Shown piece after piece: positions 1-64,000 of a stretch of 64,000 nt of DNA. Origin of the DNA: Asterias rubens (lineage: Eukaryota). The position numbers were made by a program, and so were the translations under genes. Under the pieces are notes generated by a model. The model was given only the letters and a program-made list of their open reading frames with translations, was not told the origin of the DNA and did no database searches. Within the stretch, counting starts at the first letter, position 1. Every line of letters begins with the position of its first letter. The DNA is taken from the NCBI RefSeq assembly GCF_902459465.1, contig NC_047066.1, positions 6,200,001-6,264,000 of the forward strand. Reading direction: 5' to 3'.

Positions 1-1265
1 AATTTCCATTGTTTACGTAGTTCTGAACATGCGCATAATTTTGAGAACAATGGATTTACCCGGTAAGTCTGCTGCCCTCTATCGTCCCAGAAAGTCTCTT
101 ATTGCCGGGGTAGATTCAGGGGTAAAGCAATACAAGTGTGAAAGGGCCGGCTGTATAGGGAATAGAGTACTGTGAGAAGGTCTACAGACATCAATCAAAA
201 ATCGCCAGAAAATAATCAAATTTGAAGCATTAATTGTAAAGTCAATTTCCAAGTCAAACATGTTTTAATGTATTTAAAAATCATTTTATTAAGTGTAATC
301 GACAAGTTTTATGTTGAAAATAAATTGGAGTATTTTGCCAACTGGAATACAATGGTGGAAGTAAATTAGTAACAGACTATTTCAGAAACTAACATGCAAA
401 CTAACATTTGTTTTTACCCTTAAACCAATGTGAATTCTCTGTAAAGTGCTGAATATACAGTGCTTATAATTCAACTAAGCACTGTATATTCAGCACTTTA
501 CAGAGTTCTGTGTGGGGAAAAAAACACGGGCAAATCACACGAGGGATTTATTTATATAATTTTTCACAGAGCTCGGGAAAGTACCGAGTATTCAGGGCTG
601 AATATACACATCAGTGTAAGGGTAAAAACATTGTATTATTTATCCTTAGCTCTATGCAAGTATAACATCTACATGTATGCAAACATCTTTTTCAGTCCAG
701 TGATTACCTGGTACAAATCTATAACAAAAATAACTAATGGCCGATTTTCATTTCATAATTACAAAACTGAAGCGAGTCTTTCACAATACGTTTAAATAAA
801 GTTGGTTTAAACCAATATTGACTAACGACATACAAATAGGTTCCCCAAGATCTGCCCAAGACTTGTGGAGTTTTATTTAACCAGCAAAAACTTTTTAAAA
901 GACTATAATAAGAAACCATTTTAGTACTTTGGATACAAGAAAATAAAACACAAAGTTTATGGGGGAAAAAAGATTGTAAGGATTTGAAGAGGCAAAAATT
1001 GTGGCCAAGTACACACAACTTTGTCCAATACTTTGATTTGTTTAAAGAGGAAATCAACGCCAGGTCATTCAATGAATGTTTGCCTGTATAATATTAGGGA
1101 TGAGAAATTTCAGACTTTTATCCGAGTTCAGACTTTATTTGTATGTGCTTTTGGTGACAAAAGTAGCTGTTTTCTTCCGACATAAACAAATCCTGCTCTT
1201 TGATGCTACTTCTCTAGCGCTGAGGATACTGTTCCTAAAAGCTCCTTGGAGTCTGTAACTCCAGC

Positions 1266-1410
1266 GGTGGATTTCCCAAAGAGTTAAGACTAGTCTTAGC
1301 TCGACTTGAGACAAGTTACTTGTCCTAACTTAGGACTAGCCCTATGTTTTTGATATCTCCTAGGACTAGTCCTAAGTTAGGACTAGTCCTAACTCTTTGT
1401 GAAATCGACC
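1266..1410. repeat. Palindromic element built of GGACTAGTCCTAA units
   Basis: Inverted ends GATTTCCCAAAGAGTTAAGACTAGTC / GACTAGTCCTAACTCTTTGTGAAATC. Confidence 0.75.
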
Positions 1411-1574
1411 CATGGGTTATCAAAAGGTGGCAATGACATCATTGTAGTTTACCACCTCAAATTTTGATCCTCTTTTCAGACTTTGGTTTGCCATGACTCT
1501 CATTTCTGTAATATGCACCGACATATATTTAACTTCTTGGTTAAGGAAGGTTAGTATGCACCTAAATACAAGAC

Positions 1575-1956
1575 TTAAAGGAACATTACAGAATTGGTTT
1601 TGCTCACAAAAAAAAGTTGCTGGAAGTGTAAGCACATGTAATCCACCATTACATAAACTGACAAGCGTTTGAGATCGATCAATAATCTGTGTCAAGAGAA
1701 AGTAGTGATAAACATTTTACACATTTCGCATGACATTGATTCAAAATAACCAAAAAATTTTAAAAAATGCTCACTGAGCGATCATCTCCAAATGGAAAAT
1801 TAGTTTTATTTATTTCTCATCAAATTTTACATCTAATACAGAAATATTTCATGGGATGCTTTCTACTATCATCATCATTTGAATGTGTCAGTTTTATGTC
1901 AATCTGTGATCTTGGACAAGTTTTTTTCTTACCAATTCTGTAATGTTCACTTTTAA
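1575..1956. mobile_element. Family E MITE (TTAAAGGAACATTACAGAATTGG TIR)
   Basis: Inverted termini; related pieces at about 7689-7990, 28531-28700 and 31080-31324. Confidence 0.78.
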
Positions 1957-3812
1957 CGTTCGACATTAAAATACTGTAATAATAACAGACATAAAGGTTC
2001 TTTATGTCTTTGGTAATAATACTATATTAATAGTAAATAAACAAACTATACAAACTTGGTCTGTATCCTAAAATCATATTAAGTATCATTTTTAAAAAGC
2101 CACTATTTTTGTTAAGGCCACTACTTTGCACATTTCCTTCACCTCTATTTCACCATTTTCTATATATTACATTATTTCAAAATACCTTCACAAAATGCTA
2201 TCACTCGGTTTCAAAAAAGGTTTTTGTGAATAAATAAAACATACAGGATATTTTAAGTAAAAAGCGGAAAGATATTTTAAGTAAAAAGCGGAAAGATATT
2301 TACACATTTCGCTTAAGTTTAAAGCAGTGAACGAATTAAACTTTAAAAAAAGGTAACTCTCTAAACTAAAAAAGAAGGTCGGGTCAATAATTCTCCAACC
2401 CATACCACTCCGAAGGAATATCAACATCTGCATCGCTTTTCACAAGTAATTTGTTTTGGATACTAATGTTTGGAGTAGTTACCAGTCTATGATCCAAGCT
2501 TTAAAGGGTCAACTTGGAACACTTAAAAAGTAATACCGTTTTTGTTTTGTTTTATATAAATAGGGTGTCGATTTTATTTTAATAAAAACTAGCAAGACAA
2601 AGGTAAGTACGGATAAATATAATATGAAACGCAAGAAATTCTTACAAAAGAATACAAGATAAAAAATAATTTGCAGCTTTTAGATTTATAGTCATATCTC
2701 CATATATGTAACTATGTACATATATTTAATTCTTGAGCTCAAAAACATAACACAGCTACGCAGAAGAAATAACCACAAAATTCAATATTTTTCTGTCTAA
2801 CAGATGTGATGAAACAAGCCACTAGATTTGAATTAATATTTTGATTAAAATAGGTTTCTCGGCAAATAAAATAAAAAAATAAAAAGCATTTGTAATGCGC
2901 CAAATCAATCTAAAGTGGTGTTCAAGTCACCAGAGACACAGGAAAAATGTAAACAAAACAAAACACGTATATAATATATCCAGTGAAAAGAAAGCAAAAA
3001 AGCAATTTTAGGGAAAAACACACAATAATTAACAAGTACTGAGACCATGAGGCCTGAAGACTGTGCAGAGAGCATGAAGAAGTAGAGAGAATCTAATTGT
3101 GGAAGGACCATCCAAAATCGGGATAATTCCCAGGAACATTGACATAGCAGCACCAACAGGCCTGGAATTTCACAGAGACCATGGCCTCCATTGCCCTTGT
3201 CTTGGCCTTGGTGCCCCTTCAAAAGTTTCCAATAGACTTTAAGCAAAGGAAGCGGCCTTTTCAAAATGAAAATAGCCTTGCCCTCTCAAAGATAATTCAA
3301 GGCCTGACCTAACGGTCGAAGGTAGGCCCTTTTCAAATTGGCGGTTACAGATACGGCTACGGCTGTTGCTAAGGGTGTTGCTAAGGAAGCACTTTAGCAT
3401 GATGACACAGAAATCCCGACCTAGCCGTAGCTGTAGCCACCAATACAGACAATGCCGTATATTGTAAGAAATGAACAACCATTAACTGGATTGACCTTTC
3501 CCAAATCCCTTAGGAAGACAACAAACTCATGCAACAAATGACTGCTAGCCAAAGAATAGATACAACCAGGGGTTTATTTCATAGACCTGCTTAAGCAAAA
3601 AGCAAAAACCAGTTAAGCACAACAAGCATGTGCTTCCAAGAATAAGGTTACCAGCCAAAATACCATGTAGCCTGTGACATCTTTTGCCTGGTACTTTGCT
3701 AATTATGCTTAGCGAAAAAACAAATGACATCAACATTTGTCCACATGAGCAGCTCAAAAAAAAGTTGGCCCAGTGCGACTTCCTAAACGAAATCTTGCGC
3801 AACAAGATCATG

Positions 3813-6800
3813 TTATTCGCGCCCTTGTATCCACCCACTGGTGTCCCGAACCAATGGTGACGTCTCGTCGTTACTATCCGAGTAACCGCTGTGGCCGGTG
3901 TCACGTCTTAAGAGTGCATCGTCATCATTATCATAGCGGACATAGTTGTAGTCGGAGTCGGTGAATTGTGTTGGAATGTTGCGAGTGCAGCCTCCCCGAC
4001 CCCAGTAGATGATAGCATTCAAGAAGGCTTGCAAGGGGTTCATAATTGCCTTGAGGAGGACATGAAAGACAAAACACGAGCGTAAAAAGTATATGCAAAG
4101 TGGTGTGTTATAAGCTTAGCATTGTCTGTTTTCTATTTTATTGAAAGATAACCATGGGTAAATTTCAAATGCTTTAGGGTTGAACAAGGAAATACTTACT
4201 AGAGCAGTATTTGAACCAATGACCTCCGAATTAACAGGCTGGCGCTCTACAAACTGACTGGCACCCTTGAACAAAGATATTTACAAAACAAGTAGCCCTC
4301 AAATAAAGGGCTAAAGATAGCTCAGTTTGTAGAGCGCTGGCAGGTTAATCTCAAGGTCATTGGTTCAAATCCTGCTCTAGTCAATGTTTCTTTGTTCAAG
4401 CTCAAATCTTCCATTTTGATAATACATAACCAATAGTGGCAACAAATTGTGGCTTTAAAATTAAAAACAACTGGTATATATACTTGTACACAACAGTGAT
4501 GAAATAAGAAATAAGCTGCCTCAAAACTTCACCTCAGATACAATGCACAATAATGAGAAAATTCTAAGAATGAGAAGAAAAAAATTAGCTGCTGCAACCT
4601 GCCAACCAACCAAAAGGACCTAGAGTCTTTCTTAAAGGCTACAGGCTAAAGACACTGTGCCTCTGAGAAACACTCGTGCTACATGTAGGGTCGAAACATC
4701 AGGCCATTAACTATTTTTTGGCAAAACTATATGAAGTTTAACTATTCTCCTGACTGACTAAAGTAGACTTACCGTGGCAACCCAGATAATGGCTGAGAAC
4801 GTATTGAATTCATGCCAAACGGTTTTGTCTCTGACTACACTGCTAAACAGGAGGCAGCCATTGATGACATTGGGTAACCAACTAGAATTAGAAATAAAAA
4901 CTCTGGATTATTATTTAATTATCATTTTATTTCTCTACAAAGTTTCAATAAAATTACACACACAATTATATAAGAATGATATCGATTTTCCTATAGCCTA
5001 AAAGTTCACGGTAGCTTTTGTAATCTGTCATTAACTTACCATACAGTGAACACCACAACAATCTTCAGGAACTTGTTCTGGACTTGACTTTGTATCTTGC
5101 GCTCTCTGTCCGTATAGATACCCCTTGCCATCAGTAGAGGGCCAACTGAAGAAGAAAACACAAATATTGTAAACATCAACCCTCCTACTGTTTTACCAGT
5201 CAACACCATCTCATGTGGTTTCGAATGATAGATAAACTAAGCCAAACTGCAGTATAATATTATGTTGTGAATACATCTTAACAATACACAGTGAACCCTC
5301 CCACTCTTTTACCCTTCAATATCATCTACTGTGGTTGTGAATGATAGATACACTAAGCCGAAATGCAGTATGATAGTAAGTGGTAAATACACCTACACAG
5401 TATGTCTGACCATTTAACATAATCCATTATGGTTTTTAACAATAAACTATGAAAAAATTGCCAGCCACCATTGTTACTATAAAGGCCAGCCACCATTGAT
5501 TTTAAAGACCAGCCACCATTCTTAAAGGCCAACCACCATTGTTATATTTATATTTTTATATTTTTAATGAATCCTGTATGCAAAGTGGTGGCCATCGGCT
5601 GTTGGATATCAATAATAAATCTTTTTTTTTTAATAAATAAATAAAATTAAAACTTCATCTATACTAAAGTTTTGACTGATGGAAAATGCAATCATCAAGG
5701 GTGAATACATCCTCTTAAACTGTTAAAGCTCTGCACACAATCATGCCACCGTGCCCAATCTGTGCAGTCAAACGAATTACAAATGGTTGGTCGTCTCACA
5801 GCAACATCTCACCAAAAGTAGAATGTTTTATTTGTTCATTCCTTGTGTGTAAATATACAAGTACAAGCAAAAAAAGTAACAAAAGTAACATCGAAAAAAG
5901 AATAGTTGTACCAGCTAGGAGCTGGACGGATTGCCTAAAAGATACAACAAGTTTCGGTCAAGGAGACCCTCCTCTCACACACAAATATTTAGAGAAAATA
6001 TAACTTTAACAAACTACAATGTATGTACATGTATCTATATCATTCAGAGACAACACTCAGAAATGTTAAAAGTGGTATTATTCGAAACAAACAAGATTAT
6101 AAACATACTACGAAAATGTGCCGACTGGGGCACTATTACAAAGACCTGCTAAGCAGAACCTTGGGGGAGCCAGCCCAATTTCATAGTGCTGCTTAGCTAC
6201 CGATTTTGTGCTGATTAGCTTACTATATGGTTTCCATTTCATGGCACTGCTAACTGTTAGCCCAAAAAAGGCGGCTAACCTTCCAGTGCTTACTGCACGG
6301 AAATAAAATGACGTCACAATGCAAATCCACGGTGACACTTAATATGGATGCCCAATTTTTCTGCTAGCCTGTGAAATACGCTTGCACCTCAGCAAATGTT
6401 TCTGCTACAGTAAGCTTGAAAATTTGCTGACCAATGCGCAGCGCTATGCAATTGGGCCCTGTTTGCATTGCTTGGAATTTTGCTAAGCGAAATTTTTAAC
6501 TATTTCCTTGAAAGATAACTTTGGGGTACCAGTCACAACTAGTTATATTAATTGGTCTAATTACCTTTCTTAGCGGAATACCAGTACAATATGGGGTTGA
6601 CGCTGAGCACAATGAACATGGGTACGTAGGACACCAGGTAATGGGGTAGTAAGTACGTCCATGATTCCACTGTCGGGTCACACTTCAAACTGTTGAAGAA
6701 ATTAGAGAGTTATTTATTAACAATTAATAACACTAACAAAGTTATTTTTGTTTAGGGTGGTTTACACAGTAAGCCTGCATGTCCATTCAAATGTTGAACA

Positions 6801-9800
6801 ATTTAAAAGATTTTTCCAACCAAGGGCAATATAAAAAAAATCAGAAAAAAGACTTAAAGACAGTGGACACTATTGGTAATTGTCAAAGACTAGTCTTCAC
6901 AGTTGGTGTATCTCAACATATGCATAAAATAACAAACCTGTGAAAATTGGAGCTCAATCAGTCGTCGAAGTTCTGAGATACTAATGAAAGAAAAAAACAC
7001 CCTTCTCGCACCATGGTCACACGAAGTTGTGTGGTTTCAGATGCTTGATTTCGAGACCTCAAATTCTTAATCTGAGGTCTCGAAGTCAAATTCGTGGAAA
7101 ATTACTTCTTTCTTGAAAACTTTATCACTTCAGAGGGAGCCGTTTCTCACAGTGTTTTATACTATCAAACTCTCCCCGTTACTCGTAATCAAGAAAGGTT
7201 TATGATAATAATTATTTTGAGTAATTACCAATAGTGTCCACTGCCTTTAAGTAGGACTAATATCATGCCTGCATAACAGTGCATGTATTTCTTGGTTCCC
7301 GATTGATGAGTGACTTACTGTAATAGAGATGACTCATACATGATCCCCAACCCTACACCCACCATCACACCAGGCAGCAACCAGCTCAATACAGAGTATA
7401 ACGGGAACAAATTCCTGATGAAACAAACAAAATCAAAAATAGTCAGATAAAATGAGAAACAGTAAAACAATCATATACTTTTCAGGCTACTTCATCACAA
7501 TATTTCTGAGGGCAAAGGAATCGGAAATCAGACTTAGGAAGGAAAAATATTATGCCTGAACAACACAGCTCTGGGCCACATAAATTAACAGATTTTTGAT
7601 TCCAGAAATAGGTTACCAGCATTCTACAACACTTGGTGACTAGTTTCCTGCTAAATTATGCTTAGAAGACAATTTTATTGTGCTTAGAAGGAACGTTACA
7701 GAATTGGTAAGAAAACAAAATCTTGAAGATCACAGATTCACATCAAAGTTTACACGGTCTAATGATGATGATAGAAGAAAACATTCCTTAAAATATTTCT
7801 GCCTGAAATGTCATATTTAATGATAAATAAATAACTTAACTTTGCGTTTAGAGTTTATCGCTCAGTGAGCGTTTTATTCATTTTTTTGTGTAATCGTTTT
7901 TTCACTATTTTCTTGTGACCCAGATGGCCGATCGATCTCAAACTTCTACAGGTTTTTCTGTTTATGTATCTGGTGGATTACATAAAGTGCTTACACTGCC
8001 AGCAACTGTTTTGTTAGCAAAACCAATTTTCTGCTTGACCCTTGGTCTGCCCTCGGTCTGCCCTGGCAAATAGGCATACCCTGGGTATATAGCCACCCCT
8101 GCTCCAGAGTAGGGGCAAGCGGTAGGCTGGACCATGCAGCCTTTCGCAGCATGGAACATAAGTACAGTAACGTAAAGCTTAAGCCTAGGTCTGAAAAAAA
8201 AGTGCTACCACAACATTTTGTGTTTTTTGATCAGACTAAAAATGAGTACCACTACCACGAATTGCTGAAACCGATGATGGAGAATCCAAATTTTATCAAC
8301 AGAGCACTGAACAAAAATTGAATGCTTGTTTTGTAATGCATAGATTGTGCAACGATTTGTACCTGTTTCTGCCTCTGAGCATCAAATGGACATCAACTGC
8401 ATAGAAGAATGTCCAAAAGTAGGTGGCTACAAAGAAATATTGAATCCATGCCTGTTGATGAGAGATGTGACCAAAGGAATTATACAATTGTGTTTATTAT
8501 TATTTATTCAACCTCAACAAAACAATATAAAAAACTATAACACAAGGCAAAATGAGGAGCTTCAAAACCAAAACAGAAACAACAAAGCAAAACATAATTA
8601 CAGGCCACGCCCTAAAACAGACTGAACAGTAAAATACAGAAATAATGTGATGACATGAGGGCAGCTAAAACAATGGAAAATTAGTGTATGAGGCATTAGC
8701 ACATACAATCTCGGAAGGACACAACAAAAATATCAAACAAAAGGACAAAATGGGACAGACACAGAATCTTGAGTACTTATGATCTGCAAGATTTGGTTGT
8801 GAGACTTTATTTTTATCAACAAGTGCGGCCATTTTAATACGCCATGTTTACAGGTGTAAACAACAGAAGATATAGATAGAGCTGCTGGCTCTCCTGATTC
8901 TGCAGAGAGTTCCCTGAAAATAAACCCATCTTTCCATATATTCTAATGAACAAATTCGAAAATCACCCTGATAATGGAATCTTCTTCCCGTTTTTTCTTA
9001 ATGCCATAAGAGACTTTAAGACGGTCCTTTTTCAGTTCTCGCCAGTAGTGCGCTTGCTCAGTCTGAGCAAGCGCACGGACGCTCAGAGATGCAAAAAAGC
9101 ACCGTTATGTTTGCTGCAACCAGCGTCTCCAACTCCAACCATCTCCCCAACTAAATGGTCTCTGAACCCCTATAAATAAACATGTCTAACACACTTCACT
9201 CTCCCTGACAATGACTAGAGCAAGCTAATCGAAGCGATGAGACCAATTAAGAACTCACTCTGCGGCAGTTAATTTATTGCAATAACTGTATTAGTGTGCC
9301 ACAGTCAGTGCCTGCGATCAAACATTAAAATTTGACATATTCACACACGCTTACGTTAAAGGCACTGGACACCTTTGGTAATTGTCAAAGACCAGTATTC
9401 TTACTTAGTGTATCCCAAAATTAAAATTGTTCTCACTTGGTATATCCAAAACGCATATTATTAGAGTGAGAAATTACATCTTTCTCAAAAACAACATTAC
9501 TTCAGAGGGAGCCGTTTCTCAAAATGTGAAAAACATACCTGTGGAAATTTGAACTCAATTGTTCATGGTAGTTCCAAGAGAATAATGAATAAACAATTGT
9601 GTGTTTCAGATGCAAAATAAAAGGCTTCAGGAATGAAGTCTTTTATTATTTGAGTGAGAAACTGCATCTTTCTCACAAAACTACTTCAGAGGGAGCCGTT
9701 TGTCACATTGTTTTATCACTAGCTCTTCATTGCTTTTTATAAGTTTTTTATGCTGACAACCATTTGGTGTAATTAAAATGTCCAGTGCCTCACCAACATT

Positions 9801-12800
9801 TATAAAGCGCCATAATCATGTTGACATGCTCTAGGGTGCTGGACATGGCACTGCCTTTTAGAACCAGTGATTTCATGGCACCTTTAAGACTCGGATACTG
9901 GGTTCTATTTTCAGCATAGTGCTAGTAAACAACCCCATTAATTAGTTGTGTACTGATTGATGGTGACTTACTGTAGAAATGATGCAGGTATACTTGTAGG
10001 GCAAGTTGTTTTCTGTACCGTTGTGTTCTGTACCGTTGTGTAAAGCCTCTTCTGTATTGTTATGATGGACCGACAGATTGATTTGCGATAAGTTAGCAAT
10101 GGACATAGTCAGCACACCTAGTGGACAAAAAAAAGGAAATAGATTAGAAACAAATTAGTTAAAATTAAAGAGTGTTGAAGGGGGTGTTATATAGCTGGTG
10201 CTGCGATTTACCGCACTCCAAGCTAATCATTAACAAACCATCTCTGCCCTCACAGGTACCGATTTTACCCTTTGAGTGGAGAGAATCAATCATGGTTAAG
10301 TGTCTTGCTCAAGGACACAAGTGTCACCACTGGGATTCAAACCCACATCCCGATGAACCACCAGAACTCGAGTCCAGTGGTCTTATCCGCTTGGCCTTGA
10401 CACCCCAGGTCTTTGGCCTTGGTGCCCCTTCAAAAGTTTCCCACAGACTTTAAGATTTTACAATGGGTGCCCTTTACAAAGTGAAAATGACCTTCCCCTC
10501 TAAAAGATGAAATTTCAGACCTTTAAAAGGTCCCCACAAAATTGTGCTTACCAGAATAGGGTTACCAGCCAAACTACCATGTCACATGTACAATTGGTGA
10601 CTGGTATACTACTCATTTCTGCTTAGCAGGTTAAGCAATATTTTATGCTTTAAGCATCTCTATGAAATTGGGCCCAGTTAAGGCCCGGTCACACAAGCCC
10701 CGATAAAACGAGAATGAAAACGAGAATGATTAAAATGCACGCCCTCTATTGGTTGAATGAGCGTGGGCGTATTCTGCAGGGACCATTTCATCCAATCAAG
10801 GGCGTGCATTTTTATCATTCTCGTTTTCATTTTCTGCTTAGCAGGTTAAGCAATATTTTATGCTTTAAGCATCTCTATGAAATTGGGCCCAGTTAAGGCC
10901 CGGTCACACAAGCCCCGATAAAACGAGAATGAAAACGAGAATGATTAAAATGCACGCCCTCTATTGGTTGAATGAGCGATGGCGTATTCTGCAGGGACCA
11001 TTTCATCCAATCAAGGGCGTGCATTTTTATCATTCTCGTTTTCGTTCTCGTTATCGGGGCCTGTGTGATCAGGCCTTTACTACACACAGGTGAGCACTCT
11101 CCATGACATTTTTATAGGAAAGGCAGTATTACATTTACCAGGTTCACATTTGTCACCTGGTAGGCCAGTGTACTGACTGTCTGGTGGTAATTGGGTTGGG
11201 GGGGGGTGTTCGGTATTTGTTTGTCTGGCAGAGTCACATGGCTGTGGTCACGAGGACTTGCACAACAAATTCAGCAACTTAGTCATTTAGCAAACTCAAT
11301 AATGTCTGGTTTCGAAGGGCACATGACAATAACCCTGAATGTACCTGGTGGGCCAAACACAACAATAATGTCAACAGTACAAAGTGCATAACTATTATTA
11401 ATTATTGGTGCTTTTTTATGTTCCGTGTTTTGATCGTAGGTCTTTTGTGGTTTTGTGGCTTTTAGTTTATATATTTATTTTTTTTAAAATATTTATTGTG
11501 ATTCAAATACAATTCGGCGTTTTGCTGTGACTTTTGAAAAAAAAATTGTTGTTTTTCTTGTTCACTACATGCAACTTATTTGAAAAGAATGATTGATGAT
11601 TTACATAACAATATTAACAATGAAAAAGAGAAGGTCAAAAGAATGTTCAAAGATGTGACTGGGCAGGGTTTGGTGACTAATTACCTGTGACAATTTCCCG
11701 TCATGGCCTGTGTAGCAACGCAATGCTACACCAAAGTGTAACCATAATTCATTGCTTTTCAGTATTAGCATTCAGTGTGTGCAAAACGGATTCTTTTATC
11801 TATTTATTTTTATTCAAAGGGAAGGTACACTATTGGTAACTGTCAAAGACCAGTGTTCTCACTTGGTGTATCTCAAAATAATGTATGCATAAAATAAAAA
11901 ACCTGAGCTCAATTGGTCATCAGAGTTGGGAGAAAGTGATGAAAGAAAAAAACACCCTTGTTGGAATGTTGGACGAATTTGTGTGCTTTCAGATAGAAAT
12001 AAATTCTTTTATTATTTTAGTGAGAAATTACCTCTATTTCAAATTCTATGCTACTTCAGAGGGAGCCGTTTCTCACAATGTCTTATACTATCAACAGCTC
12101 TCTAATGCTTTTTATCAAGTCAGTTTTGAAGTTAACATTTGTTTTAAGTATACTAGTAATCTACCAAACGTGTACCTTCCCTTTAATGATGTTATTTAAT
12201 GGTATACTTTACAAACAAAATGACCAGCAGCAGTAGCTGAAAGGGTCATAATCAATGGCAACAAAATAAATGCATGTAAAAATTAAAAACAATCACATAT
12301 ATAAAGCCATTATACACTTTCGGTATTGTCCAAGTCCCACACTTTGTGTATCACAACTTATATATAACATAACAAACCTGTGAAAATTTAGGCTCAATCG
12401 GTCATCGGAGTCGGAAGAAAATAATGGAAAAACCCACTCTTGTTTCCGCACCTTGCGCTGTGTCATGACATGTGTTTTAAAAATAAGTCCGTAATTCTCG
12501 CTATCGAGAATTGATATTGTTTTAATGTTTTCTCAAAAAGTAAAGCATTTCATGGAGTAACATTTCAAGTGAAGTCTTTCACCATTACCTTCTGTAAACC
12601 CTGTAAATTATTTGTAAATCTGTGATTTTTTTTTTTTTTTCTGTACCGAAAAATGGCTGTAAAGACAGTGTACACTATTGGTAATTGTCAAGACCAGTCT
12701 TCTCACTTGATGTAGCTCAACATATGCATAAAATAACAAACCTGTGAAAATTTGAGCTCGATCGGTCATCGGAGTTGCGAGTTAACTATGAAAGAAAAAA

Positions 12801-14361
12801 ACACCGAAGTTGTGTGCTTTCAGATGCTTGATTTCGAGACCTCAAGTTCTACAATGTAAACTTGAGGTCTCAAAATCAAATTCATGGAAAATTACTTCTT
12901 TCTCTTAAACTAGGTCACTTCAGAGGGAGCTGTTTCTCACAATGTGTTCAACCATCAACCTCTCTCCATTACTCGTACCAAATAAGATTTTATGCCAATA
13001 ATTATTTTGGGTAATTACCAATAGTGTCCACTGCCACTGCCTTTAAAGGGCAATGGAGTAAAACATACAAAAATTTGATAAAACTTTCACAGAGCAGTTG
13101 TGGAATGATAGATTTCCTGCAACTCAAATGTACAATGAGTTCTTAATAATTTGCTAAAATTCAAAATTGTTGGACGAAACCATTCATAGTCTGCTGCGTA
13201 GCGCAAGGCCATTTGTTTTGTTTATTCATTTTATGTAATAGTAGGATTTGAAACTTTGCATGGTGGAAGTATTTAACTAAGAGAGGTTTGCGGTAACACC
13301 ACATTAATAATCTTTCGAGTAGTGCTGGAACTGAAACCACCAGTTATTTTCAAAACCAACACTACTCAAAAGAGATATTCACAGTGGTGTTATCCCAAAA
13401 CTTCTCTTATTAATTTTATTACACGCCCAACAGCACAACCATGTAGCACCAATAACAGGATGAATAGACAACGAGAAGAAATGTTCAGTTTTGGATGTGG
13501 GAGGGAAAACCCTAAATGGGGAAACCAACACAATCTGGGCCCAATTTCTCTTGATAAAAACAGGTTTACCAACCATATTTCCATGTGATTTTCAGGATAA
13601 GCAAACAAAAGCTGAATACCGGTAACAAGTGCTATGTAACAAATGGAAATTTGGCTGGTAATCCTGTTTTTATCAGGGAAGAAATTTCATGCTTAGCAAA
13701 TTGTTGTGCTTAGCAGCTCTATAAAATTGGGCCCGGTAGTGGCTGGAAAACTAAACCCAATCCACATGCAAGGCTCCGGTCTGAGGTGGGGGTGTTCGGA
13801 CCCAATCCCCAGGACAGAGGCAGGCCCAAAAACTTTCTAATTTAGGGGAAGCCAGGCATGAAATACCTATTTTGTAGCAATAAGACGTCCTTTTTCACTG
13901 TAAATTCTTTTGCTTTGTGTCTGTACTCTTTACGTCTGTACTATGCTTGGGACCAAGGAAAACCAGTGGTTACTGAATGGGTCAGTTGAAGTAAAAAATA
14001 AATAAATAAACGCATAAAGAATGAAAATATAAATTGACGTACCCACGGATGCAAGCACATCAGCAACTGACAACCACGTCAGAATTTTCCTCTGTCGCTG
14101 GACCACTCTGAAAGATTGTCTCTGTCTGGGAACGTACGCCTTCTTGGGCAGAAGGATGTACACTGCCCCAACGATACTCAAGCACGAGGACAAAATAGCG
14201 CAGATGTTGTATACCACCGGCATGCCGAACTCCCCTCTATGATACGGCCTGGCGTTCGACATGATCACGTCTGGCATGTGACTGGCGTTCCATTTGCTGA
14301 TGTTGTGATGGATCGAATACTGGACTGCACAGCAGATCAGGTCTAAAGTTGGTGAGGCCAT
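3813..14361 (-). CDS. GPR143: GPR143/OA1-like 7TM GPCR (ocular albinism type 1 family), 8 coding exons, about 408 aa
   Basis: Exons (minus strand): 14361-14043, 10117-9972, 8451-8363, 7414-7319, 6689-6565, 5145-5040, 4881-4773, 4049-3813. All introns are GT..AG, phases 1,0,2,2,1,2,0; total 1227 nt, open frame. Peptides MASPTLDLICC, AWIQYFFVATYFWTFFYAVD, PHYLVSYVPMFIVLSVNPILY, GIYTDRERK, WLPNVINGCLLF and MNPLQAFL parallel human GPR143 ([81 protein letters not shown]). Intron phases match the human gene as I recall it. Confidence 0.93.
4177..4401. repeat. Inverted pair of tRNA-derived SINE heads
   Basis: TAGCTCAGTTTGTAGAGCG (A-box-like) and GGTTCAAATCC (B-box-like) at 4318-4372, with an inverted copy at 4177-4258. 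Confidence 0.75.
6854..7250. mobile_element. Non-autonomous TIR element family A (Kolobok-like, TTAA-flanked), full copy
   Basis: TTAA|AGACAGTGGACACTATTGGTAATT ... AATTACCAATAGTGTCCACTGCCT|TTAA. A TTAA target with purine-purine termini fits Kolobok rather than piggyBac. No transposase is encoded. Confidence 0.85.
9356..9790. mobile_element. Family A MITE copy
   Basis: Same TIR and internal CTTCAGAGGGAGCCGTTTCTCAC core. Confidence 0.8.
10893..11078. mobile_element. Fully palindromic about 185-bp hairpin MITE (GGCCCGGTCACAC termini)
   Basis: Self-complementary end to end; further copies at 24606-24792 and 49961-50145, partial copy at 10678-10830. Confidence 0.82.
11815..12186. mobile_element. 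Family A MITE copy
   Basis: GGTACACTATTGGTAACTG ... GTGTACCTTCCCTTTAA termini and shared core. Confidence 0.8.
12302..12662. mobile_element. Family B MITE (TAAAGCCATTxxACACTTTCGGTA TIR)
   Basis: Homologous over its length to 29746-30115; degenerate right TIR abuts a family A copy. Confidence 0.8.
12661..13046. mobile_element. Family A MITE copy
   Basis: Both TIRs are present, with a small CACTGC duplication in the right TIR. Confidence 0.82.
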
Positions 14362-15100
14362 GATGAGTTACTGATCAAATTGTATTCAGCTCGTCAATGA
14401 AATCATGTACATTTTATTAGACGTCAAATTTCTAGACCTCATCAATTCTCATGCTGAACACTCGACATGCTAATTAGGGTGACAATCTTTTCGCTGGGTT
14501 TCTTAAGTTCACGCCAAGGTCTGAAACGTGCGAGTATGAGTTCTGTCGACTTGACTTCCAGTATAGTTTTCTAAACTGCATCAACTTTCATGCTGGAGAC
14601 TCGACATGCCATTAAGCTACAATCTTTTTCTAAATCCACGCGACGCCAAGGTTTTCAACCCGTGAGAATACGTTACGGTTCTGTTGACTTGACTTCCAGT
14701 TTGAACAATGTCACACCAACTAAACTAGGTACTATACTGTCAACAAGGTCTTTGTGAAACAAGAAAATTGCCCGTGAACTTTCAAGCATTCCAAGTGTCG
14801 TGTTTCCACTTCCTCCTTGTGGAGCCTTGACTAGTTTTTAAGGTCGAACGGCGATGACGACACGCAAACCTCACATTATTTCCTGCAGATCAGTCAACAT
14901 TCTCTGATCCATCTGGCCTCTTTGAACTCGTCTCATCAATTTGTCTTGTCCTTTATTGCGGAAGAGAAGAAAAAAAATCACAATAAAAAAGTTGCTGTTT
15001 TGGTTATCAGGACTTCACATAATCAATTATGATGATCGCTAGGACAATGTTTACCAAGTTTTTACTTCCACTTTATATAGCATCCATAGAAAATATTTGT

Positions 15101-15486
15101 TTAAAGGCACTGGATATGCTTGGTTATTGCTAAAGACCAGTATTCTCAATTGGTGTATCCCAATATAATTAAATGCATAAAATAACATGTCTGTAAAAAT
15201 TTAGGCTCAATTGGGCATCGAAGTTGCAAAAAAATCAATCAAGAAAAAAAACCTGGGTGCACAAATTTGTGTGCTTTTAGTTGCCTGAGAAATGCTTCAG
15301 GCCTGAAGTCTTTCTCAGATTCAAATATTTTAGTGAGAAATTACTGAGTCTTTCTCAAAAACTACATTACTTCAGAGGGAGCTGTTTCTCACAATGTTTT
15401 ATACTGTCAACAGCTCTCCATTGCTTGTTACCAAGTAAGTTGTCATGATTAATGTAGTAATTGCCAAATGTGTCCAGTGCCTTTAA
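15101..15486. mobile_element. Family A MITE copy
   Basis: TTAAAGGCACTGGA ... TGTCCAGTGCCTTTAA. Confidence 0.82.
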
Positions 15487-17548
15487 ACATCATCCGTCTG
15501 GGGTTTTTCCTCTCTTATTTCCTGGAAACAAACCCTTAGAAATAACCTTTTCTATAAATAGCGATATTTATAGCCAACATGAACCTGGGACTTTCCACTG
15601 TCAACAGTCAGACTCAACTTATTAAATCAACATCAAATTTTATTAGTATGGTGATGACAGTGTTTTTTAAACTTATGACCCCATCACGGTTATTTATCAA
15701 ATAAACAAAACTTTGCACGCTATCAAATAAGCTTGGGCATTATTGCTTTTTTAACCCATTAATGTTAACCTTTTTTAAAAATCCTGATAATCAATGATGT
15801 CGCCTATTTATTTTTTAATTCTGAAGTTCCAAAATCTCGCAAACAGGTGGTTAAACACCCTGTAAATATGAAAATTCAATGGAGTATCAAAGTGTCAGTG
15901 GAAAGACAAGGGGAATAGAGGCAGATTAGGGCCTAATGGTTGTGGAAAACAAATAATGAGAAAAAAAACAGAGAACTAAAATAGAAGCGGTAGTAACTGA
16001 TTGGTTTACATGGCTTAGAGACCAACAGAGCCACATATTGAGAGAGTTGTGAAAACTTGCTATTAGAAGCCACTTTTTCAAGGAATCAAAAGTGAACACA
16101 GCTGAACCATCAGCCAAAATATCAATGCGATGTGATGCATTTTCCTTCAGTAAATGAGAAATTAATACCTTGTGAAAAATAGGACCTTTGTGCTGATTGA
16201 AAGCTGCGATTCTCTTCTATTTATTGAGCAACTAAAGTTTGGAAGGAAGTGCTGGTAATGGCAGGGAGCATCACAATTATTCAGGCATTTATTCTCAATT
16301 GAAGAGTCAATGGTGACTGTTTATTTTTCAAACTTCAAGACAATCGACTGTGGTCAGTGCAATAGATGGCAGACGAACCCTTGAGGCATGATTTTACTGA
16401 CAATCAGTGAACTCCTGGATATGAGGGTCTATTTCTGGGGTGGAAAAGTTTAGCCTTTGGGTAACAGGTTGCAACATTTTCTCTAAAGGGCTCTTCTGGC
16501 CAAGTTGACGTTTGCCTTTTTTATTTGACATGTACAAGCCCCTTTTCAGTGCTCTTTTATGCCATCGACTATTTTGGATAAGATAAACCGGTGTCAGTGT
16601 AAAAACATTATACACAATGTATGCATTTAAATGAAACAAAAGATTTTAAAAAGAGGTAAATTATCAAAATAAAGCATAAACATGTAACTTATACTCTGCA
16701 ACAAAGGTTCATCTCAAACTCCAGATTTCAAGTGGTGGGGAAACCGGGGGGGGGGGGGGGGGGGAACCTATGTACCACCTGAGTTAAATACTAACTGCTT
16801 TTCAAGCGATTAAACTTGGGGGTTTCCGAGGGCAAACAAATCAAAAATCTTATTTTAGTGGGAAGGATATCAGTTTGGTGTACGTGTGCAAACATGAAAG
16901 TGTTAAACTTTAAACAACCCAAAGTTATCATCATCCAGATTTTAATGTTAGTCACATTCATTACTCAAGTACCATTGAATTTTGATGCACTTACAATTTA
17001 TATGCAAAGAAGTTTCGTTTTGAAAAATGTTTGCCTTTTTATGCAGTGACTGTGGAATTTGGAATGTTTATTCAGAAGAAGTCACGCTACAACTGTATAA
17101 ACCCGAACAACCCAAAAGTTCAGTGTGGAAAGGTTCAAAAACAGGCTGTTTCAAAGTGCTGTATTTGTATTGTTTACATAACTCTGGCTTTATGACCTAA
17201 TTTTGTTCCACATTATGGGGTATTCTGGACCCAAATGTTGCAAATTTGATCAAAGCCTGCTGACTTGAACCAAGTCCTCAAAATATTGTTAACTTGATTT
17301 GTATTGGTTTTTAAGATTGTGTAATCTGGAGCGTTCTAATCTGGAGTTTTGTGAATTTTTGAACTTAAATTTATCGTCCACAATTTTACAGGTAGCAGCC
17401 TACAATGCAAACAGTATCAGCCCAGTATGTTTACTTCTTGTGAAAAGGGGAAACCCTGAGGTTGCTCATCATTCTGCTAATTTAAAACGGACTTTTGAGT
17501 TTGACAAGGTTTTATCTTGGTAATCCATAAGCTGCACCATACATTCAC

Positions 17549-17720
17549 CTTGCCATTTTGTGCCGTGGTCTTGGCCGTGCAAATAAAGGGCTGAGCCAAA
17601 GGCAGGTTCTAAATGCGCCCGACCAAGACGCTGCCGGTGTCGTGCCAATAAGGTTCCGCCAAAGATTATAGAGCGCCGCAAGGCGCAAGATGCGGAACTG
17701 AAGCTTTATCTATTGTTGGA
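17549..17720 (-). other. Candidate alternative or additional 5' non-coding exon of GPR143
   Basis: GC-rich island ending in donor AG|GTGAAT at 17549/17548. The matching acceptor (long pyrimidine tract + AG) precedes 14950, upstream of the GPR143 ATG. Confidence 0.35.
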
Positions 17721-18939
17721 ACGTGAAAATACACATGGGCGCCATTTCCTCAAGTGAATGTTTTGTTTCCCATTGATAGGAATGGTCATTGTCTGCACTG
17801 ATCTACTGTTGTATCAAAAGAGTTACTTGCCGAAATGGCGTCCAGCGGGATTTCACATTTCAGCCCGAGTTTCGCATTTTGCAAAGTCCGCAAAGGAATT
17901 TGACTGCGTATCTATATGTGAAATGACCGAGGTCAGAGGTCAAACTACATGCCGGTTTTGCAATTTTTGAGGCCGGTCTCTGCTGATGTTATTCACGAGC
18001 CTCAAAGAATGACGTCAGACGCTCAGGCTAACATGGTGCCACCACTTTTTCACTTATTTTTACAAAAAAGGATATCTCAATCATTGAGGTTATCATTCAT
18101 AGATAATGAATTCTGCATTCTGTACGAAACACCAGGCGTTTGTACAGTACTAAACAGATGCAGATGCAGATACAGAAATGACAAAGTTGTAGCGCCATAC
18201 AGAAACTTTTCCCATCAATGATCATGGTCCTACCAACCGAGAGGTAGACATCTATATGATCTATCTATGATCTAGAATTCTACCTCAATTGTCCTACACT
18301 ACCTACATGTACCAAATCAAAGGCCTATCAATTCTGCCTCCTCTGATGTACTCTGATAACCTTCCGTATGGCGCCACCACTTTTTCACTCATTTTTACAA
18401 AAAGGGATATATCAATCAGGTAAATTAGATACTATATTATTTTATTTCGAATGAAAAAGTGGTGGCGCCATACGGAAACTTTTCCTGATGTACTCCTGAG
18501 TCCTAGAACTATTTCGGTTTCGTCCGGCTATCGTCTCCGTATTAAACGGGAGACGATCGCCGGACGAAACCGAAATAGTTCTAGGTACCTCCTATACTAT
18601 GCTGGCACTGCCAGGGCGCCGGCCGCCGCGCCAGGCTCGGGCTGACAGTTACAACGGTACCGGACAGCAGGAGGGAGTATTGGGAGCCAGTAAGGCCAGT
18701 CTCCGTTGCCTTTTGTTGTGTATTGTTGCGTGTATGTGACAATTGTGTGTTGTTTTGTAAATGGAGGCTTTTTCTACGTTTTCTTTGTAGTGATGATGCA
18801 ACTCGACAGAGGAGTCACTGGGCTAAACTGTGCTGAACTGTAATGTAGGAAACATAAATTGTATACTCAACACTCATCTACCACTCAGCCACCGTAACAT
18901 ACATTTCCGCCGAAACTGATGGCATAAAAAATTACTCAC

Positions 18940-19470
18940 CAAAACAAGACGGATGGTCCAAGGGAATGAAACACTTTCTCTGCTGCTCCCTTGTTTGTAA
19001 ATGTTTGTACTTGTCACTTTCTCACTGAGAGAGCACACGTGATGCATTTACCGATAGAGGGCGCACATTAACCTGACTGTCACCACACAGGAGATCTGAG
19101 CGCGCAGCATTGCTTTGAAAGTTGGCCCCCCAGGGAGAGACCAATAATAAAAGATCGTAATAAAAGAGATATTAAAATGTATTCCTAACAAAAAAGACAC
19201 AACTTTGTTTCAATGAATACATGCTGACTTTATCACTCATAATGAACATAATTTAATGGAAAGTGTCATCCCAGTTTGCTGTCCCGGCTGCTGCAAAGGG
19301 AATACTCCATCCATCAAGTATCACATGACGAGCACGCGGCCGCTTATGTTTTACTAAAATCACTGTGGGCGGGAAAAACTTATTCCCAAAAATAAATTCA
19401 TTATTAATGCTCGCGCGCCCATTCCGTTTTAGCAGAGTCGACATTTAGGCCTATGTCACGTGAGACAAAT
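18940..19470 (-). promoter_or_regulatory. Candidate GPR143 promoter and non-coding exon with three MiT/TFE-type E-boxes
   Basis: Donor TG|GTGAGTA at 18940. CACGTGAT at 19036, TCACATGAC at 19321, GTCACGTGA at 19455; CTCF-like CCGATAGAGGGCGC at 19051. Confidence 0.5.
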
Positions 19471-20869
19471 ACGGACATCCTTTTCAAGGCAACCTCTATG
19501 AATAAATTGGAATTACTATATGTTTCGGGAACCTCTAGCGTGAGACACCTTTTGAAAAAAATACGCATGTGCTTGTTGGCCACGGTCACCTGTCACAATA
19601 ACAGGGCCCTTTATAGAGCCCGCCGAAATTTATGTCATAAATTAACGTAATGGTCACCACCGTTTTTGTGCAAAAATTCTGCATTATTGTTAACACTTAA
19701 TTACTACAATCATGCATGAGGTCAATATTAGTCTCAACTAAGGCAGGGTAAACTACTGAAACGGGGACCAGTGGTGCGTGCGGGGGGTGGGGGGGGGGGG
19801 GTGAAAGGAAAACTCTAGTTCAAAATTCGAAAAGAATTAATGCAGATAATTAAAATTTTAGAAAGCAAAGGTGTGCGCTTAGGCCAGAATCGATGTTGGG
19901 CCTAACGTAAGAATAATAAAATAAAAGTCTTAAACATTTGAAACATTACAAATAGGATTACACGATTTTATTAGTTAATAGAAAAACAAAATCATAAAAA
20001 ATTATTATAGTTTTAAGAAACATAATGTAATTATTTCAAAATGGTATAAAGCAGAACTGAAATAAATCATTCACCAAATAATTATCTTCACTTATTTAGA
20101 ATTCATTCATAAGTGGAGTGCCTCCACTCAAATAGTGTATTTGATTTTGTAATATTTAAAATATATAAAAATAAAAACACAAATATAATACAAACAGCCC
20201 TTACACCAAATTGGATGTAATTATTTTTTTTTACAAACAGAGGAACTGCAGTAGCACAAAAACTTACTATGCATCAAACATTTTCGCTAAATACTCAGTG
20301 GGAAAGAGTTATCAGCCATGATGTTTCAAGTGCATTTATATAGTATAAACTGGTGACCGGCTCCCTGCCTAGTTTTGCTAAGCAGACTTTTAAAAGCAAC
20401 ATTTTCTGCTAATATGCAGCTCTTTAAGAAATAATGGTCCCTGTTGTAGAAAATAGGTAGGCCTATGAATAAAAACATCATTAAACACAGAAAAGATCGA
20501 GGCCAGCTCAACACAAAGCGATCCACAACAAGAAAGAAATTAGCCTAAAGTATGATAAGAGCATAATAGCAGATTAGACAATATTAAAAAATAAATAAAT
20601 AAATAAATAAATTTAAAAAAAATCTTTGTCAACAAAGAACTTCTTTTAATTAATTAATGCACGGTGTACTCAAATAACTAAACTAATTATTTACAATAAT
20701 TTACATCTTATTTTAAATTTACAGCTGCAAAAATATGACTAGGCTAACCATTTACTTTAAGCCAAAAATGAAGTGTTTAACAAATTAGAAAGAAACAAAA
20801 TATAAAATAAAATAAATAATATGTTCAGTCCAATAAAATAATCAGTTGCATTTTGATTTTAAAAATAAT

Positions 20870-20990
20870 TTGTTTTTACCCTTACACCGATGTATATTGA
20901 GCACTGTATACTCAGCACTTTCCTGAGCCCTGTGGAACAAATCCACAGGGTGGGATTTGAACCCACAACCTCTGCATTCAGATATCTTAC
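20870..20990 (-). repeat. SINE fragment (B-box GGTTCAAATCCC + GTGTAAGGGTAAAAAC tail family)
   Basis: Related copies at about 520-640, 47280-47350, 51545-51700 and 62950-63070. Confidence 0.65.
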
Positions 20991-21990
20991 CACCACCAAT
21001 ATCTACAACCATCCATCTTTAAAATAACAAAATACTCTGTTAAATGTATATAATTTTTATCAATATCAAAATATTCTGCTAAATATATACATATATTTTA
21101 TCAATAATCTATTGTGTTATCACCACTAAACAAATCAATTAGTAATGACAGACTATAGGCAGTTTGGGTAGAGTGAAGCCCAATCCCTCTTATTTGTTCT
21201 TCTCCTAAATAATATCACACCAAATTGTTTAAATTTAGATAAAATAGCCTAACTGTGTGGTAACTAAAAGGCACTTATTGTTTGGGCCTACTGGCTCCAT
21301 TCCTTTAGAGTCCTTCACTTTGGTGATTGGATGTATATCAGGTCCTGCCTTTTTCATTTCATTACTGAGTGAAATTTACATTAATTCTAAACTATTCTCA
21401 AACTTAAAATACTATGTAACTATACAACACATAACAAAATTATCCTTCCACCAAAGGATGTCTATTCATTTCAGTAATTCAAAATTATGGCACTAATTCA
21501 AGACTGAGGAAAATATTTTGATATTTTGTAAATACTTAGATATTCTGTGAACACTTAGATGTGTTTATATTATTCCATATGCCTGAAGTAAAATACATGT
21601 ACAATGCTTAACTTAGTAGTAGTATATGGGAAGGTCCGACAAGCAGCCACAGCTTGTACTATACGTCTGCCTTCCTCACAAGAAATAACAAAACAACCAG
21701 TCTAGTTTCCTGGTTTCACATCAAACTATTACCATCCTCACGAAAATTGAAACTAATATGAATGGACTAAGCATCCTTGATGTGATTTGGAAGAGTGTTC
21801 CTTTCTTTTGGTCCATAGCAGGAGAGTGAGCAATCTGCAAATGACACAGCATGGGTTCTGATGGGTACGATAACTTGAGGAGAATATGTAGATGATCCAA
21901 TCATCGAGAAAGGACAACATGCCAGTTGACTCCTGAGGACGTTTCTCCACCGTACAGGAAGATGATGATTTGTGACTGAGACACTGGTCC

Positions 21991-24900
21991 TTAAGATCGT
22001 AAGAAGCTCCTTGCGTTAACGACTGCAGATTTGTCTCGGTACATGGAAATGAGTTCACGCCACTTGTCATGAACCTGAAGCAGAAACTGATTACCTACAA
22101 TAACAAAACAAATTAATGAACAAATAAAATAAATAAATACAATTAAGTAAACATAAAAATAGATTAATTATTTGTAAACTAGAGTTTGTTTAATATAGTT
22201 CGCGTTTTCGAGAAAGTGAGTTAAAGCGAAAAAATCTATACTTCCTATACAAATTAATGAATAAATAAAATCAATAAATACAAAAAAATATACATAAAAT
22301 ACATTAATTATTTAAAAACGAGAATTGTTTCAAAAATTGCATTTTCAAATAAGTGATTTAAATTGCAAGAATTTAATTACTTTTTGAATTGTCGTTATTG
22401 TACATACCTTTTACATCGAAAATGAAAAATGCTGTTATTTTAACTTTTTGCAAGCTTTCTATATCTAGATTCGTTTAATTATTTTTACTGTGTAATACTT
22501 TACTGTGTATAAATTTTGTCTGGTCCAGACTTGTTGTTCTTTCCAGCGCGTTGAGGCGGATTCTTTCTGCTATTGTTTTTGTGCTTTATAAATTTATCTT
22601 TATTGTTATTATTCATTAGACTTCCTTGCATAGGATGTAAATCTCTAAGGTCAATGGAAATAACCTGAACAGAGCATTTAACTCCATGCCTAACTTTTGG
22701 CCAATGATAGGTTCTCCTCTATACTCAGTGAGGCGCTGTTTGAGCTTGCGACTTCCATATGTTTGGCGCCAAACAATGTTAAACTTTGTTAAGCTTATGT
22801 TAGAAAATGTAATTTAAATAATAGTAATAATGATAGTTGTACTATCAATAGCTCTCCATTGCTTGTTACCAAGTAAGTTTTAAAGCATTGTCTTGGGTAA
22901 TTACCAATAGTGTGGCAAAGGACTTACCGATAATAATTAATCCTTTCTTGGCTCGTGTCAGGGCAACGTTGACCTGGTTATCATCCATGATAAAGCCAAG
23001 ATTGTGATGCATCCATCCAAGACTGGGTTTCTCCTCAATCTCAACCTTCGGCAAAGAGCGGACCAGCGACAGGATAACATAATCCCATTCCCTTCCTGGG
23101 AGATTAGATGGAATTAAGGAAAAATAAATTACTTTCCAGTTGTTACATCTGAATTTACAAAGTGATTAAAGACACCTTTGGTAATTGACACAGACCAGTC
23201 TTCTCACTTGGTGTATCACAACATGATGCATAACATAACAAATCTGTGAAAATTTGGACTCATTTGACCACCGAAATTGCAAGAGAATAATGGAAGTAAA
23301 AACACCCTTGTCACACAAAGTTGTGTGCTTTAAGATGCTTTGTTTTCGGGACCTCAAAATTTAATTCTGAATTCTAAATATTTTAGTGGAAAAATTACTT
23401 CTTTCTCGAAAACTATACGTTACTTCAGAGGGAGCCGTTTCTCACAATGTTTTATACTATCAATGACTTAAGAAGTTTTTACCAAATGTAAAGGAGATTT
23501 AATTTCGTCTAACTTTAAAGGGATACGTTGCCTTGGAACGGGCGAGTTGGTCTATGAAAATTGTTTGAAAACATTTGTTATAAAATGCATATATTTGAAA
23601 AGATGTTTTAAAAGTAGAATATAATGATCCACAAAAAAATGCCTTGTAATTGCATGGTTTTCCTTATACGTCGTGAACTAACATACTTCAAATTTTTTAC
23701 TCCACATAATGGCCGATTATGTTAGCTTGCAAAACAAAAGGAAAACCATGCAATTTCGAGGCATGTGTGTGGATCATTTGTTTTAAACATCTTTCTAACC
23801 ATATGCATTTCATACCAAACGGCTTCAAACACCTTCATAGACCAACTCGCCTGATCCAAGGCAACGTACGTGTCCCTTTAAGCATTTTAATTTTGAGCTT
23901 ATTGCAAATAAACTGGTAAGAAGTATGGCTGCTAAGATCGGAACTAACCTTGACTGGTGATAACAGTAGTCACTTTGATCTTCTTCAGATCACGTCGATC
24001 CAATGCCAGAGCGTCTCTGATTTCAGCACATTGCAGACGATACTGGGACAGAATGATGATGTTCTCCGGCTTGACGCCTTGATTGAGCAGGTTATTTGCA
24101 ATTCTCACCTAAACACAGCAAATAACACATTTGAAATTTGATAAATTCCCATCAAAATTTTTATTTTATTTTTTACTTTAGCATCACATTTAGGTTGATC
24201 ACATCATTTAATAAGGTTGGGGTACCATCAATACTTTTCAACTTCAATTCTAAATTATAAGTGCTCAATGGTTAAAAGCATAATGTAATTTATACGAACC
24301 ACTTGTTTGACTTCTTCTGGATTTGCTCTGGACATCTCATTCCCTTCTGCAGCCTTACAGGCAAGTATCTTTTCATGGCCGAACACATGACAGAACACAG
24401 CCCGGAAATTTTCACCACCAGGCAACTTCTTGAGGAGCTTCTGGTGTTCTGGCCGTCGCTGCTTCACAGAATTGGCAGTCTCCAGTTTGCTCTCGTAAAA
24501 GGTTTGCGAGGGGAATGCGCAGATGGATTCATGCTATGAAATCACACACACAAAAAAAAAAAATTATAATTACAACTACAGTTTCTCCATCAAGCCTAGA
24601 GAACCTAAAGGCCCGGTCACACACAGGCCTCGATAACGAGAACAACAACGAAAACATTAAAAATGCACGCCCTTGACTGGTTGAATTAGCGTGGGCGTAT
24701 TCTGCTTGGAGCAATTCAACCAATAGAATGCGTTCTCTCTGTGTCGTTATCGTTATCGCTTTAGTTATTGCTGCATAGTGACTCTGCCTTTAGAATTACA
24801 AGTTGTGGTCAGAGTGGAATGGAGTCCTAAACCTCCACCTACCTCCCGGGTTGTGCCACTGGACAGATGTTGCCATAAAAGGGTAAAGTTGGCCCACCTT

Positions 24901-36800: not shown

Positions 36801-39800
36801 CAGAACACTCTTCCGTAAATCTTCTTTTCCTTGCTTTCTGCCAGGTTCTCATTCTCTCTATCCCATTCATCAAGGATTTCAACCACAACTTCGTCCATGT
36901 CTAGGGCCTGCCCTTTTTTCTTTTTACCGCAGATCCATATCTTCTCGGAGGAACATTCACCCTTTGGAATCGCAAAGACGTACCCCGATGTCTCAAAATG
37001 AAACCAACATCTCTTGAAGGTGTCTGGATTACTCGAAACCAGTGACAAACCTTCCCAGCGCTTTTCTTCAGACAGCATCTCTAAGCCATTTTCCTGATCT
37101 TTCTCCTCATCTTCCACATCACAACAGCCAGCACCCTGGAGATTTGATCGGTCATAGTGGAAGTTCAATAACCTAATTGAGTTGTTCTTATTTTGCATGC
37201 GTATCTTCTGTTTCTCGCGAGAATTCGGCATCATCTTTATTTCAGGCAACTCTTCACGGTTAGGTTTTCTTTCCACTGCCCTCTCCTGAACGTCAACTTT
37301 TGCAATACTTTCTTGTTCATCATTTCCACCCGCTGCAGGCTGCTGTCCATCTGCACCTCCGCCTTGTCGTTGAGCTAACTCTTCGACGGCATTTCTATTT
37401 TGGATATTAACCTTGGCAATGCTTTCTGCTTCATTGCCTCCTCCAGGCTGACTTCCACCCATATTTTCTCCTTCTTGGTGTTGAACTGCCACCGTTCTGA
37501 AAGGCTTCTCCTGAATGGCAACCTTTGCGATACTTTCCAGACCATCTGGTCCCTGATGACCTGCATTCATGTCATCTTGCTGTTGAACTACATCTCCATC
37601 TAAAGGTTTCTTCTGAAAGGCAACCTTGACGATACTTTCCAGACCATCTTGTCCCTGATGACCTGCATTCATGTCTCTTTGTAGCTGACCAACATCTTCA
37701 TGCTCTCGTTCCTTCTGAATGGTAACCTTTGCTATACTTTCCAGCCCATCACCTTGTCCATGATAACCCACATCTCCATCCAAAGGTTTCTTCTGAAAGG
37801 CAACCTTGACGATACTTTCCAGACCGTCTGGTCCCTGACGACCTACATCCATGTCTCCTTGCAGTTGACCAACATCTTCATTCTCTCCTTTCTTCTGAAT
37901 GGCAATCTTTGCGATACTTTCTGGCCCATCACCTTGTCCACGATCACCCACATCTCCATCCGAAGGTTTCTTCTGTATGGTTACCTTTGCGATACTTTCC
38001 AGACTGTCTGGTCCCTGACGACCTACACCCATGTCTCCTTGCAGTTGACCAACATCTTCATTCTCTCCTTTCTTCTGAATGGCAACCTTTGCGATACTTT
38101 CTGGCCCATCACCTTGTCCATGATCACCCACATCTCCATCCGAAGGTTTCTTCTGTATGGTTACCTTTGCGATACTTTCCAGACCGTCTGGTCCCTGACG
38201 ACCTACATCCATGTCTCCTTGCAGTTGACCAACATCTTCATTCTCTCCTTTCTTTTGAATGGCAACCTTTGCGATACTTTCTGGCCCATCACCTTGTCCA
38301 TGATCACCCACTTCTCCATCCGAAGGTTTCTTCTGTATGGTTACCTTTGCGATACTCTCTTCAGTGGCTTTCTCCATCATTTCTCTTCTGTTGTCCTCTT
38401 CAACTTGTCTTTCCATCTCACGCAATATATATTCCTCATCGTCTTGGTAGACTTCTGAGTCATCCTCACGAGTGGCACCCTCATCGTCATCCTGTGTTTC
38501 CTGAGCTTCCTTCAAGGGTCCACCTAGTGTCGGAAATTCCTGCTCATCGTCGAGGTCGAATGGCAGTAATTGTTCTCGGTTCTGGTGAGAAGGTGAACTG
38601 TTGGTCATCTTCTTGGAGGGCTTGAAAGGAGTTGCTTTTGGATTCAACTTTCGATTTGCTGATTGGATCTCTCCCTCAATGGCTTTGACTGTAGTTCCCT
38701 GTTTGGGTCACAAAGAAACGAAGAAGAAATAAACTTTAGATAGGATTCCTTTGTACTACGCAAAAGTCAAAGTTTAAAAAAAATTGTTTAGTATGTCATT
38801 TTTATGATTGTGATCTAATAAGCTATTTTGTGAGAATCGAAATCTGAGCACCTTTATTGTGTTAATGAAATTACAAAGTTAAATTCTCAGTGAATTTCTC
38901 TTTCTAACTGCATGGGTTATAGTTAGCCATCAAGCCATATTACACAGTAGTTTTACACCAGTTCATCTGTCATGTTTGAGGCGGTAAATGTGAATCAAAA
39001 TCTGAGAAGTACCTTTATTGTGATAATGATGTTTAAAAATTACATTCTCAGTGAAATACTCTTTCTATAAACTGCACTGATTATCAATTAAATTCAATTC
39101 AATTTAATTTAATTCAATAGGGTTTATTAAAAATATATCAAAATAACAAGACAGAAGTTAAGAAGACTTAAATTGACATGTTAACATTCATTTTTGTTAA
39201 AAATTACACACACAAAAAACACAACGCATAGACGTAAAAAGGAGGAGAAAGTAGGCCTATTGCAAAAAATTTTACCCAACCTCCAAAAACCCCAAGTACA
39301 TTATAGTTCGCCATCAATTCATAATAATGCACAATAGTTTTTTTGCAACAGTTCATCTGTCTTTCTATGTTTGAGGTGGTTTACATGTAAGCAGAAAAAC
39401 CTGACTCACCAATGGATGCAGACTTTCGTTTTGTTCGCAGCATTTCAAAAAGTCCTGCCAAATAGTGGAACAGCGACCGACAGAGCACAAGGCAACTGGA
39501 TCACCAACAACACACAGCACCGACTGGGCACGAGTAAATGCGGTGTTGACCAGCTTCGGATCAGAGAGGAGTCTGTAGTCCAATTCTGAATCCACATCTT
39601 GACGACTGTTAATGACCCTGGTGCGGACTGTGCTGATGATAACTGCTCGAAATTGCTTTCCTGCATTGAGGTGTAAAAAGTCAAACTTCAGGTTCATATT
39701 TATTAAAAAAGAAGGCTGTATTAAACAGCGTTCAAACATTTCATCGGTTAATCCTAAATGAACATTGAAATCCATTTCCAAATTTCCTTCATGTGACTAA

Positions 39801-42800
39801 AAAAAGGTAAAATGTAAGCCTAAAAAATTTGCACAGATTATTTTTTGTATATATCTACATTTATATAGGATTACACTGTTCGAACGGTTAAAAAACCCAA
39901 AGGTAAACTTTCCCTTTAAAGAAAAAAAAAAATCAAAAATCTTTGTTTTTAAATATTTGGTTCACTTAAGGCATTACTTTATTATTCAGTATATAGATTA
40001 TATTAAGAATCCATTCCATATTTAAATTAAAATTAAAATTTGGAGTGGGTGATTGGGTCAAAAATGTTTTACCATTTTTAACATCGACTGTTCTGAATGG
40101 CCCAGAACTATTGGAGGTTGGTGAAAAAATGTATGGATTATTAATTTTTTGTTTGACTTGTTCAAACTATTATTGTTCTAGAGGTAAAAACAGGTTAAAC
40201 AATTATTAATCTATAACAGGTTAAACAATTATTAATCTATAACATGTAAAACAATTATTATTCTAGTCGTAAAACCGTTATTATTCTAGAGGTAAAAACA
40301 ATAATTAGTATAGATGTAAAACAGTTATTATTTTAAAGGTACAACAGTTATTTTTCTAGAGGTAAACCAATTATTTTTCTAGAGGTTAAACAATTATTAT
40401 CGCAGAGGTAAAACAAATTATTCTCATAGATGTAAACCAGTTATTATTTTAAAGGTAAAACAATTATTATTCTAGAGGTAAAACAACAATTCTAAAATGT
40501 GGAATCAATATTCATCTAGATTTGTTCCAGTGATTGGTTTCCATCAACAACATTTGTTTAATTCCCTTTGTATAACAAAAAGGGGAATGGGTTGATTTGA
40601 AATGGAAAAAACACAAGAATTACAAAAAAAGTTAGAAAAATCCTACCTTGGACATTATCCACAGTGTCGACCGTCACATTGTGAAATCCTTCCTTCCTCA
40701 GATAAGCTCGTATTAGATGCACCTGCAAAACAAGTGATTTGAGTTAATTGATTGATTGAGTTTTTTATTTATTTATTTCCTCAAAACCTCCAAAACTGGA
40801 AAAGATAAAAAGATTTATAAAAATTAAATCAAATATACAGTATAAGGGACAGGTTGAACAAAATAAAAACATTTTAGTGGGATTTGTACCTGCATATACC
40901 CATGATTGGGTTTTATGGGGTCTCTACTTGACTAGCACTGCTTTGTGGAGACCCCAACAACTTAAAGGCACTGGACACCTTGAGAAACTGTCAAATTCTC
41001 ACCTTGTGTATCCCAAAAATGCAACGAAGTTGCAAGAGAAAAATGAAAGAAAAAACACCCTTGTTGCACAAATTTATGTGCTTTCAGATGGCTAATAAAA
41101 AGCTTCAGGGCTGAAGTCTTTTAGTATTTGAGTGAGAAATCAACCTTGATATAACAGTTTAGAATCAGACTGGTGAAAACTTTTGGTTGTTTTCCCCCAA
41201 AGAAACCTATAAATGACCTCGGTCAGTTATGATTGTTTGCAGCACTTGCGCCATCAATTCACCCCCCACCCATGGATTTCAAAGACCTGCTTGAACGAAA
41301 ATGTCAATTCGTGAATTTGCTGAATATTTCATTTCAAATGTTTTCAATGAATAAGGAAATATGATTATAAAAAGCGTTTAATTGTGTAAGCAAAAAAATT
41401 TGAATACCCTTATCCAGCATTTTTCTTGGAGATTTGCAAAAACTCAGTTACGTAATCACTTTCAAAGCGTCATAGTTGGGAGCTCCAATTTGTAAAGCAG
41501 CTTTGTTGCAGCGTGGAGGTATAACAAAGCAAACTCGAAGCATTGTCCTTTGAGGGGGGGGCCTGATTTTTTAATCGATAATTATAAAAAATTCAGAAGT
41601 GTACACATATAAAAAATTACATTAAAATGGTGAACAAGTGCATTATAAACAAAAGTTAAAATACCATATCCGTTAAAAACATTCCGCCCAAGTAGCTGTT
41701 TAATGTACTTTCAAAAAAATACACAACTGTTCTTGATGTTAAGTTAGCTTAACCTTCATACTTTTTTGCCCCCTCACTTCTCATTGAAACACAATTACTG
41801 GACTTGACATTGTGATAAAACGCATCATACCTGCATAATGTAAGCAGCCAAAACAGCAACATTTTCTTGGAAGTCTCCCCATTCTGCAGTAAGCCATCCT
41901 TCCATCAGCAGTTTCACTTGTCTTACTACTTCATGAGTCTAAATGGATGTAAAAAATACAGAACAAGGCTTTAAAGACACTGGACACCTTTGGTAATATT
42001 ATCAAAGACCAATCTTCTAACTTGGTGTATCTCAACATTATGCACATAATAACAAACCTGTAAAAATATGAGCTCAATTGGATGTTGATAATAATGGAAG
42101 TAAAAAACACCCTTGTCATACGAAGTTGTGTGCTTTCGGATGCTTGATTTCAAGACCTCACGTGCGAGGTCTCAAAATCAATTCAAATATTTTACTGAGA
42201 AATTACTTCTTTCTCAAAAACTATGTTACTTCAGAGGGAGCTGTTACTCACAATGTTTTATACTATCAACATCTCTCCATTGTTTGTCACCAAGTACGTT
42301 TTTATGCCACCAACTATTGTGAGTAATTACCAATAGTGTCCTGTGCCTTTAAATCACTTCATGTTGGATGATATTTTGGATGCAAACTTCTTTTGATTAG
42401 ACTTATGCGGACATTTTAAAAGTTTTCTCATTTTTATTAACAACCTGTGAGTCTATACTCAGGCAATTTGCAGGGTTTATCACAGACCCGGCATACTATT
42501 GCTGTGTGATGTACACAAACTGGTCTTTAGAATGATGCAAGCCTGGCGCATATACAGCCATGTTTATCTAGCCGATGATAACACATTTTACCTTGAATGC
42601 AGCAAAATGAAGTATACAAACCTCATAGTTGTTGGCATAGGACATTCCCGAGTGGTATTCAACTCCCTTCACTACACAAAACGTCATTGGCTTGACATGT
42701 GGATGCTCCAGGTGTCTTATCCCGGCCTTCAGATTCTGCTTGTAAAACGTCTTGGAGGTGAAATCCAGAATCGACTGGCAGGTTCGGTAGTTTGACGTCA

Positions 42801-45800
42801 GGAACTTCTGCTTGCATTTCTTCGTCAGCAACAAACGCTGCAATAGAGAACTGTCCAAACCCGCATCGCGAACTGCCTTTGAGTAAACCTAAAAGACATT
42901 TTAATAAAGTGAACAGCATGAATGCATGTGACATTTAAGCAAAGGCGTAGTTTTAGGAAAAGTGCTCTTGATCATTCCAGATATTTATCATGAAATTCAC
43001 GAAAGTAGAACATTGCAGTTTTAGTTGCCATTTTACTAAAAAGGCTGGAATAAGTCCCAAGGTTCAACTTGCAAATTTTGTTCAAAGGGAACTTTGGGAT
43101 TTCATTCTACCCTTCTGGAATACTTTAAAAGAAAATAAGAGCTACACTCTGTTAATATTTCTCAGAAAAGAGCGTTCATCACATACTTTTCTTTATCTAA
43201 CATTCAATGATTCTGATTGTAGAAGCACACAGAGATATTACAATAGTTTTTCTTGTTTTGTTTTAATCAATCTGTCTGTTTATTGTTCTAAAATTTGTAG
43301 TGTTTATAAATCAAGTGTGGGATAATAAAGTTCTTATGTTTTCTTCTTTGTTTTTAGTTTGGTATTTCCAGTGATGAAAACCAAACTTACCTTTGGACTC
43401 ATTTGCATATGATCACCGGTCAACACAACGCATGTATCTTTGGTTGCCAAGGTCAATGGTATCAAGACTTCAGCTTCAAGGACCTGGCCCGCCTCGTCAA
43501 TGAAGATATGAGAGAAGTTTCCATGAAGGCCAGCCGAGACAAGATGCGTTGCCGTGGTAAGTGTCGTCACAACAACTTGGGCTGCTAGGATTTCTGTTTT
43601 ATCCGGAAGACGAATGTTGCCGTTGGCATCCTTGGGGACATACTCAAGGACGGTAGGGTGGATGGATTTTTTGTTGCGCATCGTTGCGTAAATCCGGATC
43701 ATGCGGAATGTTCCATTGTCTCTAAGGTACAAGTCAGCAGCACTGCAAAAATAAGAAGAAAGTCAATCATGGCTTCATATTTATCATCAGATTTTCTACC
43801 CTACAAAACTCTTAATGAACTGCATTCTATTTTTGGGTTGAATAAATTATCAGAGCTCAAATTTCTTGCCAACAAACCAATAAGACTGCAACCTTTACTT
43901 TACCAAAAATATTTTTTACTCAAATTTCACACCCAACGCTCCAAATTACACTATGGTTGTACCCACAAGTTAACTGAACTTACTAGTTATTTTTTATCAG
44001 AATTATTTAAAAACTTAAAAACTCATACCTGTTTGAGTGTGTGCAGATTAGAATCTTACACGACGGTCGTGGTTTTAGGATTTTGTTCACCGCCATCGCC
44101 ATTGTTGAGGTCTTTCCTGTTCCAAAGGGCCCATACATCAGGACTGGTCCAACACCAGGCATCGGTGGCGCTTCGCTACCGCCATGTTTACTGATTAAAT
44201 CAATGACTTTTTGTTGATGTGCGTTGATTTTCTCATCAGTGCCTACACCTGATGAAGGGAATGGAGGTAGCCTGAAAATGTGAATCAAGAAAATGTTCAG
44301 TTCTGGTTATTAAAAAGCAATGCCAAAAAATCCTTGTGAAAAATATTTGTGAAAGTTTCTGAACAGAAACCGCTCCCTCTGAAGTGAGGTAGTTTTCGAG
44401 AAAGAAGTAATTTTCCACGAATTTGATTTTGAGACCTCAGATTTAGAATTTGAGGTCTCGAAATCTGAAAGCACACGACTTTGTGTAACAAGGGTGGGTT
44501 TTTTTTTCATTATTATCTCGCAACTTTGACGACCAATTGAGCTCAAATTTTCACAGGTTTGTTATGTAATGCATATGTTGAGATCCACTGAGCGAGAAAA
44601 CTGGTATTTGACAATTACCAATAGTGTCAAGTGTCTTTAACTAATAGAGATACATCATCATAAACTTACATCTGTGGCCCTTCTCCCTCTGGAAACACTA
44701 AATCCATGTTCTGCATCTCATCTATGCCAAAGTGCTTGACACAAAAATGTTCTCGATTGAGCTGAAATTTGAGCTTAACATTACGCTCCACTCCATCCTC
44801 AAGTTGTAGGTCTGCGATACACTCCTTACTCAGCTTGATGAGTAGCACCTCCTCCTCTTTATCCCCCAATGTCTGGTTGGGAAGTATGGGAGCTTCATAA
44901 TGTGCCAACTGTTTCAATAAAGAAAAAATGCATTATTTATACCTCATTGACACAAAATCACCAGCCAAATCACCATAATCACCAGCTAGTGATGATTAAT
45001 TTGGATAGTACGGTTCTCCTGTATATTTTTATTATGCTTGTGCAATTTGCCATTTTTATATTGTATTTTTTTCATTTTCTTTGTGATTTGGTTTACAATA
45101 GAGTATTTCGTTGTTTTATTCTGTTGTTTGTCTGTTATAGTTGTGCTGGTCCCTTGTCCCTTTTTAAAATTGTTATTATGTGTAAACAAGGGTCCCCATT
45201 TAGTGGGCCTGTGTGCCTGTTCAGGGCTTCCCTTTTGCACCAATATAATTTTGTATGTATTTGTGCAATGAAGGTAATAAAATTATGAAAATTAAAATGA
45301 AGACCTAGATAGCTCAAACAGTGGAGCGTCGGTGTGGCAGGAGATTCTGTCCCTCCAGATTCTGTCCCCCCGTATGGCGAAGTGTGCAAACTTCTTCTGA
45401 GAACACACTCTTGTCATCCTCCTTCAGCCTATGTTAATTTCCCATCAAATGGGGAACAGAATCTCCGACGGACAGATTTCCCTGGGACACCAGCACATTA
45501 ATCCGGAGGTATAATTAGTTTTTGGCTCAGGTTTACATACAACTTTGATTTCCTAACAAACCTTATCAGAGTCGGTAAACTCGAGTAGCACACTCTGGAC
45601 ACTCTTGATGAAGATCTGACTAGCCATTGTGTCATCTATGAGAGACTCTTTGAGACTGACTGAAGCAAAAAAATATCCATCTTGAGCATATTCTGTACGG
45701 ACGCCCGGCAGCGCAGCCTGCAATGAAACCTTCAGTGTACCTGATGTTGCGAACCTTCAAGGAGAAAGGGAAAAGGTATTAGTAAATATTCTAGAAAAGT

Positions 45801-48800
45801 AGGAACAAAATTTTGTACTTTTTAGAAAGGTAAATAGAAAATGTTAACTTCAGTTTCCTTTACTTGGTGTTGTGAACCTTCAAGGAGAAAGGGAAAAGGT
45901 TAGTTAGAAAATATTTTAGAAAAGTAGAATTTGTTTAAGTGTTCTTTCTTGAAATGTAAATATGCTAACTTCAGGGTTTTTTCAACTTTAGACATGACTA
46001 TTATTATGCCAAATTCTTGATATTTTGCCATTTGTTTAATTATTGTTATAACTTGTTTTTTGGGACAAACTAACCGAGCAATCTTCTTGTTGCACTCATT
46101 TTCTTCCCGATAAAGAGCATCATGCATGACTTGTTTGTAGTTTTCCCGACTGAGTGGCTCTAAGCGGCCATGATCACTGCTGAGCGAAACCGGTACTTTG
46201 TACTTCTCCAGTAATTCCTCCTCAATAAGTGTTGGTTTATTGGTCTTTGATTCGTCAGTAAACTTGACAACTGTGCAGTTGGGTTTCATGGATATTTCGT
46301 CTTGTGTTGTTGGTGTTTGCAGTGCTTGGGAACCAACTTCAACCTGTTGTGAAAAACAAAAAGAATTCCCTGATTCTTGTTAAAAAGTTTGCGAACAATA
46401 CAAACAATGTCAATAGGGAGCTGAATTAGGTTTAAACATTGATCAAATGGATTCAGAAATTCTAAATTTTTAAAAGTATGCAGTAAAACAATTAAGAAGA
46501 AACGAAAAGCCATTGCAACGAAATCAAGTAGGCCTATAATTAAAGGATTTTGTTACCTTTTGTTTATCAAGTTTTTGGCCATGACATTCATCTCTACCCA
46601 CTGTGAATGGAGTGTAATATATAATTTACTTGTAGAAATTTCAGCTTCAAGTTTTTGAGGAAAAAAAAGGTGAAAATCACAGAGCAGTGTTTTAAGGAGA
46701 GTTGCGTAAATACGTTGCACATGCTAAACAATAAATTTTGACATTGTTTTACTCATTTCTCAAAAACTCAGCACCTCAGCAAGTAAAATTTCAAGTGAAG
46801 TTTCTACCATCATAATCTTCAAACTGCGTAAGATTTAATGTAAATCTGCGGGGGAAAAAGTACCCACACACTTTAAACAAACTTACCATTATTTCCCGGA
46901 CTACCATCGGCCTGCTACCAAAATCAAACGCCACCAACTGCTTGAAGGAGCCCATGCTACTCGACTCAAATGCAACACTGACACAATATCTTGGGCTGGC
47001 AGCAACATCATCATCCCGAACTTCAAGAAAAACGCCAGGGCACTCCTGTAGTTTAGCTCCACTCTCCAAAGGGTTGAGTAGGTGGAAATACTTCCGGTGA
47101 TCATCACGAAGCAGGTAAACTTTCCTCAGAGGATTCTTACGAGTAAAACAAAGTAAGAAAAAAACACCAGAAATTTAGTTTGGGTTTATGTTTAAATTGC
47201 ATTGTAGTTTTATTTCACACAATAGTGGCGAGGACAAGTTTCTTATGTGAAGTGAATCCCAAAGTGATTTGCCTGTGGATTTTTGTTTACAGAACTTGTG
47301 GAAGTACTGAGTATACAGTGCTTAATACAAATCGGTGTAAGGGGAAAAAAAATACTATTCTTTATCCGCAGTGCAAAAAAATAACATCTATTAAAACAAC
47401 AAAAACTTTGTCAGGTTGTTTCTTTATCCGTTTGTTTATCAGTTATTACATAGAGGGAATTTTAGTTAATTTCAAGTTAATGATGGCCTGACGTTTCAGA
47501 ATTTTAGTTAAACAGAAATTACCTTCTCTGTTGCTGTGATGTTAAATTTAAATGACTCCTTTGATTTCTCTGTTCCTTCCAAGACTTTAGTCAAATTTTC
47601 ATCAGAGCATTCCATGGTGACTCCTGTGGGAAGCGATGTAGTCATCTGAAAAACAAACGGGAAAATCTTAATCACAATACCCTTCTCAAGAAACATCAAG
47701 CCAAGGTGTTATATGCACACCTTAAATAGTCAAATTTAAGACTTTTTAAGAACCTTTAAAGGGTTTGGGTATTTCTTGTAAAACACAAAACTCAAAAGTA
47801 CACAGACTTACAGATAAACTTAAGATAATGATGGTAGAAAGCTTCCCTTTAAATATAAAACTTGCTGAGGTGCTGTTGATTTTGAGAAATGAATAAAACA
47901 ATTTTCTGGTTAACTGCGTCATCGCATGAGCAACTTTTTTTTGGGTAACTGGCACAAATATTTGAGGAAGTTTCAACACAGAGTACTCTATGTTGCAACT
48001 TCCTCATAAAGCATCGAGCACGACCACGACCACGACCCGGACGGTTTTAAACGGCCGCTTAAGACCTCGTCGCCTGATCTTTTATTCCCTAATTTTGAGC
48101 ACAATGGGTATTATATAATTTGATAGAATTATTTATGAAGTTGCTGTGTCAAAATTGACCTGAATATTTAGATTTAAATTTTGAATGGCTATTTTTATAG
48201 TTGAAAATTGCCAGTTAAGTGGTAGTTAATTATAAAAAGTAAAATAAATAAATAAATAAATTATTATCAGGATTGTGATTTATCTTAACAATTTAGCATG
48301 TTACATGTGTTTTGTGAATGGTCCATGGCATATATGCAAAAATAAATTATGAGTTTTTTTATTTTTAAACGACATCATTTGCCAAAATTCATCAGAGAAG
48401 ACAGTTTCACAGTACAAGTAGTTCAAACAATTACTGCATAAAAACCTACCACATTTTGTCCAGCATTTTGCCATTCCAGAAGATCACCCTCAGTGAGAGG
48501 ATACAATTCCTGCTCCTTGGCCATTCTTCTCTTCATCATACGGTATTCGCATCTCTCCTTCCATTCCGCTAACTCCTCTCGGCTGTGTGCGTCGGTGCAA
48601 CTAGACTCACCCAAGAGGCAAGTTCCTCCCTCCACTCTGTTGTATGACAGAACATTATTCATTAGGAAACATAAGCATCTTTTTCATAAGTAATTTTCCA
48701 CGAATTTGATTTCGAGACCTCAGATTTAAAATTTGAGGTCTCAAAATCAAGCATCTGAAGCACACAACTTCATGTGACAAGGGTGTGTTTTCTCTCATAG

Positions 48801-51800
48801 TTATCTCGCAACATTGACGACCAATTGAGCTCAAATTTTCACAGGTTCAATATTTTATGCATATGTTGAGATACACCAAGTGAAAAGACTGGTCTTTGAC
48901 AATTACCAATAGTGTCCCAGCCAATTTTCTATACCTTCCGCCTGGTTAGTAGTTAAAAAGCAGGAAAGTTCTTTTCAGAACTGAGAAGTCTCCCAAACTC
49001 CGTGGTAGTAGAATAAAGACATGCAGTTCTCTAAGAACAAACTCTACCTGGCAAGTAGATACACACATGGTGTTACCACAAACCAAATATATATTGATAC
49101 CTCACCATGCAATGCCTCGCATCCTAAATATTGTTATTGTTATAAATAATGTTTTAGCCTTCGAGAGAGACGATCGGGTTTAAAACGTCAGGCCACTAAC
49201 CAGTTTTTTAAATTAATACCATAGATCCTTCTGATAGATTTTCTCATTTTTATAAATACTTACAATGCTTTGCATTGCTTAATAAAGCTTCCATTGAGCA
49301 CATTTAGCGGAAGTTCTCTGTATTTCCAGTCCTCCGCTTTCTCCTTGTCAGAGTCCACATTGGACCTGTGCTCCATCGTCTGCAAATGTTGGCGAAGATT
49401 CCCTCGATGGGGAAATTGCTCTTGGCAGTAATGGCAGTAGTAGGCAGAGGGCGACTTGCTCGCTGATAGGACTTCATCCAATGTTCTGACTGTTTGAAAC
49501 AAAAATGCAAAAACAAGCGATTGTATCGAATTAACACATTTTGTCCATCAATGATAAAATGCTTTATTACACAGGGCGAACTGTTTGTTTCTACCCGCAC
49601 GATACATATGCTGCCCCAGTGCAGATGAAGCAACAAGCTTAGGAAAGATGTGCATTAGTGCATTCATGTTGGACAACTTATGTTTTCCCGGGGCAAATTG
49701 TTTTTACATCGCTTTGTTTGACAGTCCTCTTTATGCACAAATATTGTTTGGGTTTACAGTTAGCCAATAGGGGTGTAGTAGGACAACATTCAGCCAATCC
49801 CAAAGATGAATTTAGACAGTTCCTAAGATTCAGGTCTTGGAGACTGCGTTATTATTTTGTGTATATAAGACTCAGACTTGGGCTAAAAAGACTAACTGTT
49901 CAGGATGGAAATAAATGTAGCATTGCATTGAATTTATTGCATGGAAAAGAAACAAGTAAATTAAGGCCCAGTCACACAGGCCTCGATAACAAGAATGAAA
50001 ACGAGAACGTTAAGAATGCACAACCTAAATTGGTTGAATAAGCTTGGGCATATTCTGCGTGGGCGAATTCAACCAATAGAATGCGTTCTCTTTGCGTCGT
50101 TATAGTTGTTGTTTTCGATATTGCTGCAGTGTGACTCGGCCTTTATACTTATATTGCAAAGAGAAGAGGGTTTTGCCCCATTGTTTCTGACAGTCAAAAA
50201 CATTTCTTTGAAGTTTTTCTTTTAAATAATCGCTTTGAGACACCCGGAAAGCGCTATACATAAAAAGAGAGACCTGAAAATACCACTTCTCGCTGGAATC
50301 ACTTACATCGGTTTTTGGCCATGTAAATCCAAAGTTCAATTTCCTCCAAATGATGTGGGTATGTACATGAATCTGCTTGCCTACATTCATCTCCGTATTT
50401 GCACAAGGTTGGAGTTGTCATTGGGTTGAGCGAAGGGGGGCGTGGTCGAACCTGGCACCATGATTGTTTACTCTCATAGTACGAGACCATTTGATTGGAT
50501 GTACTCTGACTGCCGTCACAGTTGACATACTGCAGAGTTTGCAGCAGTTTTGGAACAGTGGAGATATCAGGATGACAGTTTGTTGTGCAACATAACTGGG
50601 CGATTTTAAATGAATTGACGTTGTGCTCAACTTGGTACTGCCAAACTTTCAGCTCAACCTGTTGGAAGCAAGGACAATCAATTACTAGAGACATTTAAGT
50701 TTTCTTTTTCGATGGTAACAGCCAACCACTTCGAAAATAGAGAGATGGCTGGGATTTTCTCGTTTGTCTAGAAAGTAATGGAAGCCGCTGAAAACTTCTG
50801 AGCTGGGAGAGCATCAAAATATGTGCTTCATTCGAGGAATATATTTAATATTATTATTATTACAAAGATTTATTGAGCGCTTCCCAAGTAGACCAATGCA
50901 CTTTACTATAAAAACTACATGCAAAGTACAAGAAACCAGAATATACAAAAGCACAAAAACTAAGAAAAACGTACGTATAAAACATTTAAAAGCAATTGAC
51001 AGAAACAACATTCTTAAAACAACAGTACAGAAAAATTTCAGTTTGTTTCCAGCCAGGATTTTTATTTATTTTTTTTAATCAAAATATTGATCAATCGAGT
51101 CACCCCTTTACCTTGTTATGAGCCCGTCTGCAGGAGTTCCCTTGTATGCATCCAGACTGCTTGTCCATATTCGGACAAAGTTTCAGCGACTTCTTCAAAG
51201 TATTCCGAGGCAGTTGTCTGATCTTCAGGTACCTAATCTTTCCCTCCTTCATGTCCAGAATGTGGCCCAACACCTTGTTAGGCTCCCACGGATGTTCTAG
51301 CGGCGAACTGCAATGTGGGCCGATGGGAGACTTGACACTCGTGATTGGTGGGGAGCTGTCGTGACACTTCTCGCACAGCTGTGTGAAGTGTCCTCCCGCT
51401 TCTGACTTCAACCTCTTGAAGGCTTCTTTGACTGAACCACTGATCGGCAACCTGTGGTTTGTCTTTCCATTGTTTCTATACAAAAAGAACAAATGTGGTT
51501 ATACTTTGTATTTACTTATTATTTATTATTAGTTGTTTTATATGAATTTTGGTTTTACCCATACACATGGATGTGTGTTTATAGCACTGTGTGTACCGAG
51601 TACTTTTCCAAAGCTCTTAGAAAAAAATCACAGGCTTGTGGGATTCGAACCCATGCAGGATCTTTACATCTAGAGCAGTGTTTAACCAATTAGACCACCA
51701 AGAGGCAGTTCGAATCCTTACTGGTTGAAGTTGTGAAATCCAAAGAATTACTGGACCCTTGCGTGACGGCACAGCGCACTTACACTTAACTTTCCTGGGC

Positions 51801-54315
51801 TCGATTTCACAAGGCAAAATAAATCCATCATAAGAGAAATTGTCAGTATCACCATAGTGATTTGTATTGTGATATCACACTTTACTAAACAGCTACGATT
51901 GATTTGCAGTTACTATCAATCTTTAATATTTGTGAAAACGACCCCTGCCCCCACTTGGGGAGTAAAAATGTTGACCAAGGAATTCAGGCACAGGAATGGT
52001 GGGAACTGGTGCAAATAGTAGAACTCACTTTTTGAGGCGAAGAGAGTTGAACAGGGAATAGAAACTTATCGGTTTGCACAAAAGGGTGACCCAGTGGATT
52101 ATAATGCATGATATTTTCATGTTCAAAAACAAAAAGCTATTCGAGGAGATTTTGTTAAATTAAAAAATCAAAATAATAATTTGAAAAAAATGGTGAGCTA
52201 AAATTTTTTTTTTAAAACGCACCTCATTTCGTTTTTCTTGGGCCCTTGTCTGGTCTGACCAGATGTTGGCAGAGTCCAGGGGGAACTTTCCGATGCTGCT
52301 TCGTGCTGATTCCTGAAACTCTTATTTGGAGACCGTTTGGGCGATTTGACAGACGTAGATTTTGGTCCACCGTTGACGCTTGGAGATGATTTTAGAGGTT
52401 CAGGTCCTCTGTTGTCCTTTTGAGATGATGGGAGTGGTTTAGGCCTCCCGGTGTTGCTGGGAGATGATTGAAGAGATTTAGGTGTCCCACTCTTGTTGGA
52501 AGACCAGTTACTAGAAGGTTTAGGCCTCCCTCTGTCGTTGAGAGGTGAGTGAGAAGATATGGGTCCTCCGTTGTCGTTTGGAGATGATTGTAGAGTTTTA
52601 GGTCTCCCACTCTTGTTGGAAGATGAGTTGTTGGAAGATGAGTTACTAATAGGTTTAGGCCTCCCTCTGTCGTTGAGAGGTGAGTGAGAAGATTTGGGTC
52701 CTCCGTTGTCGTTTGGAGATGATTGTAGAGTTTTAGGTCTCCCACTCTTGTTGGAAGATGAGTTACTAATAGGTTTAGGCCTCTCATTGTTGTCGGGAGG
52801 CGAGTGAGGAGGGTTAGGTCCTCCGTCGTTGTAGGGAAATGACCGAAGAGGTTTAGGTCCTCCCTTGTCACAAGATTCTCCTTCACTCATGTCCGGCAAA
52901 ACAGTGTAAGAGTTATGTGATGTAAAGGATTGTTGGTGTACATCTGTAAGTAAAAAATTTCAGTAAAGTCAATATTTTTCCCCAAACAATTTCTTTCACC
53001 TCGTGAGCATTCCCATCAACATTGCAAAATGGCCTTTTTTGTACAACTACGTCCTGGAATTTCCTAGAAGGGTTTTCAAATGAAAATCTGTCCAAATTTG
53101 TTCAACAGACAATGCACAAGGCCTATCTGGCAATAAAAAAAACCTCTGTAAAATAAAAAAGAAGAACGAGAACAAAATGCATATTATGTTGTTTACTTGG
53201 ACATTTCAAATGGAACATTTTGTATGGAGGACTCAGGAGTAATGCTTATGTGAACTTGGTAATCAGTGAGCAACGTTCTTTCTTAACAATACCGGAGTCC
53301 TCTGGCCAAATGCTACCGAAGACCAGTTAAAGTTAATAAACCACAGAAGTAACCAAAAGAGTAATTTTTAGAGTTATTTTGGATTGAACCATTTTTTTTT
53401 ACTTGAAGTGAACCTGAACCTGATACCTCCGGGGCAATCTTGCCCTAATTTTTTTTGCCATCACACTTTCTTTTTCCGACCTCTTTAAACAAATTATTAT
53501 GAGACTCTTAGATCTAACTCTGTTATTATTTAGATGGATACAAATCACTTACTCATTCCACTACGCAATGGAGAAATGCTGGATGACTCAGGAGGCTGAA
53601 AACCAATATACAGAAAAGAGTAAAACAAATGGGCACTTCAACAATCTAAATGTTACTAAATTAGTGTCAAGCAATCATTTTTTGTTTATTTTGACCCCCC
53701 CCCCAAAGAAAGCAAAATAATAGTAATAATAATATTTGACTTGTGTCTATCAGTAACACCAGCTAGAATATCTTCTGATCCTGTCTCCATCATGGAAACA
53801 TTTACTGAATTTTTAACTGGATTCAATGTCAGGAAACACAGAGAAATCTCAGAAGTACAAAATGCTAGTAAAAAAGCACAAAAAATAATAAAAATCACAA
53901 AGATAATATTAAAACTATTTACAAATAAATAGATGTATATTAACATTTAATTTGTTTTGAATACTTAACCACACGGGGCTGAATGGGTAAATTAAAATTG
54001 TTTGAATATTGTTTTAACAACTAGTGTTGGGCAGTGGCAAAGCTAGATATCAGCAATACCTGTTATGATGCTTTGTTCTTGTAAGGGCAGGGCAGTTTTT
54101 TTAATAAACAAAAAGAACTTTATGAAAGAAACTCAATTTTTGCAATTGTAATAAATGATGTAAGGGGCACTAAAAAAGCAACTATGAGGCCAAGAATGTT
54201 TCAAGGGGCACCAATGCAATGACAAGGGGCATGGAGGCAACTGCCTCTGTCGCCTCCATTAAAATCATTGACATACCTCATTATCTTTCTTGGATGACGA
54301 CTGGCTATGTGCCAT
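21991..54315 (-). CDS. HELZ2: HELZ2-like RNA helicase/3'-5' exoribonuclease (Zn fingers + UPF1-like helicase + RNB + UPF1-like helicase), 29 coding exons, about 3586 aa
   Basis: Exons (minus): 54315-54277, 53595-53553, 52943-52223, 51475-51112, 50658-50307, 49489-49264, 48636-48450, 47645-47523, 47135-46887, 46343-46075, 45754-45562, 44908-44670, 44271-44029, 43742-43391, 42888-42622, 41938-41831, 40722-40647, 39660-39410, 38698-33861, 32068-31980, 30733-30596, 28894-28751, 28481-28198, 26807-26611, 25707-25605, 24533-24300, 24108-23949, 23095-22928, 22094-21991. All GT..AG with compatible phases, summing to 10761 nt. Motifs: helicase 1 GPFGTGKT/DEAGQ/GDHMQ/NVQGKQF/NTAFTRAQ; RNB TVDNPETQDLDDALS and FTSPIRRYIDIVVHR; helicase 2 GPPGTGKT/DEAGM/GDHKQL/QYRMH/SQGREWD/NVALTRAK. 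The start ATG has strong Kozak context (AAGATGG) and an in-frame upstream TGA. The two small N-terminal exons are the least certain. Confidence 0.92.
23166..23465. mobile_element. Family A MITE copy, right end truncated
   Basis: Left TIR and core are present. Confidence 0.75.
23515..23881. mobile_element. Family D MITE (TTAAAGGGATACGTTGCCTTGG TIR)
   Basis: Inverted termini; homologous copy at 62147-62535. Confidence 0.8.
25221..25532. mobile_element. Family A MITE copy with internal deletions
   Basis: Both TIRs recognisable. Confidence 0.8.
26545..26586. repeat. (ATT)n microsatellite
   Basis: About 14 perfect trinucleotide units just downstream of a HELZ2 donor site. Confidence 0.95.
29746..30115. 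mobile_element. Family B MITE
   Basis: TTAAAGCCATTGGAC ... CCAATGGCTTTAA. Confidence 0.82.
30112..30557. mobile_element. Family C MITE (TTAAAGGGTTTGGGTACTTTTTGT TIR)
   Basis: Shares its left TTAA with the preceding family B copy. Related copies at about 46541-46876 and 47756-47910. Confidence 0.8.
30769..30811. repeat. (ATTT)n microsatellite
   Basis: About 10 tetranucleotide units. Confidence 0.92.
33056..33250. repeat. Imperfect duplication, about 128-bp period
   Basis: ATTCAAGGAGTATTCA...TTCACTGTGTCCTTG...CACAGCTG...TTACTGTTT x2. Confidence 0.75.
33452..33823. mobile_element. Family A MITE copy (inverted relative to 6854)
   Basis: TIRs and core; ends about 37 nt from the donor of the giant HELZ2 exon. 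Confidence 0.8.
33861..38698 (-). CDS. HELZ2: HELZ2 giant exon (4838 nt): PAM2, acidic linker, ESIAKV repeats, cold-shock domains, RNB exoribonuclease domain
   Basis: Matches the 1596-aa ORF 33857..38647. Acceptor ccaaacag|GGA at 38698, donor AG|GTGAGT at 33861. RNase II-family catalytic D-x5-D-x-D-D at 36292-36263. Confidence 0.95.
37283..38359 (-). repeat. Coding higher-order tandem repeat (12 ESIAKV-headed units; 78+102 nt dimer = 180 nt period)
   Basis: Units ESIAKVTIQKKPSDGDVGDHGQGDGP and ESIAKVAIQKKGENEDVGQLQGDMDVGRQGPDGL alternate in three near-identical dimers, then diverge. Confidence 0.95.
40168..40486. repeat. Degenerate minisatellite, about 22-bp unit (TTATTATTCTAGAGGTAAAACAA)
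   Basis: About 14 imperfect copies in a HELZ2 intron. Confidence 0.85.
41971..42352. mobile_element. Family A MITE copy
   Basis: Both TIRs and TTAA flanks; about 30 nt from the acceptor of exon 41938-41831. Confidence 0.82.
44366..44640. mobile_element. Family A MITE, partial
   Basis: Core plus one TIR ending in TTAA. Confidence 0.75.
45333..45489. mobile_element. 157-bp TGT...ACA TIR element (Ginger-like, non-autonomous) inside a tRNA-derived SINE head
   Basis: About 38-nt imperfect TIRs; 4-nt flanks TCGG/CCAG. Confidence 0.6.
48450..51475 (-). other. Zinc-finger cluster of HELZ2 (three CCCH + one C2H2/matrin-type), spread over 4 exons
   Basis: CPNMDKQSGCIQGNSCRRAH (C-x8-C-x5-C-x3-H); CKYGDECRQADSCTYPH; CHYCQEQFPHRGNLRQHLQTMEH; CKAL|VEGGTCLLGESSCTDAH (spans a splice junction). 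Confidence 0.85.
48686..48920. mobile_element. Family A MITE, partial
   Basis: Core plus one TIR. Confidence 0.75.
52350..52865 (-). repeat. Coding tandem repeat, about 13 units of 13-14 aa (G[GR]PKxxxSxxxxx), trimeric about 120-nt higher-order period
   Basis: For example GRPKTLQSSPNDN / GGPKSSHSPLNDR / GRPKPISNSSSNKS, repeated in the HELZ2 N-terminal exon. Confidence 0.9.
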
Positions 54316-54496
54316 CTTGGTGGATGTGGAGTGATGAACACTGAACAGCTTAAATTTTAGTGTAGTCTTTCAAATCTGGCAAAAACATTAACAAGAAAAA
54401 AGTTCTTATCACTAAAGTTGCAAATGATGTGTACATATAAAAAGCATTATAAAATAATGAAAGCCCATTTTCTTTTAAAAGGCCACACCTCACATT

Positions 54497-54810
54497 TTAA
54501 AGGCACTTTTGGTAACGAGTAATGGAGAGCTGTTGATAGTGTAAAACATTGTGAGAAAACGGCTCTCTCTGAAGTAACATTTTAAGAAAGAAGTAATTTC
54601 TCACTTAAATGTTTGATTTGAATTCAAGGCATCTGAAAGCACACAACTTGTACGACAAGGTTGGTTTTTTCTTCCACTATTCTCTCGCAACTTTGACAAC
54701 CATTTGAGTCCAAATCTTCACAGGTTTATTATTTTATGCATATGTTGAGATACACCAAGTGAGAATACTGGTCTTTGACAACATTACCAAAGTTGTCCGG
54801 TGCCTCTAAA
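54497..54810. mobile_element. Family A MITE copy, degenerate
   Basis: Degenerate TIRs and core. Confidence 0.75.
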
Positions 54811-55458
54811 GCCAATAAAATCCATTGAAAACTACTGAAGTTGGAGACCTGTACATTATGAAGCCATTCAATATTTAAAAAAAAAAAAAAAAAAAAATGA
54901 AAGTTGAAGGGTGGGTGCATGTCAAACAATAAACAAATTATTTATAACAGTTGTAATCATTGTTTATTCTGAATTGCCCGAAGCAGAAAAATCAACAAAA
55001 TTTTAAAGACTGCGATTATTCTTTTGATGAATGCTTAGACAAAATACTATACTAATTAATAAAGGTTTCATTTCATTAATTAACTTCACAACAGTACAGT
55101 AATAAAGACGATCAGGAAGACACAAACTGATCAACTGTTTAAAAAATGGTAGCATCCCTGCAGGATTAAAATAAAATTTAAAAAAGTAAACTTAGGCCTG
55201 AGCTTTTGCTTGACAAAAGAGCGGCAATAAGAGCAAACTTTTGATTTAAGTTTGACACTGACCATGATGTTACAATTAAAGAAACAACAAACATTAGTAG
55301 AGGTCATTATTAAATACATATGGGCCTACTACTGAGAAAATGGCTTACAAATCAATTCAATTCATTGAAACATTATTTCCATTCTCACAATAAGAAAAGA
55401 CAAAATCATTAGGACAAATTGATAGTCGTACAATAAGGGAGTCAATGTGTGGTGAAGA

Positions 55459-55578
55459 GGTTTTCAACTAGTGGTTTAAACCCGCCGAGGCCTGGTTCTT
55501 GATAATTTTACCAAGACGAAGTCGAGGTAAATTATCAAGAACCAGGCCTCGGCTGGTTTAAACCACTAGTTGAAAACC
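55459..55578. repeat. Long inverted repeat (about 50-bp arms), probable MITE core
   Basis: GGTTTTCAACTAGTGGTTTAAACC...CTTGATAATTT / AAATTATCAAG...GGTTTAAACCACTAGTTGAAAACC. Confidence 0.85.
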
Positions 55579-56516
55579 AATTCAACACACTTTGATTCCC
55601 AATCATAAGTACCTTTTCAGCAAAAAAATGTCAACACTTTTTGGTCAAAAAGTAAAATAAATGCAAAAATTATAATTGTTCATTGATTTCTTTCAACACA
55701 ACACCCCTCCAGCTATGAAATGGTAAGGCCCTCGGGTAAACAATGCCTTATTAGGAGATTGCTGTGCGCATCGCGCGTATCGCGTGATGTGGCACAACTG
55801 TCACGGTTGTTGCTCTCTTATTATAAGCACAGATGCAAGCTGGCCTGTCACGCCCATGTTTCAACACTTTTTACTGGTCATTATCAAAGGTTTAAACCCC
55901 CCATGTGACGCGCTCTCCACCAATAGGAATAGCGAAACTAACTTAGGTATTTATGAATGTAAAATAAAAAAACAATTAAAAAAAAAACCACGAAAATCTT
56001 GTTTTAAAACCACTCACTATCAAAAGAGTAAATTCTAGCTTTGTAGTTGAACCTACCCAATAACGCCCACTTTCAATTTCGTCATTCATCCCCATCAATG
56101 GTCGAGCAGTAAATATTGCGCACTCAATAACAGTGACTCAATCCTAAGGTTTTAATAGAAAACTGGTTTTCCCCATTCTATTCAATGATTTCAACATACC
56201 CAAGGGTCAAGTGTTGACTACATCAGAATTGCCACTGTCATGTGCCAGTCGGCCTATGCGCATGAGCAGACATACTGGGAATTCCCCAGCATTGCAGTCT
56301 GTGTGTTGCAACATTGCTTTTTAAAAATCCACCCAACCTGCAACTGAGTGAAGCACCAATGTTGATGTAGTAGGCCTATAAAATATAACCTTTTCGCACA
56401 CTGAGATTTCATCACGCCTACACAAACTGTGGCTTTTAAATTTACTGAATGGGTTGTTTATAAACATTGGTGTGTGCTTCCTTTACAAAATGTTAGTTGC
56501 GCTAATGTTCGGATTT

Positions 56517-56624
56517 GCTGTGATGGAGCTGGATTGAGTTTTTTTAAATATTGGGTGTGTGAATTTCTGTGCTGTGATGGAGCTGGATTGAGTTTTTTTA
56601 AATATTGGGTGTGTGAATTTCTGT
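56517..56624. repeat. Perfect 54-bp tandem duplication
   Basis: GCTGTGATGGAGCTGG...GAATTTCTGT x2. Confidence 0.9.
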
Positions 56625-58490
56625 CTTTAAAAAAACCCAGTTTATTGTAATTAAAGGATTTAAAATTAAATGGAGATAATGGAATGAAAAAATCAATTGC
56701 GTAATTCTGTTTTAATGTGGGTGCATTTTATTCTACTGATGGGGGTCTGTGTGAATCAAATTAATATGTGATTGCTGAACAAAACAAAGTTTGTAGTATT
56801 GTTCTTATTTATCTGGTCAACCTAGGAAAAAACTGCTATCGTAGTGCAAGGACATTCTATCCTCATGCAGACAAAAATACGGCAAATCTGGTATAATTGA
56901 AAAAAGAAGTTGAAAACGTTTAAACCCCATGGCGTGTTGTAACTGTCCAGTCTACAGACGACCATTAGAAGGATCGAGAGCTACAATTTTCCTAAAATGT
57001 GAATTTTTTGTAGATGCACGCTCAATGCTTGAATTGATTATGCAAAAAGATGATAATAACCACGCAGCAGTCAGTCATCCAGTAATGGTAATAGAGAGGT
57101 TTGGCAAGCGTGCGGATACAGAATACAGATACGGATATGATAACCGTATCCGTTCATGTCAGCCGCGTGTTGGATTTTGTTCCGCAAGATGTCACTTGAT
57201 TGCGCTCGCAATCATCACAAGTGTTTTTCCCGACAAGCATGACCTATAGAGAACCCGTGTTTTATATACTGCATTTTCTCATCGTTTTGCTTGCAAATGA
57301 CTAACAATTTTCTAACCTAAATTTATATCAAGCACGATACCAGTGAAAGCAATTCTATGGGAAATGTTTTTGATCTGTGACAAAAAGACAAATAAAGTCT
57401 GCAAAACAGTATCCATTTTTCTACTGCGTGTATGAGCTCCTGTATCCGTTGCTTACGTGTGTGCAAAATACGATAGTCAGATACGCGTCACGTGCACACA
57501 CAAGTGTTGGTATCTGTATGTGTATCCTATTTTCCAGGAACTGGAGTTAATGGTTTATGGACATTAGTAAAAAAAAAAAATTGGTTTTGGAATTTTTATG
57601 TTTTTTGTTATGCATGAATGCTAACTGTTAGCGTTATGATTCACAAAAGTTTCAAGAAAAATTTGTTAATTTTTTTTATTAAATGAAATACTGTTACTGT
57701 ATCTGACCACAATTTTTTTCAGATGTTATGACAAAAACAAATGGCATTCATCGGTACAAAACTGATAGGCCTACTGTTTTTGCTTTGGTCAAAATGAGTG
57801 TGGAAAATGGGTCAGTCCTTGATTCGACTTATTTACAACAAAAACACTGGTAATTGCTGTATATAAATTCAATTACTGAGAATGAAGTTAACGTGCTGAT
57901 GAACTATATTTATCTAAAAGCTACGATGTTGATTGTTGTTTGCCAAGTTACATGTATTGACTTCAAAAACAAGGAGTATTTTTGTTCTGGTAAAGTGACA
58001 CAGGTGACTGTCCAGGAGGGATTAATAGCACAATTCAAAAGTTATATAGCCCTGGTCAAAGATGTGCATGATTTGACCCCAAAATGGTACCAGTTCTCAC
58101 CACTTGTGTGGCCAACTCCGACTCGCATCGCCACGAGAATGGTACCCTAGCCCTGCGTGGTGGGGCTTTCTTCATCCCTCGTAGAATTCATGAATTGCCA
58201 ATGACAGATGACGTCCTAGTAGTGAGCTAAATGTATACATTTGCCAGTTTCACAGAACTACAAGGCTTCCACAACTCCTATGGCGAGCCCTCCATCATCC
58301 ATCGATCATGATAGGTAATTGTAGTCACGAAAACCGCAGGTAGGCCTAAACTTCGATGCCTCTCCGAGACAAACCAAAATGACGTGTCACGGATCGAGGT
58401 ACATTACAAAAACATTGCATCACCCATGAACAATTAAATCTTTGATTCATATATTATTTACTTGCAAATAATGTCAACAATATTACTCAC

Positions 58491-58560
58491 AGTCACAGTC
58501 ACGAAGACACGTCTGCTATCAGGCTGCAAGCAGTTCCCATCAAATGAAGAAAGGAGGCGT
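58491..58560 (-). other. Probable non-coding first exon of HELZ2
   Basis: Minus-strand donor GTGAGTAA immediately after 58491, next to a CpG-rich promoter-like region. The next exon (54375-54277) carries the ATG. The TSS is approximate. Confidence 0.55.
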
Positions 58561-59450
58561 GGATTTGCGTTGAAAACTGTGTATTTTCATTTCAAGCCGT
58601 ATAAAATTCGAGTCCGTCCGTCTAAAATGCAATATTAATATTAAATACCCTTGATATTGCACTTGCAGTGCATTATATCCTTTGCGCTCTATGCTGTAGT
58701 GCGCGCCCTGGATGGGGGAATCCCCAAACGTCATTGTTGATGACGCAACCAACTCAACCTACCCTGCGCGCGCAGCACGAAGCACGCAATACTTGTCTCA
58801 GGCACGTGGACGAACGCCATTGGTTAAAAGTTAATTATAATAATCCAAGACAACCCGCACCTGTCCTGAACATAATACAAAAGAATACTGTTTATATTTA
58901 GAAGTGTTTTTTGAAACAATCAATTACACAGCAATTACACAAAATATAATTTGTTGTTTGGTTATTTTGTATGCAAAAAAATAGTTGTTAGGCTGACGTA
59001 CGCGTCAGGCTAACAAACGTCATGACCTTTCGACCAGAGCAGCTCGAGTCTTTCTTGTTCAAAGCCTAAACAGATTTAGAGTTATAAACTATTGTTTACG
59101 GAAATACCACAGGTCCTATATTGTTGGTAGGTTGATTGTGCAACAGCTAATTATTATCTTCTCTGGTTATTTTTTTTTTTTTTTAATAAACTCACTAATA
59201 AATGGATTTGATTTCTATTCAAACAATTTATGCCTATGCAAAGCCAGTTAATTCAGTTTGAATAGAGCTAGCTGAACAGTCCAGGAATGGATGGACTCAG
59301 AAAAGGAGCAAGTGCAAGTTTCCGGTTTCTAACTTGGCTCATTCTTTTTCCCTACCCCTGATGAAAAATAATAATTCACATAGGGCGCCCTCTTGTGCTT
59401 GCGTGATGTGCCTGCGTGATGCGCCAGGGGCGGGATGTCAAAGCAGATAC
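58560..59450. promoter_or_regulatory. Putative bidirectional promoter, HELZ2 (-) / SEC14L-like (+)
   Basis: CpG-enriched interval between two divergent donor-terminated exons. Contains kappaB site GGGGAATCCC (58715-58724), TGACGCAA (58741-58748) and a CTCF-like motif (59385-59398). Confidence 0.6.
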
Positions 59451-59539
59451 GGTGACATTCCGTACAAAAAGTTACAAACTCCAGGCAGAGGAAGTTCGTA
59501 TCGATGTTGACTCGAAGTTTGAGTCGAACTTGTTAATTG
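59450..59539 (+). other. Probable non-coding first exon of the SEC14L-like gene
   Basis: GC/CpG-richer segment ending in a strong donor TG|GTAAGT at 59539/59540. The start coordinate is approximate. Confidence 0.55.
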
Positions 59540-59705
59540 GTAAGTTAGTTAAGTATCTACCTCGTTCTTTTCTGCATGATCCTCATTTGTTTTAGCGACG
59601 GTCAATGGGAACATTGCGAACTCGCTCAGAAATACTATTTTACTTGTGGGCATCGTTCGACCTTCAGAATTATGTTTTCTCTCCTCGGACCAAGGTTACA
59701 GATAT

Positions 59706-60097
59706 TTAAAGACAGTGGACACTTTTGGTAATTTAATTACTCAAAATAATTATTAGCATAAAACCTTTCTTGGTGACGAGTAATGGGGAGAGGTTGATGG
59801 TATAAAACATTGTCAGAAACGGCTCCCTCTAAAGTGTCATAGTTTTCGAGAAAGAAGTAATTTTCCACGAATTTGATTTCGAGACCTCAGATTTAGAACT
59901 CGAGGTCCCGAAATCAACCATCTTAACGCCCACAACTTCGTGTGACAAGGGTGTTTTTTTCTTTCATTATTATCTCGCAAGTTCGATGACCGATTGAGCT
60001 CAATATTCACAGGTTTGTTATTTTATGCATTATGTTGAGATACACCAAGTGAGAAGACTGGTCTTTGACAATTACCAATAGTGTCCACTGCCTTTAA
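59706..60097. mobile_element. Family A MITE, full copy
   Basis: TTAAAGACAGTGGACAC ... GTGTCCACTGCCTTTAA. Confidence 0.85.
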
Positions 60098-62146
60098 GCG
60101 TTTTAGTGTGATATCACTGAAAATCTGGAGCTGTTATTTATGAATATAATGTATCCACGTGGAAGAATATTGCTTTGAATCGCTTTCTCTAAAACTACAT
60201 TCCTTTCGAAGGGAATGGTTTCTTAAATGGACATGCTTCTGATTAATACCAACTTCGTAAGGAAATTATAACTTTTAGTTTGTGAGTCATTACGGGCAAC
60301 CTGACCTCCTCACTTCAAAAGGTTGGCTTATCACTCTTTGGGAGATTATAATTAACCTAGGGAAATAAAGTTCAACATCCCTTTTTAAACGCTGGGCATA
60401 CTTTTGGTAATATTATTAAAGACCAGTATCCTCCAGTCACTCGGTGTATCTTAACATTTGTATCCTAAACTTTGTAGATTATTAACAGTGCCCAGATGAG
60501 TGAGAGAAGATTATCCTATTTGCAGTGGTCTCTTTAGCTCACAATACTAATTGCCACTGCAGGAAGCCATGGTATTGTCACACAAAAGAAATCCCTTTTT
60601 TGTTCCTTCAGCCTTTCGTTTCATAGCGTAGTACCAGCCATTCATCAATAACCATTTTTGACAATAACAAACTGCACCAGCTACCAATGTAGTTCTATTA
60701 TAAGCCCTATTCCAGAGTGCACTGCCTTGAGAACTTGGTGTGGGCCTACCTTGCATTTTACCCAAGGACACCAGGCTGTTATTTTTCTATAAGGTATTGA
60801 GTGGCTCAATGCACAGCACGCACCTATAAAATTCTTACCAATAAACTCTGATACTTAACTTTCCATTCCTGGCAAAGAACGTTTAATTTGTTCATGTATA
60901 TTATTATATTTTAAGCAGATTATGTTGACTTTTTCCCCATTATGTGTAATTTGCAGAACTGGTTGTATTGTTTTTATATTTTTGTGCATTTTTTAAATCT
61001 TGGTCTATTTTTTTTGGTTGATCATATTTGTTTTAGTAGGTATATAAAAGTACACTTGATTTTTCTTTGTTAGGTTTGCTGGAAGTACTTTTTAAAGGGT
61101 ATTCGCGTTTTGGTATTCCAACAGTTGTCAACATTTTAAAGTAAAAAACAAAAAAACATCATTTTTTTTTAAGTTACAACAACACCATTTTTTGGTTTCA
61201 CTCCAGTCCAGTATTATTGACTGCTATAGTTGCCATAATATTTATTTTCCTTTCAAATCTTGTGTTGTGGCATTGATGGCTTCTGTTGCCGCCAGTGGGT
61301 TGTTGGCGGTCTTGCCCTTTCAAAAGGTTCTACAAGACTTTCAAATTTGTCCAAATAAAAAATGGCATTGTATTGTAAGGTTAAAATTCCAGGCCTGTGT
61401 TTCTCTTATTGATTCTCCTTTAGAAATATGAACACTTATAAAAAAAAAGCTGCCACACTAATGTGTGAACAATAAAAAGAACAATTAGATAAAGGCTTCA
61501 CATTTTACCGTTCAGTTCCGTTTCTGTCAAACTATCCTATTAAATGCACTGAGGGCCTTATGTAAACAGAAGCTCATAAAAACATAATAACATGGGGCAT
61601 ACAATTGGTTTGGTAGCTCCTCCAGGGATTTAACTATAAAGGGATATGTCTGATTACTCTCCCTATTTCATGCTTCATAGAACATTAATTGGTTTTATAC
61701 CAACTTATGTCAGGTCAGGACCAGACAACAAAACCCAAAATATTTTTGTAAAATTTATGAAACCTTTGATATCCGAGCTATGCAAATATAACAAAATACA
61801 ATCATCACATTATAGCTCCTACAAATACTAATTCTGAAATATACAGGCATAGCTTCGGGGCATAATAAAACAGACAATGTAAAAAATTGTAAAAATTATG
61901 AAACCTTTGTTAATCGAAACAACTTTAAAAGAAACCATTGCAATCATCACATAGCTCCTTTAAATGTAAGGTTCTGGCATGGGCATCAAACACTCCATTG
62001 GAAGTTCATTAACCCATGGAGGTGTATTGAGATACCTTCTCAGCTTGAAGGAACAATGCAGAGAAGTTCTATATAATCACCTTTTGTATTGGCTACTTTT
62101 TGTGTCCCGTTATTTCTCTGGTCTTTGTATTGTACAGGGCTTTTTA

Positions 62147-62535
62147 TTAAAGGAACACATTGCCTTGGAGCGGATGAGTTGGTCCATTAAAAGTGTTTGT
62201 AACCGTTTGTTATAAAACGCATATGGTTAGAAAGATGTTTTAAAAGTAGAATACAATCATCCACACACATTTGCCTCGAAATTGTGTGGTTTTCTTCTTA
62301 CTTTGCGAACTAACACAGTCGGCCATTTATGGGAGTCAAAAATTTGACTCCCGTAAATTGCTGGCCGTGTTTGTCGCCGAGGTGAAAGGAAAACCACGCA
62401 ATTTCGAGTGATACTTGTGTGGATCATTGTATTCTACTTTATATAACATCTTTCCAACCATGCATTTCATAACAAACGGTAACAACCGCTTTTCAAAGAC
62501 CAACTCGACCGATCCAAGGCAAGGTGTTCCTTTAA
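62147..62535. mobile_element. Family D MITE
   Basis: TTAAAGGAACACATTGCCTTGG ... CCAAGGCAAGGTGTTCCTTTAA. Confidence 0.8.
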
Positions 62536-62802
62536 GTTACAGTGAGGCCATTCATGCAGTTCAGTTAGCCTTGACTTGAGATATAGTGTATACTGTAGGA
62601 GTGCACTGTTTGGTTTGGGTGTATACAGACAAGTTTACACAAACCTAATAGTGCTGCTTCAAAAAGGCTAATGGAGGTCAGGTTGGTTCCAAGGTCAAGG
62701 TAAACTCAGTTGTGATTCACTGATGGATTTTCCAATTTACAGAGTCCTTATGAAAATGGTAAATGAACTATACAAGTCTTGGTAAGACACTGTTGTAGAA
62801 TA

Positions 62803-62942
62803 GGAGACTTTCCAACGCTAGGTGGCAGCAGACATACCGGGTAAGTTTCCATTGTTTACGTAGTTCTGAACATGCGCATAATTCTGAGAACAATGGATTT
62901 ACCCGGTAAGTCTGCTGCCCTCTATCGTCCCAGAAAGTCTCC
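62803..62942. mobile_element. Palindromic MITE with GGAGACTTT termini
   Basis: Near-identical partial copy at 1-99; related termini at 27140-27265 and 9010-9135. Confidence 0.75.
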
Positions 62943-63768
62943 CATTGCAAAGGTTGTGGGTTCATATCCCACCAGAGTAATAATATATGCCCTGTGGTTT
63001 TTTTCACAGAGCTTGGGAAAGTACCGAGTATACAGTGCCAACACTTGTTGGTGTATTAGGGTAAAACCAAAATCAATGAACTACAGGTCACTAAAAGGGT
63101 TGTAATAGTGGCGCTGTTTGCCTTCAAGTTCAAAAACCTTTGATGACGTTTGGTTCAAACAATATGTTTGAACCAAACAGTTCGATGATGTCATGTTTCA
63201 GATACTCTCTGAAAAGGTATTAAATAAGATGATATAAACACTGTTTGATTGTGCGGTTGTTAAAAGTTATCTGCAATGATGACGTTTCGAGCATCAAACT
63301 AATCATAATGTTGGTTTAGAAATCCTGTCTAAGTGCACACAAATCTTGCTAAGCAGAAGTAGGTTACCTGCCAACCTGTTTGCACTGTTGTACAGCTGTG
63401 GTGTCCTGTCGACATTTAAGTCTTAGCAATTATTTTCTAGTCAACATTTTTGGTTTTGGGCATCATTTGGTCTCACAAGAGGTTATTATCTCTGCTTTGT
63501 TATTAAACCTTTGGACTTCAGAGTCTAATATTGTGAAGTTATACAATAATAAAAAAGATAAGATAGCTGGCTTCCATCCATTTGAACTGCCCTTGATTTA
63601 GTATGAAGTTCTTATAGTTTAAACAAAAACAACTTCATGTGCTGTACAGACATTTGCTTTTTCAGCTACCTGTTTTTTTTCTTTTAGAAGGAGAAACAAA
63701 TTATTATATTCACAAAGTTTTCCTGTTTTTTCTTTGAAATTTAGAACTTCAATTAATTCAGGGGGAGA

Positions 63769-63822
63769 ATGAGTGGGCGTGTCGGAGACTTAAGTCCAAA
63801 GCAGGAGGAGACCTTGAAATTG
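63769..63822 (+). CDS. SEC14L2: First coding exon of a SEC14-like lipid-binding protein (SEC14L2/3/4 family); gene continues beyond the window
   Basis: ATG..TTG|GTAAGT encodes MSGRVGDLSPKQEETLKL, close to the human SEC14L2 N-terminus MSGRVGDLSPRQKEALAK. Upstream acceptor ttctttgaaatttag at 63744. The paralog cannot be assigned from 18 aa. Confidence 0.82.
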
Positions 63823-64000
63823 GTAAGTGTTTGTCTTTATGTTTTTTTTTTTAATTCTTTTTTAATCTTCTGACAATACTAGTCCAGGGTAATATAATTT
63901 TCTTCTGTTGTTAGTATTTATAGAGTGATGCGGTGGAATCTTCTGCCAACATGCTATCAATTTGGAGCAAACACTAGGGCACACCACTGCACTTTCTTGC

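What the first reader, a model, noticed from the sequence alone, without database searches (positions are those of the whole stretch)
21991..54315. Apparently fully active HELZ2-type dual-helicase/exoribonuclease in an invertebrate deuterostome
Seen: both helicases keep Walker A (GPFGTGKT, GPPGTGKT) and Walker B (DEAG). The RNB keeps all four RNase II catalytic aspartates (DNPETQDLDD) and FTSPIRRY, and four Zn fingers lie N-terminal. Known: vertebrate HELZ2 is an interferon-induced RNB exoribonuclease, and invertebrates lack interferon. Inference: this is an RNA-unwinding/degrading module, possibly antiviral, extended by lineage-specific linkers. It starts at a canonical AUG with an in-frame upstream stop, whereas human HELZ2 is reported to use a non-AUG start.
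Basis: partly seen in the sequence, partly recalled or inferred. Interest (0 to 1): 0.7.

Follow-up and report, generated by a model that had tools for sequence, protein, structure and literature searches.

The report
Intact expressed HELZ2-family RNA-decay gene
This is an intact, transcribed gene for a 3,585-residue HELZ2-type enzyme (four zinc fingers, then two helicases flanking an RNase II-type nuclease) in an invertebrate deuterostome; the family is already known from invertebrates, so the gene itself is ordinary, and its most interesting detail is a conserved PABP-binding-like motif.

Summary
The gene lies on the minus strand, with ATG at 54315-54313 and the stop at 21993-21991. I could model 29 GT-AG exons giving one open frame of 3585 aa.

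- **Transcription:** spliced contigs from three independent studies confirm exon 1 with the in-frame upstream TGA, a 43-nt microexon, and exons 3-6.
- **Domains:** three CCCH and one C2H2 zinc fingers, UPF1-like helicase 1, OB_HELZ2 + RNB, and UPF1-like helicase 2. These are collinear with vertebrate and hemichordate HELZ2.
- **Catalytic motifs:** all are present, namely four Asp plus SPIRR in the RNB and motifs I-VI in both helicases.
- **Phylogeny and fold:** the RNB domain falls inside a 100%-supported HELZ2 clade. The predicted fold matches DIS3L2.
- **Paralogues:** the genome holds three more full-length copies.

The claimed novelty is overstated. HELZ2 was already reported in corals and molluscs. 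An oyster Helz2 is induced by a herpesvirus. The non-AUG start is specific to Hominidae.

The more interesting features:
- A PAM2-like motif (LNPKATPFKP) sits about 60 residues after helicase 1. It is conserved in invertebrate HELZ2s and absent from 19 vertebrate sequences.
- The ESIAKV repeats are shared with an orthologue.
- Coding polymorphism in the N-terminal exons is nearly neutral.

An antiviral role is untested. The scan has notes on this window only.

The parts
21991..54315 (-). Whole CDS of the HELZ2-like gene: 29 exons, 10758 nt, 3585 aa. Exons (high-low): 54315-54277; 53595-53553; 52943-52223; 51475-51112; 50658-50307; 49489-49264; 48636-48450; 47645-47523; 47135-46887; 46343-46075; 45754-45562; 44908-44670; 44271-44029; 43742-43391; 42888-42622; 41938-41831; 40722-40647; 39660-39410; 38698-33861; 32068-31980; 30733-30596; 28894-28751; 28481-28198; 26807-26611; 25707-25605; 24533-24303; 24108-23949; 23095-22928; 22094-21991.
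   Evidence: All introns are GT-AG and there is no internal stop. The order is collinear with a HELZ2 profile and with three paralogues that share the exon boundaries.
54277..54375 (-). Exon 1 as seen in transcripts: 5'UTR with the in-frame TGA (54372-54370) and the ATG (54315-54313), encoding MAHSQSSSKKDNE.
   Evidence: A spliced contig of run X10 covers 54277-54375 and joins it to 52943 through 43 unplaced letters. Sequence and stop.
53553..53595 (-). 43-nt microexon (PPESSSISPLRSGM plus 1 nt) that keeps the frame between exon 1 and exon 3.
   Evidence: It is the only 43-nt AG..GT open candidate with good splice sites. It lies in the only intronic bin with contig depth in X7, X9 and X10. It matches the 43 unplaced letters in the contig.
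52223..52943 (-). Exon 3: Ser/Pro/Asn/Gly-rich repeat linker (about 13-aa units; 135-nt higher-order repeat at 52493-52764). It is absent from the three paralogues.
   Evidence: repeats; covered by contigs; no paralogue match for aa 28-267; no Pfam family.
48585..51177 (-). Zinc-finger region: CCCH 51177-51118, CCCH 50403-50353, C2H2 49436-49368, and a CCCH split across exons 6/7 at 49274-48585.
   Evidence: Exon junctions 4/5/6 are confirmed by 4194-nt spliced contigs in X9 and X10.
39410..44271 (-). Helicase 1 (UPF1-like SF1), exons 13-18. Motif I GPFGTGKT 44132-44109, motif II DEAGQ 43498-43484, motif III GDHMQMSP, motif V NVQGKQFR, motif VI AFTRAQS 39541-39521.
   Evidence: Pfam AAA_11 and AAA_12 pieces match in order. 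Motif columns are identical to HELZ2 helicase 1 of 13 relatives.
38618..38647 (-). PAM2-like motif LNPKATPFKP, 61 residues after helicase-1 motif VI.
   Evidence: conserved position in invertebrate HELZ2s; 0.002 expected per shuffled protein. (weak support for docking on the PABPC MLLE domain).
37280..38359 (-). ESIAKV repeat linker (180-nt unit x 4.3 at 37590-38356, plus degenerate copies) inside the 4.8-kb exon 19.
   Evidence: TRF, 94% matches; translation; the same repeats in orthologue P0001.
34721..37123 (-). Nuclease module OB_HELZ2/CSD - CSD2 - RNB - S1-like. Catalytic DNPETQDLDD at 36292-36263 and FTSPIRRY at 35323-35300.
   Evidence: Pfam. PDB sequence search puts DIS3L2 first at 1.6e-44. 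Invariant columns D278, D286, D287 and SPIRR. AlphaFold2 pLDDT 86.6. Foldseek to mouse DIS3L2 4pmw gives E=1e-36 and TM 0.76.
21994..30733 (-). Helicase 2 (UPF1-like SF1), exons 21-29. Motif I GPPG|TGKT 30605-28881 (split by an intron), motif II DEAGM 26708-26694, motif III GDHKQLRP, motif IV QYRMH, motif V SQGREWDYVILS, motif VI ALTRAKK 22964-22944.
   Evidence: Pfam AAA_11/AAA_12 pieces. Motif columns as in HELZ2 helicase 2. The intron position is shared by the paralogues.

Best explanation
The region is one intact, transcribed protein-coding gene on the minus strand. It is one of four paralogues of the HELZ2 family in this ambulacrarian (probably echinoderm) genome.

The 3585-aa product has, in order:
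- an N-terminal low-complexity repeat;
- three CCCH fingers and one C2H2 zinc finger;
- a UPF1-like SF1 helicase;
- a PAM2-like peptide and an acidic ESIAKV-repeat linker;
- a DIS3L2-like nuclease module (cold-shock/OB folds, RNB, S1-like);
- a second UPF1-like helicase.

The most likely mechanism follows what was shown for human HELZ2. The zinc fingers and OB folds hold RNA. The two ATP-driven helicases strip duplex or protein from it. The freed 3' end is threaded into the RNB channel and hydrolysed 3'-to-5' by the Mg2+ site built from the conserved aspartates.

The PAM2-like motif probably tethers the enzyme to poly(A)-binding protein, and so to polyadenylated RNAs.

Shown here: gene structure, transcription of the 5' third, domain order, conservation of the catalytic residues, clade membership and fold.

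Inferred: enzymatic activity, PABP binding, and a role in restricting viral or retroelement RNA (about 40%) rather than general RNA turnover.
For: - **Gene structure:** a continuous 29-exon ORF with GT-AG introns.
- **Transcription:** spliced contigs from three studies join exons 1-(2)-3 and 3-4-5-6. A 4194-nt contig runs from the exon-3 repeat to about 372 nt into exon 19. That length matches the modelled 2557 nt of exons 7-18 and an end at the ESIAKV repeat.
- **Domains:** Pfam RNB 1.5e-68 and OB_HELZ2 1.2e-15. AAA_11 and AAA_12 pieces match in order for both helicases, and zf-C2H2 matches.
- **Collinearity:** the order follows Ptychodera, fish and bird HELZ2.
- **Motifs:** columns are identical to the family signature in both helicases and in the RNB.
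- **Phylogeny:** in the RNB tree the HELZ2 clade has 100 SH-aLRT, is separate from DIS3/DIS3L2, and has the window nested in an ambulacrarian subclade.
- **Fold:** the AlphaFold2 model has pLDDT 86.6 and superposes on DIS3L2 over about 770 columns.
- **Paralogues:** all keep the same architecture and catalytic motifs.
- **PAM2:** the motif keeps its position across invertebrate HELZ2s.
- **Mechanism:** human HELZ2 biochemistry is in PMC10516660.
Against: - No biochemical data exist for this protein.
- Exons 7-29 have no direct read evidence here, because the single read-laying run went on the 5' end.
- A few junctions have close alternatives: 44908/44872, 42622/42592, 24303/24300 and 28894/28888.
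- In the N-terminal exons, differences between RNA contigs and the reference are 19 nonsynonymous to 4 synonymous. That part therefore looks weakly constrained.
- No ISRE-type enrichment was found near the 5' end, and no expression data under infection are available.
- PAM2-MLLE docking got only weak support. The score was 0.44 against 0.00 for the best control. That mark was reached by 51 of 78 solved complexes and 2 of 108 mismatched pairs. At 0.60 or under, however, it was reached by only 5 of the 78 solved complexes and by all 4 mismatches that passed. The pass may also come from the model's memory of solved MLLE-PAM2 complexes.
Confidence: 0.87

Rival explanations
1. The gene is a constitutive RNA-surveillance or mRNA-turnover enzyme, or a retroelement-control enzyme, recruited through PABP. 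It is not an inducible antiviral effector, so the antiviral part of the first reader's reading would be wrong.
For: - A conserved PAM2-like motif points to poly(A)/PABP-bound RNAs in general.
- Transcripts are present in contig sets from at least three studies, none chosen for any known challenge.
- No ISRE-like enrichment was found.
- Human HELZ2 also restricts LINE-1 (bioRxiv 10.1101/2022.03.26.485892, listed).
Against: - Oyster Helz2 rises 24 h after OsHV-1 infection.
- Vertebrate HELZ2 is interferon-induced.
- Four paralogues and a polymorphic N-terminus fit an arms-race gene family.
Confidence: 0.35
2. The locus is a transcribed but functionally decaying paralogue, redundant with the three copies on contig C6. 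Its intact motifs would merely reflect recent loss of constraint.
For: - N:S = 19:4 among contig-versus-reference differences in exons 3-6.
- Two long repeat insertions are absent from the paralogues.
Against: - The 3585-codon frame has no stop across 29 exons.
- Every family-invariant catalytic column is kept.
- An orthologue in another species (P0001) is 52% identical over 1395 aa, is itself an open frame, and keeps the same ESIAKV linker. The lineage is therefore old and maintained.
- The polymorphic part is the poorly conserved N-terminus only.
Confidence: 0.06
3. The 32-kb model merges two or more neighbouring genes, for example a zinc-finger helicase gene and a separate RNB-helicase gene.
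For:
- The gene callers behind the database hits report the big exon as a stand-alone ORF.
Against: - A single 4194-nt spliced contig runs from exon 3 into exon 19.
- A cDNA-like contig of the paralogue-A type (P0002) joins RNB to helicase 2 in one ORF.
- Exon phases are continuous.
- The order is the defining HELZ2 architecture in annotated full-length proteins.
Confidence: 0.03

Closest known systems
Human/vertebrate HELZ2 (3'-5' exoribonuclease HELZ2; Huntzinger et al. 2023, PMC10516660)
   Same: - The domain order is the same: CCCH and C2H2 zinc fingers, UPF1-like helicase, OB_HELZ2 + RNB + S1-like, then a second UPF1-like helicase.
- The helicase and RNB motif signatures match.
- The RNB clade is the same.
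   Different: - Identity is only 25-27% in the nuclease part.
- It has four fingers rather than the six reported for human.
- All four RNB aspartates are kept. Human has Asn at the second, but other vertebrates keep Asp.
- It has an AUG start, as do all but the Hominidae.
- It carries two repeat linkers and a PAM2-like motif not found in 19 vertebrate sequences.
Ptychodera flava 'HELZ2-like' (P0006) and unnamed ambulacrarian ORFs P0001-P0011
   Same: - They fall in the same ambulacrarian subclade (97-100 support).
- The PAM2 motif sits at the same place; P0006 has the canonical LNPQAAEFIP.
- P0001 shares the ESIAKV repeats.
   Different: Identity to the named hemichordate protein is 33%. The N-terminal S/P/N repeat exon is specific to this copy.
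DIS3L2 (RNase II/RNB family)
   Same: It is the best solved-structure match by sequence (1.6e-44) and by fold (TM 0.76 over about 770 columns). It shares the CSD-CSD-RNB-S1 layout and the catalytic DxxxxxDxDD and SPIRR motifs.
   Different: DIS3L2 has no helicases or zinc fingers, and it sits in a separate clade in the tree.
HELZ (helicase with zinc finger)
   Same: It has a CCCH finger plus a UPF1-like helicase. From my own knowledge (Hanet et al. 2019), not tested here, it also has a PAM2 motif that binds PABPC1.
   Different: HELZ has one helicase and no RNB nuclease. In HELZ the PAM2 lies in a long C-terminal tail.

Membership tests
HELZ2 | N-terminal zinc fingers of two types (CCCH and C2H2/dsRNA-binding type) | tested here: met
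   Three CCCH patterns and one C2H2 (Pfam zf-C2H2 9.8e-5, zf-C2H2_jaz 0.0064), collinear with profile positions 15-140 of vertebrate HELZ2.
HELZ2 | Two UPF1-like SF1 helicase cores, one on each side of the nuclease | tested here: met
   AAA_11/AAA_12 pieces match in order for both cores. Motifs I-VI are identical to the HELZ2-specific signatures.
HELZ2 | OB_HELZ2 domain (PF25049) followed by RNB | tested here: met
   PF25049 E=1.2e-15 and PF00773 E=1.5e-68 in exon 19.
HELZ2 | RNB domain groups with HELZ2 rather than DIS3, DIS3L1/2 or RNase R | tested here: met
   The HELZ2 clade of 37 rows has 100 SH-aLRT on a branch of 0.92, with the window inside it (quick IQ-TREE, 53 rows). HELZ, UPF1 and MOV10 helicase trees were not built.
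HELZ2 | 3'-5' exoribonuclease activity aided by ATP-dependent unwinding | not testable with these tools
   Only sequence and predicted fold are available.
HELZ2 | Induction by interferon or viral infection | not tested
   Run identities are coded and only contigs were available. The ISRE-like motif is not enriched.
RNase II / RNB exoribonucleases | Four catalytic aspartates (DxxxxxDxDD) and the SPIRR arginine motif | tested here: met
   DNPETQDLDD and FTSPIRRY are present. These columns are invariant or at least 90% conserved in 45 relatives.
RNase II / RNB exoribonucleases | CSD1-CSD2-RNB-S1 fold | tested here: met
   The AF2 model has pLDDT 86.6 and pTM 0.86. Foldseek top hits are DIS3L2, Rrp44 and RNase R over about 720-820 columns.
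PAM2 (PABP MLLE-binding motif) | Consensus xxLNxxAxEFxP with key residues Leu3, Ala7, Phe10 and Pro12 | tested here: inconclusive
   LNPKATPFKP keeps L, N, A, F and P but has Pro in place of Glu9. Relatives carry the canonical form (LNPQAAEFIP, LNINAFEFVP) at the same position. The consensus itself is recalled from the literature.
PAM2 (PABP MLLE-binding motif) | Binds the MLLE domain of PABPC | tested here: inconclusive
   Complex prediction gave weak support. The score was 0.44 against 0.00 for the best of 3 controls. Contacts agree in at least 84%, and the partner's pLDDT is at least 53. The mark was reached by 51/78 solved and 2/108 mismatched pairs. At 0.60 or under, it was reached by only 5 of the 78 solved and by all 4 passing mismatches.

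The most novel reading that the evidence does not exclude
Invertebrate HELZ2 enzymes may be ancestrally tethered to poly(A)-binding protein. The tether would be a PAM2 motif placed about 55-61 residues after helicase 1, a feature lost in vertebrates.

If so, the family began as a helicase-driven nuclease aimed at polyadenylated RNAs: viral, retroelement or cellular. This lineage then expanded it to four catalytically intact paralogues. The copy in this window added an acidic ESIAKV repeat and a fast-varying N-terminus. That would amount to an interferon-independent RNA-restriction arm.
Probability: 0.3. Interest if true: 0.55.

Novelty: new member of a known kind. Interest (0 to 1): 0.3.

Why it matters
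The gene adds a well-supported, full-length, transcribed echinoderm-type HELZ2 to a family whose biochemistry is known only from human. It shows that all catalytic residues, including the aspartate that human HELZ2 lacks, are ancestral.

It also offers a way to ask what HELZ2 does in an animal without interferon. This lineage has four intact paralogues. Invertebrate members carry a conserved PABP-binding-like motif that I did not find mentioned in any paper.

As a plain gene identification, however, it is expected. It is likely already named 'HELZ2-like' by automatic annotation, as in Ptychodera and Saccostrea.

Tried and rejected
- **ISRE-type motif** GAAANNGAAAS: 3 matches in the window against 2.74 expected. 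This gives no hint of IRF-type control.
- **Rfam** at gathering threshold over the whole window: no hit. The hammerhead-like motif noted in intron 19 is therefore not supported at that level. The more permissive E-value mode was not run.
- **Other long ORFs in the window:** Pfam finds nothing meaningful.
- **Alternative start:** the Met at 52890 inside exon 3 was considered as the start. It was rejected because spliced contigs join exon 3 upstream to exon 1 in frame.
- **Alternative junctions:** 44872, 42592 and 28888 were rejected on paralogue exon boundaries and motif integrity. They were not checked with reads.
- **Annotated protein:** the search for this genome's own annotated protein failed by design. 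A product of about 3585 aa exceeds 1.75 times the longest referable ORF.
- **Literature:** a search for HELZ2 in echinoderms found no paper. For HELZ2 with PAM2 the only hit has one mention of each word and HELZ2 in neither title nor abstract; I did not read it.
- **MLLE domains for docking:** the MLLE exon of the genome's own PABPC lacks the second half of helix 5, and the single-exon MLLE on C20 is divergent. I used a database fragment 99% identical over the exon instead (P0122).
- **Technical failures:** (tool busy; wrong frame).
Full report

The window is G000:C5:6200001-6264000 of a 417.6-Mb assembly.
- GPFGTGKT at 44132-44109;
- DEAG at 43498-43487;
- DNPETQDLDD at 36292-36263;
- FTSPIRRY at 35323-35300;
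- a second DEAG at 26708-26697.

The second Walker A is not contiguous in the DNA. Only GTGKT is found at 28895-28881. The GPP and the first base of the Gly codon come from an exon ending at 30596.

A single 4.8-kb open frame at 38647-33857 holds Pfam RNB (E=1.5e-68), OB_HELZ2 (1.2e-15) and a weak CSD2 match.

**Gene model**

I built a profile from 13 full-length HELZ2 proteins. It matches 25 open segments of the minus strand in strictly collinear order, from profile position 15 to 2534. tblastn with hemichordate, fish and bird HELZ2 gives the same order.

Choosing GT-AG junctions that keep the frame gives 29 exons, 10,758 nt and 3585 codons. There is no internal stop. The ATG is at 54315-54313 and the stop at 21993-21991.

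The ATG has A at -3 and G at +4. An in-frame TGA lies 18 codons upstream.

**Transcript evidence**

Twelve public runs hold the big exon. I laid the contigs of four runs from four studies on 48600-54599. Spliced pieces appear in three of them, so those runs contain cDNA.
- One 4194-nt contig, seen in both X9 and X10, joins 52545-52223, 51475-51110, 50656-50307 and 49489-49264.
- Shorter contigs cover the rest of exon 3.
- One contig joins 52943 to 54277-54375 with 43 letters in between.

The only open 43-nt AG..GT candidate with good splice signals is 53595-53553. It lies in the only intronic bin that has depth in those three runs. With it, the frame runs from the ATG at 54315 into exon 3.

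The 4194-nt contig continues 2929 nt downstream of exon 6. Exons 7-18 as modelled sum to 2557 nt. The contig should therefore end about 372 nt into exon 19, near 38327. That is where the ESIAKV tandem repeat begins (38356) and where a de Bruijn contig would be expected to break. This is indirect support for the middle of the model, including the 123-nt exon 8.

Exons 19-29 were not checked with reads. They rest on three things:
- homology;
- exon boundaries shared with the paralogues;
- a cDNA-like database contig of a paralogue type that joins RNB to helicase 2.

**What the protein is**

In order along the protein:
- **aa 28-267:** a Ser/Pro/Asn/Gly-rich repeat.
- **aa 368-599:** three CCCH fingers and one C2H2 finger (Pfam zf-C2H2 9.8e-5).
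- **Helicase 1:** motifs GPFGTGKT, DEAGQ, GDHMQMSP, NVQGKQFR and AFTRAQS.
- **aa 1452-1461:** a PAM2-like LNPKATPFKP.
- **Linker:** an acidic stretch, then ESIAKV repeats up to aa 1907.
- **Nuclease module:** OB/CSD, RNB and S1-like domains.
- **Helicase 2:** motifs GPPGTGKT, DEAGM, GDHKQLRP, QYRMH, SQGREWDYVILS and ALTRAKK.

Aligned with 13 full-length relatives, each motif carries the signature of the corresponding HELZ2 helicase. The two cores are therefore positional orthologues of HELZ2 helicases 1 and 2.

In a 45-sequence alignment of the nuclease module, the first, third and fourth aspartates and SPIRR are invariant. The second aspartate is at least 90% conserved. The window's protein has all of them.

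AlphaFold2 on that alignment gives pLDDT 86.6 and pTM 0.86. Foldseek places the model on DIS3L2 (mouse 4pmw, E=1e-36, TM 0.76 over 774 columns), followed by Rrp44 and RNase R. No HELZ2 structure is in the PDB copy by sequence; DIS3L2 is the best at 1.6e-44.

**Family placement**

I built a maximum-likelihood tree of the nuclease module with 53 rows and RNase R as the outgroup. It recovers a HELZ2 clade with 100 SH-aLRT on a long branch. The clade holds vertebrate HELZ2, the oyster and Ptychodera 'HELZ2-like' proteins and the window's protein. It is separate from DIS3 and DIS3L2.

The window's protein pairs with P0001, an ORF from another assembly (57% identity in the tree columns). The pair sits inside an ambulacrarian subclade to which Ptychodera is sister.

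The genome has three further copies on contig C6, two of them in tandem about 40 kb apart. All have the full zinc-finger, helicase, RNB, helicase order, the same exon boundaries and intact catalytic motifs. None has either repeat linker.

**How it most likely works**

Human HELZ2 is a 3'-5' exoribonuclease. Its helicases allow it to degrade structured RNA, and mutating the third Asp kills the nuclease (PMC10516660). Every residue and domain needed for that mechanism is present here, so the same mechanism is the best inference. It is not shown.

**What is known already**

- The same paper states that HELZ2 occurs in invertebrates such as corals and molluscs and is absent from insects.
- It states that the non-AUG start is a Hominidae peculiarity.
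- It states that the canonical second Asp is found in monotremes and other vertebrates.
- A 2026 preprint reports that oyster Helz2 is up-regulated 24 h after OsHV-1 infection.
- Databases already name Ptychodera and Saccostrea proteins 'HELZ2-like'.

An invertebrate HELZ2 with a complete active site and an AUG start is therefore what one would expect. I found no paper on echinoderm HELZ2.

**The more interesting details**

*PAM2-like motif.* Another note on this window had flagged it. I found it at the same place, 55-61 residues after helicase-1 motif VI, in several relatives:
- paralogues A and B;
- P0003, P0004 and P0008;
- Ptychodera (the canonical LNPQAAEFIP);
- a more distant invertebrate group (LNINAFEFVP).

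No motif was found in 19 vertebrate HELZ2 sequences or the oyster fragment, even with a loosened pattern. The chance expectation is 0.002 per shuffled protein.

I docked the 40-residue stretch on a PABPC MLLE domain 99% identical to this genome's own exon. The result was weak support:
- score 0.44 against 0.00 for the best of three controls;
- contacts agreeing in at least 84%;
- partner pLDDT at least 53.

That mark was reached by 51 of 78 solved complexes and 2 of 108 mismatched pairs. At 0.60 or under it was reached by only 5 of those 78 and by all 4 mismatches that passed. Because MLLE-PAM2 complexes are solved, the pass may reflect likeness only.

*ESIAKV repeats.* They are shared with orthologue P0001, so this linker is maintained and is not a recent slip.

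*N-terminal polymorphism.* Of 23 single-base differences between RNA contigs and the reference in exons 3-6, 19 change the amino acid. That is close to the neutral proportion. The N-terminal part looks weakly constrained or diversifying. The sample is small and comes from contigs only.

**Verdict**

The gene is a new member of a known kind. The antiviral reading remains an inference. No ISRE-type signal was seen.

Noticed in passing
window 38618-38647 (-); also L-loci of G000:C6 paralogues and proteins P0003, P0004, P0006, P0008, P0028, P0029, P0033: A PAM2-like motif (LNxxAxxFxP) sits at a fixed distance after helicase 1 in invertebrate HELZ2 proteins. It was not found in 19 vertebrate HELZ2 sequences. 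The only paper holding both words mentions each once and was not read.
   Followed up: partly
window 49264-52943 (-), exons 3-6: Differences between the RNA contigs of three runs and the reference are 19 nonsynonymous to 4 synonymous. The N-terminal third looks nearly unconstrained or diversifying within the species.
   Followed up: partly
G000:C6:22109000-22132100 (+), 22147800-22174200 (+), 356100-382000 (-): Three further full-length HELZ2-like genes are present, two of them in tandem. They share the exon structure and keep intact RNB and helicase motifs, but lack both repeat linkers.
   Followed up: partly
window 37280-38359 (-) and protein P0001: The ESIAKV(A/T)IQKK repeat linker is also present in the orthologue from another assembly (ENA ERZ26222911). 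It is therefore conserved, not assembly noise.
   Followed up: yes
window 48600-49200, 50000-50200, 51800-52000, 54400-54600: Intronic and 5'-flanking stretches have contig depths thousands of times above the exons, with many chimeric joints. The stretches 48785-48902 and 54664-54781 are 86% identical direct copies. These are probably highly transcribed interspersed repeats. The 5'UTR may run into one of them.
   Followed up: no
window 32431-32472 (intron 19): Another note on this window flagged a hammerhead-like motif here. It gets no Rfam match at gathering threshold.
   Followed up: partly
G000:C17:7380420-7381175 (-): At least five partial MLLE-like units (profile positions 27-66) form a tandem array with a 159-bp period. 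This is an unusual repeated MLLE-type coding array.
   Followed up: no
G000:C35:138527-138706, 223180-223359, 226298-226477: Three copies of the PABPC MLLE exon with identical match statistics (E-value, bit score, 82-aa open frame) lie on one contig, one of them inverted. This is either a recent duplication or an assembly redundancy.
   Followed up: no
L013 (NCBI GCA_014845345.1, JACSEG010001168.1, 5131 bp): An intron-less ORF of 1515 aa, close to paralogue A (nearly zero branch lengths in the tree), spans OB, RNB and the start of helicase 2. It is either a cDNA-like contig in a genome assembly or a retrocopy.
   Followed up: no
window 40189-40486: An AT-rich 23-nt tandem repeat (about 12.5 copies, with a 116-nt higher order) lies in intron 17.
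   Followed up: no

What the first reader, a model, noticed from the sequence alone, without database searches (positions are those of the whole stretch)
37283..38359. 12-copy higher-order ESIAKV repeat between helicase 1 and the RNB domain
Seen: a fixed ESI[AV]KVx[IF]Q head recurs 12 times. Spacers alternate 26 and 34 aa, forming a 60-aa dimer amplified three times almost identically (recent expansion). The last three units keep the head while their Gly/Gln spacers have diverged completely. Inference: retention of the hydrophobic, beta-strand-like head through spacer divergence suggests a selected multivalent short linear motif (scaffolding or condensate formation) in a roughly 360-aa disordered tether. 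I do not recognise it from known HELZ2 proteins.
Basis: partly seen in the sequence, partly recalled or inferred. Interest (0 to 1): 0.72.

Follow-up and report, generated by a model that had tools for sequence, protein, structure and literature searches.

The report
Conserved repeat motif in HELZ2 linker
One of four HELZ2 (RNA helicase plus exonuclease) genes in this echinoderm genome, probably a starfish, carries an expressed run of 12 copies of a short peptide, ESIAKVxIQKK; the peptide has been kept by selection while the stretches between copies drift, which suggests a new docking motif with no known partner rather than junk repeat.

Summary
On the minus strand, window 38359-37283 encodes 12 heads, ESI[AV]K[VI]x[IFV]Q. 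They lie inside one 4.8-kb exon of a HELZ2-type gene, between helicase 1 with a PAM2-like motif and the OB_HELZ2/RNB nuclease. Units of 26 and 34 aa form a 180-nt dimer. Three dimer copies are 97-98% identical and a fourth is 86%. Units 9-12 keep the head but their spacers differ.

Spliced RNA contigs from three studies enter the array from both sides, and no listed joint skips it.

Selection on the head is supported in two ways. Head codons differ mostly at synonymous sites (pS about 0.65-0.70, pN 0.04-0.09). The only collinear relative found (P0001, 52% identical overall) has six ESIAKV[AD]IQ[KN][KR] heads with unlike 36-40-aa units.

The three paralogues in the same genome and the other echinoderm HELZ2 proteins examined lack the motif. 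It occurs nowhere else in the 417.6-Mb genome.

AlphaFold gives no confident fold and no docking onto the nuclease core.

My reading is a lineage-restricted, selected, multivalent linear motif on an acidic disordered tether. No partner is known, and condensate formation was not tested. LC8 binding is rejected.

The scan had noted this same stretch before (s1-150540, the same first-reader note), not on other DNA.

The parts
33857..38697 (-). Large HELZ2 exon or open frame holding the PAM2-like motif, the repeat array, OB_HELZ2, CSD2 and RNB. The 5' exon edge at 38697 comes from spliced RNA contigs. The 3' edge was not determined; the frame's stop codon is at 33857-33859.
37283..38359 (-). The array: 12 units, each starting with ESI[AV]K[VI]x[IFV]Q. 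It covers 360 aa, ORF residues 97-456.
37820..38359 (-). Units 1-6: three 180-nt dimers (26-aa plus 34-aa units), 97.2-97.8% identical to each other. This is the recent amplification.
37640..37819 (-). Units 7-8: an older fourth dimer, about 86% identical to the young ones. The head of unit 7 reads ESIVKVAFQ.
37538..37639 (-). Unit 9, 34 aa, head ESIVKVAFQKK. It is a hybrid of the two spacer types.
37283..37537 (-). Units 10, 11 and the head of unit 12. The heads are intact (ESIAKVAIQEK, ESIAKVNIQNR, ESIAKVDVQER) and the spacers are unrelated to the others. The head of unit 11 differs from the common head mostly at synonymous sites.
38615..38647 (-). PAM2-like motif LNPKATPFKPS, directly after helicase 1. 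It is context for the array, not part of it.
38402..38428 (-). Conserved helix ILREMERQV (echinoderm consensus IL.ELRRQV). It marks the N-terminal edge of the variable linker in which the array sits.
37160..37204 (-). Conserved IRMQ....IRLL element, modelled as a beta-hairpin with pLDDT 53-63. It marks the C-terminal edge of the variable linker.
36782..37048 (-). OB_HELZ2 domain (PF25049, E = 1.2e-15).
35255..36328 (-). RNB exoribonuclease domain (PF00773, E = 1.5e-68).
39409..39659 (-). Upstream exon with the end of helicase 1 (AAA_12). In RNA contigs it is spliced directly onto 38697.
26607..26849 (-). Piece of helicase 2 (AAA_11, E = 2.6e-19), downstream of the nuclease exon.

Best explanation
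SHOWN:
- The array is a real, transcribed, in-frame tandem repeat. It sits in the variable acidic linker of one HELZ2 paralogue, between helicase 1 with its PAM2-like motif and the OB/RNB nuclease.
- Its 9-11-residue head, E-S-I-A-K-V-x-I-Q-K-[KR], is under purifying selection at the protein level.
- The spacers keep only their composition (Gly, Gln, Asp and Glu rich, net acidic) and a weak LDG[DE]V remnant.
- The region has no confident predicted fold.

INFERRED:
- The array grows and shrinks by unequal recombination. The window has near-identical 180-nt dimers, while the relative has 37-aa units amplified separately. The C-terminal units look like the older ones shared by both species.
- Most likely the heads act as a multivalent short linear motif. 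That would give 6-12 identical docking sites on a flexible, negatively charged tether, each probably taking an extended conformation when bound. The effect would be avidity for a still unknown ligand, protein or RNA, next to the poly(A)-binding-protein docking site of a 3'-5' exonuclease.
- The partner and the cellular outcome, such as recruitment, clustering or granule targeting, are not established.
For: Reality and expression:
- Searches show the array.
- In one search, contigs of runs X1, X2 and X10 (three studies) join 38697|39409-39659|40646-40720|41829-41938|42622. They are therefore RNA.
- Contigs cover 36800-37631 and 38327-38697 and so run into the array from both sides. Unitigs lie inside the array, and no listed joint skips it.

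Selection on the head:
- Over head codons 1-9, pS is 0.65 and pN 0.087 (ratio 0.13). Without the variable codon 7 the ratio is 0.06.
- I counted at least 10 synonymous against 4 conservative nonsynonymous events where about 21% synonymous is expected. A rough binomial gives P = 7e-5.
- Alignable spacers give pN/pS of about 0.7-1.1.
- The spacers of units 10-12 cannot be aligned, yet their heads are intact.

Cross-species evidence:
- P0001 is collinear and 52% identical overall.
- It has 6 heads, [EK]SIAKV[AD]IQ[KN][KR], in units of 36-40 aa.
- The head consensus is identical at all 8 non-variable positions. That has a chance of about 0.005 at 52% background identity.

Specificity:
- The degenerate head pattern occurs 12 times in the 417.6-Mb genome, all in this array.
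- The three paralogues lack it.

Disorder:
- AlphaFold pLDDT is about 30-40 across the array from a single sequence.
- It is 26-36 for heads 11 and 12 in a model built with an alignment whose core is well folded (mean pLDDT 79.4 for the 801 residues).
- Net charge is -26 and Gly is 16%.

Context:
- The same linker carries a PAM2-like motif that is conserved in paralogues and orthologues.
Against: - No partner was identified, and no known motif class fits.
- Cross-species support rests on one relative of unknown species, available as protein only. Across-species synonymous change could not be measured.
- The within-array codon comparisons use few sites and non-independent unit pairs. A direct head-versus-spacer Fisher test on two independent pairs is not significant (P = 0.20).
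- Gene conversion between units could inflate apparent head conservation, though it would not produce the synonymous differences seen.
- The motif is absent from three paralogues and from the other echinoderm HELZ2 proteins I examined. HELZ2 function in general therefore does not need it.
Confidence: 0.5

Rival explanations
1. Nearly neutral coding minisatellite. The array is a tolerated expansion in a linker whose length is free to vary. The head looks conserved only because units are young or are homogenised by gene conversion.
For: - Linker length varies from 71-74 aa in three short-linker echinoderm sequences (apparently brittle-star-type) to 473 aa here.
- Units 1-6 are 97-98% identical, so they are recent.
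- The motif is absent from paralogues and from more distant orthologues.
- The head-versus-spacer contrast within alignable units is not significant.
Against: - Head codons differ mostly at synonymous sites. This is not expected from recency or from conversion.
- Units 10-12 have lost all spacer similarity but keep the head.
- A relative that is only 52% identical overall keeps the head exactly, with a different unit organisation.
Confidence: 0.17
2. Physical or self-associating element. The alternation of small basic, hydrophobic, beta-prone heads with acidic Gly/Gln spacers makes a blocky polyampholyte. It acts by itself in one of three ways. It could be an entropic spacer, an acidic nucleic-acid mimic that tunes RNA access to the nuclease, or a source of head-to-head beta contacts that drive clustering or condensates. 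No dedicated partner is needed.
For: - Heads carry +2 and spacers -3 to -5; the net charge is -26.
- Every head is drawn as a strand in the single-sequence model.
- The linkers of paralogues are also acidic.
Against: - The strand model has pLDDT of 30-40, so it carries no weight.
- Invariant polar residues (E1, S2, K5, Q9) argue for specific recognition rather than bulk charge or beta propensity.
- Paralogues manage with acidic linkers that have no heads.
Confidence: 0.2
3. Cis-regulatory docking. The heads bind the protein's own nuclease or helicase modules and gate RNA entry, as an autoinhibitory pseudo-substrate or strand addition.
For: - The heads loosely resemble the conserved strands of the IRMQ...IRLL hairpin that precedes the OB domain. 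This is my own inspection only.
Against: - In the alignment-based model of ORF residues 400-1200, heads 11 and 12 stay unstructured (pLDDT 26-36) and are not packed on the well-modelled core.
- That test was weak: only two diverged heads were included, and the alignment is shallow there.
Confidence: 0.07
4. The heads are LC8 (dynein light chain) binding sites. This would be a multivalent array like those of ASCIZ or Nup159, which bind as beta-strands.
For: - The sequence reads K-V-[TA]-I-Q-K, with Gln preceded by Ile.
- The motif is multivalent and sits in a disordered region, as in known LC8 clients. That comparison comes from my own knowledge plus PMC6607443 and PMC10046861.
Against: - The LC8 anchor needs mid-sized uncharged residues at -1 and +1, both buried.
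- According to PMC6607443, a charged residue there gives a 'poor anchor' that does not bind.
- Here +1 is Lys in 9 of 12 heads and Glu or Asn in the rest. Position +2 is Lys or Arg in 11 of 12, not the preferred Pro, Asp or Glu.
Confidence: 0.03

Closest known systems
HELZ2 (helicase with zinc finger 2; interferon-regulated 3'-5' exoribonuclease, PMC10516660)
   Same: The host gene has the defining layout: a UPF1-like helicase, then OB_HELZ2 plus RNB, then a second UPF1-like helicase. The named best hits are echinoderm HELZ2 proteins.
   Different: The ESIAKV array is not a HELZ2 feature. It is missing from the three paralogues in this genome and from the other echinoderm HELZ2 sequences I examined. 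No protein other than P0001 matched the array in the library-wide searches. The human HELZ2 paper contains none of the words repeat, linker, disordered or PAM2.
Tandem short-linear-motif arrays in disordered regions, such as the LC8 TQT sites of ASCIZ (PMC10046861) and the W-motifs of GW182/TNRC6 (own knowledge)
   Same: Several copies of a short conserved peptide are separated by variable, flexible spacers. Copy number differs between species. The array lies next to another docking motif (PAM2), as in GW182-type proteins.
   Different: The sequence fits none of these motif classes, and the LC8 anchor test failed. Part of the array is a very recent DNA-level amplification of 180-nt units, not a set of independently evolved sites.
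Coding minisatellites and higher-order tandem repeats in rapidly evolving proteins
   Same: There is a 180-nt higher-order unit with 97-98% identical copies and older, diverged units at one edge.
   Different: A sub-segment, the head, shows purifying selection and survives across a 52%-identity divergence. A plain minisatellite is not expected to show this.

Membership tests
HELZ2 | RNB exoribonuclease domain preceded by the HELZ2-type OB fold | tested here: met
   PF00773 at E = 1.5e-68 (ORF residues 774-1131) and PF25049 at E = 1.2e-15 (residues 534-622). The alignment-based model of residues 400-1200 has mean pLDDT 79.4, with 392 of 801 residues at 90 or more.
HELZ2 | Two UPF1-like (AAA_11/AAA_12) helicase cores flanking the nuclease | tested here: met
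   Upstream: AAA_11 at 43334-43732 and AAA_12 at 39365-39781. Downstream: AAA_11 at 26607-26849. RNA contigs splice the upstream exons onto the big exon. Full-length exon structure and catalytic residues were not examined.
Short linear motif (SLiM) array | Short peptide conserved more strongly than its flanks | tested here: met
   Within the array. Across species. Only one relative was available.
Short linear motif (SLiM) array | Located in an intrinsically disordered region | tested here: met
   By proxy only: pLDDT of 26-40 and composition plus the charge-hydropathy plot. There are no experimental data.
Short linear motif (SLiM) array | A defined binding partner or modifying enzyme | not testable with these tools
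   No candidate partner emerged. Pfam, PDB sequences and the Atlas give nothing for the repeat.
LC8-binding TQT motif | Anchor [T/V/I]-Q-[T/V] with an uncharged, buried +1 residue | tested here: not met
   The heads read I-Q-K (or I-Q-E, I-Q-N, V-Q-E). The rule comes from PMC6607443.
Any curated Pfam repeat or domain | Profile match above the gathering score | tested here: not met
   The best match is PDGLE at E = 0.067 and 13.5 bits, against a cut-off of 27.
Higher-order tandem repeat (coding minisatellite) | Head-to-tail DNA copies with a compound period | tested here: met
   TRF finds period 180, 4.3 copies and 94% matches, plus a period of 102.

The most novel reading that the evidence does not exclude
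ESIAKVxIQK[KR] is a previously undescribed class of multivalent docking motif. It would have evolved in one sea-star HELZ2 paralogue to recruit several copies of a partner, or to form reversible head-to-head assemblies. The effect would be to cluster a PABP-tethered antiviral or anti-retroelement exonuclease on poly(A) RNPs, with array length tuned by ongoing repeat expansion.
Probability: 0.3. Interest if true: 0.6.

Novelty: new variant of a known kind. Interest (0 to 1): 0.4.

Why it matters
HELZ2 is an interferon-linked RNA-degrading helicase. How it is targeted to its substrates is poorly understood, and invertebrate genomes carry several copies of it. Here one paralogue has added a selected, expandable peptide array next to a poly(A)-binding-protein docking site. 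If the heads bind something specific, this is a natural experiment in how an RNA-decay enzyme gains a new recruitment module and tunes its valency by repeat expansion. A synthesisable 11-residue peptide would give direct access to the partner. If no specific binding is found, it is still a clean example of purifying selection acting on a sub-segment of a coding minisatellite.

Tried and rejected
1. LC8/TQT motif. Rejected because of the charged +1 residue.

2. Docking of heads onto the protein's own OB/RNB core. The alignment-based AlphaFold model leaves heads 11 and 12 at pLDDT 26-36. This gives no support but is a weak test.

3. A folded repeat domain such as a beta-solenoid. The single-sequence AlphaFold model draws a strand meander, but at mean pLDDT 37.7 it carries no weight.

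4. Known families. Nothing meaningful came from Pfam at E up to 10, PDB sequences at E up to 10, or the ESM Atlas, where the best score was 0.79, in the noise range.

5. More relatives.
- Full HMMER against 1.84 billion representatives gave only P0001 and P0121.
- P0121 is an unrelated protein with a 36-aa repeat. I judge the match (26% identity) to be a repeat-on-repeat chance hit.
- A word search over the array region found only P0001.
- A search with a 520-aa fragment found nothing.
- A degenerate head pattern in the JGI metagenome contigs found nothing.
- DNA for the P0001 contig could not be fetched, so there is no cross-species codon test.

6. A single-copy ancestral head in other echinoderm HELZ2 linkers. 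By eye, 'ELKKIDVVTE' and similar look alike, but MAFFT does not align them to the head. Left as unproven.

7. Motif classes checked from my own memory of the consensus, not with a tool:
- Class-1b nuclear export signal: fits only units preceded by Leu, and that position is Pro in other units and in P0001.
- IQ calmodulin motif: the [RK]-G positions do not fit.
- SUMO-interaction motif: no hydrophobic triplet.
- KFERQ-like motif: no fit.
- Neuropeptide-precursor-like layout (conserved peptide, dibasic site, acidic spacer): implausible inside a cytoplasmic helicase.

8. Literature. There are no papers on HELZ2 in starfish. A wider echinoderm query listed no paper containing HELZ2 among the 15 shown of 6,425.

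9. Complex prediction was not used, because no partner is likely enough to justify a job.

10. Copy-number polymorphism could not be read from the data. Only assembled contigs were available, and they break inside the repeat.
Full report
WHAT IS THERE

The finding lies on the minus strand, inside one long open frame (33857-38647, 1596 codons). Pfam finds an OB_HELZ2 domain at ORF residues 534-622 and an RNB exonuclease domain at residues 774-1131. Helicase pieces lie upstream: AAA_11 at 43334-43732 and AAA_12 at 39365-39781. A second AAA_11 piece lies downstream at 26607-26849. The host gene therefore has the HELZ2 layout: helicase, nuclease, helicase.

The best named database relatives are echinoderm HELZ2 proteins from sea urchin, brittle star and sea cucumber. 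The genome is 417.6 Mb in 150 contigs. I did not verify the species.

THE REPEAT

A regex on the translation finds exactly 12 heads, ESI[AV]K[VI].

- Unit lengths, head included, are 26, 34, 26, 34, 26, 34, 26, 34, 34, 37 and 38 aa, followed by a tail.
The true spacers after an 11-aa head are 15 and 23 aa.
- TRF reports a 180-nt period with 4.3 copies and 94% matches.
- Dimers 1-3 are 97.2-97.8% identical. Dimer 4 is about 86% identical to them.
- Units 10-12 keep the head but have spacers that cannot be aligned with the others.
- Across the 12 heads, positions 1, 2, 3, 5 and 9 (E, S, I, K, Q) are invariant.
- Positions 4, 6 and 8 vary only conservatively (A/V, V/I, I/F/V). Position 7 is free.

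IS IT IN THE MESSAGE?

I laid contigs of four public runs on 36800-42700. In runs X1, X2 and X10, from three studies, single contigs join 38327-38697, 39409-39659, 40646-40720 (X1 and X10), 41829-41938 and 42622 onward. These contigs are therefore spliced RNA, and the 5' edge of the big exon is at 38697.

- Long contigs (6.8-7.4 kb) cover 36800-37631, which includes units 9-12.
- The spliced contigs cover 38327-38697, which includes head 1.
- Short unitigs lie inside the array.
- The contigs break in the near-identical dimers, as short-read assemblies do.
- No joint that skips the array is among those listed.

The array is therefore present in mRNA. Copy number and its polymorphism cannot be read from such contigs.

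IS THE HEAD SELECTED?

Within the array:
- Comparing units of distinct lineages (1, 2, 7, 8, 10, 11, 12) over head codons 1-9 gives pS 0.65 and pN 0.087, a ratio of 0.13.
- Leaving out the free codon 7 gives pS 0.70 and pN 0.043, a ratio of 0.06.
- Head 11 differs from the common head at 5-8 synonymous sites and, apart from the free position 7, keeps its amino acids.
- A hand count gives at least 10 synonymous and 4 conservative nonsynonymous events. About 21% synonymous would be expected under neutrality, which gives a rough P of 7e-5.
- Alignable spacers give pN/pS of about 0.7-1.1.

Caveats on the within-array evidence: the sites are few and the unit pairs are not independent. A Fisher test of head against spacer on two independent unit pairs is not significant (P = 0.20).

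Across species:
- P0001 is a 1490-aa open frame from a 22.8-kb ENA contig that also carries AAA_11 and AAA_12 pieces upstream.
- It is collinear with the window's frame and 52% identical over 1396 aa.
- It has six heads, [EK]SIAKV[AD]IQ[KN][KR], in units of 37, 37, 37, 40 and 36 aa plus a tail.
- Its spacers share with the window only composition and an LDG[DE]V remnant after the head.
- The C-terminal heads correspond between the two species: ...IQNR in both, and ...KVD[IV]Q in both.
- The amplified units differ: a 60-aa dimer here and a 37-aa monomer there.

The array therefore predates the split of the two lineages, and each lineage has re-amplified it separately. P0001 is closer to the window gene than the window's own paralogues are, so it is the orthologue or co-orthologue.

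HOW WIDESPREAD IS IT?

- The genome has three more HELZ2 paralogues on contig C6, at 48, 45 and 44% identity.
- Their linkers carry the PAM2-like motif, the IL.ELRRQV-type helix and acidic stretches, but no ESIAKV.
- P0002, at 43%, turned out to be the counterpart of one of these paralogues.
- The other echinoderm HELZ2 sequences I examined lack the motif.
- The linker between the conserved helix and the conserved [IF]RMV...L element ranges from 71 to 473 aa.
- A degenerate DNA pattern for the head hits 12 places in the whole genome, all in this array. The alternative serine-codon version hits none.
- Full HMMER against 1.84 billion representative proteins finds only P0001, plus one chance repeat-on-repeat hit, P0121.
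- Two word-based searches and one metagenome pattern scan add nothing.

STRUCTURE

- The array alone, folded without an alignment, gives mean pLDDT 37.7. Every head is drawn as a strand, but at that confidence the model carries no weight.
- With a 45-sequence alignment (A1), ORF residues 400-1200 fold well: mean pLDDT is 79.4 and 392 residues are at 90 or more.
- In that model heads 11 and 12 stay at pLDDT 26-36 and are not packed on the core.
- The IRMQ...IRLL element forms a hairpin at pLDDT 53-63.
- The array has net charge -26 (heads about +2, spacers -3 to -5), 16% Gly, no Cys and four aromatic residues.
- It lies on the disordered side of the charge-hydropathy boundary.

INTERPRETATION

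Shown:
- The array is real, expressed, in frame and restricted to one lineage.
- Its head is held by purifying selection while its spacers drift.
- It lies in a region predicted to be disordered, next to a PAM2-like motif.

Inferred:
- The heads are a multivalent linear docking motif on an acidic flexible tether. I favour this because invariant polar residues (E, S, K, Q) suggest specific recognition rather than bulk charge or strand propensity.
- This linker already serves as a platform for short motifs.
- I cannot name the ligand.

Rivals:
- A nearly neutral minisatellite. The synonymous pattern and the cross-species retention count against it.
- A self-acting polyampholyte or self-associating element. 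This was not tested.
- Docking in cis on the protein's own core. The model gives no support.
- LC8 binding. Rejected, because the anchor would carry a charged residue at the buried +1 position, which PMC6607443 reports as non-binding.

COMPARISON WITH WHAT IS KNOWN

The gene is a HELZ2 family member. The array is not a known HELZ2 feature, and Pfam, PDB sequences and the Atlas give nothing for it. The human HELZ2 paper contains none of the words repeat, linker, disordered or PAM2.

In kind, the array resembles other tandem arrays of short motifs in disordered regions. It differs in that part of it is a very young DNA-level amplification.

I rate it a new variant of a known kind, of moderate interest. 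The selection signal is the notable part, and the missing partner is the weak part.

Noticed in passing
window 38615-38647 (-): A PAM2-like motif, LNPKATPFKPS, lies directly after helicase 1. The same LNP.A..F.P pattern is present in two of the three paralogues of this genome and in several echinoderm HELZ2 sequences. PABP docking may therefore be a general trait of echinoderm HELZ2.
   Followed up: partly
window 38525-38557 (-): An [DE][EF][FY]P.L motif (here EQEFPTL) recurs at the same place in P0001-P0008 and in paralogue L003 as DEFPALL, EEYPALP, DEFPELP and similar.
   Followed up: no
window 37160-37204 (-): The conserved IRMQ....IRLL element ([IF]RMV....[ILV]L in other echinoderms) just before the OB domain is modelled as a beta-hairpin at moderate confidence. 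Its role is unknown.
   Followed up: partly
G000:C6:22122722-22124761, C6:22163802-22165808, C6:367792-369708: There are three further HELZ2 paralogues in the genome. Two of them lie only about 41 kb apart. None carries the ESIAKV array.
   Followed up: partly
window 40937-42512: The intronic stretches between the helicase-1 exons at 40646-40720, 41829-41938 and 42622 onward reach summed RNA-contig depths of 1e4 to 4e5, with many irregular joints. This looks like an abundant interspersed repeat family rather than part of this gene's transcript.
   Followed up: no
window 37906, 37941, 38255, 38312: RNA unitigs inside the array differ from the assembly at these places in some runs. This could be sequence polymorphism or a dimer variant in other individuals. 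It cannot be resolved from contigs.
   Followed up: no
window 37700-38458 (+) and 37909-38625 (+): Two long plus-strand ORFs (252 and 238 aa) run antisense through the array. They are most likely stop-free artefacts of the repeat, not genes.
   Followed up: no
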